From: an uncultured Candidatus Saccharibacteria bacterium
GTDB lineage: Bacteria > Patescibacteriota > Minisyncoccia > Phycocordibacterales > UBA9973
Assembly (NCBI GenBank): GCA_964603145.1
Contig: CAZRTW010000002.1
Span: 1 to 36,421, forward strand
Direction of reading: 5' to 3'
Length of the DNA stretch: 36,421 nucleotides
Shown: positions 1-36,421 of the stretch, piece after piece
Numbering within the stretch: the first letter of the stretch is position 1
Layout: each line of letters starts with the position of its first letter
Made by a program: the position numbers and the translations under genes
The notes under the pieces: model-generated
The model's input: the letters and a program-made list of their open reading frames with translations, nothing else
What the model was told of the DNA's origin: nothing
Database searches by the model: none

Positions 1-16
1 TTTTATTTCACTTACT

Positions 17-487
17 ATGAAACATGAACAAATACAAAATGATGTGCTGGGGATGCTCGGGGCTCTTGGGTATGAGGGCGCTGATGTAGCGGTTACGTAT
101 GATGACGGAGCAAATACGCTCTGGTTCTCAATCACCTCTCCACATACACGACTCCTTCTCACACGAGAAGCCGAAGCGCTTTCCGCACTCAACCATCTTG
201 CTGCACGCATAGTTGAGAAAACAAACACACCTGAATTGCGAGGGCCGCGTATTGTAGTGGACGCGAACAATCATGAGAAGAAAAAGATTGATACACTCCG
301 AACAACGGCGCATATGATGGCAGAGCGCGCTCGTTATTTTAAAGCTTCCGTTGATCTTGAGCCGATGTCAGCGCATAATCGTCGCATCGTCCACGAATTT
401 CTCTCTGAAGCGACTGATATAAAAACAGAATCAGCCGGTGAAGGTCCGGGGCGACACGTCGTCATTAAATATATTGGAGGACTGTAA
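17..487 (+). CDS. jag: Jag/KhpB-family RNA-binding protein (KH + R3H domains)
   Basis: 156-aa ORF. C-terminal R3H signature 'MSAHNRRIVHEFL...ESAGEGPGRHVVI'. Followed by a strong hairpin at 520-557. Confidence 0.8.
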   Translation: MKHEQIQNDVLGMLGALGYEGADVAVTYDDGANTLWFSITSPHTRLLLTREAEALSALNHLAARIVEKTNTPELRGPRIVVDANNHEKKKIDTLRTTAHMMAERARYFKASVDLEPMSAHNRRIVHEFLSEATDIKTESAGEGPGRHVVIKYIGGL

Positions 488-519
488 AACAAAGAACAAG
501 AATCAAGAAACATAAAAAC

Positions 520-557
520 AACCAAAACCCCGCGCCATTCGGCGCGGGGTTTTGGTT
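520..557. terminator. Bidirectional intrinsic terminator between convergent jag and 579-1892
   Basis: 17-bp perfect stem (aaccaaaaccccgcgcc / ggcgcggggttttggtt) with a 4-nt loop. A/T runs are built into the stem. Confidence 0.85.
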
Positions 558-578
558 GTTGTTCCCTGTTTCTTTGTT

Positions 579-1892
579 TTATTGTTCCTTGATCTCCCCC
601 ATATTGAGCGCCCAGAGTGATTCAGTATTTTTGTCGATAAACACGAGATATGTTTCAGTTGAGTCAAGAGAGAGGCGGATTGCGTCAAGATTATTTCCTT
701 CCCCATTTGAAATTTCATACATAATTCCAGTTGAGGCATCGATTTTCCAAAAGCTATCATTAAAGTGAGTTACCCCTTGGTACCAACTATCAGGGTATTC
801 TCCTCGTGTAGCTGTTTTTGAAGCTGCACAATAAAACACAAGAGAGTTCTTTGCCCAGATACATTTTTCCGGCAGTGTTTGTAGCCCGATATTAATATCA
901 GAGCCATCAGAAAGGCGTTTGATATGGAGTGTAAGACCACCACCTCCAGAAACATTGTAGAGGAGGGATTTACCATCCGGGCTGATTTTTGTTGTGAGGC
1001 CGGTCACCCCACCTGCAATTTTCTGGAATACTCCGCTCTTTGGAACGAAATATGCTTGGCCAGGAAGAAGCGCTGTCGCCTTTGTTGTGAGGACCGGCAC
1101 ACCACTAGCCCAATCGAGGAGCCATTCAGAAAATGAACTGGAGAAGAGCTGTTTCTTTCCTGTGCCATCGGATTTCATACTGATGCCTGCTACGCCGTTG
1201 CCGGTTGGGAGAAGAAAGAGAATATTTTTACCGTCAGTAGAAAAAGTAATATCAACAATATTGTCTGGGAGGAATTCTCCTTTTACCGTCCCGTCAGATG
1301 ATGTTGTCGTTGGGGCGACACGGCGGCCTAGATAGGTTGCAACACCTTGGTTATCGTCTTTTACGTAACGGAAAATAATTGTTTCTCCCCCGTCGCCAAA
1401 ATACGCTTCAGCCGTTCGAGAAAGCACAGTGCCAGATGTCTTCTTGCTATTTTGCCCTGTGATCTCTACATCATAGAGATAGCCAGTGCCACGTTCGGCA
1501 AAACGAACAACCGGAATCTTTGAAGCGGGAATCGGACTACCACTTGGGTCGTTGATACTATAGTCAGGAGTGCCTTCTGGAGGAGGAGGGAGCACTGTGG
1601 CCCCTGCGACTACCTTGTTCGAGAGTTTGGTAAGACGCTTTGGGCCGGAAGATGTGCTCGGGGTTTCAGAATCCGGATTTTCCCCGCCGATTGTTCCAGT
1701 CGTAGGATTTTCCGTATTTGGAGTATTGTTGTTCCCGAATGGGAAGAGCGAACTCAAGATACTTTTTTGAGTGCCTGGCTCTCCATTCTGGCTATTTTTA
1801 TATGCTTGATATACCCAAACACCCAAAATAATAAGGGCGAGTGCAACAAGAATAATGATTTTTTTTCGAGACATAAAATACGCTTTCTCCAT
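579..1892 (-). CDS. Membrane-anchored protein with TolB-like (PD40-type) beta-propeller repeats; function unknown
   Basis: N-terminal TM 'IIILVALALIILGVWVY', a low-complexity linker, and recurring 'S(T/P)DGK..L' motifs (FSTDGKNILFLL, ISPDGKSLLYNV). An alternative start at ATG 1874 (MSRKKIII...) is plausible because TATAAT (1891-1896) overlaps the ATG at 1892. Confidence 0.7.
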   Translation of the reverse strand: MEKAYFMSRKKIIILVALALIILGVWVYQAYKNSQNGEPGTQKSILSSLFPFGNNNTPNTENPTTGTIGGENPDSETPSTSSGPKRLTKLSNKVVAGATVLPPPPEGTPDYSINDPSGSPIPASKIPVVRFAERGTGYLYDVEITGQNSKKTSGTVLSRTAEAYFGDGGETIIFRYVKDDNQGVATYLGRRVAPTTTSSDGTVKGEFLPDNIVDITFSTDGKNILFLLPTGNGVAGISMKSDGTGKKQLFSSSFSEWLLDWASGVPVLTTKATALLPGQAYFVPKSGVFQKIAGGVTGLTTKISPDGKSLLYNVSGGGGLTLHIKRLSDGSDINIGLQTLPEKCIWAKNSLVFYCAASKTATRGEYPDSWYQGVTHFNDSFWKIDASTGIMYEISNGEGNNLDAIRLSLDSTETYLVFIDKNTESLWALNMGEIKEQ

Positions 1893-1924
1893 TATACGGC
1901 ACCGAGGTATTTCTTACTACCAGA

Positions 1925-3754
1925 TTATCTCGCCCAGCCGCAGTGCACATGATTCCAATGGTCTGCACGGGTGTTAAAGCCAGTGGCCTTACAAAGTCCG
2001 GTGATATTTTTCCCATTTGCATCCTTTGGGTAGGAATCGCATGGCCCAAGAAGTTCGGTCGCTCCTGCGAGCTTACATGCTCCTCCTATGGCTTTTACAC
2101 GGGGGAGATCTGTCGCTCGGGCGGATATATCGAATGCAACTCCGAGATAGTGTCGTGAATCAGCGCTGTGGTCTCCCCCTAGGATTTCGCTCACACTTAT
2201 TGGGCTACTTGAAGCATCTGAAGCAGCAATCAATCCTGAGAGCATCTCGGCACTAAGCGCAACTTGCTTTGACCCTACATCACTACGTGCGCTTGTCCAT
2301 GCAAGAAGATTTTTTGAAGTATCAATAATATTTTGTTGTGGGCTTGAACGACTGTCCCCCTTTTGGTCAGCTTGGAAAGTAATTTTTGAATTTTTAAGAA
2401 TATCTTCCGCAAGTTTCTGTGCGCTTCCTGTAACGATCGTAATGTTTGTTGGTGGCGTGACTGTTGTTGGGATGGTTCCATCGGTATCAGTTATTGGACC
2501 TTCTCCCCCTAAATCTACCCCCGTAATATTCACCGAAACATCAGTCAGGGCGGGGTTAATAGTATTAAGCAGAATATATGAACCAAGCGCGAGAAGAAGT
2601 CCAAAGAGCGCATTCATAATACGGCTCTTAGCACCCTCCTTCTCTCCAAGAGAGATAGTCGACATATACTCAATACCACCGATCACGATCATAAGTACTG
2701 CTAGTACTCCGATGATACCAATGACGAGCTTAATGATGCTTTCGATATAAATACCAACCCCCTCTTTCACATTGATCTTGCCAGTTGGATCGATATTCCC
2801 ATTCGCGTCTGGTATTGGGAGTGGAGCGAGCATGCAGTATGTGTCGGTACCTTCACTGATACAGTTGTATCCATTCGGAGCGGCATTTGTTGGTTTATCA
2901 ACGATCGGAGTGTAGTACTCAGGAATAGTAAATGACCCCAAATTCCACATGGATGGTTCAGTAAGCCAAGCTCCCTCTATTCGTTGACGATTCAGTCCGA
3001 TACAATATGTTCCGCTCGGGAGATTATTATGCAGCCCCTTTCCCCACCAGTCTTTAATAGAATAGAGAGAACGGTCTTCATTCAAAAATGAGTCAACGGC
3101 TCCGCCTTCAACCGTTGTTGTTCCATTGTATGGGTTATGCTCACTCCCCTTCCATGTATTATCTTGCAAGCAAGCTCCTTTGGAGTTTGTTTCAGTCCCA
3201 AGAACCATCTGATATTTTGCTTCAACATTTGGGTCAGTAATATCAATTTTGACCTCAACCCATGGGGTGCTGTCACTATTAACTGAGGCATACGCAAGTT
3301 TAAATTTTTCTTTATTAACTTTGTTTGAGGTGACTGTAATTTTTCGGGTATTTGCGTATGGGCTGAAATCAAAATCCTTGAATGTGTTTACTCCGAGTTT
3401 TGTTGTGCGCTCATTAGATTCGAACCATCCTGTGCAATAAGCTCCATCAGGGAGGTCCTTCCATGTGTATGTAAGTTCGTACGGTTTTACGCCGTTCGTT
3501 TTTGGTGTAGCAAATTCTCGAGAAACGTATTTAGAATTAAATGTGCAGTCATCATCTTTTTCTGTTCCGAGGGCGAACTTAAGCGTGCCATCGTATGTAT
3601 CGTAGTATTGCAGCTTTACAACGTATCCTCCGTTTCCATCCATGAGTGGAGCTGATGATTGTTCCACATTGTCTCGTGCGAAAGCACTACCCGCCGGAAC
3701 GAGCAGAAGAAGCAATACTGTAAAGCCAATTACCCATGATGTATTTTTTTTCAT
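1925..3754 (-). CDS. Secreted modular protein: duplicated Cys-containing N-domain + VirB2/TrbC-like pilin hairpin + C-terminal LAS/M15-type zinc peptidase
   Basis: Signal peptide 'VLLLLLVPAGSAFA'. Two hydrophobic helices (aa ~335-362 and ~379-398) are separated by the charged loop 'STISLGEKEGAKSR'. The C-terminus has 'SRHYLGVAFD' (SxHxxGxAxD) and 'NHVHCG' (HxH) zinc-ligand motifs. The start lies 4 nt after the stop of the upstream gene. Confidence 0.8.
   Translation of the reverse strand: MKKNTSWVIGFTVLLLLLVPAGSAFARDNVEQSSAPLMDGNGGYVVKLQYYDTYDGTLKFALGTEKDDDCTFNSKYVSREFATPKTNGVKPYELTYTWKDLPDGAYCTGWFESNERTTKLGVNTFKDFDFSPYANTRKITVTSNKVNKEKFKLAYASVNSDSTPWVEVKIDITDPNVEAKYQMVLGTETNSKGACLQDNTWKGSEHNPYNGTTTVEGGAVDSFLNEDRSLYSIKDWWGKGLHNNLPSGTYCIGLNRQRIEGAWLTEPSMWNLGSFTIPEYYTPIVDKPTNAAPNGYNCISEGTDTYCMLAPLPIPDANGNIDPTGKINVKEGVGIYIESIIKLVIGIIGVLAVLMIVIGGIEYMSTISLGEKEGAKSRIMNALFGLLLALGSYILLNTINPALTDVSVNITGVDLGGEGPITDTDGTIPTTVTPPTNITIVTGSAQKLAEDILKNSKITFQADQKGDSRSSPQQNIIDTSKNLLAWTSARSDVGSKQVALSAEMLSGLIAASDASSSPISVSEILGGDHSADSRHYLGVAFDISARATDLPRVKAIGGACKLAGATELLGPCDSYPKDANGKNITGLCKATGFNTRADHWNHVHCGWAR
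2504..2839 (-). repeat. Copy 1 of a perfect 336-bp direct repeat (pilin-hairpin cassette)
   Basis: A base-by-base comparison shows 336/336 identity with 5525-5860 (offset 3021). Identity ends abruptly at both edges. Confidence 0.97.
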
Positions 3755-3758
3755 GTGA

Positions 3759-4760
3759 TTATTCGAGCGTCAATTGAAGACTACTTTCTGCTTCTTGGAA
3801 CAATCTGCTTGGGTTCATAATGCTTACAAAGAGCGAAGCACTTCCTTTTGTGGTTGTGTCACGATGAAGAAAGAGAACACCAGGAGTTTTTGGAGTAGGG
3901 AGCGGGTCGCCGTTTAATTCCCAATCATATTTAAGAGCTGCTGATGTTGGGCTTTTTTTCGAGAAGAAGTATGGCAAAACAATAACAGTTGTGTCACTTC
4001 CTGAAACCGAGTGCACTCCGGTGAGAGCAGTATCAAAAAGTGGACCATAGAGCGGGCTACCAGCATACCAGAGAACCTTAGGCTGGTATCCGTTAACACG
4101 AGCATTTCCTTTAGTGCTTACGGTTCCATCAGGTGTTGAAACAGAAACGGAAGCACTCTTTGATTGCGCGAGGTATGTAAGAGATGTTTTAAAAGAGTCA
4201 ATGCCATATCCTGATGCATTTTCGTCAGGATTGAAATCTTCTTGCCACGAATAAATAAAATTCTGTACTGGCACGAAATTCCCCTTCGTATCCTTTACTT
4301 GAGGGATTGCAACAAATTTGATATCAGATTCCGAAGACGGCAATGCTTTGCCACGATACAGTGGTGGGACTATAGAATCCGTTGACTGCCAGAGAATATC
4401 AACAGTCATTGGAGTTATGACGATTGTTTTAGTGATAGGGACTGATCCAACAGGCACGATGTAAATACCAATAGTTGTCGGTGAGCCGAGCTCTTTTGTG
4501 GTAAAAGTGAAGTGATCTGCCCCTACGCCTACGGCAGATTTTTTGCCGTCCTGTCGCCATTCGATTGTTGAGGATTTTAGGTCAACAACGAAGCTTTTAA
4601 TAGTCAGAGTGACACTCTCGCCTGGGCCAGGATTTTCCGGGGATGCTGTGACGGATATATCGGAATTGAAGTTTCCACCTGTTGGTGTTTGGGCACGGGC
4701 GTGAAGAAGCGGCACAAAAAGCATAGTGAGAAGGAATGCGCCAATAATTCTACGAAACAT
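3759..4760 (-). CDS. Secreted beta-rich (Ig-like) protein, function unknown
   Basis: The internal ATG at 4760 gives the classical signal peptide 'MFRRIIGAFLLTMLFVPLLHARA'. TGCTATACT lies 6 nt upstream. The longer ORF to 4844 would run through hairpin 4776-4808 into the upstream gene. Confidence 0.7.
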   Translation of the reverse strand: MFRRIIGAFLLTMLFVPLLHARAQTPTGGNFNSDISVTASPENPGPGESVTLTIKSFVVDLKSSTIEWRQDGKKSAVGVGADHFTFTTKELGSPTTIGIYIVPVGSVPITKTIVITPMTVDILWQSTDSIVPPLYRGKALPSSESDIKFVAIPQVKDTKGNFVPVQNFIYSWQEDFNPDENASGYGIDSFKTSLTYLAQSKSASVSVSTPDGTVSTKGNARVNGYQPKVLWYAGSPLYGPLFDTALTGVHSVSGSDTTVIVLPYFFSKKSPTSAALKYDWELNGDPLPTPKTPGVLFLHRDTTTKGSASLFVSIMNPSRLFQEAESSLQLTLE

Positions 4761-4766
4761 GCATAT

Positions 4767-4775
4767 AGTATAGCA
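4767..4775 (-). promoter_or_regulatory. Extended -10 box TGCTATACT, 6 nt upstream of ATG 4760
   Basis: Read directly on the minus strand. It immediately follows terminator hairpin 4776-4808. No SD sequence lies between the box and the ATG. Confidence 0.5.
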
Positions 4776-4808
4776 ATAAGCCCTCCGCTTATGAAGCGGA
4801 GGGCTTAT
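4776..4808 (-). terminator. Hairpin terminator after CDS 4814-6325
   Basis: 13-bp stem (ataagccctccgc / gcggagggcttat) with a 7-nt loop. The U-tract is weak on the minus strand. Confidence 0.6.
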
Positions 4809-4813
4809 TTGTT

Positions 4814-6325
4814 TTACATCCAAGAGCTTGGATGGTCCATGCAATACATCATTTTTTTTGAAGCGTTTCGAGCCTCTTCTAAGTCTGTATTTTTCTTCGT
4901 ATGTTCAGGATTGTCATATGGGCATTCCCATGCTTTTACTGGCTTGTTCGCGGGGATGCAACTTGTTTCATTTTTGCAGTCTTTACTTGGTTTGCACCAT
5001 CCCGGCCCCGCTCCTTGTGCAGCTGCGACATTTCGCCAGTCTGTCCCGCATTGAGTGCTTTGAATGTATCGAATAAATTTCTCCTGAATACAAATAATTT
5101 TATCAATATTTTGGGGGTCAGAAAGCCATGATCCTGTTATTGTTCCAACAACACTACACTGTTTTGCATATGTCTGAGCAGTTGTGGGAAGTTGTTGGAA
5201 AATGCCATAAGCACGTCCATATTTTGTCATTTTACCCGGCTTAGTAATGTCGCAAGCTGATTCTTCTACCATATTTACTTTCATAAAGCGGGCAAGTTCA
5301 GGGTCGGACACAACTGCATCAATGCGAGCTGCATATTTTTTGCACATAGAGGTGATTCCTTCGCAATCCATTTTTCTGTCCCATGGCTTACAAATTTTTG
5401 CCATTTCATCACTTGTTTCCTGAGTGGTTGGCTTTGAAATTTTGACACCGGAATTTGGGTCTTTAACTATAAATTCAGTTTCGGGGGTCACTGTCACACT
5501 TTCTCCTTCTACTAATACCCCACTTCCCCCTAAATCTACCCCCGTAATATTCACCGAAACATCAGTCAGGGCGGGGTTAATAGTATTAAGCAGAATATAT
5601 GAACCAAGCGCGAGAAGAAGTCCAAAGAGCGCATTCATAATACGGCTCTTAGCACCCTCCTTCTCTCCAAGAGAGATAGTCGACATATACTCAATACCAC
5701 CGATCACGATCATAAGTACTGCTAGTACTCCGATGATACCAATGACGAGCTTAATGATGCTTTCGATATAAATACCAACCCCCTCTTTCACATTGATCTT
5801 GCCAGTTGGATCGATATTCCCATTCGCGTCTGGTATTGGGAGTGGAGCGAGCATGCAGTAAGCGCTCGTGTCTGTGCTCACACATCCATAACCGTTCGAG
5901 GCAGGTGGCTTGGTTGTGTCATCCGGATCTATCGTTGTTGTTGTGACAGGAGCTGTTTTTGTGGTAAATGTTCCGGTCAGTTTTGAGAAAAACGAATTAT
6001 CCTCAGGATAAATAGTATAACTATAGAGTGAACCAGTATTTAATCCTTTACATGCGACAATAAACTTTTCTGTGGTCGAAACTTGGCTACCTGGTTCCTT
6101 AGTTTCTTTTCCATCCTTGTCCACGCAAGTGATGAACATTTTTGTTTTAAAATCCTTTACCGAGCCAAGTTCAACCGCAAAAACTGCGATTGTGGTAGTG
6201 ATATCTTCCTGTACGATTTTTGCGCTTGTTGCTGCTTGTGCGAAGCCAGTGCCAAGCAAAAATACTCCAACGAAAAGGACTACACCTACCTTTGTCCAAA
6301 ATGTAGAACTGAAAATTTTTCTCAT
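4814..6325 (-). CDS. Secreted modular protein: N-domain + identical VirB2/TrbC-like pilin hairpin + C-terminal SLT-type lytic transglycosylase (VirB1-like)
   Basis: Signal peptide 'VVLFVGVFLLGTGFAQA'. aa 156-267 are identical to aa 306-417 of the 1925-3754 product. The C-domain has 'NMVEESACD...YGRAYGIFQQLPTTA' (catalytic E-S and a GLMQ-like motif of SLT domains). The start is 6 nt after the virB4 stop. Confidence 0.8.
   Translation of the reverse strand: MRKIFSSTFWTKVGVVLFVGVFLLGTGFAQAATSAKIVQEDITTTIAVFAVELGSVKDFKTKMFITCVDKDGKETKEPGSQVSTTEKFIVACKGLNTGSLYSYTIYPEDNSFFSKLTGTFTTKTAPVTTTTIDPDDTTKPPASNGYGCVSTDTSAYCMLAPLPIPDANGNIDPTGKINVKEGVGIYIESIIKLVIGIIGVLAVLMIVIGGIEYMSTISLGEKEGAKSRIMNALFGLLLALGSYILLNTINPALTDVSVNITGVDLGGSGVLVEGESVTVTPETEFIVKDPNSGVKISKPTTQETSDEMAKICKPWDRKMDCEGITSMCKKYAARIDAVVSDPELARFMKVNMVEESACDITKPGKMTKYGRAYGIFQQLPTTAQTYAKQCSVVGTITGSWLSDPQNIDKIICIQEKFIRYIQSTQCGTDWRNVAAAQGAGPGWCKPSKDCKNETSCIPANKPVKAWECPYDNPEHTKKNTDLEEARNASKKMMYCMDHPSSWM
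5525..5860 (-). repeat. Copy 2 of a perfect 336-bp direct repeat (pilin-hairpin cassette)
   Basis: Identical to 2504-2839, in the same orientation and the same reading frame (112 codons). Confidence 0.97.
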
Positions 6326-6331
6326 ACGATA

Positions 6332-8176
6332 CTACTCTACAGCTTTTGACAGCTCATTGCGCGACTTTTGAAGGGCAAGAATCTGTGATGGATCGCTCGT
6401 GATGAGCTGGTCTTCTGTGTATGAAGCAATAATCTTAATTGCCACGTGTTTGAGACCTGCAAAGAAGATTCCCTCACCTTTACTACACTCAAGCAGAAGG
6501 TATTTTTCTTCGTCTGTCAGATTGAATGTTTTTTGGAGCGCCTCTACGGTTGATGGAGATTGTTTAAGAAGGAGTTGCAGACTTGAGTTTGTGATGATTG
6601 GCACGCCGTATGGGCTCTTCATAAAGTCGCCCACATCTTGGGTGATAGTTGCAAGACCCAAGAAATATTTTCGCCCACGTTTTGCAATTGAAAAGAGGAA
6701 CGATGCGGTATCGTCTGATTTCATCATCCACCATGCCTCGTCCACCACCAAGAGTCGTTTTTTTATGTTTTTGCGCACTTCATTCCAGATGAAATGCGTC
6801 ACGATGTTCATCGCCGCTGGTTTCAAATCGTCTTCCATGTCACGCACAGAGAAGACTACAAACTTTTTATTAATATCCACATTTGATGGCTGGTTGATGA
6901 ACCCTGCCCATGAGCCGTGCGTATATTTAGAGAGACGCGCAACCAACGAATCTGTTCCTTCCATACCGGAGAGGACCATTTCAAAGTCAGAGAGAAGCGG
7001 TGGTTCGATTTGGGCAAAATCAGAATCAGGAGTGATGTCTTTGATCGCATAGTTTTCCATAATCGCGCGATCGATGAGTGAATCTTCTTCTGGAGTGAGG
7101 CCGCCGAGCATAATACGGAAAAGACCAACAAGGTTAATCACGTTTCCACGGAGTACATCAGTATTGGTCTCCCCTTCTCCTGGGAGCGGGAGGTCAAATG
7201 GATTGATGTGGCTACCTGAGTTGAGGGAAATATTAAAGTAACGACCGCCAAGCGCTTCGGCCAAGCGTTCGTATTCACGTTCTGGGTCGATCACAATCAC
7301 TTCCGTTTCGAACATGAGTGATCGGATGATCTCAAGTTTTGTCGCGTATGATTTACCGGCACCGGAGGTCGCGAAAATAATTGAGTTGTAGTTATCGAGC
7401 GAGAATCGATCGAAAATGATAAGTGAAGAGTTCTGTCTATTCACGCCATACAGAATTCCCTTGTCTGAAGTAAGATCGAATGAAACAAACGGGAAGAAGC
7501 TCGAGAGCGGTTCAGAATTGAGTTTCTGATAAATCCGGAGATGGTCGTCCTCAAGCGGAAGAATGCTTTTAAAGCCATCATCCTGTTGGAAGAGGGCCGG
7601 CTTGAAGTAAATGAGTTTAGACTCAAGGATTGATTTGATTTCGTTCTCAATCTTGTAGAGTTCCGTGTCATTGTCTGCGTAAATAGTGAGATATAGTCCT
7701 ACATCAAACATTTTTTCTTGGGCTTGGGTAAGGCGGTCGCGCAAATCCTCAAGGTTCTGGTTTGCCACATCAAGTTCCGGGTCGCGCACCAGACCTTTTG
7801 ATTCGCGAGTCATAATCTGACTTTGTACTTCTGCCACTTTTTTCTGGAAATTTCGAAGAACGATTGCTGTTTCAACTGGGTGGATCACAATCGAAATATC
7901 AAATACTTTGTCGAGGTTAATGATTGGGGTGAGCCAGTTGTCGTTGATGGTTGAAGGATATGAAATAACGAAGTAGGTTCGGGCAATTTTGTCGCCGAGG
8001 TTGATGGACTTTGGTTCAATCTTAAGCGCAGATGGCGCAATAATGTCTTTGAGTTCGAGTGTGGCTGCCTCGTAGATCTGGTCTGGCAGAACAGGCATGG
8101 CATTTGACTGAATGCGCGTGGAGCTCTGCGCATTTTTGCTCGTATTCGTATTTCCAAAAAGTCCAAAAAATGCCAT
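6332..8176 (-). CDS. virB4: VirB4/TrbE/CagE-family type IV secretion ATPase (middle + ATPase domains)
   Basis: Walker A 'FATSGAGKSYATK', Walker B 'RLLVVDEAWWMM'. The N-terminal part 'IAPSALKIEPKSINLGDKIARTYFVISYP' is typical of Gram-positive VirB4 homologues. Confidence 0.85.
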   Translation of the reverse strand: MAFFGLFGNTNTSKNAQSSTRIQSNAMPVLPDQIYEAATLELKDIIAPSALKIEPKSINLGDKIARTYFVISYPSTINDNWLTPIINLDKVFDISIVIHPVETAIVLRNFQKKVAEVQSQIMTRESKGLVRDPELDVANQNLEDLRDRLTQAQEKMFDVGLYLTIYADNDTELYKIENEIKSILESKLIYFKPALFQQDDGFKSILPLEDDHLRIYQKLNSEPLSSFFPFVSFDLTSDKGILYGVNRQNSSLIIFDRFSLDNYNSIIFATSGAGKSYATKLEIIRSLMFETEVIVIDPEREYERLAEALGGRYFNISLNSGSHINPFDLPLPGEGETNTDVLRGNVINLVGLFRIMLGGLTPEEDSLIDRAIMENYAIKDITPDSDFAQIEPPLLSDFEMVLSGMEGTDSLVARLSKYTHGSWAGFINQPSNVDINKKFVVFSVRDMEDDLKPAAMNIVTHFIWNEVRKNIKKRLLVVDEAWWMMKSDDTASFLFSIAKRGRKYFLGLATITQDVGDFMKSPYGVPIITNSSLQLLLKQSPSTVEALQKTFNLTDEEKYLLLECSKGEGIFFAGLKHVAIKIIASYTEDQLITSDPSQILALQKSRNELSKAVE

Positions 8177-8181
8177 AAAAA

Positions 8182-8829
8182 TTATTGCACCCCTTCCAGC
8201 TTAATAGCCGGCTGGATATCTCCCGGGTTAAATGTCTTATAGAAAAGTTCAATCACTTCTTCTGTTTGGAGACGCTCACAGCGAGCGCCACAGCTTGCAA
8301 GCCCACCTGAAATAACTGATACACGTTCATCAAGCTGAGTACGGCGTTCTTCGAAATTTGCATCATCGACTTTTTTCTTATTTTTCTCCCCTCCTCCGCC
8401 AAAAATCTTTGAGAAAAATCCCTGCTTTGAATTAAGCGCTGCCTCTTCGTAGGGAATAACAACATAGAAATACTTTCGCATAATGGAAACCTGTTCAGTA
8501 AATTCACGTACGAAGTTAATGTATCCAAGAGTCTGGAGTTTTAGGAGGGGTTCGCGCTGTTCAGCTACTTTGCTCTCAAGCATGATGAGGTATGGACGAA
8601 TATCAAGGCGTCGAGATTGTACAACAATCTGCACCGGAAAATCGAGAGAGTTTAAAAAGCCTTGGAATTGGCGGATAACGGCGATTTGTTCCTCGGCAGA
8701 TTTGAGGGCAAGGTTTACGGAAGAAACGGCCAAAATAGCGCGAAGTGCGCCGTCTTTGAGCACCACAGTTCCCTCTCGTACTTCTTTGATTGGTACGAAT
8801 TCTTGAGTAGCGGTTGCAGAAATTGCCAC
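8182..8829 (-). CDS. VirB4 N-terminal-domain-like protein encoded as a separate ORF
   Basis: GTG start. 'FVPIKEVREGTVVLKDGALRAILAVSSVNLALKSAEEQ...' resembles the N-terminal ~200 aa of full-length Gram-positive VirB4 proteins. The stop is 5 nt before the virB4 ATG, in another frame. 215 + 614 aa is about the length of an unsplit VirB4. Confidence 0.6.
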   Translation of the reverse strand: MAISATATQEFVPIKEVREGTVVLKDGALRAILAVSSVNLALKSAEEQIAVIRQFQGFLNSLDFPVQIVVQSRRLDIRPYLIMLESKVAEQREPLLKLQTLGYINFVREFTEQVSIMRKYFYVVIPYEEAALNSKQGFFSKIFGGGGEKNKKKVDDANFEERRTQLDERVSVISGGLASCGARCERLQTEEVIELFYKTFNPGDIQPAIKLEGVQ

Positions 8830-8835
8830 GATCTT

Positions 8836-8844
8836 ATTATACCA
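8836..8844 (-). promoter_or_regulatory. Extended -10 box TGGTATAAT, 6 nt upstream of GTG 8829
   Basis: Perfect TATAAT with a TGn extension. It lies downstream of terminator 8861-8896. Confidence 0.5.
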
Positions 8845-8860
8845 TCAGCCTCTCTAAATA

Positions 8861-8896
8861 AAGAATAAAACCCCATAACTATGGGGTTTTATTCTT
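8861..8896 (-). terminator. Hairpin terminator after the PrgI-like gene
   Basis: 15-bp stem (aagaataaaacccca / tggggttttattctt) with a 6-nt loop. It overlaps the stop codon at 8895-8897. Confidence 0.75.
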
Positions 8897-9311
8897 AGCG
8901 TCGGTTTGTTTTATCAAGTACGTCGAGGCCCCAAGCAATATCATGAAGTTTTGATTCAGTAATACGTGGGATAAAAACAGGATTTTTTGCTTTTTCTTCG
9001 GCGTCTTTCTCCTCTTTTGATTTTCGCTTCTTTTTTTCTTGCTTCCAGACATAGAGTTTATCGCTAAATGCATACGTAAACGCAGATTCAACGATATTTA
9101 TGAATGGTTTGTCGTTCACTTTGATAAAGGCGAGAGTGAAGGCGAATACGGCAACTGGTATAGCAACAATAATCCCAAAGAAGAGCGGTAGAAGTTTCAG
9201 TGCAAGGAAACAAAGACCCCCTCCTCCAGCGAGATACACGAATTGGCGGAATGTTAGTTGCCCAAAAATCTTATCTTCGACATCAATAAATTGTGGCACT
9301 GAGAATCTCAT
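8895..9311 (-). CDS. PrgI/VirB3-like small membrane protein
   Basis: 'MRFSVPQFIDVEDKIFGQLTFRQFVYL' followed by two TM helices, which is the pattern of PrgI/TcpE-type VirB3 analogues. It has its own promoter-like box and terminator. Confidence 0.65.
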   Translation of the reverse strand: MRFSVPQFIDVEDKIFGQLTFRQFVYLAGGGGLCFLALKLLPLFFGIIVAIPVAVFAFTLAFIKVNDKPFINIVESAFTYAFSDKLYVWKQEKKKRKSKEEKDAEEKAKNPVFIPRITESKLHDIAWGLDVLDKTNRR

Positions 9312-9317
9312 GGATAC

Positions 9318-9326
9318 AGTATAACA
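9318..9326 (-). promoter_or_regulatory. Extended -10 box TGTTATACT, 6 nt upstream of ATG 9311
   Basis: It directly follows the T-run of terminator 9326-9355. Confidence 0.5.
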
Positions 9327-9355
9327 AAAAGTCGGCGCGTATGCGCCGACTTTTT
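9326..9355 (-). terminator. Intrinsic terminator after CDS 9354-10229
   Basis: GC stem gtcggcgc/gcgccgac with a 4-nt loop, flanked by A5/T5. It abuts the stop codon. Confidence 0.85.
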
Positions 9356-10229
9356 ATGCTATAGGTTCTCGATATGGGTCTACCGACGGTTTTGTGGGTG
9401 GAGTAGCCGGAGTTGGTGGTGTTGCCGGTTTTGCGATCGTGTAGTCAGTTGTTTTTGTTGGCGCCATAATAGGAGTGGTCGCTTTTAGTTTATCTGCCAC
9501 AAGATTTGTCGGAGCAATTTTAGTTGGATTTTCAATTCCCTGCAAAATGTCAGTACGGCTTCCAAGTGGTGCATCTTTTACAGGAAGAGGAGTCTCGCTG
9601 ATAACTACTCCAGTCTTTTCAAGCATGCTTTTCTCTTGGGTGGAGAGTACGGGTGCTGGTTTTGGAGCGACTGGCGCCGGTGGAACTGGTGTGGGAGTAG
9701 TAACTGAAGGTGTAACAGGTTTTGGAGCAATGCCGGCAATGTTTGGAGTGGTTGGAGCAGAAGCGACAGGTTCAGTTTCTTCTCTGTCAGGCAAAAAGTC
9801 TGCTGGGTCGCGCTTGGCAGAATAGACTCTCTCAAGTGAGGCACGGATTGGAGTAAAAATTCTCTCATTGATCATAGGAATAAGCGCGTCCATCTCGGCA
9901 TCAGTTTTCTTGAGGTCCTTTTGAATTTCATCACGGTACTCGTTTGGCGGTGTCATGCCAAGAATTACCATAGAGGTATCAATCTCAAGTGTTGAAAGTT
10001 CTTCGAAGGTGAGTTTATTAGCTTTCGCTATTTCAAAAAGCGATTTCTGATAGGTATCGCTCACCATAAGTTTTTTGAGGTCATCAGGAAGAAGCTCAAA
10101 ACGAGTTTTGATTTCCTTCTGAACACCAAGGTACTCATCCATCAAGTACTTTTCAGTATCCCCGGTAGCCCCTTCCCCGACAGCTCCCTTTAAGGAGGTT
10201 ACATTTATTTTTTTTGCGTCGTCTGCCAT
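9354..10229 (-). CDS. Pro/Thr-rich hypothetical protein without signal peptide or TM segment
   Basis: 291-aa ORF. A helical N-half is followed by low-complexity 'PKPVTPSVTTPTPVPPAPVAPKPAP' and 'KPATPPTPATPPTKP'. TGATATAAT lies 9 nt upstream, and terminator 9326-9355 abuts the stop. Confidence 0.65.
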   Translation of the reverse strand: MADDAKKINVTSLKGAVGEGATGDTEKYLMDEYLGVQKEIKTRFELLPDDLKKLMVSDTYQKSLFEIAKANKLTFEELSTLEIDTSMVILGMTPPNEYRDEIQKDLKKTDAEMDALIPMINERIFTPIRASLERVYSAKRDPADFLPDREETEPVASAPTTPNIAGIAPKPVTPSVTTPTPVPPAPVAPKPAPVLSTQEKSMLEKTGVVISETPLPVKDAPLGSRTDILQGIENPTKIAPTNLVADKLKATTPIMAPTKTTDYTIAKPATPPTPATPPTKPSVDPYREPIA

Positions 10230-10238
10230 ATCTTTTTT

Positions 10239-10247
10239 ATTATATCA
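10239..10247 (-). promoter_or_regulatory. Extended -10 box TGATATAAT, 9 nt upstream of ATG 10229
   Basis: Perfect TATAAT with a TGn extension in the 43-nt gap after CDS 10273-13068. Confidence 0.5.
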
Positions 10248-10272
10248 TTACTATCTCAAAGCCAATCATTTG

Positions 10273-13068
10273 TTAGTGCCCATGCCCGTCCCCTCCCGCA
10301 TGTCCATGATCATCATGCCCGTGGTCGTCGTGTCCATGATCAGAGCCACTTGCCTTTATTCCCGATGCATCAACCTTGATAACAGGGTTGAGTGGGGCTC
10401 CTTGTTTTCCTCGGTGGTCGTCAGCACCGGCGTTTGCTGCGGCTGCATCAATGTTACGCGGGGTCCAACTGTTGATCATGTCCTTAGTATTTGCAGAACT
10501 TTGTCTGACAATATCAGTTACACCATATTTGAAGATATTTCCAAAGTTTTCAATTGCGGAAATTATGCCTTTGTAATTCTTAAATTCTTCAAGATTTAGT
10601 TTAAAGGAGCCCATAACATCCTTGGTTTTTTCTTTGCGTTCACCAAGATCGAGGTGTCCGGTACGAATTATACTTCCGGAAGAATCAAGAAGGTCTCCAT
10701 GGAGTGCGTAATTTTGCTGTGCGAGCTGCATATGAGTGAGTGATTTAGCACGATCGTTCTCATTTCGTTTCTGCATGCTCTGAAGCTGAGCAATAGTTTT
10801 TCCATGTGATCCAGTAAGATCGGCGCGAGAGACATCGTGATCAGTAACAAGTTCGTCGTCAGCCTTCTTAGCTTTATGTTCAACGTGTTCTTTAAAGTAG
10901 CTTGCCGTTGTCCTGCCCATGTCGATATCCTGTTTATCAATGGTGTGCATGACCGTTTTACCATCTTTATCTCTAATAGCTTGCCCGTCTCGGCCAAGTA
11001 CTGCGATTTGTTTACCAAGAGCAAGCTCCGGATGATCTTTATCTCCGAGCTTAATTTTTGAGACTCCTTCTGTAACATTCAATAATGCCTTTTCAAGCGC
11101 TTCTTTTTCCTTGTTTGCTGCATACCATTCACCAGACTTAGTATCCATACTATTCTTTTTATCTGCCTGTGAAAGAGTAGAGCTAAGATTTTTTACCTTA
11201 TCTCGAGCCGCTCTAAGTTCAATATTGATATCCTTTTTGGCTGTATCTCGTTCATCAAGCGTATCATCATAGCCATTTTGCTGGTCATGGTTATGGCCAA
11301 GCTTTTTCTTCATTGCATCGAGTTTTGCGGCTTTAGCATTCATTTCACCTTCAAATCCTCCGGCCGCACGCTGCATTGAAAGGGCACCAAAACTGCCCAT
11401 GTTCATACCAGTAAATTGGCGGGTTGTTGCTCCCATGCCTGTTTGACGCCAGTCGTATGAACGAGCCGCACGTTTTTGCGCGCTCTCGACTTTTTTAAAC
11501 ATATCTTTCTGCATGGTCTGAAAGCGGGAGTCTTTTTTCATTTCTGCTTCAGACATTCCTTCCATATCTGTAGCTGAGAGTTTAAATTTTTTCGCGAACA
11601 TTTCTTTGGTTGCATTTGTTACACGGCCAGATGCCATGTCGAGGTTTGCTTCATTCTTAGCAAAGTTCATTGCGCGACCTCCAAGGATTCGTCGGCCCGC
11701 AAGGGAAGCGACACCAGAAACCCCGCCAAGTGCAAGCCCCCCAGCAAGTCCAATTCCTTTTTGTGCAAGGTTTGCTACTACTTGTCCGAATTCTCCCGCA
11801 GAAGATTTTACGTACTTCGTCGCTTTGAGGATCATCACAACCAGCATCGCAAAGAAGATGAGCATGATGAACAATGTTGCGTATGAACTATGTGTTGCTG
11901 CGAAGGAGTCTCTTACCATCTGACTCTTTGCCATGATGGAAATAAGAAGCAGGAAGAAGAAATAAATCGGAGCGCCAAAGGCAACGGCAAGAAGATCCGC
12001 CCACCAATGATCCCAGCCAACACCATGAATGTGTTTTGTTTTTGGAATGATGTAACTCACAAAGGCGATTGGTGCGAAGACAATGGCAATCCAGAGACTA
12101 ACCATGCGTCCGAGGCAGGCCATGGCGGCAATAAAGAGTGACCAAGCCATGACGAAGTAGACGATTCCCACAAGAATGAGGAGCCCCATAACCGTGGAAG
12201 GAGGGATATCACCGATTATTCCGTTTGGTGAGAGTCCCTGCCAGAATTTCTTACTTTGGAATTTTTGCGGTTCGAATGCTTGGACCAATTGCGTACTGAT
12301 AGATTTTGGCGGAGTCGCTCCGTTTCCATATACACCACCTACTGATCCGGCATTTTTTTCTCCGTCTACTACGACAACCGATGAGGCCCCGATTTGATTA
12401 TAGAAAACTAAGGCCAGCGTATTTGATATATCAATCACCACCTCGGTGATGAACATGCTGAAGTTTATGATAAGGGCGATCAGAACAATCGATGCCAGCA
12501 TCTTTTTGGGGTTCGCGTGGGCAATTTCAATATCGAGCACGAAGGAGAGTGCTGTAAAGAGGAGAATCAAAATAAGAAAAATATTGGCGAAGTCGCGTGT
12601 TATACGCCAGCCTTCTGCAATAAATTCCGCCCCGCTATAGTAGGTGCTCTGCAGCGTAATAGCAGCGAGTGTGTCAAAGAACGAGGCAGAGAGATACATG
12701 AATTTCGCACCAATCAGGTATGGGAAGAAGTAGAAGAGATATTCAAGACAGCCGATGAGCGTACCGCTAAAGAGGAGGCCACATTGGTCCTCGATTGCCT
12801 GCTCAATACTATATTTATCACTTGTATTTTTTGCCTTAGTCGCCTCTTCTTCAGCTTGTGATACTGCAATCGATGAAAGTATTTGGACGGAAGGGTAAAT
12901 CAACTGCGCCGTTGCTCTTTTAGGGGCAAGCATGGGAGAAAAAACTCCCAGTAAAACTGAAGTTAAAAGTATCGGAATAACAATACGCTTCATAATGCGT
13001 ATGCGTCCTCCTATTTTATTTTTTCTTCGGCTAAAGATTTGCATTCTGTCCTGGTTTGCACCGCACAT
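10273..13068 (-). CDS. Polytopic membrane protein, VirB6/TrbL-like (TcpH/ConG-type) with a long hydrophilic C-terminal domain and His-rich tail
   Basis: Signal-like N-terminus and multiple TM helices across aa ~100-460. A ~470-aa charged, coiled-coil-like tail ends in 'GSDHGHDDHGHDDHGHAGGDGHGH'. The start is ambiguous: ATG 13068 has TATACT 10 nt upstream, and ATG 12993 (MKRIVIPILL...) has AGGAGG 13 nt upstream. Confidence 0.7.
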   Translation of the reverse strand: MCGANQDRMQIFSRRKNKIGGRIRIMKRIVIPILLTSVLLGVFSPMLAPKRATAQLIYPSVQILSSIAVSQAEEEATKAKNTSDKYSIEQAIEDQCGLLFSGTLIGCLEYLFYFFPYLIGAKFMYLSASFFDTLAAITLQSTYYSGAEFIAEGWRITRDFANIFLILILLFTALSFVLDIEIAHANPKKMLASIVLIALIINFSMFITEVVIDISNTLALVFYNQIGASSVVVVDGEKNAGSVGGVYGNGATPPKSISTQLVQAFEPQKFQSKKFWQGLSPNGIIGDIPPSTVMGLLILVGIVYFVMAWSLFIAAMACLGRMVSLWIAIVFAPIAFVSYIIPKTKHIHGVGWDHWWADLLAVAFGAPIYFFFLLLISIMAKSQMVRDSFAATHSSYATLFIMLIFFAMLVVMILKATKYVKSSAGEFGQVVANLAQKGIGLAGGLALGGVSGVASLAGRRILGGRAMNFAKNEANLDMASGRVTNATKEMFAKKFKLSATDMEGMSEAEMKKDSRFQTMQKDMFKKVESAQKRAARSYDWRQTGMGATTRQFTGMNMGSFGALSMQRAAGGFEGEMNAKAAKLDAMKKKLGHNHDQQNGYDDTLDERDTAKKDINIELRAARDKVKNLSSTLSQADKKNSMDTKSGEWYAANKEKEALEKALLNVTEGVSKIKLGDKDHPELALGKQIAVLGRDGQAIRDKDGKTVMHTIDKQDIDMGRTTASYFKEHVEHKAKKADDELVTDHDVSRADLTGSHGKTIAQLQSMQKRNENDRAKSLTHMQLAQQNYALHGDLLDSSGSIIRTGHLDLGERKEKTKDVMGSFKLNLEEFKNYKGIISAIENFGNIFKYGVTDIVRQSSANTKDMINSWTPRNIDAAAANAGADDHRGKQGAPLNPVIKVDASGIKASGSDHGHDDHGHDDHGHAGGDGHGH

Positions 13069-13076
13069 AACTCTTA

Positions 13077-15845
13077 CTAGTATATATTGATAATCGCCTC
13101 AAGTCCGGCAAGAGCGTATTTCAACGGTTGGTCATTAATCGTTACAACATCATCATTCTTAACGACATTCTTCTCGGTTTGTTTCCCAAACTTTGCCTCG
13201 AAGTGAGGAACTTGGTCAGCCCCCTGCCCCATCGCATAGTGTACGTCAGGGAGCATTGAGTATCCGACATCGGTAAAGGTATCTTCAAATGCAATAAATT
13301 CTGCACGGCCATCATATGCCCCGTATCCCGCAGATGGCGCCATTACTGGGATTTCTTCCAATATTGTTCTTGGGTAAAACATGCGTGCCTTTGGAGCACT
13401 GTATGCCGCGCCGTTTGTGTCAGTTACACATGTTTCAATGTATCCACCCTTGCCTTCGTAGTCAGAGAGTTCATTTTTAAGTGCTACAAGTGCGTCTTCC
13501 TGCTTGTTAACATCGTCAAGGCTGTGAATTTTTGGAGCGATAAGATCAAAGGTACTGCTGATGCGACGAAGCTCAACTTGGTATGGAGTCAAAATCGCAA
13601 TACTTTTTCCTTGTGTTTCAAGGAAGTCTTGCTGATACCAATACCACTTATCGTGAGGAATAACTGGCGCTGTTGGAGTTGGTGGCGTAATTACAGTACC
13701 CGTTCCTGTGGTAAGGGTGGCTATACCAAGCTGTTGCGGAGCGATTGTTGTGTTAGTGAAGAGCGTTGTGGTCGTTGTTTGTGTGTGGTCAATATATCCT
13801 GCAAATGTCGGGAGTTTGTTGATGCGGGCAACAAGGCTATTTAGTTGCTCGACAGTTGCCTTACTGCTTGTGATCAAAATCTTGTTGTCGTGAAGCGCTT
13901 TTTTGTAAGCACTAACATTTCGGAATTTAGTCTCATTGATTGTGTATTCAAGCGGTAGATTTAATGTGATGTCCGGATTATATTCAGGCAAATATGTCTG
14001 ATCAACAATATCAGCGTAACGATTAAAGAGAGTGTTGAAAATATTTACGATAGAGTTGTGCCCGTTTACTTTGAGGTTGTCCTCGACAGTAACATGTGTT
14101 GTCGGCGGAGGATTCTGTTGCTTATTCGGGAAGTAGTAATCATCACTTGGCTGCGCTGGCGTGTAGCTCAAGAAATGTGAAACAACACCAGCAAAGAATT
14201 TCTCATTGCGCTTATCGCTCGTTGCGTTTTTTAGGTTTAGGAAGTTTATTGGATCGAGAATTTTATTCACAATGAGTGATCCCTGGCTGATTGCCGCGTC
14301 AGCATTCGCAGGAATATTATCCGAACTTGAGGTGAATTCTCTCAAGTTTTCTACCGCATCTTGTCTCCACCCTGGATGTGGTCCTGGTACACAGAAGTCG
14401 AGTTTGTATACGGCTGTAATAAGGCGTGCTGCTTGCTGATTTTGTTCTTCCAGCGCTTGCTGGTACCCCCGTGGCTTCGGGTCAAGAGCATTTTTGGGAG
14501 TGTAATCCTCATTTGGAATGATAAGCGGGATATCCTTGAAGACATTGAATGTTCTGTTTGAATTGAGCCATGAACCATTTGTATTAGGGTCTACTCCCCC
14601 AACAACATCGATTGAAGGATTTACGAATGAGCCATTGTTCGTGTATTGCGATGGGGCAGAACTTGCATCTGTTGTTGCAAGTGCCGCGAGACCTCGTTGC
14701 ATAAGTTGGTTGGTGAGTGCATTGAAAATTGCTGTGAGATCTGCGGTAAGATCCTGGCCAAGACCAAGCTGATCGATTGGAGAACCAAGAACTTTGTTAA
14801 GACTTGCTGCGACCACGCTTCCTGGAGTTTGTGTCGCGTACTGTGTACAGGTGTTATTGAAGACAACTTCGCGAAGACGCGCAGCTTCTTTTTCGCTTGA
14901 TGGATCATCCGGCAACGCGCGCATTTTCGCCCGTGCCTCTGCTGCAGTTTTGTCGGAGCTGTCATTATAGGTACTTGGTGCTACACAAATTTTTGTATCA
15001 AGAAATCCGGCGTTACGCATAAGTTGATCGCGGATGTCATACGCAGGATTGTAGTAGGTTCCCTGCTTTCGTGCAGCTATTTCATTCTGTGCTCCCATCT
15101 GGAAGCCGATCGGATTGTTTCCTGTTTGGAATTGATGATCAAAAGCTACCCAACCCCCTTCAAGAAAACTACGCTCGAAATCTGCTACTGTTGGTGGGCG
15201 GGAGTATGTGTTGTACTGCTGAGCAAGTACGCGATCAAGACTGTACTGTGCTCGCTGTTCGAATGTACGGCTCATGTTGCTTACAATTCCTTGCGCGACA
15301 TTGCGACCGAACGGGTAATTTTTTGCATCAAAGGCAATATTGCCGACAAATTTTTCTGTCGCTTGATCACCAATTGCTTTTAGGAAAGATTTTTCATCCT
15401 TTGGGAAAAATGAACTACCGCCTTTAAATCCGCGGTTGATCCAGTTTACTGTGGCAACTGTGAGTTGGCGTAAAATAACTTGAGCTGCAGCTTTTTCAAC
15501 TGCCTTAGTACAAGTGATATCGTTTGCTGTTGTCGCAGAAGCATTCGCAATTTTTTCAGCTGTTTCTGAATCTTGCACGACGTTGATCGGGATTGAGTTT
15601 GATCCTGATGCCCCTGTCCCCATTGTGCTTCCGCTACTACTGTTACCGCCAAAGATGCCGCTGATTCCTGAACTAATTTGATCTTTATGGCAGGAAATTT
15701 CTGCTGCTGCAATTGCACCAATAGTATCTACAGCAATTGTGGAGAGTGATGTTGCGTATGCCATCGTCACGCTTTGAAACGTGATGACAAGCACGAGAAA
15801 AACCGCAAAAAAACGTTTTAGCGCGCCATATGCAGTCTGTTTCAT
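13077..15845 (-). CDS. Large (922 aa) secreted or N-terminally anchored protein, no recognisable domain
   Basis: N-terminal hydrophobic segment 'FFAVFLVLVITFQSVTMAYA'. Thr/Pro-rich linker 'TTTTTLFTNTTIAPQQLGIATLTTGTGTVITPPTPTAP'. TATACT lies 8 nt upstream of the ATG. Confidence 0.75.
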   Translation of the reverse strand: MKQTAYGALKRFFAVFLVLVITFQSVTMAYATSLSTIAVDTIGAIAAAEISCHKDQISSGISGIFGGNSSSGSTMGTGASGSNSIPINVVQDSETAEKIANASATTANDITCTKAVEKAAAQVILRQLTVATVNWINRGFKGGSSFFPKDEKSFLKAIGDQATEKFVGNIAFDAKNYPFGRNVAQGIVSNMSRTFEQRAQYSLDRVLAQQYNTYSRPPTVADFERSFLEGGWVAFDHQFQTGNNPIGFQMGAQNEIAARKQGTYYNPAYDIRDQLMRNAGFLDTKICVAPSTYNDSSDKTAAEARAKMRALPDDPSSEKEAARLREVVFNNTCTQYATQTPGSVVAASLNKVLGSPIDQLGLGQDLTADLTAIFNALTNQLMQRGLAALATTDASSAPSQYTNNGSFVNPSIDVVGGVDPNTNGSWLNSNRTFNVFKDIPLIIPNEDYTPKNALDPKPRGYQQALEEQNQQAARLITAVYKLDFCVPGPHPGWRQDAVENLREFTSSSDNIPANADAAISQGSLIVNKILDPINFLNLKNATSDKRNEKFFAGVVSHFLSYTPAQPSDDYYFPNKQQNPPPTTHVTVEDNLKVNGHNSIVNIFNTLFNRYADIVDQTYLPEYNPDITLNLPLEYTINETKFRNVSAYKKALHDNKILITSSKATVEQLNSLVARINKLPTFAGYIDHTQTTTTTLFTNTTIAPQQLGIATLTTGTGTVITPPTPTAPVIPHDKWYWYQQDFLETQGKSIAILTPYQVELRRISSTFDLIAPKIHSLDDVNKQEDALVALKNELSDYEGKGGYIETCVTDTNGAAYSAPKARMFYPRTILEEIPVMAPSAGYGAYDGRAEFIAFEDTFTDVGYSMLPDVHYAMGQGADQVPHFEAKFGKQTEKNVVKNDDVVTINDQPLKYALAGLEAIINIY
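13079..13084 (-). promoter_or_regulatory. -10-like TATACT, 10 nt upstream of ATG 13068
   Basis: It overlaps the last codons and stop of CDS 13077-15845. It has no TGn, and the start codon of the downstream gene is ambiguous. Confidence 0.3.
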
Positions 15846-15853
15846 CAGTCTAT

Positions 15854-15859
15854 AGTATA
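15854..15859 (-). promoter_or_regulatory. -10-like TATACT, 8 nt upstream of ATG 15845
   Basis: Read directly from the sequence. No SD motif is present. Confidence 0.4.
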
Positions 15860-15923
15860 CCGGTAGAATTCTTTTTAGGAAAGCAAAAGAAAGGAAAGGT
15901 AGGCCCTAAATTATAGGTTTTTC

Positions 15924-16829
15924 TTACTTCCCAAAAAAGTAAACGCGAATGACTGTTGATGCATCATTTGCGTCGGTACTTGCCTTCACAAAATCGTCGA
16001 GGCCAACCATGCCACCCAAGGCATCTTTGTAAATATTCTGTATTTGGGGCAAAGTGACAGCCATTTTTGCTTCCGCGTTAGCCAGTTTTACTACTTGGGG
16101 AAGGATATCGCTTGGTGTAGGGATAGTTGTGAGTCCTTCAGCAAGCGCTGCATGAGCATTTGCGATAGGGGTGAGCTTTTCCATAACCGTTTCTCCACCT
16201 TCTCCCATGCCGGTCGCGATAAGCATAAGCTCAGAACCTAAGGCGGGGTCGCTGTGCTCTTCAATGAGATCACGCATTGCCGAAGCATAGGTTTGTTTTC
16301 TAGAATATGACGGAGAAATAAGGGTAAAATTGGCTTCCGTGTAGATTTTTGAAGCCACATGCTTGGTGTCCACGTCGTCTCCGATGGCTGCGGCGAGGTT
16401 GGTTATAGCCTCTTCAGTAAGAGAGCCTGACTGCTGAAGGGCCAAAATAGTGCTAAAGAGGTCTCGGCTGAATTTGTCTGTTTCTGTGAGATTTTCATCA
16501 CCCTCGCTATTTACATCAATCCCGCCGTCGATCTTTTTCTGGACAATTATAGCTTTATTCGTTTCTCCGTCTCCGAGAGGATCAAGACCCCAAAGGGTTT
16601 CTTCCCAGTCAGCAATGCTATTTCCGTTGGAATCTTGGGTAACAAGGTCAGAAACGGTGCCATTTGAGGTAAAAAGAGCCTTTCGTTCGCGATTGAAGAT
16701 ATCGCGGGAGCCAGTAAATTTACTAAGAACAAGGACAATCACGAGCGCGAGAACAAGAATGCCAATAATAATGGCAAATTTCTTGCTTGGCAGGAACTTT
16801 TTAATTTTTTGAGTATTAGACGTTTCCAT
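15924..16829 (-). CDS. N-terminally anchored extracytoplasmic protein, function unknown
   Basis: TM 'FAIIIGILVLALVIVLVL'. Acidic 'DSNGNSIADWEETLWGLDPLGDGETN' is a Ca-binding-like motif. GGGGAG lies 9 nt upstream of the ATG. The gene overlaps the upstream gene by 14 nt (translational coupling). Confidence 0.7.
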   Translation of the reverse strand: METSNTQKIKKFLPSKKFAIIIGILVLALVIVLVLSKFTGSRDIFNRERKALFTSNGTVSDLVTQDSNGNSIADWEETLWGLDPLGDGETNKAIIVQKKIDGGIDVNSEGDENLTETDKFSRDLFSTILALQQSGSLTEEAITNLAAAIGDDVDTKHVASKIYTEANFTLISPSYSRKQTYASAMRDLIEEHSDPALGSELMLIATGMGEGGETVMEKLTPIANAHAALAEGLTTIPTPSDILPQVVKLANAEAKMAVTLPQIQNIYKDALGGMVGLDDFVKASTDANDASTVIRVYFFGK

Positions 16830-17283
16830 TTGAAAAGACTCCCCCGAAACTTCCTGCCGTCCCCGCCATAAATTTTTTGGTTGTTTGGAAAAATGCGTTA
16901 CCGGTGCCTACTCCCGGGCTTGAGCTATATTTCCCATCGGCATAGGATACAAATGTACATGTGGGGGTTGCTTCTGTCATGCAGACCTGCCCTCCAGAAT
17001 TATAGCTGCCGATTTGAATTGTACTGTAATTGACATCATTGTGTGCGTATACTTTTGAATATTGGTAGTTAAGCTTAAGCTGCTGATGAGTAGCATAGTC
17101 TTGAATGAAATGTATGTTTGTTATATTTCCTTTGCAGTTGCAGGTGCTTTCATCATAGGCAAGATTGTGTCGCCCGCCGAAATACTGTCCTCCTCCAGCT
17201 GACTGACCAACGGCAGTTTCTACCGGCAAAAAGCCAAGTCCGAAAAATGCGAGCATGAATAAAAAGTAGAGGTTAACTTTCAT
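16816..17283 (-). CDS. Small secreted Cys-containing protein, function unknown
   Basis: Signal peptide 'MKVNLYFLFMLAFFGLGFLPVETAVG' and four Cys in the mature part. TGATATACT lies 6 nt upstream. Confidence 0.7.
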   Translation of the reverse strand: MKVNLYFLFMLAFFGLGFLPVETAVGQSAGGGQYFGGRHNLAYDESTCNCKGNITNIHFIQDYATHQQLKLNYQYSKVYAHNDVNYSTIQIGSYNSGGQVCMTEATPTCTFVSYADGKYSSSPGVGTGNAFFQTTKKFMAGTAGSFGGVFSNGNV

Positions 17284-17289
17284 AGCGTA

Positions 17290-17298
17290 AGTATATCA
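17290..17298 (-). promoter_or_regulatory. Extended -10 box TGATATACT, 6 nt upstream of ATG 17283
   Basis: The TGA of the extension is also the stop codon of CDS 17296-17946. Confidence 0.45.
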
Positions 17299-17946
17299 AA
17301 TCCCCTTTGTTATGTTTATTTTTACTGGGAATGGCGCACTCGAACCGTTTTCGTTTGAAATTGCTACTGATGCATCAATGTACCAGCCAGTTGGGTCGGT
17401 AGAATTTGTTGTGATGATGTGTCGCACCACTTGCTTGTGCTGTTCTTCCGTAAGCTGCCACCAATCTTCCGCCATAGTTGCTGAAAGGGACAGATCAGCT
17501 TTGAAAGTGACCGAAGTACCGTTGTTTTTTGCTGGAATATGAATGAAGGCATCATCAAATTCAATGGATACAAGAACAGCATTGTCCTCAGTGAAATTTT
17601 CCCCATAGATTGTCACTGTGTCGCCGTTACCGAATCGCGGATTTGAAATATGAGAAATGGTAGGCGCACGCATTTTGTCATTCTTTGTAGGGACATAGAG
17701 GTCTGGGGCCTCTTTTACAGGGCTTGGTGTGTCTCTTTTTTCTCCTTCAACACCAGAGAGGAATTCTTCTGCAGTTGGGGCATCATTTCTATCCCCTTCC
17801 TTTAAAATCTGCTGTGTTCCATCAGTTTTGAAAGCTAATTTTTGCAGTGCTTCTTTCGGGCTTTCTTTTTTGATAATCAGAAAAATAGCTGCTCCAGCGA
17901 GGAGAAGAGAGAGGAGCGCGAGACCAAATTTTTTGCCAGCGTACAT
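17296..17946 (-). CDS. N-terminally anchored protein with a possible IPT/TIG-like beta domain
   Basis: TM 'FGLALLSLLLAGAAIFLII'. 'PTISHISNPRFGNGDTVTIYGENFTEDNAVLV' resembles IPT/TIG repeats. TGGTATACT lies 7 nt upstream. Confidence 0.7.
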   Translation of the reverse strand: MYAGKKFGLALLSLLLAGAAIFLIIKKESPKEALQKLAFKTDGTQQILKEGDRNDAPTAEEFLSGVEGEKRDTPSPVKEAPDLYVPTKNDKMRAPTISHISNPRFGNGDTVTIYGENFTEDNAVLVSIEFDDAFIHIPAKNNGTSVTFKADLSLSATMAEDWWQLTEEQHKQVVRHIITTNSTDPTGWYIDASVAISNENGSSAPFPVKINITKGI

Positions 17947-17953
17947 GTTAGAG

Positions 17954-17962
17954 AGTATACCA
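17954..17962 (-). promoter_or_regulatory. Extended -10 box TGGTATACT, 7 nt upstream of ATG 17946
   Basis: It lies in the 21-nt gap after the rsmA stop. Confidence 0.45.
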
Positions 17963-17967
17963 CTTCC

Positions 17968-18765
17968 CTATTTAGTGAGAATTTTTGTCAGTTTAAGCCA
18001 AACTGGAAGTGAAAGATCTTCAGCTCGAGTATTGGGCGAGAGTTCAAGTTCTGAAAAAGCCCTTTGAATATCTTCTTTTTTTGCCACTTTTTCAAGATTG
18101 CGAGAGAGCAGTTTTCGCTTATGGGCAAACGCTGCGTGTACGACATCGAAAAATGAATTTGGCGAAATACCGTCATCAAAATTCTTTTGGGAAATATTTG
18201 TTACCGCGAGTACAGCTGAATCTACTTTTGGAGCAGGACGAAACGCAGAGGCTGGAACCTTTGCAGTAATTTTTGGTGTGCCAAACGCTTTCACTGAAAG
18301 CGAAAGGATACTTTCTTTATTATCGCGAGCTACAATGCGTGTTGCCACTTCTTTTTGAATGAGCACCACCATACATGACGGGGGGTTTTTTTCTGTCAGA
18401 AATTTTTCAAATATTGCGCCAGTAATGTAATACGGAATATTTGCGATTAGTTTGTAGCTTCCAGATTTCAATCCGTAATCTGCTGGACTCCACTTCATAA
18501 TATCTTTTTCAATGAGTTCAAATTGTCGGGAAGAAATTTCCTTCGCGAATTTTTCGGAAAGGATCGGGATGAGGTCTGTGTCAAATTCAACAGCAATAAT
18601 TTTTGCACCAGTTGCAAGAAGTGCCGACGTGAGTACACCTTCGCCGGGGCCGATTTCAAGTACCGTATCACCTACCCCAACTTCGCCAGAAGCAACAATA
18701 GCCTTAATCGCCGAATTGCTCCGTAAAAAATGTTGACCCAAAGATTTTTTTGCTCGGTGTGACAT
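17968..18765 (-). CDS. rsmA: 16S rRNA (adenine1518/1519-N6)-dimethyltransferase
   Basis: 'KKSLGQHFL' N-terminal motif and SAM-binding 'VLEIGPGEGVLT'. Length is typical (265 aa). Confidence 0.9.
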   Translation of the reverse strand: MSHRAKKSLGQHFLRSNSAIKAIVASGEVGVGDTVLEIGPGEGVLTSALLATGAKIIAVEFDTDLIPILSEKFAKEISSRQFELIEKDIMKWSPADYGLKSGSYKLIANIPYYITGAIFEKFLTEKNPPSCMVVLIQKEVATRIVARDNKESILSLSVKAFGTPKITAKVPASAFRPAPKVDSAVLAVTNISQKNFDDGISPNSFFDVVHAAFAHKRKLLSRNLEKVAKKEDIQRAFSELELSPNTRAEDLSLPVWLKLTKILTK

Positions 18766-18959
18766 ATTAGAATCAGTTTCAAAAATAACCGCTTATAATT
18801 AATAATCTATGTATTGTGCTTGCCTGTCTGAAAAATCAAATTTCGGTCATAAAACGAGTTTCGTCAGTCAACGATGCTTTGGCATCGCTTCCTTCCTCAT
18901 CCTCGTTTTCTGCCTCGAAATTTGAGTTTTCATTTCAGGCATTATTTTTGAGACTGATT

Positions 18960-20873
18960 CTAGTCGAAGAAAATACTTGGAAGTTCACGCGGGATGTCAG
19001 AGTGGAGTTCGATGTGCTCCTCTGGAATATCATAAAGGAATTCAGATGGAACGGAAATGTTGCGTGAACCGAAGATGGTTCGGGTGCTTGCGTGGAGAAG
19101 AAAAACTCTCTCCTTTGCACGAGTGAGTGCGACGTAGAAAAGTCGACGCTCTTCCTCGGCATCTTCGATTTTTGTGGCCTTTGATGCGCGTTCGTGCGGA
19201 AAGAGTCCTTCTTCAAGTCCCACAATGAAAACAGCTCTAAATTCGAGGCCTTTTGAGGCATGCACAGTAAGAAGTCGCACGCCTTCTGGAGACTCCGCGA
19301 GTGCATCTTGGTCAGAGCGAAGAGCTGCATCTTCAAGGAATTTAACCACGCCGTCCCCGAGCGGCAGTGTGTCATATATAGAGGCAAGGGTTGCAAGTTC
19401 ACCCACGTTTTCAATGCGCTCGATTCCCTGCTCTCCTTCGTCTTGGAATTCTTCTTTTAACCCAGAATTGTCGAGTACGTAGCGAACAAGCGCAGATGGA
19501 TATAAAGTTTCTGTTGCATCTTTAATGCCATCGAGAATTTTTTCGTAACCCTTTAGTGTGAGCTGGGTTTTTGGCGAGAGTTCGTCTCTCATACCAGCGA
19601 AAATTTTGGCGACCGATGCATCTCCAATCCCGCGTTTTGGTTTGTTGATGGTGCGTTTAATATCTGCGAGCGAATCACGGTTTACTGCTGCGCGAATGTA
19701 GGCAATGACATCTTTCACTTCTGCGCGTTCGAAGAATTGTGTACCGATAACACGGTATGGAACGTCAGCAAAGAGGAATGCTTCTTCGAGCACTCGCGAT
19801 TGAAAGTTTGCGCGAAAGAGTACGGCAATTTCTTCCGGAGGAATTCCAGAAGCAATTAATTTTTCTGACTCGCGGGCAACAAACGCAGCCTCGTCACTTT
19901 CGCTGAAAGCTTCATACCGCAGAATTTTTTCTCCGGTACCAAGTTCAGTAAAGAGATGCTTTGGAAGGCGTACGGTATTTTTGATGATGATCGCATTCGC
20001 GGCATCGAGAATATGCGCAGTTGAACGATAATTTTGTTCAAGGAACACAGTATGCGCTCCAGGAAAATCTTTTTCGAAATGGAGCATATTTTTTATTTTT
20101 GCTCCGCGCCATGAATAAATATTTTGGTCAGTATCTCCAACCACACAGATATTTTTCTTCTCTCCCGCAAGGAATTTCACCATGCGGTATTCCATCTCGT
20201 TGGTGTCTTGGTATTCGTCAACATGAATATATTGATAGCGATTCTGGTACTCAGCTCGGATTTCCTTTTCCTTTTCAAGTAAGCGAACAGCTTTCACAAT
20301 AAGATCATCAAAGTCGACAGCACGGGATTTCTGGAGTTTTTCTTCATAGAGGCGCCAAATACGAACGGCATCGCTCTCCGCTTGATTCACGATTTTGTCT
20401 GCCATAGTTTGGGGAGTTTCGCCGGACATTTTAGCGCTTGAAATAATGTGCTTTACGCGCTTTGGATCAAGAATCTTTGGATCAATGCCGAATTCACGCA
20501 TGCATTCTCGAATAACGGCTTTCGCGTCATCCTCATCAAAAATAGAAAAGTGCTTTGTAAGGCCAAAGTAGCCTGCATGTTCGCGGATGATAGAGCCACC
20601 AAGTCGGTGGAAGGTTGTAACAGTCGGCACTATATCAATATGGTGCTTAGCAATTGCTGTAGCGACACGCTCTCGCATTTCCCCTGCTGCCTTGTTGGTA
20701 AAAGTAACTGCCAAAATATTTTTTGGTGAAATTCCCTTTTGAATGAGGTGTACGATACGTTCGGTAAGAGTCTTAGTTTTCCCCGCACCAGCGCCAGCTA
20801 CAATAAGAAGTGGCCCCTCGGTATGAAGGACTGCTTCTTTTTGGGCAGGATTTAAGTGTGAGAGCTCATCCAT
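18960..20873 (-). CDS. pcrA: UvrD/PcrA-family ATP-dependent DNA helicase
   Basis: 'LNPAQKEAV...LLIVAGAGAGKTKTLTERI' (Walker A), 'HVDEYQDTN', 'VTFTNKAA'. The start is set at ATG 20873 (MDELSHLNPAQ) because the longer ORF would cross terminator 20903-20929. TATAGT lies 9 nt upstream. Confidence 0.9.
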   Translation of the reverse strand: MDELSHLNPAQKEAVLHTEGPLLIVAGAGAGKTKTLTERIVHLIQKGISPKNILAVTFTNKAAGEMRERVATAIAKHHIDIVPTVTTFHRLGGSIIREHAGYFGLTKHFSIFDEDDAKAVIRECMREFGIDPKILDPKRVKHIISSAKMSGETPQTMADKIVNQAESDAVRIWRLYEEKLQKSRAVDFDDLIVKAVRLLEKEKEIRAEYQNRYQYIHVDEYQDTNEMEYRMVKFLAGEKKNICVVGDTDQNIYSWRGAKIKNMLHFEKDFPGAHTVFLEQNYRSTAHILDAANAIIIKNTVRLPKHLFTELGTGEKILRYEAFSESDEAAFVARESEKLIASGIPPEEIAVLFRANFQSRVLEEAFLFADVPYRVIGTQFFERAEVKDVIAYIRAAVNRDSLADIKRTINKPKRGIGDASVAKIFAGMRDELSPKTQLTLKGYEKILDGIKDATETLYPSALVRYVLDNSGLKEEFQDEGEQGIERIENVGELATLASIYDTLPLGDGVVKFLEDAALRSDQDALAESPEGVRLLTVHASKGLEFRAVFIVGLEEGLFPHERASKATKIEDAEEERRLFYVALTRAKERVFLLHASTRTIFGSRNISVPSEFLYDIPEEHIELHSDIPRELPSIFFD

Positions 20874-20882
20874 AGTAGGTCT

Positions 20883-20888
20883 ACTATA
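20883..20888 (-). promoter_or_regulatory. -10-like TATAGT, 9 nt upstream of pcrA ATG 20873
   Basis: It lies just downstream of terminator 20903-20929. Confidence 0.4.
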
Positions 20889-20902
20889 CTGGAAAAGTTC
20901 TA

Positions 20903-20929
20903 CAAAACAAAAAAGCCCCGAAGGGCTTT
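20903..20929 (-). terminator. Intrinsic terminator after CDS 20941-21243
   Basis: Stem aaagccc/gggcttt with loop cgaa. It is followed on the minus strand by TTTTGTTTTG. Confidence 0.75.
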
Positions 20930-20940
20930 GTTGTCTGTGT

Positions 20941-21243
20941 TTACACGCCGAGATCTTTTTTGATCTTGAGCATCTTTTCTTCGTCTTCAAGCTCTTTCTT
21001 TTCTTTTTCTACCGCTTTGAAAACAGAAGTTCCTTCTTTTTGGAGATTCGCGATATTTTCTACTTCAGCTGCCTGATTAAGCACGGCTTCCTCAAAGAAT
21101 GTTAATGTTATCTTTTCCTGCATGTCTTCAGGGAAACGATTAAAATTATCAGTAATGAACGCGCGAGCTTCTGCCTCGCTTCCATTTTTCATGATAGCTT
21201 TTAGCTCTTCAACAGGGTCAGTCGTTGCATGTTTTGTGGTCAT
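20941..21243 (-). CDS. Small acidic hypothetical protein
   Basis: 100-aa ORF starting 4 nt after the upstream stop. Followed by terminator 20903-20929. No recognisable motif. Confidence 0.6.
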   Translation of the reverse strand: MTTKHATTDPVEELKAIMKNGSEAEARAFITDNFNRFPEDMQEKITLTFFEEAVLNQAAEVENIANLQKEGTSVFKAVEKEKKELEDEEKMLKIKKDLGV

Positions 21244-21247
21244 ATAA

Positions 21248-22363
21248 TTACTTCAATTTACTCTTATGCGTATCAAGAGTTTTTTCTGATATTAAATTAG
21301 AAATCATTGCCCAGAAACCATTGCCTCGTTTCTCTTTCTCCTTCTCTTTTTGCATATCTATGAACTCATCACGGAGTTTATCTTGTTCAGTAGGATGCTC
21401 TTTCCCAAATTTATCACCATCGAGCTTCTTTTCTTTCTTGAAGTCTTCCCATTCATTCTCAATGTCCTCGTCCGTAAGCTGTTCACGGGATTCTTCAAAG
21501 GTAGCAAGATTTTCAGGTGGGGCATCTTCTAATGTTTTATTTGTAGCAACATGTGATACTGCATGTCGGACTGATTCATTTTTATTGATTGTGTCTGAAA
21601 GAACCTTTCCGACATTCTTGAGTTCTGTGCTCATGAGATCCATCGCGATATGAATCTCATCATATGAAACATTTTCTTTTGCTGATTCGTCATTAAACTT
21701 TTTCAAACGCTTTTCCGCCAAACTTCCACGGGTTAGCCAGTTACCAAGCTTTTGGAATTTGTTGTATTTTTCGTGGATCACTTTTTGAAGTGCAGCATCG
21801 CGCTGTTTTTCATCAGGGATGGCAAGAATTTCTGAGTATTGATCTGGGTCAATTTTGTGTTTTGCACAAAGCTCTTCCACTTTTGAGTCAATATTTTTGT
21901 AGTCCCCTGTTTCATGGGAGTTAAGCTTCTCCATTGCCTTAGAAAGTTTTTGGAATCGCGTTGGATCCTGTATGGCAAGAAGCTCCATCTGGTGATGAAG
22001 GGCTTCAGATATCTTTTTCTCGCCCGCAAGATTCAGAATTTTTTCAAATCCAGGTGAGTAGCGAGCAAGGTCACGTAGTTTCTCAACATTAATGCCCTCC
22101 AAGACCTTCTTGGATGCTTCCATTTTATTATGAAAATCTTGTCGAATTTTTTCGGCCTTATCGAGTTCGTTCTGGTTGAGTTTTCCAGTAAAGAGGCGTT
22201 CTGCAAATCCACCTCCAGCCTTAGAAGCTTTTACCATTTCTCCGAAGAGTGCACTCTGTTCCTCGTTGGCAAGAATCTTATCGAGCGTAGGTCCTCTGTC
22301 TTCTTTTGGGTACACTTTCCCCTGCGCTACTTCCTGGTGATGTTTGAGTTGGTTTAGAACCAT
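21248..22363 (-). CDS. Lys/Glu-rich helical hypothetical protein
   Basis: 371-aa ORF with no signal peptide, TM segment or recognisable motif. Confidence 0.65.
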   Translation of the reverse strand: MVLNQLKHHQEVAQGKVYPKEDRGPTLDKILANEEQSALFGEMVKASKAGGGFAERLFTGKLNQNELDKAEKIRQDFHNKMEASKKVLEGINVEKLRDLARYSPGFEKILNLAGEKKISEALHHQMELLAIQDPTRFQKLSKAMEKLNSHETGDYKNIDSKVEELCAKHKIDPDQYSEILAIPDEKQRDAALQKVIHEKYNKFQKLGNWLTRGSLAEKRLKKFNDESAKENVSYDEIHIAMDLMSTELKNVGKVLSDTINKNESVRHAVSHVATNKTLEDAPPENLATFEESREQLTDEDIENEWEDFKKEKKLDGDKFGKEHPTEQDKLRDEFIDMQKEKEKEKRGNGFWAMISNLISEKTLDTHKSKLK

Positions 22364-22431
22364 ATATCTTCTGGATGATAGTTTGTAATATTAAAATTAT
22401 ATCTCCTTATCCTAGAGTGTCAAGGAATAAG

Positions 22432-22458
22432 AAAAAAGCCGCATTATGCGGCCTTTTT
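22432..22458 (-). terminator. Intrinsic terminator at the end of CDS 22444-25038
   Basis: Stem gccgca/tgcggc. The loop 'tta' is the stop codon itself, flanked by A6 and T5. Confidence 0.55.
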
Positions 22459-25038
22459 CTCGTACTTTCTAAGCACTATTTCTTCTGTAGCGGGCAGAGC
22501 ATACAAACGGGTAATGAAATCATGTAGGGTCTCGCCCGTTTCCGGTTCCGTACCATATTTTTCGGCCATCACTTTCAGTTTTCCAAAAAATTCTTTAGCG
22601 CTTGGTATCAAGTCAGGATCGTTGATGTTTGGCCATATGCCGAGGGCTAATTTCCCACTGAGTGCTTTGTATTCAGGGGCGTATGTTGCGCGACGCTTTA
22701 TTCCGGTAAGTCCAAACGCGTTCGCAAAATCATTTTCAAACATAGCCGTTGAGAGATCCTGCATCTCCTCAAGCGCTGCTCCAGTAAGTTTTTTCTGCTT
22801 AGGAGTGAGGGAAATTCTACGGCTCTCTCTTTTTTCTATTCTCTCTTCCGTTTCAACTCGCTCTTTTGTTGCAACATACCGATCGAGAATTCCCTTGTCA
22901 TCCTCAATAGATTCTTTTAATTCATCAATCTGTTTTTGAACCTCGGCTCTCTCGTTAGGCTTTTTCTTTTTAAGTTCATTTCCCAACTCTATGCGCTTGC
23001 TGATATTGCCAAGGACCTTCTTGCGAAGATCGTAGATCATTTTTTCTGTAGGAACAACTTCTTGTACTGGCTCCGGAATTTCAATACCGATGCTATGTGC
23101 AATATTTTTTACAAACTCATCAATATTTTTAATATCGAGTTTTTCGGCCAGCCGTTCGATATCGGCGTTAATACTTCCAATCGTTTCGCCTCGCGCTGCA
23201 CGGTTCTGTTCAAACAAAATTTTCTTTTGAGAAGTTTCGTTAAGTTGGAGGGCGTGAATGATTTTTTCTTCAAGTTCCGCTAAATCTTTTTCAGCTTCTT
23301 CCTGTATGGAAGCAATTCCTTCTGCAAGGCGTTCTTTTCTGATGTATTCTTTTGTTTGTTCTGAAAGATGGCTATGAATATTTTCTGCGATTTCCTGCCA
23401 GTTTGTATTTACTTCTTCACTGCGGTCGTGAGGAATATTTTCAAAATCAATATATTCGTCAGTAATATCACGATCCGGGGCATCAGTTATTGGTTTAACT
23501 TCAGGAGACTGCATAACCATGTCATCCGGATGAAGATATGAAAGATTATTCGCATCAGCAATTTCCTCCGCCAATGTCTGAAGTTTCGGCCAATCAAGGC
23601 CAAGCTCTTCTCCAAGAGATGAAATTTTTTTATCAAGCAATCCTGCTTCTTGGCTGTTTTTGAATTGTGCAGCACCACGAGCATATGCGTCAGGTATTGA
23701 TGCGTTTCCTTCGATCTTTTTATTTTCCTTTTGTAGTGCTTGCAGAATAAGGTCTTTCAATTGACCCATCTTGTCCACAGGTTGCTCTATCTGTTCGGGC
23801 TCATTCCCTGGCAAATATGAGAGGTCCTCTTTGGGTATATCCAGGTTATTTTTTATGAGCAACAGACGAACATATTCTTCGATATTTGGAATGCCGAGCG
23901 CTTCGGCAAGTTTTTCAATCTCCGTGTTAAGCGCACCAATGGCATATCCACGATCGGCTTGGTTCTTGGCAAAAAGAAGACTGTTTGCCTTAACAGAGTC
24001 TAACCCGTGCGCGGAAAGAATTATTTCATCAAGTTTTTTCTGTAACTCTTCTTTTGTTGTTTCCTCGCTTTCTGGAGCTTCAACAGTAGGAACAGCAGTT
24101 CGATCCTTTTCGTATTTTTCAATCAGATCATGCGCATAAAACTCGATTGCGGGGATTCCGAGTTTTTCCGCGAGTGCTGCGATCTCCGCATTGAGCGAAC
24201 GAATCTGTAACTGGTGTTCATCTTTGTTTTGTTGGAAAAGAATTGTATCTTTGTCGGCGTTCTCAAAAAGATGTGCTTTGACAATCATGGCATCAAGTTC
24301 TTTTTGAAGTTCTTCGGTTGTTTGAGGAACTTTTTCTACGCCAGTATTCTGGCGGGATGTCGCAAGATTTTCTGCGCGAGTTTTAATTTTTCCTTCCTGA
24401 CTAAATGTCTCTTCTAAGCTTGCACGCACTTCGGCAAGCTTGTCTCCGGCTTTTTCAACAAGACCATCAACCTTCATTTGAAGGAGTTGTTTGGGGCTTA
24501 CTTTTTTCTTTGGTTCAGCTTCTGTTTGTTCGGCGACGGGTTCCTCTATTGTCTCTGGTGATACGAGTTTGCCATCCAAAGTAACTGTCGGCTTTGTAAA
24601 CGCCACAGAATGTTCTTTAGCAATACTCTCAGCGATATTGTGTAATTGTTCTTGTGTGAAACCAAGTTCGGCTGCTCGCCCTAAAATTTCCTTTCCGAAT
24701 ACGAGTTGTCCCTTGGCCTCTCCATTCTCAAGATTATTTTTGATGGCCCCTAGAATAAGACTGTTTAATTCTCTGATTACTTTTTCTTTTGCTTCCCCAA
24801 AGAGTTCCTCAGGTTTTGGAGCTTCTTCGGTATGGTTTCTTTTATTGACGAGTTTTCTCCCAGTTTCCCATTTCTTTTTAACCTTTTCAGCGCGCTTTAC
24901 CTTCAATTCTTCAAGTCTCTTGATATCGTTTTCAATTGCTGCAGCGTCTTCTCTATTTTGTCGTTTTAGTTCATCAATACGCGCGAGCATACGCTCGCGC
25001 CGAAGTGTGGGATCAAATGTAAGATCTTCTTTTTCCAT
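22444..25038 (-). CDS. Large cytoplasmic repeat protein (five divergent ~65-70-aa repeats), function unknown
   Basis: The start is set at ATG 25038 (MEKEDLTF...) because the longer ORF overlaps hairpin 25091-25126 and the upstream gene. The repeats share 'L..L...I..A......LF..N.......I..LN.EI..LAE.LGI..I.E'. Confidence 0.7.
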   Translation of the reverse strand: MEKEDLTFDPTLRRERMLARIDELKRQNREDAAAIENDIKRLEELKVKRAEKVKKKWETGRKLVNKRNHTEEAPKPEELFGEAKEKVIRELNSLILGAIKNNLENGEAKGQLVFGKEILGRAAELGFTQEQLHNIAESIAKEHSVAFTKPTVTLDGKLVSPETIEEPVAEQTEAEPKKKVSPKQLLQMKVDGLVEKAGDKLAEVRASLEETFSQEGKIKTRAENLATSRQNTGVEKVPQTTEELQKELDAMIVKAHLFENADKDTILFQQNKDEHQLQIRSLNAEIAALAEKLGIPAIEFYAHDLIEKYEKDRTAVPTVEAPESEETTKEELQKKLDEIILSAHGLDSVKANSLLFAKNQADRGYAIGALNTEIEKLAEALGIPNIEEYVRLLLIKNNLDIPKEDLSYLPGNEPEQIEQPVDKMGQLKDLILQALQKENKKIEGNASIPDAYARGAAQFKNSQEAGLLDKKISSLGEELGLDWPKLQTLAEEIADANNLSYLHPDDMVMQSPEVKPITDAPDRDITDEYIDFENIPHDRSEEVNTNWQEIAENIHSHLSEQTKEYIRKERLAEGIASIQEEAEKDLAELEEKIIHALQLNETSQKKILFEQNRAARGETIGSINADIERLAEKLDIKNIDEFVKNIAHSIGIEIPEPVQEVVPTEKMIYDLRKKVLGNISKRIELGNELKKKKPNERAEVQKQIDELKESIEDDKGILDRYVATKERVETEERIEKRESRRISLTPKQKKLTGAALEEMQDLSTAMFENDFANAFGLTGIKRRATYAPEYKALSGKLALGIWPNINDPDLIPSAKEFFGKLKVMAEKYGTEPETGETLHDFITRLYALPATEEIVLRKYEKKAA
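23089..24783 (-). repeat. Protein-level array of five divergent ~65-70-aa repeats inside CDS 22444-25038
   Basis: Repeats lie at aa 86-143, 242-309, 330-398, 424-497 and 585-650 (numbered from ATG 25038). Two examples are 'EELQKELDAMIVKAHLF...LNAEIAALAEKLGIPAIEFY' and 'EELQKKLDEIILSAHGL...LNTEIEKLAEALGIPNIEEY'. Confidence 0.6.
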
Positions 25039-25090
25039 AAGGCAAATTAACTGTCCATAGTATGCCACGTTTTTTGTTGTATATAAATAG

Positions 25091-25126
25091 AAGAAGACCA
25101 AGTTCGATTGTGAACTTGGTCTTCTT
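25091..25126 (-). terminator. Hairpin terminator after CDS 25149-25916
   Basis: 15-bp perfect stem (aagaagaccaagttc / gaacttggtcttctt) with a 6-nt loop. Confidence 0.7.
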
Positions 25127-25148
25127 GATGGTTTATAGGGGCTGACTG

Positions 25149-25916
25149 TTAGCCCGGAGGTGCGCCGTTTTTCAAGCGGCACTCCATAAGTATTTGCTGG
25201 GACAGAAGTCTGTAATCCCAGCTGGTTCCCTCAACCACAATCCAGTAATTGAAGTGGCCGGGGGTCGCCGTAGCTGTCCGCTTTATTTCCACGGTAGTAA
25301 TTTCAGGGAAGGAATTAAATACCTTCAAAATAAACTCGGGAGAGTTTGATTTTGTAGAATTATCCCTTTGAAATTTTTTCGGTGGCATTGCTATGAAGCC
25401 GACGCCGAAGCTATCCCTGTATATTGCTACTGTTCCTTCATTTGTGGTGGTTGTATCGCTGGGGGAAGGTTCCTCAGTGTACATTTTTCTCCACGTAGTG
25501 TCTCCATTATGGGACACAGTGAAGGTGCTGGTCATCACGGTGGTGGTCGTATCACCATCTGTTATATCCATTGACGTAGTATCGCCATTTGGATGTAAGA
25601 TGGTAACTAACATACCGGAATCGGTCACGACGGGGGGTTCAAAAGTTGAGTCTACATCGTAATACATTTCAGTTGTGGTATAACCAACACCTGGAACATA
25701 GGTTGTTTGCCTCCCGTTACGTTTTTGGGATTTTTTTGTACGAGCTCCCTTCTCGCTTTTCTCGGCAGGGTTTGTGAATTTGCAATCACAGACTTTTTCC
25801 GCCTTTTTACGTAATCTTTCGCACCTCCTCTTGGAGCGAGCGGATGAGTCAAAATTGCTCATCAAGATTAACAGCACCAGTAGGACAGCTGTTAATGAAC
25901 GATAATAATGCTTCAT
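25149..25916 (-). CDS. N-terminally anchored Thr-rich protein, function unknown
   Basis: ATG 25916 gives 'MKHYYRSLTAVLLVLLILM' (signal anchor). The ORF-track start at 25964 is a TTG preceded by AGAGG and would overlap the upstream gene by 17 nt, so the start is unresolved. 'GDTT' motifs recur. Confidence 0.55.
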   Translation of the reverse strand: MKHYYRSLTAVLLVLLILMSNFDSSARSKRRCERLRKKAEKVCDCKFTNPAEKSEKGARTKKSQKRNGRQTTYVPGVGYTTTEMYYDVDSTFEPPVVTDSGMLVTILHPNGDTTSMDITDGDTTTTVMTSTFTVSHNGDTTWRKMYTEEPSPSDTTTTNEGTVAIYRDSFGVGFIAMPPKKFQRDNSTKSNSPEFILKVFNSFPEITTVEIKRTATATPGHFNYWIVVEGTSWDYRLLSQQILMECRLKNGAPPG

Positions 25917-25947
25917 TGCGGCATGATTTTGCCCAATTCTAGCATAC

Positions 25948-27096
25948 TTATCTATTTTTGTCAATAAGCCTCTCTAGGCGCTCTTTAAGCTCAGCTTTTT
26001 TACAAAATTCGGGTTTTTTTGTTTCAGGATTCAAAATGACACCGCTTTTATCAGGCAAAATCGCAATTCGTGTCTTTCCTGAAATAAAATGTTTCTGATC
26101 CTCTTTGATTTTTGGGTTACGGATACAGCCATGGCTTTTTCTTCGAGCCTCCTTGTTTTTGCTTGCCAGCGCTTCTTTCTCTCCTTTCTCACCCAAGAGT
26201 CCGTGAAGGAAAATATCTTCACCTGGGTATGCTGATGTCCCCTCAATACGCCAAAGATCATTACCGTACATTTCACGATAATAGTCTTCGATGTTTTCAT
26301 TACTAAGAACAGTAAAAGCAGTCGGCGTTGAAAGATGACTTTCTTGGTCGTTGAGTGCGTCACCTGTTTCTCGGCCAGTTAATACGCTTCCAGAACGTGA
26401 TAGTTTATTTGTTGCATCAACGAGATGTAAGGTGCCAGTTTTTTTATCAATCATTACCCAATATCCAGGGTGCTCTTTCTGCTCCTGTTGATTTGTTACT
26501 CGGTAAAGGTATACAAGCCGGCCAACGTCATCGAGCACCTCGTTGTAGAAGTGCATATCTATTTTTTCATAGAGAGCCCCGAATTTTTCCTTCTGTTCCT
26601 TAATTAATTCCTCAGCTTTACGGCTCTCTTCTAATCGTTTAATTTCAGTAGAGTCTATTGCAGGTTTTTCAGCTTTTACTGAATCAATCGGGGGAGTTTC
26701 TATCTTTACAGTATCTACCGGTGTCGGGTGGGTTGGTGCCTCAGCCTGCTTTTTGTGCTTCCGTTTTGCCTCGTTTTCGAGTAAGTTTCCTACTCCGACG
26801 AGTACTCCTCCAGCAGCCAAGCCAAGACCAACTTTAGCGGTCTTCTTCAGGAACTCACGACGGCTTTTGTTTTCCCGAGTTCCTGCGTTTATTGCTTCTT
26901 CTGTTACGATTTCAGGAGTGGGTTCCTCAGGTCCCATTTCAATGATGATTTCTTCATATTTAATAGCTAGGTCATCTCGAAGAGTGATCTTTTTTCTGCG
27001 TTCCCTGATCCTCTCTTCAATCGCTGCCATTTCAGCATCAATGTCTTCAAGGCCTTGAACTGATTTTTTGTATGAAATTTTTTCTAAGAGGTCCAT
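25948..27096 (-). CDS. L,D-transpeptidase (YkuD-type) domain protein
   Basis: C-terminal 'IFLHG...(x24)...SHGCIRNP' catalytic His/Cys motif. 'SRREFLKKTAKVGLGLAAGGVLVGVG' at aa 78-103. An alternative start is ATG 26937. Confidence 0.75.
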   Translation of the reverse strand: MDLLEKISYKKSVQGLEDIDAEMAAIEERIRERRKKITLRDDLAIKYEEIIIEMGPEEPTPEIVTEEAINAGTRENKSRREFLKKTAKVGLGLAAGGVLVGVGNLLENEAKRKHKKQAEAPTHPTPVDTVKIETPPIDSVKAEKPAIDSTEIKRLEESRKAEELIKEQKEKFGALYEKIDMHFYNEVLDDVGRLVYLYRVTNQQEQKEHPGYWVMIDKKTGTLHLVDATNKLSRSGSVLTGRETGDALNDQESHLSTPTAFTVLSNENIEDYYREMYGNDLWRIEGTSAYPGEDIFLHGLLGEKGEKEALASKNKEARRKSHGCIRNPKIKEDQKHFISGKTRIAILPDKSGVILNPETKKPEFCKKAELKERLERLIDKNR

Positions 27097-27117
27097 ATTT
27101 TATGATTTCATCACGAA

Positions 27118-27123
27118 AGTATA
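27118..27123 (-). promoter_or_regulatory. -10-like TATACT, 21 nt upstream of ATG 27096 (L,D-transpeptidase gene)
   Basis: It lies in the divergent intergenic region. The spacing is longer than for the other boxes. Confidence 0.3.
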
Positions 27124-27326
27124 CAAAACGTCAATAGTGTGTCTTTATGAAAAATAGCGGTTGACTACCCTCTCTCAGGTGCTAGGCTTATATGGCAGGG
27201 TATGTGCATACAGTATAGTACCTTGTGTACAGATTGGCTATTGTTCAAAAAGTCCTTATTTTACAAGACATTTTGAACCTTCCGAAAAGATTGTAACGAC
27301 TATGAGCTTAGAAAACCTTTGTTTTA

Positions 27327-28592
27327 ATGGTTTTTTGCAAATTTGCTCCGCTGGTCACCCATTTTAGGCTTATAGAACCCTCATATAAACGAATTTCGCC
27401 TTGTAAAATAAAGGTTTTACAAGCGAAACGACATAGTGCGCATTCAAAACTCGTCTACGGGCTTTTCGCTCTTAGCTTTTTGATTGGAACGCTCGCTCCT
27501 ATCGACACCGCCTACGCGGGCGTCTTTTCTGGTGTTTTGAAGAAAGCAGATGCCCAGACTGAAGGAGTTTCTTCCTCTACAAGTCCTGTTTCTAACTCAC
27601 AAACTACCCCAGCCGTCCTCACTTCTAACTTTGGCCCGAGCATGCTCGGCGCCGAATCTAAAAAAATCGCCACTTCTAATGTGGTGATTTCTAATGACGA
27701 GGTGGCCCTTACTCCAAGTATGGGACCAGCTGGAAACGCAGTCGAGGCAGCAGATACGGAAGAAGCTATCGGAGCGATTACCTTCTATACTGTTCAGCCT
27801 GGCGATACTATATCTTCTGTTGCTAAAATGTTCGGTATCACGGAATTGACTCTTAAGTCAGCAAACAACCTTAAGACGGGCGAAAAGCTCAAAGTTGATG
27901 AAACGCTCGTTATTCTTCCACATTCTGGTATTCAGCATACCGTTAAGAAAGGCGAAACTCTCGGGTCTTTGGAAAAGAAATACAAGGTAACTAAAGCAGA
28001 AATCATGTTTTACAACGATCTTACTGCGGAGAGTAAGCTCGTTGTAGGAGAAGTGCTCATGATTCCTGACGCAACCTTCGACGGCACATCAGATGCCATC
28101 CCTACTAAGAAGCCAACCACTAAGCCAAGTACTGGAACAAAGACGCCTGTTAATAATTCACCGATTACTGTTCATCCGGCGCGTCTTACTTCAAAGATTG
28201 ATCTTGGTACTGCAATTCTCCGACCGGTCAGTATTAACGCAAGCCGACGATCTCAAGGTATTCATGGATTTAATGGTGTTGATATTGCTGCCAAGAAAGG
28301 AACGCCAATAGTCGCACCATATGATGGAACGGTTCTCTATCTTCGAGAAAGTGGCTACAACGAAGGGTATGGAATGTATGTTATTTTGCAGTCCAATATC
28401 GATGGAAACAGGGTTCAGTTTATTATGGCGCACATGTCAGAAATTAATGTTGCGATCGGTGAAACTGTTTCCCGCGGACAAAAGATCGGTGAAGTTGGCA
28501 ACACTGGAAACTCATCAGGATCACATCTTCACTTTGAAGTTCGAGGAGCAAAAAATCCTCTGGGTACAAATGCTTACTACACTGGAGAATAA
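27327..28592 (+). CDS. LysM-domain M23-family metallo-endopeptidase
   Basis: Two LysM repeats ('YTVQPGDTISSVAKMFGI...', 'HTVKKGETLGSLEKKYKV...'). M23 motifs are 'GVDIAAKKGTPIVAPYDGTV' and 'GNTGNSSGSHLHFEVRG'. The signal peptide 'LVYGLFALSFLIGTLAPIDTAYA' starts ~40 aa after the only in-frame ATG. Confidence 0.85.
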   Translation: MVFCKFAPLVTHFRLIEPSYKRISPCKIKVLQAKRHSAHSKLVYGLFALSFLIGTLAPIDTAYAGVFSGVLKKADAQTEGVSSSTSPVSNSQTTPAVLTSNFGPSMLGAESKKIATSNVVISNDEVALTPSMGPAGNAVEAADTEEAIGAITFYTVQPGDTISSVAKMFGITELTLKSANNLKTGEKLKVDETLVILPHSGIQHTVKKGETLGSLEKKYKVTKAEIMFYNDLTAESKLVVGEVLMIPDATFDGTSDAIPTKKPTTKPSTGTKTPVNNSPITVHPARLTSKIDLGTAILRPVSINASRRSQGIHGFNGVDIAAKKGTPIVAPYDGTVLYLRESGYNEGYGMYVILQSNIDGNRVQFIMAHMSEINVAIGETVSRGQKIGEVGNTGNSSGSHLHFEVRGAKNPLGTNAYYTGE

Positions 28593-28608
28593 TTTAAAGA
28601 ATAAAAAT

Positions 28609-28646
28609 AATTAGAAACGCTCACCGTTAGGTGAGCGTTTCTAATT
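28609..28646. terminator. Bidirectional terminator shared by the convergent M23 peptidase gene and comM
   Basis: 17-bp perfect stem (aattagaaacgctcacc / ggtgagcgtttctaatt). The comM stop codon (28627-28629) lies in the 4-nt loop. Confidence 0.8.
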
Positions 28647-30171
28647 GTGGACGGTATGAGATGGCTTCAAGAATATGTTCGGGTTTTATTTCGTCGCTTT
28701 CATTAAGATCGGCGATAGTGCGCGCTAGTTTTTGTACGCGGTGATACGCGCGACCAGAGAGCACGAGGCGTTCGGCTGCCTCTCGCAGAATTTTTTCTAC
28801 ATCTTCTGTGAGCTTCACTACTTTCCCAATTTCTTTTGCCGAGAGTTCACCGTTTTTCTTTTCAGGAAGGCCGAGTGCTCGGGTGCGGGCGAACGCCCGC
28901 GCCCGAGCTCGCTCCACCCTCTCTCGAACTCCATGCGATTCAGGAGCACCTCGATCGCCGGAGAGTTTTTCATAACTCACCTCGCTTACATGAAGCGCGA
29001 TATCAATACGATCGAGAAGCGGGCCGGAAAGTTTTCTTTTGTATCGGACCAAGTCTGCAGCCGTACAAGTGCAAAATTTCTTTTTTGAATTTCGAAATCC
29101 GCACGGGCACGGGTTCATCGCCGATACAAATAAAAATTGAGCAGGAAAAACTGCAGAACCTTTCGCTCGTGCAATAGTGACAAAATGTTCTTCAAGCGGT
29201 TGGCGCAGGCTCTCCACGACACGGCGATCAAATTCAGGGAATTCATCAAGGAAAAGTACGCCACGATGCGCCAGTGTCACCTCTCCTGGTTTTGGAAAAC
29301 TACCGCCACCAATTATTGATACATACGAAGAGGTGTGATGCGGAGAGCGGAAGGGCGGAATATGAAGTGACTCCGGTGTAATTTTTTTTCCGGCAATGGA
29401 ATGAATTGACGCCACTTCCATAGCCACTTCACTCTCTAATGCAGGCAAAATTCCTGCGAGCGCTCGAGCGAGCATGGTCTTTCCGGTCCCAGGGGGTCCG
29501 TGCATAATAATGTTGTGTCCCCCCGCGGCTGCAATCATGAGACCACGCTTCGCGCTCTCTTGCCCCACAATGTCTCCGAAATCTGTATGTGGTCTATGAG
29601 AGGCGGATTCTTTTTTCTCTCGTACATAAGGAAGTATTTTTTGTGGGTGTTCTTTCCGTAAATGTTCAATACACTGTGAAAGTGTTTCAAGAGGAATTAC
29701 TCGGATACCTTCTACCAGCGCTGCCTCGTCGGCGTTTTCTTTTGGAACGTAGAGTTCAGTGAAGCCGGAGAATTTTGCAGAGCGAGCGATTGGGAGCATT
29801 CCTTTAATACTTTGCACTCGTCCATCAAGTGAAAGTTCGCCAACAAATAGTGCGTGATCAATATTTTCTGTTTCCAATCCTTCGGCGATCAGAAATCCAA
29901 GTGCGATAGAGAGATCAAAATGGGAACCTTCTTTTTTGAGATCGGCCGGAGAAAGCGATACAACCGTTTTTTGGTTTTTTGTTTTTGGCGATTCAAATCC
30001 GGAATTCTTTAATGCAGATCCGACACGGTCGCGCGCTTCATCGACGGCGCGGTCTCCAAGCCCAACAATAGTAAAATTATTTAACACTTTATGTGTTATA
30101 TCGATCTCGACGGAGACAATAACTCCGGAGAGGAGTTCTGTCTGTGCCGAGAACACGCGTGAAAATGACAT
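28627..30171 (-). CDS. comM: Mg-chelatase-like AAA+ protein ComM/YifB
   Basis: 'IIMHGPPGTGKTMLARALAGILP', 'VLFLDEFPEF', and the Lon-protease-like N-domain 'SLSPADLKKEGSHFDLSIALG'. The start is set at ATG 30171 (MSFSRVFS...), with TGCCATACT 6 nt upstream. Confidence 0.9.
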   Translation of the reverse strand: MSFSRVFSAQTELLSGVIVSVEIDITHKVLNNFTIVGLGDRAVDEARDRVGSALKNSGFESPKTKNQKTVVSLSPADLKKEGSHFDLSIALGFLIAEGLETENIDHALFVGELSLDGRVQSIKGMLPIARSAKFSGFTELYVPKENADEAALVEGIRVIPLETLSQCIEHLRKEHPQKILPYVREKKESASHRPHTDFGDIVGQESAKRGLMIAAAGGHNIIMHGPPGTGKTMLARALAGILPALESEVAMEVASIHSIAGKKITPESLHIPPFRSPHHTSSYVSIIGGGSFPKPGEVTLAHRGVLFLDEFPEFDRRVVESLRQPLEEHFVTIARAKGSAVFPAQFLFVSAMNPCPCGFRNSKKKFCTCTAADLVRYKRKLSGPLLDRIDIALHVSEVSYEKLSGDRGAPESHGVRERVERARARAFARTRALGLPEKKNGELSAKEIGKVVKLTEDVEKILREAAERLVLSGRAYHRVQKLARTIADLNESDEIKPEHILEAISYRPQLETLT

Positions 30172-30177
30172 GCGGTT

Positions 30178-30186
30178 AGTATGGCA
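30178..30186 (-). promoter_or_regulatory. Extended -10-like TGCCATACT, 6 nt upstream of comM ATG 30171
   Basis: Read directly from the sequence. It supports the shorter comM start. Confidence 0.4.
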
Positions 30187-30226
30187 AATGGTCATTAAGA
30201 AAAAATAAAGACAAAAGGATAACTTT

Positions 30227-30260
30227 CAGCCCCGCGATTCCATTAGGAATCGCGGGGCTG
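30227..30260 (-). terminator. Hairpin downstream of the DksA-like gene
   Basis: 15-bp GC-rich perfect stem (cagccccgcgattcc / ggaatcgcggggctg) with a 4-nt loop. There is no clear U-tract. Confidence 0.55.
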
Positions 30261-30304
30261 GATTGCTTTAGACTTTGAACTTTCAGACTTTCGACTTCTT
30301 GAAG

Positions 30305-30649
30305 CTACGCTTCAAGATGCTCTTTACACGTTTCAGCAGCGGGATTTGCTCCAAGACGATCTTCTTCAATCTTGCCACCGCACACTCGGCAGTTGCCAAA
30401 TGTTCCATCGCCAAGGCGCATAAGCGCATCCGTTACCTGCTTGAGACGTCCTTCGAGCGGAACAATGAGCGCGCTTTTTTCTTCAAAATCCTCGAAGCGG
30501 TCAGCCGAACTATTTGCGTCAGCTGTCTCCATCCCAGTTGTGTCAGGGGTTGCTTCCCATTCTCCGCCCGGAGCTGCTTGGCCAAGACCAGAGAGCTGTT
30601 TTATGAGTGTGCCTTTTTCTTCTTCGAGTAGTTTTTTGTAATCAGTCAT
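30305..30649 (-). CDS. DksA/TraR-family zinc-finger protein
   Basis: C-terminal 'CRVCGGKIEEDRLGANPAAETCKEH' (CxxC-x17-CxxH). The start is set at ATG 30649 (MTDYKKLLEEE...), with TGCTACGAT 6 nt upstream. Confidence 0.8.
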   Translation of the reverse strand: MTDYKKLLEEEKGTLIKQLSGLGQAAPGGEWEATPDTTGMETADANSSADRFEDFEEKSALIVPLEGRLKQVTDALMRLGDGTFGNCRVCGGKIEEDRLGANPAAETCKEHLEA

Positions 30650-30655
30650 AGAAGT

Positions 30656-30664
30656 ATCGTAGCA
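30656..30664 (-). promoter_or_regulatory. Extended -10-like TGCTACGAT, 6 nt upstream of ATG 30649
   Basis: It lies in the 19-nt gap after CDS 30669-31631. Confidence 0.35.
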
Positions 30665-30668
30665 TGAA

Positions 30669-31631
30669 TTAATGGCGGCGGATAACCTCCCCAAGCGTCT
30701 TGGAATCGGTAGCAATGACAATGGTTTTTGGGTCTATAAATGAATAGAAAAGGAGTGGCGTGCCGTCTTTTCCAATGACTGCTCGGGTATCTTGGTTCTG
30801 GATAATGAAGTCCCGAAATGGCATGCTCTGTAATTCTGATTCGCTAAGACTCGTTGTATCGATAGCAAAGAGCGGCACCATGTCATTGAAAAGTTTCTTC
30901 TCCCAATCGATCATGCCAGCGAGGAGATAGTCGTGCGCGGAGCCTTTTAAGATAAGGAAGAGATGTGAGCCACTATAATTGTAGACACCAATCTGGTATT
31001 GCGGATTAAGAGAACGAAGAAGTGTGTCAGGAGTATGAGACCCAATAATATTTAAGAACTGATTTCCTGGCAGGCGCGCTGCTTCAGTTCCCTCACCCGA
31101 GACAATAATGATGTCTTTGATGGTGCCCGGTTGGAGATTTGGTGTAGTAACGATCGCATTTATTTTGAAGATCACATCAGCGGCCTTCATCTCTTTGATA
31201 TTTACGAGCTCTGCATCTTCTGTAGAAATAATTCCAGCAGAGCGTGTATCTTCTGTTTGTACAACAACCGGCTGGTTTTCTTTTTGCTTATACACAAAGG
31301 CATACACCAAAAAGCCAAGTGCTCCGACAACGATTAGCATCGTGCCCAAAATGAAGGCAATGTTCTTTTTTGAAGAAACAGAATTTTCTTCACGTTCCCT
31401 GCGGTGCTTTTCATCTTCAGCAATAGCAATGCGCACAACAGATCCGCCCTTTTCGCGGATAGCGCTCGCAAGGTCGGAAGAAAAAGAACGTACCGGTGAA
31501 ACGTGAATAGTGTGCGGTGGCGTGTATTTCGGCACTTCTTCCTTATCAATAGCTTCAGGTGTCGGAGGAAGATGCTGTTCTGGCACAGAAGGAATTGGTG
31601 TTGTTGGTTCTGTAGGTTTAAGTGGATCCAT
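30669..31631 (-). CDS. Single-pass membrane protein, function unknown
   Basis: TM 'IAFILGTMLIVVGALGFLVYAFVY' after a Pro-rich cytoplasmic N-terminus. The start is either ATG 31631 or ATG 31649, and the latter lies inside TGTTATTAT. Confidence 0.65.
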   Translation of the reverse strand: MDPLKPTEPTTPIPSVPEQHLPPTPEAIDKEEVPKYTPPHTIHVSPVRSFSSDLASAIREKGGSVVRIAIAEDEKHRREREENSVSSKKNIAFILGTMLIVVGALGFLVYAFVYKQKENQPVVVQTEDTRSAGIISTEDAELVNIKEMKAADVIFKINAIVTTPNLQPGTIKDIIIVSGEGTEAARLPGNQFLNIIGSHTPDTLLRSLNPQYQIGVYNYSGSHLFLILKGSAHDYLLAGMIDWEKKLFNDMVPLFAIDTTSLSESELQSMPFRDFIIQNQDTRAVIGKDGTPLLFYSFIDPKTIVIATDSKTLGEVIRRH

Positions 31632-31639
31632 ACGAAATA

Positions 31640-31648
31640 ATAATAACA
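31640..31648 (-). promoter_or_regulatory. Extended -10-like TGTTATTAT, 8 nt upstream of ATG 31631
   Basis: Read directly from the sequence. It overlaps the alternative ATG at 31649. Confidence 0.35.
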
Positions 31649-31676
31649 TATTGCGTACCTTGAATTACATAATTAG

Positions 31677-31705
31677 AAATAGCTCTTCGTTGCGAAGAGC
31701 TATTT
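31677..31705 (-). terminator. Hairpin terminator after CDS 31727-32467
   Basis: Stem aaatagctcttcg / cgaagagctattt (13 bp) with a 3-nt loop. Confidence 0.7.
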
Positions 31706-31726
31706 CAAAATAGATAAATCATGCAA

Positions 31727-32467
31727 TTACGTTTCAGGAAGAGGATTGGCAGTTTCCTTCCCCCTTTTACGCCAAAGAATAAATGCGAGTCCTATTAAGA
31801 TTGTTGTAATAGTAGCAAGCGTCTTCGTCAATGGAGAAAAATGTACATAGTCAAAACTTTCAGATGTTCCAAAAGCAAATAAAAATGTACCTATTAGAAA
31901 AGATATCAAACTTACCTGGTTGTCATCATGGATCTCCATCCGAGGGGTTTTAAGTGACATTCTGGATATTATTAAGAACAAAAATCCCAGAAGGGCAATA
32001 ATAATCCAGTTATTACCATTAATGAGCGGAGTAACCTCGAATCTTTGGATAAATCCCCGGTCGTATTTTACGTACGTTTTTACCACTTCTGACTTTGGGC
32101 GGAAAAATTCCAGGAAAGAGGATGCGGGGTAGATAACTTTTTCTACATTCGTGTGAACTTCCCTTGTGGGGTCACGGTAGAGAGCAATCATAATATTGTA
32201 CATGTCTCCAGTTTCTGAATTTTGTACATCGAACCAAGTGTCTTCATAACGGAGTGTCTTTAACAGTGTTGCTGTTGCAGTTTGGAAACTGTCGCCCTGC
32301 CAGGCTTCAGTTGTTTTCCATACTTGCATGATTGTCCCGGTGTCCGTGCTGTAGAAATCATAGAGATAACCTTTGTGCCGGTCATCACTATAGATTAATT
32401 TTTTTGTTCCTGCGTGCGCGACAAGGGCGCTCACTCCTAAAAGGAGGAAGATGATTATCTGTTTCAT
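31727..32467 (-). CDS. Membrane protein with signal peptide and C-terminal TM helices, function unknown
   Basis: ATG 32467 gives 'MKQIIIFLLLGVSALVAHA'. The ORF-track start at 32521 is a TTG lying inside the pnp terminator hairpin. Confidence 0.65.
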   Translation of the reverse strand: MKQIIIFLLLGVSALVAHAGTKKLIYSDDRHKGYLYDFYSTDTGTIMQVWKTTEAWQGDSFQTATATLLKTLRYEDTWFDVQNSETGDMYNIMIALYRDPTREVHTNVEKVIYPASSFLEFFRPKSEVVKTYVKYDRGFIQRFEVTPLINGNNWIIIALLGFLFLIISRMSLKTPRMEIHDDNQVSLISFLIGTFLFAFGTSESFDYVHFSPLTKTLATITTILIGLAFILWRKRGKETANPLPET

Positions 32468-32474
32468 ATTGGCA

Positions 32475-32480
32475 ATTTTA
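32475..32480 (-). promoter_or_regulatory. -10-like TAAAAT, 7 nt upstream of ATG 32467
   Basis: Read directly from the sequence. A second candidate, TGACATACT, lies at 32512-32520. Confidence 0.3.
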
Positions 32481-32519
32481 AGTGTTTTTCCAACCCTACA
32501 ATTTGGTGGGTAGTATGTC

Positions 32520-32552
32520 AAACGCCGCCGTCTCGAAGAGACGGCGGCGTTT
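32520..32552 (-). terminator. Hairpin terminator after pnp
   Basis: 14-15-bp GC-rich stem (aacgccgccgtctc / gagacggcggcgtt) with a 3-nt loop. Confidence 0.7.
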
Positions 32553-32563
32553 CTATTACAGTA

Positions 32564-34729
32564 TTAAGCCTTTGGAGCTGCGGGAGTAGCCGGCTCTACC
32601 GGCTTTGGGAAGAAGTCTGGCTGAGCGGCTTTGATCGAAAGAGAAATGCGTCCCTTTTCATGATCAACGCCGACTACTTTGACCGGTACTTTCATTCCTT
32701 CCTTAACGAGAGCGGAAACGTTTGCGACACGCCATGGCGCCATTTCAGAAATGTGTACGAGGCCGTCTGCGTATTCAGAAAGTTTTACCACTGCACCAAT
32801 TTCAAGCACTTTGATAACTTCTCCCATCGCAGGCTCGCCGATTTTCCAATCATGCGTCATCTGTTCGACGATTGCCTTTGCCTTGTCAGCCGCGCCGTCC
32901 TTTCCAGTGATGTACACTGTTCCATCATCTTCAATTGTAAGTTCTGCGCCAGTCTTCTCGCGGATTCCGTTGATGATCTTTCCACCAGAACCGATAACGC
33001 CACCAATCTGATCAGGACGGATTTTCATGACGAGAATCTTCGGAGCCTTCGGTGAAATATCTGCGCGTGGTGCTGCAATTTCTTTTTCGATAACATCAAG
33101 AATCTGGAGACGTGCAGCTTTTGCTTGCACCATTGCTTCCTTAAGCGCCTGCACCGGAACGCCAGCTACTTTAATATCGAGCTGGATTGCAGTCACACCT
33201 TCGCGTGTGCCGGCAACTTTGAAGTCCATATCACCATAGTGGTCTTCTGGTCCCTGAATGTCAGTAAGAATTTTGTATTTCATTGGGTCAGCAGCATCTT
33301 GGAGGAGTCCCATAGCAATACCTGCTACTGGGCGTGTGATTGGTACGCCGCCATCCATGAGTGCGAGAGAGCTTCCACAGATTGATGCCTGTGAAGTTGA
33401 ACCGTTTGACGCCATTGATTCAGATACAACACGAATTGTGTATGGGAAATCCATTTTGTTCGGGATAACAGGAATGAGGGCTTTTTCCGCAAGGAATCCG
33501 TGCCCCATTTCGCGACGGTTGATACCGCCTACGCGTCCAGTTTCTCCGGCAGAATATGGCGGGAAGTAGTAGTGATGCGTGAAGCGCTTTGTTCCGCGAA
33601 TTTCCATTCCTTCAATTTCTGTTGCGTCGTCTGGTCCGCCGAGTGTGAGCACAGAGAGCACGTGTGTCTCGCCGCGGTAAAAGATACCAGTTCCGTGGAG
33701 CATGTCAGAGAATCCTCCGGCTTTTGCGAAGAGTCCGCGTACTTGGTCGAAGGCACGGCCATCCGCACGCTTCCCTTCTTTCAAAGCTTTCTCGTGGAGA
33801 AGTTCGTCGAGTTTTGTTTCGAGGTAGTCAGTTGCGATTTCAGCATGTGCGTGTTTTTCACCAGCGACTGTTGGGAATTTTTCTGCAATGACTGCTTTCC
33901 ATTCATCTTCAAGAGTGTGAAATGCTTTCTTACCGTCTGCTCCGAAAATGATATCGAGTTTCTTTCCAACAGTTTCGTTGAAAGCCTCAGTAACTTCAGC
34001 TGGGATTGCTGGTGCTGGCATGTCGAGTTTTGCTTTGCCAATTTCAGCTACAATATCTTTCTGCCACTTTTCGAGTGTGGTGATTGCAGGCATTGCGGTG
34101 TCGAGCGCAGCATTCATTTTTTCTTCGTTGTATTCATGCGCCATCGCTTCGATCATGACAACTTCGCCGTTTTTTCCGCAGACAGTGAGATCGAGTTCGT
34201 AATTGTTTTCTCCTGTATTTGGAACGAAGGCATCAACTGCGAACGGATCCGCTCCGCCTTTCTTGTCGCCAATGTGTACTGCACCGACTGGACCTGCCCA
34301 TGGGATGTCAGAAGTTGCGAGTGCAAGAGATGCAGCATTTACGCCGAGGACACCTGGGTCTGCTTCGCCAATTGCGAGGACGGTAACAATAACCTGAACG
34401 GCGTTTTTGATGTGCTGTGCGAAAAGCGGACGGATAGTGCGGTCGATAACACGAGCAGAGAGAATCGCTTCATCGGATGGACGGCCTTCACGTTTGTTGT
34501 ACTGGCCACCCAAGATGAGACCAGCTGCGTAAAACTTTTCCATGTATTCAACCGTGAGATTGAAAAAGCCACGGTTGTCCTTCCCATCGCCTGAAATACA
34601 AGCGGTTGCGAGAACCACGGTCCCCTCACACTTTAAGATAACCGAACCGTTCGCCTGTTCGGCAAGGTCGGAAAAAACTGCGGTAATGGTTTTACCACCG
34701 ACTACAACTGAATATTCTTTAGTATGCAT
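32564..34729 (-). CDS. pnp: Polyribonucleotide nucleotidyltransferase (PNPase)
   Basis: Two RNase PH-like domains. KH 'IGGVIGSGGKIINGIREKTG' and S1 'GEVIKVLEIGAVVKLSEYADGLVHISEMA' at the C-terminus. The start is set at ATG 34729 (MHTKEYSVVVGGK), with TACAAT 6 nt upstream. Confidence 0.95.
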   Translation of the reverse strand: MHTKEYSVVVGGKTITAVFSDLAEQANGSVILKCEGTVVLATACISGDGKDNRGFFNLTVEYMEKFYAAGLILGGQYNKREGRPSDEAILSARVIDRTIRPLFAQHIKNAVQVIVTVLAIGEADPGVLGVNAASLALATSDIPWAGPVGAVHIGDKKGGADPFAVDAFVPNTGENNYELDLTVCGKNGEVVMIEAMAHEYNEEKMNAALDTAMPAITTLEKWQKDIVAEIGKAKLDMPAPAIPAEVTEAFNETVGKKLDIIFGADGKKAFHTLEDEWKAVIAEKFPTVAGEKHAHAEIATDYLETKLDELLHEKALKEGKRADGRAFDQVRGLFAKAGGFSDMLHGTGIFYRGETHVLSVLTLGGPDDATEIEGMEIRGTKRFTHHYYFPPYSAGETGRVGGINRREMGHGFLAEKALIPVIPNKMDFPYTIRVVSESMASNGSTSQASICGSSLALMDGGVPITRPVAGIAMGLLQDAADPMKYKILTDIQGPEDHYGDMDFKVAGTREGVTAIQLDIKVAGVPVQALKEAMVQAKAARLQILDVIEKEIAAPRADISPKAPKILVMKIRPDQIGGVIGSGGKIINGIREKTGAELTIEDDGTVYITGKDGAADKAKAIVEQMTHDWKIGEPAMGEVIKVLEIGAVVKLSEYADGLVHISEMAPWRVANVSALVKEGMKVPVKVVGVDHEKGRISLSIKAAQPDFFPKPVEPATPAAPKA

Positions 34730-34735
34730 TCTTTT

Positions 34736-34741
34736 ATTGTA
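34736..34741 (-). promoter_or_regulatory. -10-like TACAAT, 6 nt upstream of pnp ATG 34729
   Basis: Read directly from the sequence. No SD sequence is present. Confidence 0.4.
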
Positions 34742-34837
34742 CGTTCGTACCCAGACCGTAAAATTGCTGTGCAATTCTATACGTCTGAGGGCGAACAAGG
34801 CTTATTTGTTAATAATGGTATCCTACACCCTTTATAT

Positions 34838-34872
34838 AAAAAGAAAAGCGGCGCCTTCTATGCAGGCGCCGC
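34838..34872 (-). terminator. Intrinsic terminator after the NYN-domain gene
   Basis: 9-bp GC stem (gcggcgcct / aggcgccgc), followed on the minus strand by TTTTCTTTTT. Confidence 0.8.
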
Positions 34873-34907
34873 ATTCCCAAAGGTCGGACCATTGGGAACT
34901 ATCATAG

Positions 34908-35423
34908 TCAGCCACCTCCGCGAAGAAGGTAGGCGTTTGGGTTTTGAGAGAGATCAAGAAAGTCGTCAGCAACTTCTTTGAGTTTCATAGAAGCAGATTT
35001 GCCAAAGGCGACTACTTCTACTTGGGTACCACCGTTCATCTGAAGGTATTCGACAAGCGGAATAAAGTCACCATCGCCGGAAGCGATAATAACCGTGTCT
35101 ACCTTGTGCGAGATTTTAATAGCATCGACTGCAAGTCCCACGTCCCAGTCGGCCTTTTTTGCGCCACTTGAGAAAACTTGAAGATCTTTTGTTTTTGTCT
35201 CGATGCCCATTTTTGTGAGCGCGTCGAAGAACGCAGATTCATCTCCTGCTTCACTTGTGATTACATAGGCGATAGCGCGTACGAGTTTACGTCCGCCGAC
35301 AGCGTCTTTCAAGACGTTGCCAAAGTGGACGTATGATTTATATAAATTGCGGGCACTGTGATAAATATTTTGCGTGTCGATAAAAACAGCGACACGTTGG
35401 TCGGGGTGTTTGATTATAGCCAT
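34908..35423 (-). CDS. NYN-domain (LabA-like, PIN-fold) protein, putative RNase
   Basis: 'RVAVFIDTQNIYHSAR' and 'IIASGDGDFIPLVEYLQ' match the acidic catalytic motifs of NYN domains. Confidence 0.8.
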   Translation of the reverse strand: MAIIKHPDQRVAVFIDTQNIYHSARNLYKSYVHFGNVLKDAVGGRKLVRAIAYVITSEAGDESAFFDALTKMGIETKTKDLQVFSSGAKKADWDVGLAVDAIKISHKVDTVIIASGDGDFIPLVEYLQMNGGTQVEVVAFGKSASMKLKEVADDFLDLSQNPNAYLLRGGG

Positions 35424-35550
35424 AAGGCAGATTTAAGATTAGAGATTCAAGATTTAAGAAAAAATCCGAATTCAAATACTAGTATTAAAAAATAAAAAAC
35501 GACTTATAAAAAATAACGCACTAAGACAAGTGTAGCATGCTGCTACTCTA

Positions 35551-35576
35551 AAAAGTAAAACCGCCCAATGGGCGGT
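35551..35576 (-). terminator. Intrinsic terminator after rpsO
   Basis: Stem accgccc/gggcggt with a 3-nt loop, followed on the minus strand by TTTACTTTTT. Confidence 0.75.
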
Positions 35577-35578
35577 AA

Positions 35579-35842
35579 TTACTTTACTTCTAATTTCTTG
35601 GTGACTGCAGCAAAACGAGTTTTACTCTTCTTCTCAAGATATTTTAGGTGTGTGCGGCGATCAGCAACCATTTTGAGGAGTCCACGGCGAGAGTGGTTAT
35701 CTTTCTTGTGGGTCTTCAGGTGCTTTGCAAGTTCATCAATACGCGTTGAAAGGATTGCAACCTGAACTTCCGGAGAACCCGTGTCCTTGTCGTGCACCTG
35801 GTGCTTTTTGATGACTGTCGTCTTCTTTTTTGTCTTAAGCAT
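35579..35842 (-). CDS. rpsO: 30S ribosomal protein S15
   Basis: 'GSPEVQVAILSTRIDELAKHLKTHKKDNHSRRGLLKMVADRRTHLKYL'. The start is set at ATG 35842 (87 aa); the 146-aa ORF is an upstream extension. Confidence 0.9.
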   Translation of the reverse strand: MLKTKKKTTVIKKHQVHDKDTGSPEVQVAILSTRIDELAKHLKTHKKDNHSRRGLLKMVADRRTHLKYLEKKSKTRFAAVTKKLEVK

Positions 35843-35852
35843 TACGTTTGTG

Positions 35853-35861
35853 ATAGTAGCA
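35853..35861 (-). promoter_or_regulatory. Extended -10-like TGCTACTAT, 10 nt upstream of rpsO ATG 35842
   Basis: It lies in the divergent rpsO/xer intergenic region. Confidence 0.35.
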
Positions 35862-35903
35862 TAGATTTGATTTTCCCGCAAGACCTTCCCTGCCAAGCCC
35901 GTT

Positions 35904-35933
35904 TTAACGTCGGAAAATATTTTAGAGTATAAT
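35904..35933 (+). promoter_or_regulatory. Promoter-like TTAACG-18 nt-TATAAT, with the -10 ending 9 nt upstream of xer ATG 35943
   Basis: Perfect TATAAT at 35928-35933 and a 4/6 match to the -35 consensus at 35904-35909. Confidence 0.4.
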
Positions 35934-35942
35934 AAGTTCACT

Positions 35943-36421
35943 ATGGCAGGTGAAATTGATCGATTAAAAAAGGAATTTTTGGAATACATGGAGATAGAAC
36001 GCGGCACGAGCCTGCTCACTGTCCGTAATTATGATCACTATCTCTCTAAATTTATTGAGTTTGCGAAAATAAGTTCCGCCAAAGGTATTACGGATGACAC
36101 TGTGCGCGAGTTCCGTCTTCATCTCAACCGCTCCCCTGGTGTACATGTAAAAGGACAAGTGCGTGGCACGATGAAAAAGAATACGCAGAACTATCATCTC
36201 ATTGCATTGCGACGATTTCTCAAATATTTAATGAAACGTGGCGTAACTTCACTCGCTCCGGACAGGATTGAACTTGCCAAGGTGGGCCAGCGTCATCTTG
36301 ATCTCATTTCCGGTACGGAACTTTCTCGACTTCTTTCAGCTCCGCTCTCTAGTGAAAAAACTACCGATCTCAAGTCACTTCGTGACAAGGCAATTCTAGA
36401 ACTTTTCTTTTCTACTGGACT
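35943..36421 (+). CDS. Tyrosine recombinase, XerC/XerD family (3' end outside window)
   Basis: The ORF is open to the window end and is absent from the ORF track because it has no stop. 'FLEYMEIERGTSLLTVRNYDHYLSKF' is the SAM-like core-binding domain, and 'LRDKAILELFFSTG' begins the catalytic domain. Confidence 0.8.
   Translation, partial: MAGEIDRLKKEFLEYMEIERGTSLLTVRNYDHYLSKFIEFAKISSAKGITDDTVREFRLHLNRSPGVHVKGQVRGTMKKNTQNYHLIALRRFLKYLMKRGVTSLAPDRIELAKVGQRHLDLISGTELSRLLSAPLSSEKTTDLKSLRDKAILELFFSTG

Follow-up and report, generated by a model that had tools for sequence, protein, structure and literature searches.

A probable Paceibacteria version of the Patescibacteria-type type IV secretion system, with pilin-hairpin modules fused to predicted cell-wall hydrolases

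Gene blocks that resemble conjugation machinery and lie between housekeeping genes raise the question of whether they belong to a mobile element or encode a chromosomal machine with another role. We examined this question for a minus-strand block at positions 579-17946 of the window (the whole 36,421-nt stretch of DNA analyzed here), which encodes a split VirB4, a PrgI/VirB3-like protein, a VirB6-like protein, two pilin-hairpin proteins and several exported proteins. That the block encodes a type IV secretion system (T4SS) of the Patescibacteria type is nearly certain, and it is probably the Paceibacteria version of this clade's system, carried on the chromosome. Non-conjugative chromosomal T4SSs of Patescibacteria are already published and the present locus belongs to that known type; the initial annotation, made from the sequence alone, had rightly noted that reduced T4SS loci are known in Patescibacteria/CPR genomes (PMC12102498, PMC10633639, PMC12857230).

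Extent and borders of the locus

The ORF positions first assigned to the minus-strand block hold, as do the core genes named on either side of it. Upstream, the border is formed by rsmA (ksgA) and pcrA (17968-20990, minus strand; Pfam RrnaAD, 2e-50, and UvrD-helicase, 7e-87), with 21 nt between the end of rsmA and g216; downstream, a gene for a Jag-like R3H protein (17-487, plus strand; Pfam R3H, 1e-14) is convergent with the block. The gene comM is found 10 kb from the locus. For comparison we used 80 loci from other Paceibacteria species, picked as the best VirB4 matches, 40 of which are fully flanked. The rsmA/pcrA flank recurs in these relatives, and jag is matched in 53 of the 80 loci and keeps its convergent position in the fully flanked ones. 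The content of the block as initially delimited (1925-17946) stands, but its lower boundary should be placed at 579 so that g437 (579-1892, minus strand) is included, because this gene is syntenic in 68/80 loci and a strong terminator lies beyond its end. That element, an inverted repeat at 517-560 (minus strand) with a 20-bp stem, 12 G-C pairs and a T tail, resembles an intrinsic terminator and would close the T4SS transcription unit between the convergent g437 and jag genes. A hydropathy scan identifies an N-terminal hydrophobic segment or TM helices in every ORF of the block except VirB4, TrsD and the protein at 9354-10229, in agreement with the original reading.

Motor and envelope components

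The VirB4 ATPase core (6332-8176, minus strand) is of the MPF_FATA/CD1110 type. Its Walker A (ATSGAGKS) and Walker B (LLVVDEAWW) motifs, read from the translation, are both intact as first described, and it matches Pfam P-loop_TraG (6e-24) and NCBIfam conju_CD1110 (379.9 bits, passing the curated cutoff of 325); identity to VirB4 in more than 590 Patescibacteria genomes is 73-87%. Five nucleotides upstream and in another reading frame, a TrsD-like ORF (8182-8829, minus strand) corresponds to the separately encoded VirB4 N-terminal domain that had been proposed here, with matches to TrsD and to the N-terminal parts of VirB4 models (1e-6 to 2e-9) that lie below cutoffs. The division of VirB4 into two ORFs is ancestral and no frameshift error: all 80 loci have a TrsD match immediately upstream of virB4, and in 76 of them it could be delimited as a closed separate ORF, mostly of ~213 aa. 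TrsD has been described near virB4 in Patescibacteria (PMC12102498). The small PrgI/VirB3-like membrane protein (8895-9311, minus strand), likewise upheld, reaches 42.1 bits (1.3e-10) against a Pfam cutoff of 27, has a hydrophobic segment at aa 25-67 and is present in 76/80 loci.

The VirB6-like protein (10273-13068, minus strand), for which M26 at 12993 is the probable start, comprises a signal peptide, ~7 TM segments (aa 156-457), and a 470-aa charged C-terminal region with a His-rich tail. The window protein has no Pfam, NCBIfam or PDB-sequence match, but among its 49 orthologues 10 match the NCBIfam conjugal transfer protein MMCAP2_0566 (6e-9), three match the Mbov_0396 ICE TM protein and four the CD3337/EF1877 mobilome membrane protein. 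An AF2 model (pLDDT 74) has R388 TrwI/VirB6 chains as its top Foldseek matches, with E values of 0.2-0.6 and TM scores of 0.25-0.40. Together with the TM scan, the orthologue and fold matches weakly suggest that this large polytopic protein with its long hydrophilic tail may be an extended VirB6-type channel subunit, as initially labeled.

Several further products of the block are exported or membrane-bound. The large exported or anchored protein g922 (13077-15845, minus strand) has an N-terminal hydrophobic segment and is syntenic in relatives; every homologue is a hypothetical protein, and some contain the Ig-like domain PF16403. The bitopic membrane protein g301 (15924-16829, minus strand; TM aa 11-42) is the product of a conserved gene that opens the core block, and 35 loci have a match to it at the block's upstream end; like g922, it has no PDB profile match. 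No VirB8-like protein was identified in the locus, and because of its position g301 is a candidate VirB8 analogue. The slot between rsmA and g301 is variable: the small, lineage-specific proteins g155 and g216 (16816-17946, minus strand), each with a signal peptide or TM segment, have 0 and 1 matches in the 80 loci, and g216 has a weak TIG match. The gene for g361 (3759-4760, minus strand), a secreted Ig/PKD-like protein with weak PKD_3/Ig_3 matches in its orthologues, directly follows virB4 in relatives and is matched in 77/80 loci (orthologues ~328 aa, mean column identity 43%); its start is the ATG at 4760 rather than the TTG at 4844, because residue M29 of the listed ORF is where the signal peptide starts. 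The last gene of the block encodes g437, a membrane-anchored exported protein (N-terminal TM, aa 4-32) whose position is constant in the fully flanked loci and which, with a weak PD40 match (0.007), is possibly a beta-propeller. Between the VirB6-like gene and prgI lies a gene for a cytoplasmic protein with a Pro/Thr-rich tail (9354-10229, minus strand), which has neither signal peptide nor TM segment and no Pfam or NCBIfam family match; this slot is weakly conserved (weak tblastn matches, 27 loci).

Pilin-hairpin proteins and their hydrolase domains

The protein in the canonical pilin slot (1925-3754, minus strand; PF18895, 24.8 bits; Mbov_0395 pilin-like family) consists of a signal peptide, an exported N-domain of ~290 aa, a VirB2-type hairpin (aa ~306-418) and a C-terminal LAS/M15-like Zn-peptidase domain (aa 444-607, nt 1934-2425). 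The second (4814-6325, minus strand; PF18895, 24 bits) is an extra copy placed between virB4 and g361, with a signal peptide, a ~150-aa N-domain, a hairpin at aa 156-267 and a C-terminal SLT-type lytic transglycosylase domain (aa ~310-503, nt 4817-5398). Both hairpins score slightly below the PF18895 cutoff of 26.6 bits (24-25 bits), and this family is matched by 58 of 72 syntenic pilin orthologues and by one 64%-identical relative, which sustains the initial recognition of two pilin-hairpin proteins. The domains flanking each hairpin are predicted to sit outside the cell, because of the signal peptide and the positively charged loop between the helices.

The profile searches proposed with the initial annotation return VirB4 and PrgI above cutoff and, beside the VirB6-like protein, leave the two hydrolase regions of the window with no Pfam (including the M15 model), NCBIfam or PDB-sequence match. 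The SLT label, at first drawn from motif or topology like those for M15 and VirB6, is nonetheless well supported by homologues: 156 were found, and among 99 of these 90 match Pfam SLT (best 1.9e-18) and 66 also T4SS_pilin. The catalytic pair E355-S356 does not vary, and the domain has a GLMQ-like motif. For the C-domain of 1925-3754, motif and context moderately support a LAS/M15-like Zn peptidase. Its H-x6-D and H-x-H motifs are invariant and it shares 35% identity (E 7e-21) with the C-domain found in PG_binding_1 proteins of Streptomyces; Foldseek places Hedgehog N-domains on top and MepA at rank 10, with no significant match. Anchored by their hairpins, the two enzymes could supply the combined glycosidase and peptidase ("VirB1") activity that Gram-positive T4SSs need for crossing peptidoglycan.

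Across this clade, the pilin hairpins found all sit in large fusion proteins, usually with a C-terminal peptidoglycan hydrolase, and the surroundings of virB4 contain no pilin ORF that stands alone. Of the 72 syntenic pilin proteins, 67 are extended C-terminally by 100 aa or more, and the extensions form 20 sequence clusters that are unrelated to one another, with Pfam matches that include NlpC/P60, VanY, M15_4, YkuD, Amidase_5, SLT, SLT_2 and 3D. Among species pairs with a VirB4 identity of 85% or more, just 12% share the hydrolase class, a proportion also seen for distant pairs; this class changes independently of VirB4 relatedness; the N-terminal domains, which are Ig-like modules, are as variable as the C-termini. 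We found no prior description in the literature of pilin-like modules fused to exchangeable cell-wall hydrolases. This variability, and the attachment of two different enzymes to an identical hairpin in the window, can also be read to mean that the T4SS or its pilus displays or delivers the hydrolases to cut the peptidoglycan of the host rather than the cell's own wall, with cassette exchange tracking host wall chemistry and hence host range. We regard this as a possible but rather unlikely explanation: Gram-positive T4SSs as a rule employ membrane-anchored bifunctional enzymes that act on the donor wall (PrgK, CwlT; cited in PMC12102498), domain shuffling may be neutral, and polymerization or membrane exit of the fused proteins is an assumption.

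The hairpins of the window are encoded by an exact duplicate, a 336-nt module at 2504-2839 with its twin at 5525-5860 (both minus strand), whose identity drops from 100% to 30-47% just outside the block. Such knife-edge boundaries, in a contig that comes from a MAG and at a site where, in nearly all relatives, g361 comes directly after virB4 and there is just one pilin gene, could reflect an assembly artefact in which strain variants were merged. This appears improbable in view of the two intact and properly spaced pilin ORFs, the stem-loop after the inserted gene, the two pilin genes in 6/72 relatives, the position of the pilin gene before g361 in one relative, and the frequency of pilin-SLT fusions elsewhere.

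Role, inheritance and comparison with known systems

A non-conjugative function of the T4SS is very probable, and a role as host-interaction translocon is, by a modest margin of confidence, the one we infer. In this machine TrsD/VirB4, docked by PrgI onto the VirB6-like protein, would power an envelope-spanning translocon of which the conserved exported proteins g361, g437, g922 and g301 would form the extracellular part; it may support not conjugation but a host-dependent, epibiotic way of life, in which it would carry proteins or host-derived macromolecules through the zone of contact. Among the roles first suggested, DNA uptake is an unlikely alternative in which a competence T4SS like Helicobacter ComB or archaeal Ced would import host DNA as a nucleotide source. 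An importer is consistent with the lack of a relaxase or T4CP, with the nearby comM and with a short CedB-like match in VirB4 (52 aa, 2.6e-7), and import of DNA or other macromolecules has been proposed (PMC12102498); a 2026 preprint moreover describes feeding on host RNA, together with tubular structures, possibly T4SS pili, in a further cultivated bacterium that lives as an ectoparasite and belongs to a lineage with reduced metabolism. The CedB match, however, is limited to the Walker B region and far under cutoff, the block has no DNA-binding or DNA-processing component, and competence in S. epibionticum relies on T4P and ComEC, where comEC is dispensable and the T4SS essential (PMC12857230).

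The synteny comparison that the initial annotation had suggested shows that the order pcrA-rsmA-g301-g922-VirB6-like-PrgI-TrsD-VirB4-g361-pilin-g437-jag recurs in the majority of the 40 loci that are fully flanked. Median identity across loci is 76% for VirB4, 56% for TrsD, 50% for RsmA and 46% for Jag, a contrast between VirB4 and housekeeping genes that is somewhat inflated because the loci are the best VirB4 matches; RsmA, PcrA and Jag are all less conserved than VirB4. Because the gene order recurs and VirB4 (~76%) exceeds RsmA (~50%), the locus likely derives from MPF_FATA, the monoderm conjugation machinery, and is now fixed in the chromosome, passed on vertically and no longer part of a mobile element. 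Profile searches of the window, which appears to be a complete contig of 36,421 bp and is the scope of this result, detect no domain of a relaxase, T4CP or VirB11 in any large ORF, as initially noted, nor an integrase domain, and no mobility or DNA-processing domain among 28 ORFs; the window contains no tRNAs, no att-like flanking repeats were found, and G+C is uniform, with no compositional island. An ordinary or decaying ICE or plasmid-derived island, with relaxase, coupling protein and integrase outside the window, would suit VirB4, PrgI and pilin-like families otherwise typical of Firmicutes and Mycoplasma conjugative elements and the 36 kb of genome that are visible, but is very improbable and largely refuted because of the synteny, with VirB4 conservation, the lack of island features and the rarity of relaxases in Patescibacteria (109 in 3,035 genomes; PMC12102498) also against it, so that the first view of a domesticated machine is retained.

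Published systems agree with this placement in several respects. The Patescibacteria VirB4 clade is nested within MPF_FATA (Quinonero-Coronel 2025, PMC12102498), and in the same study virB4 loci are located near ksgA/rnpA/dnaA and accompanied by TrsD, PrgI, VirB6, VirB2 and rarely a relaxase, with VirD4-like genes distant from virB4 in many genomes. The Patescibacteria T4SS is also treated in a 2025 FEMS review (PMC12857230), and epibiotic growth of S. epibionticum (Southlakia) requires T4SS genes (Wang 2023, Cell; PMC10633639), those of its T4SS locus being scored essential except the NTF2-like SEML1_0012. This experimentally studied member of the Saccharimonadia likewise has the order VirB6...PrgI-TrsD-VirB4, and after VirB4 come a Hedgehog/DD-peptidase protein, a protein resembling lysozyme and exported proteins of the Ig-like kind.

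Organization and core components of the block

The 36,421-bp window appears to be an entire metagenomic contig, a length that is also recorded as the longest contig for two of its proteins. The minus strand carries all substantial ORFs from position 17946 down to 579, with short gaps or overlaps between them, and a strong intrinsic-terminator-like hairpin (517-560) lies 3' of the last block gene. The initial annotation had placed the block at 1925-17946; its contents are as described there, while the lower boundary should be moved so that the block runs 579-17946. Core genes bracket it on both sides as proposed, namely a gene for a Jag-like R3H protein (17-487, plus strand) and, at the other end, rsmA (17968-18765) and pcrA (18960-20990), beyond which lie genes for YkuD, LysM-M23, ComM and NYN proteins together with pnp and rpsO. 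A hydropathy scan likewise agrees with the earlier description, placing a signal-like segment or transmembrane (TM) helices in every block ORF except VirB4, TrsD and the Pro/Thr-rich protein at 9354-10229. No tRNA, no match to Rfam families and no direct repeats bracketing the block were found in the window, a sigma-70 promoter scan gave background level only, and G+C is flat across the window (0.39-0.49).

The ORF at 6332-8176 (minus strand) encodes a VirB4-family ATPase, matching Pfam P-loop_TraG (6e-24) and scoring 379.9 bits against NCBIfam NF045971 (conju_CD1110, "VirB4-like conjugal transfer ATPase, CD1110 family"; curated cutoff 325), with the Walker A and Walker B strings quoted in the initial annotation both present. 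The preceding ORF (8182-8829, minus strand), 5 nt away and in a different frame, aligns at scores below the cutoffs with TrsD and, over their N-terminal 100-230 positions, with several VirB4 models. A frameshifted VirB4 pseudogene is rejected as an explanation of this pair: a TrsD match lies directly 5' of virB4 in all 80 virB4 loci retrieved from other Paceibacteria species, with a closed separate ORF (mostly ~213 aa) delimited in 76, so that the split is ancestral. Upstream of TrsD, a PrgI protein (8895-9311, minus strand) passes the PF12666 cutoff (42.1 bits against 27). The VirB4, separate N-domain and PrgI/VirB3-like assignments made from the unaided sequence are thereby borne out.

The VirB6-like protein (10273-13068) has ~7 TM helices and a 470-aa hydrophilic tail in the hydropathy scan. 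Pfam TrbL/VirB6 matched neither this protein nor its 49 syntenic orthologues, an orthologue profile retrieved nothing from PDB sequences, a PF19590 tag precomputed on three distant homologues was not reproduced, and searches of Pfam, NCBIfam and PDB sequences with the window's VirB6-like region and both hydrolase domains returned nothing, even at E-values up to 10. Among the 49 orthologues, ten match the NCBIfam "MMCAP2_0566 family conjugal transfer protein" (best 6e-9), three the "Mbov_0396 family ICE element transmembrane protein" (7e-8) and four the "CD3337/EF1877 family mobilome membrane protein". Residues 26-472 were modeled with AlphaFold2 (24-sequence alignment, pLDDT 73.8) and compared with the PDB by Foldseek, which returned R388 TrwI/VirB6 chains at ranks 1 (8rtd_L) and 10 (7o3v_G), each with probability 0.75, and DotA third, all at E-values of 0.2-0.6 and TM-scores of 0.25-0.40. 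Taken with the TM helices, the tail and the position in the cluster, the orthologue family matches and Foldseek results point, tentatively, to a probable "extended VirB6". The charged hydrophilic region of 470 aa ends in a His/Asp-rich tail, "HGHDDHGHDDHGHAGGDGHGH" (10273-10340), and the orthologue consensus likewise ends GGHH; this tail may be metal-binding.

Four further conserved exported or anchored proteins belong to the block, all on the minus strand: g301 (15924-16829), g922 (13077-15845), g361 (3759-4760) and g437 (579-1892). Profiles from orthologue alignments of g922, g361 and g301 retrieved only coiled-coil noise from PDB sequences; homologues of g922 are all hypothetical, and g361 gave weak PKD/Ig matches only. 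Two ORF starts need correction, to 4760 for g361 and probably to 12993 (M26) for the VirB6-like gene, because signal peptides and orthologue lengths indicate that the mechanical starts lie too far upstream; the start at 4760 also removes the overlap of g361 with 4814-6325. Two small secreted or anchored proteins of 155 and 216 aa (g155 and g216; 16816-17946, minus strand) occupy a variable slot between rsmA and g301. The 216-aa protein has a weak IPT/TIG match, and both are essentially without counterparts in the 80 related loci.

Synteny and inheritance of the locus

A back-translated VirB4-core search with one genome per species recovered more than 590 Patescibacteria relatives, of which the best 80 were taken onward. 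Their VirB4 proteins are 72-87% identical to that of the window, and all 80 are MAGs labelled Paceibacterota, Nomurabacteria, Parcubacteria or generic Patescibacteria. Every window protein was searched against these loci by tblastn, and most of the 40 loci with full 10-kb flanks keep the order pcrA-rsmA-g301-g922-VirB6-like-(PT-rich)-PrgI-TrsD-VirB4-g361-pilin-g437 with a convergent jag last; in a few, the downstream genes are rearranged. Median identities to the window proteins across the 80 loci (VirB4 76%, TrsD 56%, RsmA 50%, PrgI 47%, Jag 46%) indicate that the VirB4 ATPase evolves more slowly than its housekeeping neighbors, a contrast somewhat inflated by selection of the loci on VirB4 similarity. 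Among loci picked in this way, the constraint on VirB4 relative to adjacent RsmA and Jag is unusually strong for a T4SS ATPase.

An ordinary ICE is rejected on synteny: the position between core genes is fixed in many species, and this, along with strong purifying selection, excludes one. Domain searches of all 28 large ORFs of the window detected no relaxase, coupling ATPase (T4CP), VirB11, integrase or replication domain, as the initial annotation had reported for relaxase, coupling ATPase, VirB11 and plasmid or ICE maintenance genes, and the window holds none of the linked relaxase, T4CP, integrase/att or replication genes of an MPF_FATA ICE or plasmid. The earlier reading of the locus as a domesticated chromosomal machine rather than a conjugative element is upheld by the shared position between the same core genes and the lack of mobility domains in the window.

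Further genes lie beyond pcrA. Two cytoplasmic proteins, both large and highly charged (371 and 912 aa; 21248-25182), have no family matches and are absent from the related loci as far as those loci reach; the 912-aa protein contains, by eye, repeated "QN...SLNAEI..LAEKLGI" units. A YkuD L,D-transpeptidase-domain protein and a divergent LysM-LysM-Peptidase_M23 protein (25948-28592) are two more cell-wall enzymes near the locus, and M23/LysM domains are found among VirB1-like matches in Patescibacteria (PMC12102498). A competence-associated ComM-like Mg-chelatase-family ATPase is encoded 10 kb from the T4SS (28627-30195), beside a small ORF (30305-30721) with a C4 zinc-finger motif that resembles DksA/TraR by eye only.

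Pilin-hydrolase fusions

The minus-strand ORFs 1925-3754 and 4814-6325 each contain a T4SS_pilin (PF18895) hairpin scoring 24-25 bits, just below the cutoff of 26.6, and a relative that is 64% identical in the hairpin passes this cutoff. Both proteins follow a common plan, beginning with a signal peptide and an exported N-domain (~150 or 290 aa) and continuing with a conserved "YCMLAPLP" motif, the hairpin and an enzyme domain. The hairpin consists of two TM helices separated by a loop containing Lys/Arg, and by the positive-inside rule both domains flanking it should be extracytoplasmic.

The enzyme domain of 4814-6325 (C-terminal 214 aa) had no Pfam or PDB match in direct searches. An exhaustive phmmer search against 1.84 billion representatives found 156 homologues with E-values down to 2e-51; Pfam SLT (PF01464) is matched by 90 of 99 homologues (best 1.9e-18), and 66 of the 99 also carry T4SS_pilin. 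The catalytic Glu-Ser pair (E355-S356) and a GLMQ-type motif (G374, Q377) are conserved. Through these homologues and the catalytic motif, the SLT label that the initial annotation gave to one pilin-hairpin protein is retained, and the domain is a supported prediction of an SLT lytic transglycosylase. The C-domain of 1925-3754 similarly lacks Pfam and PDB sequence matches and is 35% identical (pairwise E 7e-21) to an unannotated C-domain of Streptomyces proteins that begin with two PG_binding_1 repeats. H-x6-D and H-x-H, the LAS/M15 zinc signature, are invariant across the homologue alignment ("SRHYLGVAFD...NHVHC"). Foldseek comparison of an AlphaFold2 model of the domain (pLDDT 71) returned Hedgehog N-terminal domains at the top and the LAS enzyme MepA at rank 10, with non-significant E-values of 0.19-0.5. 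This C-domain is likely a LAS-type peptidoglycan peptidase, as predicted from these features, and may belong to M15 in the strict sense. When both hydrolase domains were compared by phmmer with every ORF in the 80 related loci, nothing matched, so the window's two cassettes are absent from the loci of its relatives.

The syntenic slot in relatives yielded 72 pilin-domain proteins, 58 matching PF18895 and six matching TrbC. Every hairpin found near virB4 is flanked by a variable Ig-like N-domain (N-extension median 171 aa) and a C-terminal extension (median 183 aa; at least 100 aa in 67 of the 72), usually a peptidoglycan-active enzyme. Pfam matches include NlpC/P60 (15 proteins), VanY (10), YkuD (5), M15_4 (3), Amidase_5 (3), SLT (2) and SLT_2 (2), as well as SLT_4, 3D and Extensin-like_C, and the hydrolase domains are C-terminal to the hairpin wherever positions were checked. 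Examples of such modular fusions 3' of virB4 are L004:6558-8756, L025:11864-13705 and L002:12871-14616 (among related loci L002-L078). A hairpin HMM found one hairpin ORF in 66 loci and two in 6, and detected no short ORF for a pilin alone, either in the window or in any locus. BLAST sorts the C-extensions into 20 clusters with no relation to one another. Enzyme class follows VirB4 relatedness hardly at all: a C-extension cluster is common to 12% of species pairs whose VirB4 proteins are at least 85% identical and to 7-13% of more distant pairs, and pairs at 94% VirB4 identity already differ.

Within the window, the LAS-enzyme gene sits at the canonical slot, and the SLT-enzyme gene is an extra copy placed between virB4 and g361. 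Both fusions have their pilin hairpin encoded on an exact 336-nt direct repeat (2504-2839 and 5525-5860), at whose edges identity falls abruptly to 30-47%. Such a repeat points to gene conversion or cassette exchange in the very recent past, or else to an artefact of assembly. The window hairpin is 64.5% identical to an M15-lineage relative and 63.6% to an SLT-lineage relative, values that do not resolve the direction of conversion. The inserted pilin-SLT gene and g361 are 53 nt apart, and this gap contains a palindrome with a perfect 16-bp stem (4775-4809), which may be a terminator or attenuator that came in with the cassette.

We did not find pilin-hydrolase fusions mentioned in PMC12102498, PMC10633639 or PMC12857230, or in full-text literature searches on T4SS and Patescibacteria, and this fusion and cassette architecture is the only aspect of the locus for which we found no description in the literature. 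VirB1 homologues have been reported to associate with virB4 mainly in Paceibacteria (PMC12102498), a bias that fits the fusions seen here. In this Paceibacteria clade the VirB2-type pilin has turned into a carrier module, its enzyme being swapped as a cassette even among close relatives. One model, which we regard as rather improbable, is that the fusions, on or through the T4SS, build a pilus or stalk decorated with enzymes that would cut the host wall, in which case the cassette would set host range.

Function and comparison with known systems

VirB4 has been found in 2,417 of 3,035 Patescibacteria genomes, 2,425 of the proteins forming one clade within MPF_FATA (Quinonero-Coronel et al. 2025, PMC12102498). 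In these genomes virB4 has TrsD, PrgI/VirB3, VirB6 and VirB2-like pilins grouped around it, relaxases are rare, T4CP genes are seldom adjacent, and dnaA, dnaN, rnpA, ksgA (= rsmA) and rpmH are frequent neighbors (PMC12102498). A 2025 review counts the system as a new T4SS type (PMC12857230). In Southlakia epibionticum, Tn-seq showed the T4SS cluster to be essential for epibiotic growth, and the authors remarked on its unusual pilins and on the lack of a relaxase and a coupling protein (Wang et al. 2023, PMC10633639). The supplementary tables for Southlakia list VirB6-like, PrgI, TrsD and VirB4 proteins, followed by a Hedgehog/DD-peptidase protein and a lysozyme-like and cysteine-proteinase protein, and then by Ig-like exported proteins; these genes score as essential, with the exception of that for the NTF2-like protein SEML1_0012. 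The window carries a VirB4 that shares 73-87% identity with those of more than 590 Patescibacteria genomes, a separate TrsD, PrgI and a VirB2-like pilin in a chromosomal context with no relaxase or T4CP in the cluster, and is a Paceibacteria example of the already described Patescibacteria T4SS. The interpretation in the initial annotation is correct but not new, since the system is in the literature and Southlakia shows the same local logic.

Sequence and homology establish a two-piece VirB4 motor, a VirB3-like membrane partner and two hairpin-anchored exported proteins, one with an SLT domain; the polytopic VirB6-like protein and the LAS-type peptidase are less firmly supported as parts of the machine. 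The motor, PrgI, the hairpin proteins, the VirB6-like protein and the exported proteins would form an envelope-spanning translocon, in which the two hairpin-anchored enzymes may supply glycosidase and peptidase activity, as PrgK-, CwlT- or TraG-type proteins do in Gram-positive T4SSs. Such a machine would support host-dependent growth, not conjugation. Import of cargo is kept in play by a proposal that the Patescibacteria T4SS takes up host macromolecules (PMC12102498) and by a 2026 preprint describing host-RNA feeding and tubular structures, maybe T4SS pili, in another cultivated ectoparasitic bacterium. A DNA-import T4SS of the ComB/Ced kind is not borne out in the window, where the CedB model scores 29.7 bits against VirB4 (cutoff 700; 52 aa covered) and no CedA or ComB partner proteins were detected. 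In Southlakia comEC is dispensable, so the essentiality of the T4SS does not come from competence (PMC12857230), a result that, by analogy, argues against a simple competence role here.

Patescibacteria account for much of bacterial diversity and seem to draw their living from other microbes; before their chromosomal T4SS, no T4SS had been shown to be essential to the cell that carries it. The present locus changes nothing fundamental in the published picture and offers a clean syntenic example from Paceibacteria, in which pilin modules joined to rapidly exchanged hydrolases could tie the machine to breaching of the host wall and to host specificity.

The Patescibacteria VirB4 clade has its prototype in the cluster SEML1_0004-0019 of Ca. 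Southlakia epibionticum ML1, which is also the closest known system to that of the window. Both are chromosomal co-directional clusters with the order PrgI-TrsD-VirB4 and a large polytopic VirB6-like protein upstream; both encode a glycosidase and a Hedgehog/DD-peptidase (LAS) hydrolase, the latter a likely assignment in the window, directly 3' of virB4, followed by Ig-like exported proteins; and both carry PF18895 pilin modules, lack a relaxase or coupling protein in the cluster, and adjoin origin-proximal or ribosome-related core genes. Only Southlakia encodes pilins on their own, in six genes, and an NTF2 (VirB8-like) protein, and its hydrolases are not annotated as pilin fusions, whereas the window shows no stand-alone pilin and both of its hairpins lie inside hydrolase-bearing proteins of 500-600 aa. 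The window proteins g922, g361, g437 and g301 have no recognized Southlakia counterparts. The two also differ in class (Paceibacteria for the window, Saccharimonadia for Southlakia), and essentiality is known only from the Southlakia Tn-seq.

Likeness to the MPF_FATA conjugative T4SSs of monoderms (CTn2 CD1110 VirB4, pCF10 Prg, ICEBs1 Con, pCW3 Tcp and Mycoplasma ICE Mbov_0395-0397) lies in VirB4 and PrgI proteins that pass family cutoffs, in VirB6-like orthologues matching the MMCAP2_0566, Mbov_0396 and CD3337/EF1877 membrane families, in a weak match of the window hairpin to the Mbov_0395 pilin-like family of Mycoplasma ICE, and in associated peptidoglycan hydrolases comprising a glycosidase and, in the window probably, a peptidase. 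Unlike those systems, the window has no relaxase, oriT protein, T4CP, integrase or replication genes and keeps a fixed position between core genes across species. Its VirB4 is split into TrsD and a core ORF, whereas TrsD occurs among MPF_FATA conjugative systems only in the pGO1 subclass, and it has the VirB2-type hairpins that Gram-positive conjugative systems generally lack (PMC12857230).

The two fusions resemble the VirB1-like hydrolases PrgK (pCF10), CwlT (ICEBs1) and TraG (pIP501) in being membrane-tethered, extracytoplasmic and encoded in the T4SS operon, and in pairing a lytic transglycosylase or muramidase with a peptidase. In contrast to these enzymes, the window's two activities reside on separate proteins, each fixed in the membrane by a VirB2-type hairpin of two helices in place of one TM segment or a lipid anchor, and each with an extra Ig-like N-domain before the hairpin. 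The peptidase is probably LAS-type in the window and CHAP or NlpC/P60 in PrgK, CwlT and TraG, while the corresponding slot in relatives holds NlpC/P60, VanY, YkuD and other enzymes.

Follow-up and report, generated by a model that had tools for sequence, protein, structure and literature searches.

Two paralogous fusion genes beside virB4 in a type IV secretion system (T4SS) locus carry a predicted membrane-hairpin module that is identical in DNA, and we attribute this identity, with a probability of roughly 0.8, to recurrent intragenomic gene conversion, that is, to concerted evolution restricted to the module. The process is a known one seen in a new setting, the hairpin module of two T4SS-locus hydrolases. 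An earlier note on this DNA had read the repeat as gene conversion or concerted evolution of a functional module, a reading supported by the identity observed within each of four genomes and by a duplication that predates the split of two of them.

The window, by which we mean the whole stretch of 36,421 nt that was analysed, holds a conserved, oriC-proximal chromosomal T4SS locus of Patescibacteria, in this case from a Paceibacteria/Nomurabacteria-like CPR bacterium (Table 1). The VirB4-like gene sits directly upstream of the first fusion gene and shows 86-98% amino acid identity within the clade, and the TraC-like and PrgI genes lie further upstream, so the cassette genes stand in a T4SS cluster. 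Synteny around virB4 is kept in almost all related loci examined, and the three genes listed after PrgI in Table 1 are syntenic in all of them, orthologs of the 922-aa surface protein matching PF16403 (Bact_surface_Ig-like). In relatives the Jag/R3H gene is followed by yidC, yidD, rnpA, rpmH, dnaA and dnaN. The gene lying between the repeats, called mid here, has orthologs in almost all loci examined and is absent only in L095.

Table 1. Features of the T4SS locus, in positions of the window.
Feature	Position	Strand	Description
Jag/R3H gene	17..487	+	Pfam R3H; marks the oriC-proximal side
437-aa protein	579..1892	-	Weak PD40 repeat match; always after the last fusion gene
609-aa fusion gene	1925..3754	-	ORF; signal peptide, variable N-domain, cassette, C-domain
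609-aa protein, C-domain	1925-2503	-	
Cassette copy 2	2504..2839	-	Residues 306-417 of the 609-aa protein; DNA identical to copy 1
609-aa protein, N-domain	2840-3754	-	Variable
mid gene	3759..4760	-	ORF, ~333 aa from ATG; between the repeats
503-aa fusion gene	4814..6325	-	ORF, AF2 model; signal helix, Fn3-like N-domain, cassette, disordered linker, C-domain
503-aa protein, C-domain	4814-5524	-	
Cassette copy 1	5525..5860	-	Residues 156-267 of the 503-aa protein, YCMLAPLP...NITGVDLGG
503-aa protein, N-domain	5861-6325	-	Fn3-like
VirB4-like T4SS ATPase	6332..8176	-	Pfam P-loop_TraG 6e-24, AAA_10, DUF87
TraC-like	8182-8829	-	PF26593 match on orthologs
PrgI/VirB3-like	8895-9311	-	Pfam PrgI 1.3e-10
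Other syntenic genes	9354..15845	-	291-aa Pro/Thr-rich, 931-aa polytopic membrane protein with His-rich tail, 922-aa surface protein

Comparison of the window with itself showed that the two cassettes agree at 336 of 336 positions as a direct repeat, as the earlier note had described, and that the match cannot be extended by even one base at either edge, which confirms its abrupt ends. Each copy is read in frame within its ORF, of 609 aa or 503 aa, and both lie on the minus strand. Beyond the low-coordinate edge, on the C-terminal side of the proteins, ungapped identity is 20-34%, equivalent to random, and beyond the high-coordinate edge it is about 50% over the first ~60 nt and random thereafter, in agreement with the claim that the genes are loosely alike upstream of the block and unrelated downstream. 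The chance expectation of an exact 336-nt repeat in 36 kb is essentially zero, the repeat region contains no N's, and a repeat finder reported this pair alone, with no second repeat of at least 40 nt in the 36.4-kb window. The copies are spaced by 3021 nt, and the interval contains the C-domain of the 503-aa protein, mid and the N-domain of the 609-aa protein, so the geometry proposed for a ~3-kb deletion is correct; deletion from repeat to repeat would remove mid.

The cassette is predicted to encode a VirB2-like two-helix membrane hairpin. Copies 1 and 2 match Pfam PF18895 (T4SS_pilin) with E=4.2e-5 (24.0 bits) and E=2.2e-5 (24.8 bits), respectively, both under the gathering cut-off of 26.6, and a precomputed match to this family is present in many homologs. 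The AF2 model of the 503-aa protein places two hydrophobic helices at residues 184-214 and 219-249, joined by the short charged loop EYMSTISLGEKEGAKSR, with a pLDDT of only 63-79 in this region. The former label "pilin-like" holds broadly, given the sub-threshold T4SS_pilin match (E=2e-5) and the predicted hairpin; the cassette is an internal module of long proteins, unlike a small stand-alone pre-pilin that is processed and polymerises, and the search of the window yielded no ORF for a pilin by itself.

Both proteins share a common layout in which a variable N-terminal surface domain is followed by the hairpin and a C-terminal cell-wall hydrolase. The N-domain of the 503-aa protein gives Fn3 fold matches, and its C-domain, modelled at a pLDDT of 93.6, appears to be lytic-transglycosylase-like at the level of the fold only: its top PDB fold matches are MltE, Slt70, Slt(Pa), Cj0843 and g-type lysozyme (TM 0.5-0.6, E ~3e-3), and its orthologs keep the motif MVEES...YG(I/L)FQQ invariant, including E87-E88-(S/T), which fits a catalytic Glu(-Ser) motif. 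A PDB sequence match was not found for this domain, nor was a Pfam SLT (PF01464) match for the window protein, the profile giving a weak match in one ortholog (E=0.056); the designation "SLT domain" is thus upheld by MltE/Slt70-type folds and not by the Pfam profile. The C-domain of the 609-aa protein appears to be a LAS/M15-like zinc peptidase, judging from weak similarity: its orthologs share the invariant motifs H118-x6-D125 and H185-x-H187, of the zinc-ligand type, their profile matches the Hedgehog N-domain (LAS fold) with E=8e-4, and Peptidase_M15_3 is matched in four of nine orthologs (8.5e-4), with no LAS/M15 profile match for the window protein alone.

One fusion gene is the usual state among relatives. 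Four two-copy genomes, the only homogenised ones found and all from one clade (VirB4 86-98% identical), each carry a 100% identical tract of their own, of 336 nt in the window, 393 nt in L001 (ENA BUCK21), 379 nt in L002 (NCBI GCA_037143195.1) and 1198 nt in L003 (ENA GROS21), the last three coming from different projects. Cassettes of different genomes share 69-81% of their nucleotides (19-31% differ) and 73-89% of their amino acids, with a pS of 0.57-0.73. L001 and L002 have the order VirB4-fus1-mid-fus2-PD40 in common, and their C-domains are 80% (fus1) and 82% (fus2) identical in amino acids at a VirB4 dS of 1.36. Because gene order is the same and the hydrolase C-domains are orthologous at this depth (dS ~1.4), the duplication is older than the split of these genomes, implying that conversion took place in each lineage afterwards. 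Their cassettes differ by 19% between genomes (dS 1.09) and at no position within either, a pattern characteristic of gene conversion. With 19% divergence, a stretch of 393 nt would be free of differences with a probability of ~1e-36, and dS accumulated after the latest conversion is at most 0.01-0.036. It is L001 and L002 that provide the evidence for duplication before speciation, the window lineage contributing only an arrangement in common with L100.

The N-domains of L001 and L002 are 27-32% identical in amino acids, a divergence too great for the 5' halves to be shown to be orthologous. Within L002, the N-domains of the paralogs show mostly 55-78% nucleotide identity per 20-codon window, and BLAST aligns the two genes at 78% over 1022 nt, the 379-nt exact tract included, so that an older tract around a younger exact one indicates repeated conversion events. 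The 5' edge of the tract differs by genome: in the window the tract stops where the module begins, and in L003 it takes in the whole N-domain. Single-copy relatives have the same N-domain-hairpin-hydrolase architecture, so both junctions of the window are independently attested, hairpin-SLT-like being seen in L094 and L003 and hairpin-LAS in L008, L009, L013 and L100.

Some lineages depart from this pattern. The paralogous cassettes of L096/L097 are 83% identical in nucleotides and 98% in protein (pS 0.54), with one 99-nt exact island that looks like a short conversion tract, and this lineage has escaped homogenisation; other two-copy cassettes that are not homogenised are those of L032 (71-87% nucleotide identity) and L083 (60%). 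The expectation of the earlier note, a cassette homogenised within genomes and diverged between them, was therefore realised in the window and L001-L003 (100% versus 69-81%) and failed in L096/L097 and L083. Paralogous hairpins differ at 2 of 93 residues in L096/L097 and 2 of 66 in L032, at a pS of ~0.5, and orthologous hairpins at similar pS differ at ~11 of 98, which gives a statistically weak hint that selection may favour sameness of the hairpin in these genomes.

We propose that one cassette copy is recurrently overwritten by the other through non-reciprocal homologous recombination, which would explain why the copies are identical in DNA. The mechanism would probably be gene conversion of the RecA type, and the 3' edge of the tract would be set by the loss of homology, the hydrolase domains beyond it having unrelated folds. 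Sameness of the hairpin may also be favoured by selection, for example if the two enzymes attach to, or assemble together with, one T4SS or pilus structure.

A broader reading, which we regard as doubtful, takes the hairpin as a fixed "joint" at which recombination re-deals the N-terminal host-contact domains and C-terminal hydrolases of CPR T4SS. If true, deletion, chimera and amplification variants would segregate in populations, the mid-less single fusion of L095 being an example, and selection would demand the same hairpin on every hydrolase subunit because of co-assembly into a pilus-like or channel structure. It is less probable still that the cassette serves a system of shuffling or phase variation as its dedicated recombination joint, where frequent crossovers would swap N-terminal surface domains and C-terminal hydrolases, or remove and amplify the 3-kb loop, and thereby vary the T4SS surface. 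Close relatives do keep the module while both sides are swapped: N-domains are 27-32% identical between species with 98% identical VirB4, and the C-domains seen are SLT-like type 1, SLT-like type 2, LAS/M15, VanY-like, NlpC/CHAP-like and YkuD, with LAS and SLT-like in tandem in L006. Furthermore, L095, a sister to L001 and L002, lacks mid and has a single fusion right after VirB4, the expected product of cassette-by-cassette deletion, and its residues 392-433 match fus1 of L001 only. However, the C-domain of L095 has no detectable relation to that of L001 fus2, so a simple deletion scenario is incomplete; a recombinase, invertase, reverse transcriptase or silent donors were not found in the 36-kb window, and ordinary homologous recombination over evolutionary time accounts for the pattern.

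Two known diversity-generating systems were considered as candidates and rejected. A diversity-generating retroelement would have a reverse transcriptase (RT) nearby, repeats that differ at adenines and a variable repeat at the 3' end of its target gene, but the window ORFs scanned contain no RT domain and the repeats are identical and both internal to coding regions; in the case of pilE/pilS-type antigenic variation, the 36 kb contain two cassette copies only, both within complete ORFs with signal peptides, and silent copies were not found.

Independent and very recent duplications in each genome, with identity reflecting the youth of the duplicates, are a marginally poorer explanation than shuffling. 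They would fit the single fusion gene of most relatives, the 1198-nt tract of L003, which spans the whole N-domain and hairpin and looks like a fresh partial duplication, and the existence of two gene orders, fus1-mid-fus2 (window, L001, L002) and mid-fus1-fus2 (L003, L096), from which it follows that the two-copy state probably arose or was rearranged more than once. Nevertheless, the order and orthologous C-domains of L001 and L002 (80-82% amino acid identity) at dS >1 show that both genes predate the split, and in L002 an older tract lies outside the younger one. On both sides of the tract, the genes of the window, L001 and L002 are diverged or unalignable, so a "duplication" would have to replace the module alone and in frame, which is gene conversion renamed.

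We consider it quite unlikely that the repeat is an assembly artefact, whether through the collapse or mis-joining of copies in short-read metagenome data or through the smoothing of real differences to identity. All relatives, like the window, come from metagenome assemblies, and several related contigs break within or close to the cassette (L022 stops within it, the first bases of L012 and L004 lie just ahead of it, and L100 begins a few codons past its expected end), so assemblers struggle at this module; merging of bubbles between copies ~95% identical or more may account for part of the exactness, and the copy number of the loop is likewise that of the assembly. Such smoothing could mask a few per cent of divergence but not the 19-31% seen between species, and independent assemblies of four genomes, which stem from different projects, all show the same in-frame two-copy structure, with a different cassette sequence in each; two of these genomes were assembled in more than one sample. 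Moreover, both ORFs are continuous through both junctions, the hairpin-SLT-like, hairpin-LAS and 609-aa-type N-domain-hairpin junctions are each attested in one-copy contigs, and only the repeat-loop-repeat path puts the universally conserved mid in the chromosome.

Purifying selection alone, acting without recombination on the protein or an embedded DNA or RNA element, is effectively refuted. The hairpin protein is strongly constrained between the paralogs of L096/L097 and L032 despite DNA divergence, which would favour such selection, yet synonymous sites are free (69-81% nucleotide identity between species, pS 0.57-0.73; pS 0.54 between L096/L097 paralogs of nearly identical protein), making zero synonymous differences in 336-1198 nt impossible by selection alone.

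Concerted evolution of paralogs by gene conversion is familiar from tufA/tufB and the rRNA operons. Long-lasting cases number 26 in the survey of Wang and Chen (2018; PMC6053082), and duplicated mtrA is a further case (PMC4632066). The hairpin modules resemble these in that similarity within genomes exceeds that between genomes, identical tracts have sharp ends, the same pattern reappears in several lineages following an earlier duplication, and the paralogs are parts of one complex or pathway. They differ in that conversion is confined to a module of ~100 codons, the other domains being non-homologous (C-side) or hypervariable (N-side), and in that the known span is one CPR clade, from which some lineages escaped, as opposed to hundreds of millions of years.

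In Neisseria, pilE/pilS produce pilin antigenic variation by gene conversion. Families of VirB2 paralogs are mentioned for Anaplasma and Bartonella (PMC12102498). With both systems the window would share non-reciprocal recombination between pilin-related sequences within a genome, but there diversity comes from silent promoterless donors, whereas here the module is homogenised in two expressed full-length genes.

Arrays of VirB2-like pilins have been described in Patescibacteria T4SS (Quinonero-Coronel et al., 2025, PMC12102498; Wang et al., 2023, PMC10633639; review, PMC12857230). These arrays resemble the window in having virB4, prgI/virB3, a polytopic membrane protein and PF18895-type modules by dnaA/oriC; their pilins are described as small and highly variable (mean 25%, maximum 54% amino acid identity), unlike the window modules, which lie inside 503-609-aa hydrolase proteins and are 100% identical in DNA. 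A term search of the first of these papers found neither hydrolase fusion nor gene conversion. That paper also covers the VirB1-type hydrolases of Gram-positive T4SS (PrgK of pCF10, TraG of pIP501, TcpG) and reports that in Saccharibacteria the peptidase and lysozyme homologues directly downstream of virB4 are essential (PMC12102498). Like VirB1-type enzymes, the fusion proteins are predicted to be membrane-anchored and multidomain, of lytic transglycosylase and peptidase types, beside virB4; unlike them, the anchor would be a mid-protein VirB2-like hairpin after a secreted surface domain, and the two predicted activities occupy separate paralogous genes in the window and one 964-aa protein in L006.

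The T4SS of Patescibacteria is essential for epibiotic growth in the sole genetically tractable species, an essentiality shown only in Saccharibacteria, and its VirB2-like pilins are puzzling in a monoderm system. In one Paceibacteria clade, the parts of the locus that were covered, which in the window amount to 36 kb, showed pilin-type modules only inside secreted-domain/hydrolase fusions, and genomes with two such genes keep the hairpins alike, usually by gene conversion and elsewhere as near-identical protein with diverged DNA. Identity at the level of the module escapes whole-protein identity statistics on pilin "arrays", and CPR metagenome assemblies can be expected to break or be mis-joined at such exact repeats of 0.3-1.2 kb. 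That the hairpins are kept identical points to a need for both wall-cutting enzymes to present the same module, and hence to their physical co-assembly, which is a concrete hypothesis on how the T4SS machine is built.

Comparison of the two copies bore out what the earlier note had described, an identical 336-nt block in two genes with abrupt edges, a loosely similar upstream side and an unrelated downstream side. The copies agree at 336 of 336 positions and differ at the very next base on either side. This pair is the sole repeat of at least 40 nt in the 36.4-kb window, and no N's were found in the repeat region. On the protein-C-terminal flank identity falls immediately to 20-34%, the random level, and on the N-terminal flank around 60 nt remain about 50% identical, with a conserved 'NGYxC...' lead-in, beyond which similarity is gone. 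The coordinates of these and all other features are collected in the table.

Coordinates and extents of the features compared in the window and in related loci
Feature	Location	Strand	Remark
Repeat copies	window 2504-2839; 5525-5860
609-aa ORF	window 1925-3754	minus	block = residues 306-417
503-aa ORF	window 4814-6325	minus	block = residues 156-267
Conserved gene 'mid'	window 3759-4760		between the copies
Signal helix	503-aa protein		AlphaFold model
Beta-sandwich	503-aa protein, 35-121		AlphaFold model; matches fibronectin-III domains in fold search
Two long helices (hairpin)	503-aa protein, 184-214 and 219-249		AlphaFold model; inside block
Disordered linker, then confident C-domain	503-aa protein		AlphaFold model
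100%-identical tract	window		336 nt, over hairpin
100%-identical tract	L001		393 nt, over hairpin
100%-identical tract	L002		379 nt, over hairpin
100%-identical tract	L003		1198 nt, whole N-domain and hairpin
Compared N-domains	L001:10001-10830, 12799-13520; L002:10001-10950, 12929-13850
Tandem-hydrolase fusion	L006:6642-9536
Locus with one fusion	L095:3022-8627
Unhomogenised two-copy locus	L096:6118-9818 (likewise L097)
Contig-end overlap	L022:1876-2418; L004:1-543
Tandem duplication	L033:123-788
bAvd / 23S_rRNA_IVP gene	L103:3629-3991
931-aa ORF	window 10273-13068	minus	C-terminus at 10273-10340
YkuD-domain protein	window 25948-27096	minus
LysM and M23 peptidase	window 27327-28592	plus

In both proteins a match to Pfam PF18895 (T4SS_pilin) lies inside the block (E=2e-5 to 4e-5), with scores of 24-25 bits, slightly below the 26.6-bit gathering score; the precomputed assignment is present on many homologs. 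The AlphaFold model of the 503-aa protein has a mean pLDDT of 70, and the fold search with the full model was dominated by Fn3 matches to the N-domain. Modelled by itself, the C-domain reached a pLDDT of 93.6 and its best PDB folds were the lytic transglycosylases MltE, Slt70, P. aeruginosa Slt and Cj0843 together with goose-type lysozyme (TM 0.5-0.6), folds with which its invariant 'MVEES...YG(I/L)FQQ' motifs are consistent. This SLT-like relationship is barely visible to sequence profiles. Single-sequence PDB searches with both C-domains gave no match, nor did the SLT-like domain profile against PDB, so that fold prediction was required. The C-domain of the 609-aa protein carries the LAS/M15 zinc-ligand pattern H-x6-D plus H-x-H, invariant in 9/9 orthologs; its profile matches the Hedgehog N-terminal (LAS) fold (E=8e-4), and Peptidase_M15_3 matches four of the nine. 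From the Pfam, model, fold and motif evidence, both proteins therefore share a layout of signal peptide, variable surface domain, VirB2-like membrane hairpin and predicted peptidoglycan hydrolase. Judging from the hairpin topology, both flanking domains would lie outside the cell.

The comparison covered 104 related loci (L001-L104), including a few records that duplicate or overlap others. The order TM protein, PrgI, TraC-like, VirB4, 'mid', fusion gene, PD40-like, Jag is kept in almost all of them, and most species have a single fusion gene. In the clade of the window, whose VirB4 proteins are 86-98% identical, four genomes (the window, L001, L002 and L003) have a pair of fusion genes sharing a module identical in DNA; they come from separate projects and assemblies, and two of the four were recovered from more than one sample. 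From one genome to another, DNA identity of the hairpin module is no more than 69-81%, as against 100% within each of the four. This pattern, homogenised within and diverged between genomes, is the one that the earlier note named as the signature of gene conversion. L001 and L002 give the sharpest comparison. They have in common the derived order VirB4-fus1-mid-fus2 (fus1 and fus2 being the two fusion genes), and their C-domains are orthologous, at 80% and 82% aa identity, so that both genes are older than the L001/L002 split (VirB4 dS 1.36). Their cassettes nevertheless differ by 19% (dS 1.09) between the genomes and by 0% within each. At such divergence, 393 nt would be free of differences with a chance of ~1e-36, and their absence puts an upper limit of 0.01-0.036 on the pairwise dS accumulated after the latest homogenisation. 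On the upstream side of the exact tract, the L002 paralogs are much more alike than those of the window or L001, their N-domains being mostly 55-78% identical in nucleotides per 20-codon window (BLAST: 78% over 1022 nt, exact tract included), a pattern that indicates an older, longer event beneath a younger, shorter one.

An assembler may have merged copies a few percent apart, or the inter-repeat loop may be present more than once. An assembly artefact as the main explanation is unlikely, given that four genomes show this structure independently of one another, the ORFs are unbroken across both junctions and each junction is seen in contigs with one copy only. Among the relatives, L100 is closest to the 609-aa gene and apparently has the window's arrangement, on a contig that begins just past the expected end of the first cassette; it is weak evidence for a repeat-induced break, because its start has no overlapping bases in common with the second copy. 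Two contigs of one MAG (L022 and L004) end at or near the cassette and are 93% identical over 543 nt at the N-domain/cassette boundary; they represent two paralogs or two strains and illustrate how the module breaks assemblies. The L001/L002 orthology contradicts independent recent duplications in each genome, and so does the unalignable sequence that flanks the tract on both sides within the same genes. Selection alone, with no recombination, cannot account for the identity, as synonymous differences, free to accumulate between species, cannot be so removed. Selection on an embedded nucleic-acid element was rejected, and the defining features of a DGR at the repeat, of pilE/pilS-type silent donor cassettes and of mobile-element insertion were absent in the window. 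In a 1187-nt contig (L033), a fusion-gene N-domain holds an exact 336-nt tandem duplication of period 330, whose length match with the window repeat appears accidental. A scan of metagenome contigs with the cassette alignment gave, among the matches listed, only distant relatives (at most 51% identity) and no DNA-level repeats of interest.

The clade's fifth two-copy case, the two strains L096 and L097, has copies that are not identical. Their paralog hairpins show 83% DNA identity (pS 0.54) and differ at 2 of 93 residues (98% protein identity); they include a 99-nt exact island, very unlikely by chance at the ~26% surrounding divergence. The C-domain of the second fusion looks NlpC/CHAP-like, not M15. 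In a distant lineage (L032/L071) there are 2-3 differences in 66 hairpin codons at pS ~0.5, and in L083 the two modules are plainly diverged (56% aa, 60% nt). At comparable pS, around 11 of 98 residues differ between the orthologous hairpins of L001 and L002. These small numbers are suggestive of paralog hairpins being held alike in protein even without recent conversion.

Around this constant hairpin both the N-side and the C-side change fast. The N-domains of L001 and L002 are 27-32% identical though VirB4 is 98% identical, which would mean extremely fast turnover or replacement of these presumed host-contact domains. C-domains among close relatives include two SLT-like types, LAS/M15, VanY-like, putative NlpC/CHAP-like (assigned by eye from a Cys/His motif) and YkuD. 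In L006 and the proteins P0091-P0094, the hairpin is followed by LAS/M15-like and SLT-like domains in tandem in one protein of ~950-964 aa, apparently joining both activities that the window splits over two genes. L095, sister to L001/L002, is without the otherwise near-universal 'mid' and has one 794-aa fusion directly after virB4, with a VanY-like C-domain. It is compatible with the product of a past crossover between two direct cassette repeats; this reading is partly supported, by the loss of 'mid' and an N-proximal match to fus1, but the C-domain is of a different M15 subtype.

The genes upstream of the fusion genes encode a VirB4-like ATPase, TraC-like and PrgI/VirB3 proteins, a polytopic membrane protein and a large surface protein, and those downstream a 437-aa protein, then Jag/R3H; in relatives, recovered as Ca. 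Nomurabacteria/Paceibacterota MAGs, the locus runs on into yidC, yidD, rnpA, rpmH, dnaA and dnaN. The 931-aa polytopic membrane protein has a C-terminal tail rich in His and Asp (GHDDHGHDDHGHAGGDGHGH) that hints at metal binding. Elsewhere the window encodes other cell-wall enzymes, a YkuD L,D-transpeptidase-domain protein and a LysM and M23 peptidase. In a related T4SS locus (L103), a gene with bAvd / 23S_rRNA_IVP Pfam matches sits between a Pro-rich gene and prgI; the bAvd family supplies accessory proteins to diversity-generating retroelements.

Among bacterial paralogs gene conversion is a familiar process; cases limited to a domain have been described (PMC4632066), and long-lasting ones are regarded as rare (PMC6053082). 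The locus is the chromosomal, oriC-proximal Patescibacteria T4SS of Quinonero-Coronel et al. 2025 (PMC12102498), and the T4SS with its pilin array is essential in Southlakia epibionticum (PMC10633639; review PMC12857230). VirB2 arrays in Patescibacteria are reported as highly variable, with at most 54% aa identity, and the term-searched passages of that report mention neither hydrolase fusion nor gene conversion (PMC12102498). Module-level identity would stay hidden in whole-protein identity figures. It is probable that both wall hydrolases require one and the same hairpin, since both would interact with a common T4SS or pilus assembly.

Follow-up and report, generated by a model that had tools for sequence, protein, structure and literature searches.

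An ultra-small bacterium of the CPR/Patescibacteria type encodes, just downstream of virB4 in a T4SS cluster, two proteins, ProtA and ProtB, which each carry a predicted wall-cleaving enzyme head behind a pilin module. The best explanation, to which we give about an even chance of being right, is that they are dedicated VirB1-type wall-opening enzymes of a Patescibacteria-type T4SS built on a VirB2-type pilin module. Most likely, they do the work of VirB1, PrgK, TraG, or CwlT, but with a complete pilin module in place of a simple membrane anchor. Such a design may explain how the poorly understood CPR T4SS crosses cell walls. The two genes lie on the minus strand of the window, the 36,421-nucleotide stretch of DNA analyzed here, as follows:

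1925 to 3754, minus strand: ProtA, 609 aa, with domain boundaries from hydropathy and a C-domain common to 21 homologues
3677 to 3754, minus strand: ProtA signal peptide, aa 1 to 26, MKKNTSWVIGFTVLLLLLVPAGSAFA, ending SAFA|RD
2840 to 3676, minus strand: ProtA variable N-domain, aa 27 to 305, predicted extracytoplasmic
2504 to 2839, minus strand: ProtA pilin module, aa 306 to 417 (YCMLAPLP...LNTINP...VDLGG), with TM1, a conserved basic loop, and TM2; first copy of a 336-nt cassette
1928 to 2437, minus strand: ProtA C-terminal LAS metallopeptidase head, aa 440 to 609, with predicted zinc ligands H535, D542, and H604 and predicted catalytic residues H529, D598, and H602
4814 to 6325, minus strand: ProtB, 503 aa, identical to database protein P0021
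ProtB aa 1 to 31: signal peptide from hydropathy, ending FAQA|AT
5525 to 5860, minus strand: ProtB pilin module, aa 156 to 267; second, exact copy of the 336-nt cassette
4817 to 5440, minus strand: ProtB C-terminal head of lytic transglycosylase/goose-lysozyme fold, aa 296 to 503, with predicted catalytic E355-S356 and G374 to Q377 of a GLMQ-type motif

Both open reading frames are present and show the layout that the original prediction had proposed, namely, a signal peptide, a variable N-domain, a two-helix hairpin, a linker, and an enzyme head. Hydropathy revealed three hydrophobic segments in each protein and no more, which correspond to the signal peptide and two helices (approximately aa 340 to 360 and 379 to 396 in ProtA, and 190 to 210 and 229 to 246 in ProtB). 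The first segment of ProtA reads as a signal peptide with a basic n-region, a hydrophobic core, and an AxA site. The loop between the helices, IEYMSTISLGEKEGAKSR in both proteins, is conserved and basic. The N-domain of ProtB is short, and relatives present fn3, Ig-like, TIG, or DUF5018 domains at the position of the ProtA N-domain. The motif strings quoted in the prediction were all found in the two translations and are not chance matches, as the hairpin scores above the Pfam cutoff and the head motifs are conserved.

The hairpin had been described as VirB2/TrbC-like, and profile searches bear this out. Scanned alone, it matches PF18895 (T4SS_pilin) with 30.4 bits against a cutoff of 26.6 (E value of 4e-7), and the ProtA module matches the pilin-like NF045849 with an E value of 1.6e-3. 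PF18895 is matched by all 31 related modules and PF04956 (TrbC/VirB2) also by 18 of these; at an E value of ≤0.01, PF04956 matches come from relatives only, with none for the window's own hairpin. The hairpin profile matched no solved pilin by sequence. Identity to stand-alone CPR pilins of 68 to 140 aa is 45 to 64%, and the flanking LLAPLPG and LNTINP motifs are common to both. Conservation peaks in the module: the median identity to orthologues is 61% there, but 43% in the enzyme head and 23% in the N-domain, which is not the behavior expected of a generic membrane anchor. The suspicion that the module is a generic double TM anchor without likeness to pilins was therefore not borne out, and on these profile matches the hairpin is assigned as a true pilin module of the T4SS pilin family. 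The two copies of the cassette (2504 to 2839 and 5525 to 5860, 336 nt) are 100% identical in DNA sequence, and 100% identical cassettes between two paralogues occur in three other genomes. The proteins of the pair P0002/P0026 are identical at 319 residues and those of the pair P0023/P0036 at 412, yet their heads differ, and tandem "polypilin" proteins exist among the hairpin relatives.

Searched alone, both heads fall below the Pfam and NCBIfam thresholds and gave no match in a single-sequence PDB search; it took profiles and predicted structures to assign the enzymes. The LAS/M15 zinc-peptidase motifs proposed for one head are SRHYLGVAFD (S533 to D542) and HVH (H602 to H604) of ProtA, and these motifs and the zinc and catalytic residues are invariant in an alignment of 15 homologues. 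The head profile matched Hedgehog N-domains in the PDB (Sonic hedgehog N-domain, E value of 2.5e-4). The AF2 model (pLDDT of 92.5) retrieved ShhN with a Foldseek probability of 0.98 to 0.99 and the Zn DD-peptidase 1lbu with 0.96. The Hedgehog N-domain and the Streptomyces albus Zn DD-peptidase (LAS, MEROPS M15A), the best sequence-profile and fold matches, share the motifs HS..S.HY.G.A.D and H.HC with ProtA, but identity to them is approximately 15 to 21%, TM-scores are 0.3 to 0.5, and the ProtA head stays below Pfam family thresholds. Its relatives show weak Pfam matches to M15_3 and HH_signal, and together they make up a separate family with members in Streptomyces, Herpetosiphon, and Deinococcus too. 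From alignment and model, the ProtA head is identified as a Hedgehog/DD-peptidase-type LAS zinc peptidase with a predicted complete His/Asp/His site.

The SLT lytic-transglycosylase motifs proposed for the other head are VEES (V353 to S356) and AYGIFQQ (aa 372 to 378) of ProtB. Across 13 homologues (alignment A2), the Glu-Ser pair is invariant or nearly so, and the catalytic Glu itself is invariant. The head profile matched MltC (1e-8) and Slt70 (8.5e-7), hhalign of the tight ProtB subfamily with PF01464-annotated heads gave 97.3% (E value of 2e-11), and the AF2 model (pLDDT of 90.8) retrieved MltE, Slt70, and others with a Foldseek probability of 1.00 and TM-scores of 0.55 to 0.61. The tight SLT subfamily profile alone matched no lytic transglycosylase in the PDB, and the assignment thus rests on transitive profile evidence and the predicted fold. 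The AYNGG motif is without its Tyr and Asn in ProtB, reading AAAQGAGPG. On this evidence, the head is classified as an SLT lytic transglycosylase, divergent but with the predicted catalytic Glu-Ser retained. Catalytic residues are thus kept in both heads when properly aligned, contrary to the doubt raised with the prediction, and the invariant cysteines of both heads are consistent with an extracytoplasmic location. In P0005, P0007, P0017, and P0018, both heads stand behind one hairpin in a single protein of approximately 960 aa, as in CwlT, which reinforces the earlier reading of a CwlT-like pair of activities. In other lineages, the same module at the same slot bears an NlpC/P60, VanY, or YkuD head. 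The YkuD head (L,D-transpeptidase fold) of some lineages is not obviously lytic.

The surrounding cluster contains the following genes:

579 to 1892, minus strand: 437-aa conserved protein, anchored at its N terminus and encoded at the end of the cluster, with a weak PD40 match only and a 433- to 465-aa counterpart at the same position in all related loci
3759 to 4760, minus strand: 333-aa conserved protein of unknown function, secreted or anchored, between or before the pilin-enzyme genes, starting at ATG (MFRRIIG...)
6332 to 8176, minus strand: VirB4-type ATPase, 614 aa (NF045971 conju_CD1110, 2.4e-113; PF19044, 6e-24)
8182 to 8829, minus strand: TrsD/TraC-like protein, 215 aa, the VirB4 N-terminal part as a separate gene (NF041427 TrsD, 1.2e-6, and VirB4 N-terminal matches)
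8895 to 9311, minus strand: PrgI (VirB3-like), 138 aa (PF12666, 1.3e-10)
10273 to 13068, minus strand: polytopic membrane protein at the conserved VirB6/TrbL position, 931 aa, with a His-rich C-terminal tail

The order PrgI, TraC-like, VirB4, ~330-aa protein, pilin-enzyme, ~440-aa protein is found in 7 of 7 gene tables, followed by Jag, YidC, and dnaA wherever the flank extended far enough, and in related genomes the conserved cluster has dnaA and a PBP gene as neighbors. The 333-aa protein, which has no family or PDB match, has a 326- to 344-aa counterpart at the same position in all seven. Genes syntenic with the TrsD/TraC-like gene match PF26593 (TraC-like). The 931-aa protein has no direct Pfam match, and its counterpart in the P0058 locus weakly matches PF19590 (TrbL_3). 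The window also encodes separate YkuD and LysM-M23 enzymes.

Fusion of a component of a wall-crossing machine to a wall-opening enzyme has a parallel in flagellar FlgJ, a rod-capping domain fused to a muramidase, and in other "structural subunit plus lysin" fusions, the two functions being separate in some lineages and fused in others. The proteins and the machine are unrelated to those described here, and the structural part of FlgJ is a cap or scaffold, not a polymerizing subunit. Closer counterparts of the two proteins are the stand-alone VirB2-like pilins found in Patescibacteria T4SSs, which belong to the same family by profile and share the two helices, the basic loop, and linkage to virB4 (PMC12102498, PMC10633639). 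These pilins have nothing attached, whereas the fusions gain a domain of 120 to 280 aa after the signal peptide and an appended enzyme of approximately 190 to 240 aa. In Southlakia epibionticum, the essential pilin array SEML1_0014-0019 consists of six separate small genes (PMC10633639), and just downstream of virB4 lie SEML1_0006 (lysozyme-like) and SEML1_0007 (M15B peptidase) (supplement of PMC10633639), stated to be essential for epibiotic growth (PMC12102498). This pair of a glycosidase and an M15-class peptidase occupies the same slot as ProtA and ProtB, but no pilin domain is listed for it in the annotation of Wang et al. Gram-positive T4SSs have membrane-anchored two-domain hydrolases (PMC12102498), represented by PrgK (pCF10), TraG (pIP501), and CwlT (ICEBs1). 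Like these, ProtA and ProtB are encoded within a VirB4/PrgI-type (MPF-FATA-like) cluster, are predicted to combine glycan-cleaving and peptidase activities, and probably have catalytic domains outside a membrane tether. They differ in that the anchor is a mid-protein pilin hairpin instead of an N-terminal helix or lipobox, the two activities are split over two proteins in the window, and the ProtA peptidase is of the LAS/Hedgehog type instead of CHAP/NlpC-P60, NlpC/P60 being used in other pilin-enzyme lineages.

As wall-opening enzymes, ProtA and ProtB would be exported by Sec and, after signal-peptide cleavage, the hairpin would insert with its loop in the cytoplasm, leaving the N-domain and the enzyme head outside the membrane. 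The pilin module may bring the protein to the pilin-handling site, a VirB6-like platform and the PrgI/VirB4 complex, and the variable Ig/fn3-like N-domain could be a spacer or binding domain. The transglycosylase would cut glycan strands and the peptidase the peptide stems or cross-links, both cuts together producing a local wall gap for a channel or pilus. A role in anchoring only leaves the near-perfect conservation of the full module and the homogenization of the paralogues without explanation. A possible, though rather unlikely, alternative is that VirB4 extracts the modules into a VirB2-type tube with the Ig-like N-domains and two hydrolases on its outer surface, so that the hydrolases would be carried through the cell's own wall onto that of a host or partner. 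No motif of the stand-alone pilins is missing from the module, which is a complete pilin; the modules of ProtA and ProtB are the sole pilin-type genes in the 36-kb window; and no stand-alone pilin was found near the fusion genes at the related CPR loci that were scanned, within the fetched sequence (up to 10 kb per side). Stand-alone pilins could nevertheless lie elsewhere in the genome, beyond the window. Identical cassettes are expected if co-assembly in one lattice is required, but repeats lying 3 kb apart could also be kept identical by frequent gene conversion, and pairing is unneeded in lineages that have one fusion only or a fusion with both heads. The polypilins show that modules tolerate being linked covalently, and the conserved cytoplasmic loop suggests a cytoplasmic handling partner. 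The face of a conjugative pilus that bears the pilin termini is the exterior. In solved conjugative pili, the loop faces the lumen and the termini are close enough for a peptide bond to link them in cyclic pilins (PMC12037004), so additional domains at the two ends could extend from one face. Epibiotic growth requires the CPR T4SS and its pilins (PMC10633639), but a pilus of a CPR T4SS has so far been observed in no case (PMC12857230), and approximately 280 plus 190 extra residues per subunit would be sterically demanding on a tube of ~9 nm.

It is improbable that the fusions are precursors, cleaved at the conserved LAPLP and LNTINP boundaries into a mature pilin of ~100 aa and free secreted enzymes. 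Stand-alone pilins begin at LLAPLPG right after the signal peptide and end shortly past LNTINPxL, so that the fusion boundaries coincide with mature pilin ends, but these motifs are no linkers, as stand-alone pilins have them as conserved, integral parts. C-terminal trimming is known for the TrbC and TrhA pilins (PMC12037004), and processing would make the polypilins easier to explain, whereas removal of domains of 200 to 300 aa from a VirB2-type pilin has no known precedent, and the cluster proteins scanned included no TraF or signal-peptidase-like maturation protease. Ordinary autolysins for wall remodeling in growth and division, with an incidental two-helix anchor and no specific T4SS role, are a still more doubtful reading. 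Heads across lineages span the whole range of wall-remodeling enzymes, YkuD included, in related genomes the cluster adjoins dnaA and the PBP gene, and the window has its separate YkuD and LysM-M23 enzymes; however, the slot directly after virB4 is fixed at all loci examined, the anchor is a pilin-family module conserved above the enzyme itself, and the equivalent separate S. epibionticum enzymes are reported within the essential T4SS locus. We consider it very improbable that the heads are inactive and bind peptidoglycan only, as wall anchors for the T4SS or a pilus base, given that the zinc-binding and catalytic residues are all invariant in the ProtA family and the catalytic Glu in that of ProtB. 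In favor of such a role are the divergence of both heads beyond Pfam thresholds, the loss of the AYNGG tyrosine in ProtB, and the fact that eukaryotic Hedgehog, the closest solved relative of the ProtA head, serves as a ligand, not an enzyme.

The pilin-enzyme architecture is not rare and is widespread in sequence databases. A search with the hairpin alone gave 94 new single-hairpin cluster representatives among its best 150 matches; 80 of them extend at the C terminus by at least 120 aa, and about half of these 80 contain a Pfam-recognized peptidoglycan enzyme. The original view that this is not a described architecture holds insofar as no description was found in the literature that could be searched; the fusions are nevertheless common in databases, and such genes were simply included in the "VirB2" count of a 2025 survey (PMC12102498).

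The region at 1925-6325 comprises three tightly packed minus-strand genes. They belong to the tail of one gene string, in which neighboring genes are a few to about 65 nt apart. Two of the three encode ProtA and ProtB, in which a signal peptide, a variable N-domain, a two-helix pilin module, and a linker precede a C-terminal enzyme domain (the head). The genes of the string and the gene that opens the window are listed below.

[quoted passage not shown]
13077-15845, minus strand: 922-aa protein, first in the gene string
10273-13068, minus strand: 931-aa polytopic membrane protein, second in the string, in the VirB6/TrbL position
Third in the string, before PrgI: proline-rich 291-aa protein
8895-9311, minus strand: PrgI (PF12666, E = 1.3e-10)
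8182-8829, minus strand: TrsD/TraC-like protein, between PrgI and VirB4
6332-8176, minus strand: VirB4 (NF045971, E = 2.4e-113)
4814-6325, minus strand: ProtB, 503 aa, after VirB4
3759-4760, minus strand: 333-aa protein, between ProtB and ProtA
1925-3754, minus strand: ProtA, 609 aa, after the 333-aa gene
579-1892, minus strand: 437-aa protein, last of the string
17-487, plus strand: Jag/R3H gene, at the start of the window

The ProtB gene starts 6 nt past the end of virB4. The TrsD/TraC-like gene (8182-8829) represents the N-terminal part of VirB4 as a gene of its own, 5 nt upstream of the ATPase gene (6332-8176); VirB4 is split likewise in all related loci, and this is the arrangement given for Patescibacteria (PMC12102498). 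The 333-aa and 437-aa neighbors showed no family or PDB match, except for a weak PD40 repeat match in the 437-aa protein. Each has an N-terminal hydrophobic segment, and they flank the pilin-enzyme genes at every related locus examined. The 931-aa protein in the VirB6/TrbL position (10273-13068, minus strand) presents a histidine-rich C-terminal tail (...SDHGHDDHGHDDHGHAGGDGHGH), which may bind metal.

By hydropathy, ProtA and ProtB each have three hydrophobic segments and no more: the signal peptide, which has an AxA site, and two helices separated by about 18 residues. This shows that the layout originally described for both proteins, with a signal peptide and a helical hairpin ahead of the enzyme domain, is real. 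The loop between the helices carries a conserved basic motif (K..GK.RI), and we infer that it lies inside, with the N-domain and the head both outside the membrane. Scanned alone, the 80-aa module matches PF18895 (T4SS_pilin) with 30.4 bits (E = 4e-7; cutoff, 26.6), and full-length ProtA and ProtB score just below that cutoff (24.8 and 24.0 bits). All 31 of the nonredundant related modules match PF18895, 18 of them match PF04956 (TrbC/VirB2; best E = 4.8e-5), and 11 match DUF6112. The window's own module gave no match to PF04956 at E <= 0.01, and the hairpin profile matched none of the solved pilins by sequence. The NCBIfam Mbov_0395 pilin-like model fits the module with an E value of about 1e-3. 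By the PF18895 matches, the hairpin is a T4SS pilin module, in line with the pilin-type hairpin that had been proposed.

Searched with a profile of the module, a word-indexed database yielded 414 proteins, and the best 120 of these 414 are all stand-alone pilins of 68 to 140 aa, with 40 to 64% identity to the window module. In the small stand-alone pilins, the motif LLAPLPG directly follows the signal peptide, and the chain ends shortly past LNTINPxL. Since both motifs are common to the window module, ProtA and ProtB contain an entire mature pilin, with the N-domain placed ahead of it, after the signal peptide, and the enzyme added behind it. Whereas stand-alone T4SS pilins have about 70 to 110 aa when mature, ProtA (609 aa) and ProtB (503 aa) have large domains before and after the module. 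The module is also the best-conserved part of ProtA: its median identity to 16 orthologues is 61%, and the enzyme head and the N-domain reach 43% and 23%, respectively. This speaks against a generic anchor. Pilin-family membership and conservation together rule out a generic double-transmembrane anchor as the identity of the hairpin.

The two heads gave nothing significant when searched as single sequences against Pfam, NCBIfam, PHROGs, and the PDB, so both assignments required family alignments. In the ProtA head, H529, H535, G538, D542, H599, H602, H604, and four cysteines are invariant across 15 homologues, and the H-x6-D and H-x-H zinc/catalytic motifs are present. A profile of this head matches the N-terminal domains of Sonic, Indian, and Desert hedgehog in the PDB (E = 2.5e-4), over gHS..S.HY.GRA.DI and then H.HC. 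The motif residues align with what we take, in our own mapping of the numbering, to be H135, H141, D148, H181, and H183 of Sonic hedgehog (Shh). An AlphaFold2 model of the head (pLDDT of 92.5) retrieved ShhN in Foldseek with a probability of 0.98 to 0.99 (TM-score, 0.42 to 0.52) and the Streptomyces albus Zn DD-peptidase 1lbu with a probability of 0.96, as well as VldE and MepA; the TM-scores are low overall, at 0.3 to 0.5. Weak, subthreshold Pfam matches among the relatives were to Peptidase_M15_3 (7 of 15; best E = 1e-3) and HH_signal (6 of 15), and ProtA itself has no match to the curated Pfam M15 families. The ProtA head is thus an LAS-superfamily zinc peptidase forming a family of its own, with an activity predicted from motifs and fold. 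Further members of this family, at 30 to 37% identity, are found in Streptomyces, Plantactinospora, Actinoplanes, Herpetosiphon, other Chloroflexi, and Deinococcus (loci L015 to L083).

For the ProtB head alone, the word-indexed database returned only two proteins, and the other homologues were taken from the ProtA search by local phmmer, which ties this head to ten further sequences, including two that carry PF01464 (P0059 and P0074). E355, G374, and Q377 are invariant in the alignment, and S356 is nearly so (at least 90%). E355-S356 aligns with the ES of MltC and Slt70, where the first core helix ends, and the G..Q of AYGIFQQ is conserved as in a GLMQ-type motif; AAAQGAGPG stands where AAYNGGP would be expected. 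A broad profile of the head matched MltC in the PDB (E = 1.2e-8), relying on intermediate sequences, and also Slt70 and EmtA, and the tight SLT subfamily profile alone found no lytic transglycosylase in the PDB. Profile-profile comparison and fold evidence were therefore added. With hhalign, the ProtB subfamily matched the PF01464-annotated pilin-SLT heads at 97.3% (E = 2e-11), and the alignment takes in the ES, GLMQ, and AYNGG regions. The AlphaFold2 model (pLDDT of 90.8) retrieved MltE, Slt70, MltD, and goose lysozyme in Foldseek with a probability of 1.00, the TM-scores being 0.55 to 0.61 for MltE and Slt70. The ProtB head is a divergent lytic transglycosylase that retains the catalytic Glu and is predicted to be active. 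The peptidase and transglycosylase identities that had been read from short motifs in the original prediction are both borne out by these residues and profile matches.

The modules of ProtA and ProtB are an exact 336-nt repeat (2504-2839 is identical to 5525-5860), running from the codons for YCMLAPLP to those for VDLGG. Identity falls to background at both edges of the repeat, and both copies continue in frame into different flanks. The same two genes in an independent metagenome-assembled genome (locus L001) share their own exact repeat, of 379 nt and with a sequence different from that of the window. This repeat, together with two further genomes that are alike at the protein level, rules out an assembly artifact as the source of the cassette. 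Pairs of proteins on the same contig have 131 (P0004/P0024), 126 (P0006/P0027), and 110 (P0034/P0037) identical residues across the module. In two other pairs, identity covers the N-domain and the pilin up to the pilin end (319 identical residues in P0002/P0026 and 412 in P0023/P0036), and the heads differ. Thus, the cassette undergoes concerted evolution within genomes, heads are exchanged behind it, and the sequences of the latter two pairs suggest that this exchange occurs through recombination at the cassette edge. With its head swapping and concerted cassette evolution, the locus lends itself to the study of how a secretion machine evolves by modules.

The position of the fusion genes is conserved. 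All seven gene tables fetched give the order PrgI, TraC-like protein, and VirB4, followed by a roughly 330-aa protein, the pilin-enzyme genes (one or two), and a roughly 440-aa protein. The heads at this slot vary: L001 has SLT and peptidase versions as two genes, as in the window, and L002 and L003 have one 964-aa protein made of hairpin, peptidase, and SLT. P0005 and its relatives likewise have both heads in a single chain. After virB4, L084 carries a YkuD head, L085 and L086 carry NlpC/P60 heads, and the P0058 locus carries a VanY head and a second fusion. On the opposite strand, the related genomes (L001 to L003 and L084 to L086) have Jag/R3H, yidC, yidD, rnpA, rpmH, dnaA, and dnaN. Since a Jag/R3H gene opens the window and adjoins the dnaA region in relatives, the window probably ends just before the origin region, and the T4SS cluster probably adjoins the replication origin, judging from this gene order. 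A T4SS cluster by the replication origin has been noted for some Patescibacteria (PMC12102498).

An exhaustive search with the hairpin profile returned 44,344 cluster representatives at E <= 1e-3. Among the top 150 matches, a sample biased to hairpins like the query, 94 new proteins have one hairpin, and 80 of these 94 carry at least 120 aa behind it. Pfam recognizes peptidoglycan enzymes in about half of the 80 extended proteins: VanY (11), NlpC/P60 (7), Peptidase_M15_4 (5), YkuD (5), SLT_2 (4), Amidase_5 (3), Amidase_2 (2), and one each of SLT, SLT_3, and Extensin-like_C. The fusion of pilin and hydrolase is common in metagenomic data, and it joins known kinds of protein, a VirB2-type pilin and a VirB1-type hydrolase, rather than forming a new category. 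The hairpin-profile search also revealed 37 "polypilins" with 2 to 9 or more tandem T4SS-pilin hairpins in one chain, for which no description was found. The polypilin P0203 (1,775 aa) has up to 17 stretches matched by HMMER, P0211 has six tandem pilins after its signal peptide, and P0206 has two full pilin modules and then a C-terminal head.

VirB2-like pilins in the T4SS clusters of Patescibacteria were already known, and both the T4SS and the pilin array are essential in Southlakia epibionticum (PMC10633639; PMC12857230). The Patescibacteria T4SS is needed for epibiotic growth in the sole species tested, and its function has been called completely unknown (PMC11665869); whether it makes a pilus is an open question (PMC12857230). 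A 2025 survey recorded 1,135 assemblies with PF18895/VirB2 genes near virB4; it reported that most genomes with VirB2-like pilins are without VirB1 and concluded that pilus biogenesis requires no wall hydrolase (PMC12102498). Its supplementary table places "VirB2" two genes past virB4, which is the slot of the pilin-enzyme fusions described here (PMC12102498). For S. epibionticum, the same paper notes an essential role of the peptidase and lysozyme homologues encoded shortly after virB4 (PMC12102498), which is the one, indirect, hint that T4SS function may require such hydrolases. The supplementary annotation of Wang et al. gives SEML1_0006 as lysozyme-like and SEML1_0007 as an M15B peptidase, and no pilin domain is given (PMC10633639). 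No description of pilin-hydrolase fusions was found in the literature searched, whose coverage of journals was incomplete, so that "undescribed" means "not found" here. This locus and related ones suggest, across a broad clade, a hydrolase that is fused to the pilin and not missing, which corrects the impression that these T4SSs are without a VirB1 equivalent.

The interpretation that wall hydrolases are tethered by a VirB2/TrbC-like hairpin survives on the two points that could have overturned it, in that the module is pilin-like and the heads retain their catalytic residues. In the most likely reading, with about an even chance, ProtA and ProtB serve this T4SS as its VirB1-type wall-opening enzymes and have their pilin modules as tethers. 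The module would recruit both proteins to the site where the T4SS handles pilin, and the two heads would cooperate in opening peptidoglycan. Like the Gram-positive VirB1-type hydrolases (PrgK, TraG, and CwlT), they bring a glycosidase and a peptidase to the T4SS cluster, here as SLT and LAS domains directly after virB4. The anchor differs, being an N-terminal single transmembrane helix or a lipoprotein in PrgK, TraG, and CwlT, whereas ProtA and ProtB have a cleavable signal peptide and an internal pilin hairpin. As with VirB2-type pilins, the ProtA and ProtB genes adjoin virB4 and other T4SS genes; that they encode housekeeping autolysins appears highly improbable. Least probable of all, with catalytic residues present in both heads, is that these are inactive binding domains. 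The fusion acts as a Rosetta stone, physically tying pilin and wall-cutting functions in a secretion system of open function, and the locus offers testable reagents in its defined catalytic residues and defined pilin cassette.

The main alternative, though on the unlikely side, is that the modules polymerize into a pilus decorated with enzymes and Ig-like domains. In its favor, the pilin in ProtA and ProtB is complete, the paralogues keep identical cassettes, and solved pili have the loop toward the lumen and the two termini adjacent (PMC12037004). No other pilin gene lies in the cluster, and stand-alone pilin genes were found neither within the 36-kb window nor, for the related CPR loci scanned, in the fetched sequence flanking the fusion genes (up to 10 kb per side). 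Polymerization is opposed by the steric load of the extra domains, and no CPR T4SS pilus has been observed so far. An unlikely elaboration is a T4SS pilus made solely or mainly of subunits with an adhesin-like domain and a peptidoglycan-cutting enzyme, an enzymatically armed, conjugative-type pilus that would cut through the cell's own wall and then that of the host, with heads exchanged at the cassette end and cassette identity kept for co-assembly of the paralogues. If the modules do polymerize, this would be the first conjugative-type pilus with enzymes. Processing of the proteins to a free pilin and free enzymes is improbable; a maturation protease was looked for in the cluster proteins and not found. 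Tethered wall-opening enzymes are thus the reading preferred here.

Outside the cluster, the window encodes a YkuD-domain protein (25948-27096, minus strand; PF03734, E = 2.7e-5) and a LysM-LysM-Peptidase_M23 protein (27327-28592, plus strand; E = 2.7e-28). Two further proteins, of 912 aa (22444-25182, minus strand) and 371 aa (21248-22363, minus strand), are very rich in Glu and Lys, and neither matches Pfam. The 912-aa protein contains recurring segments of the type "...EKLGIPxIEEY/FV...".
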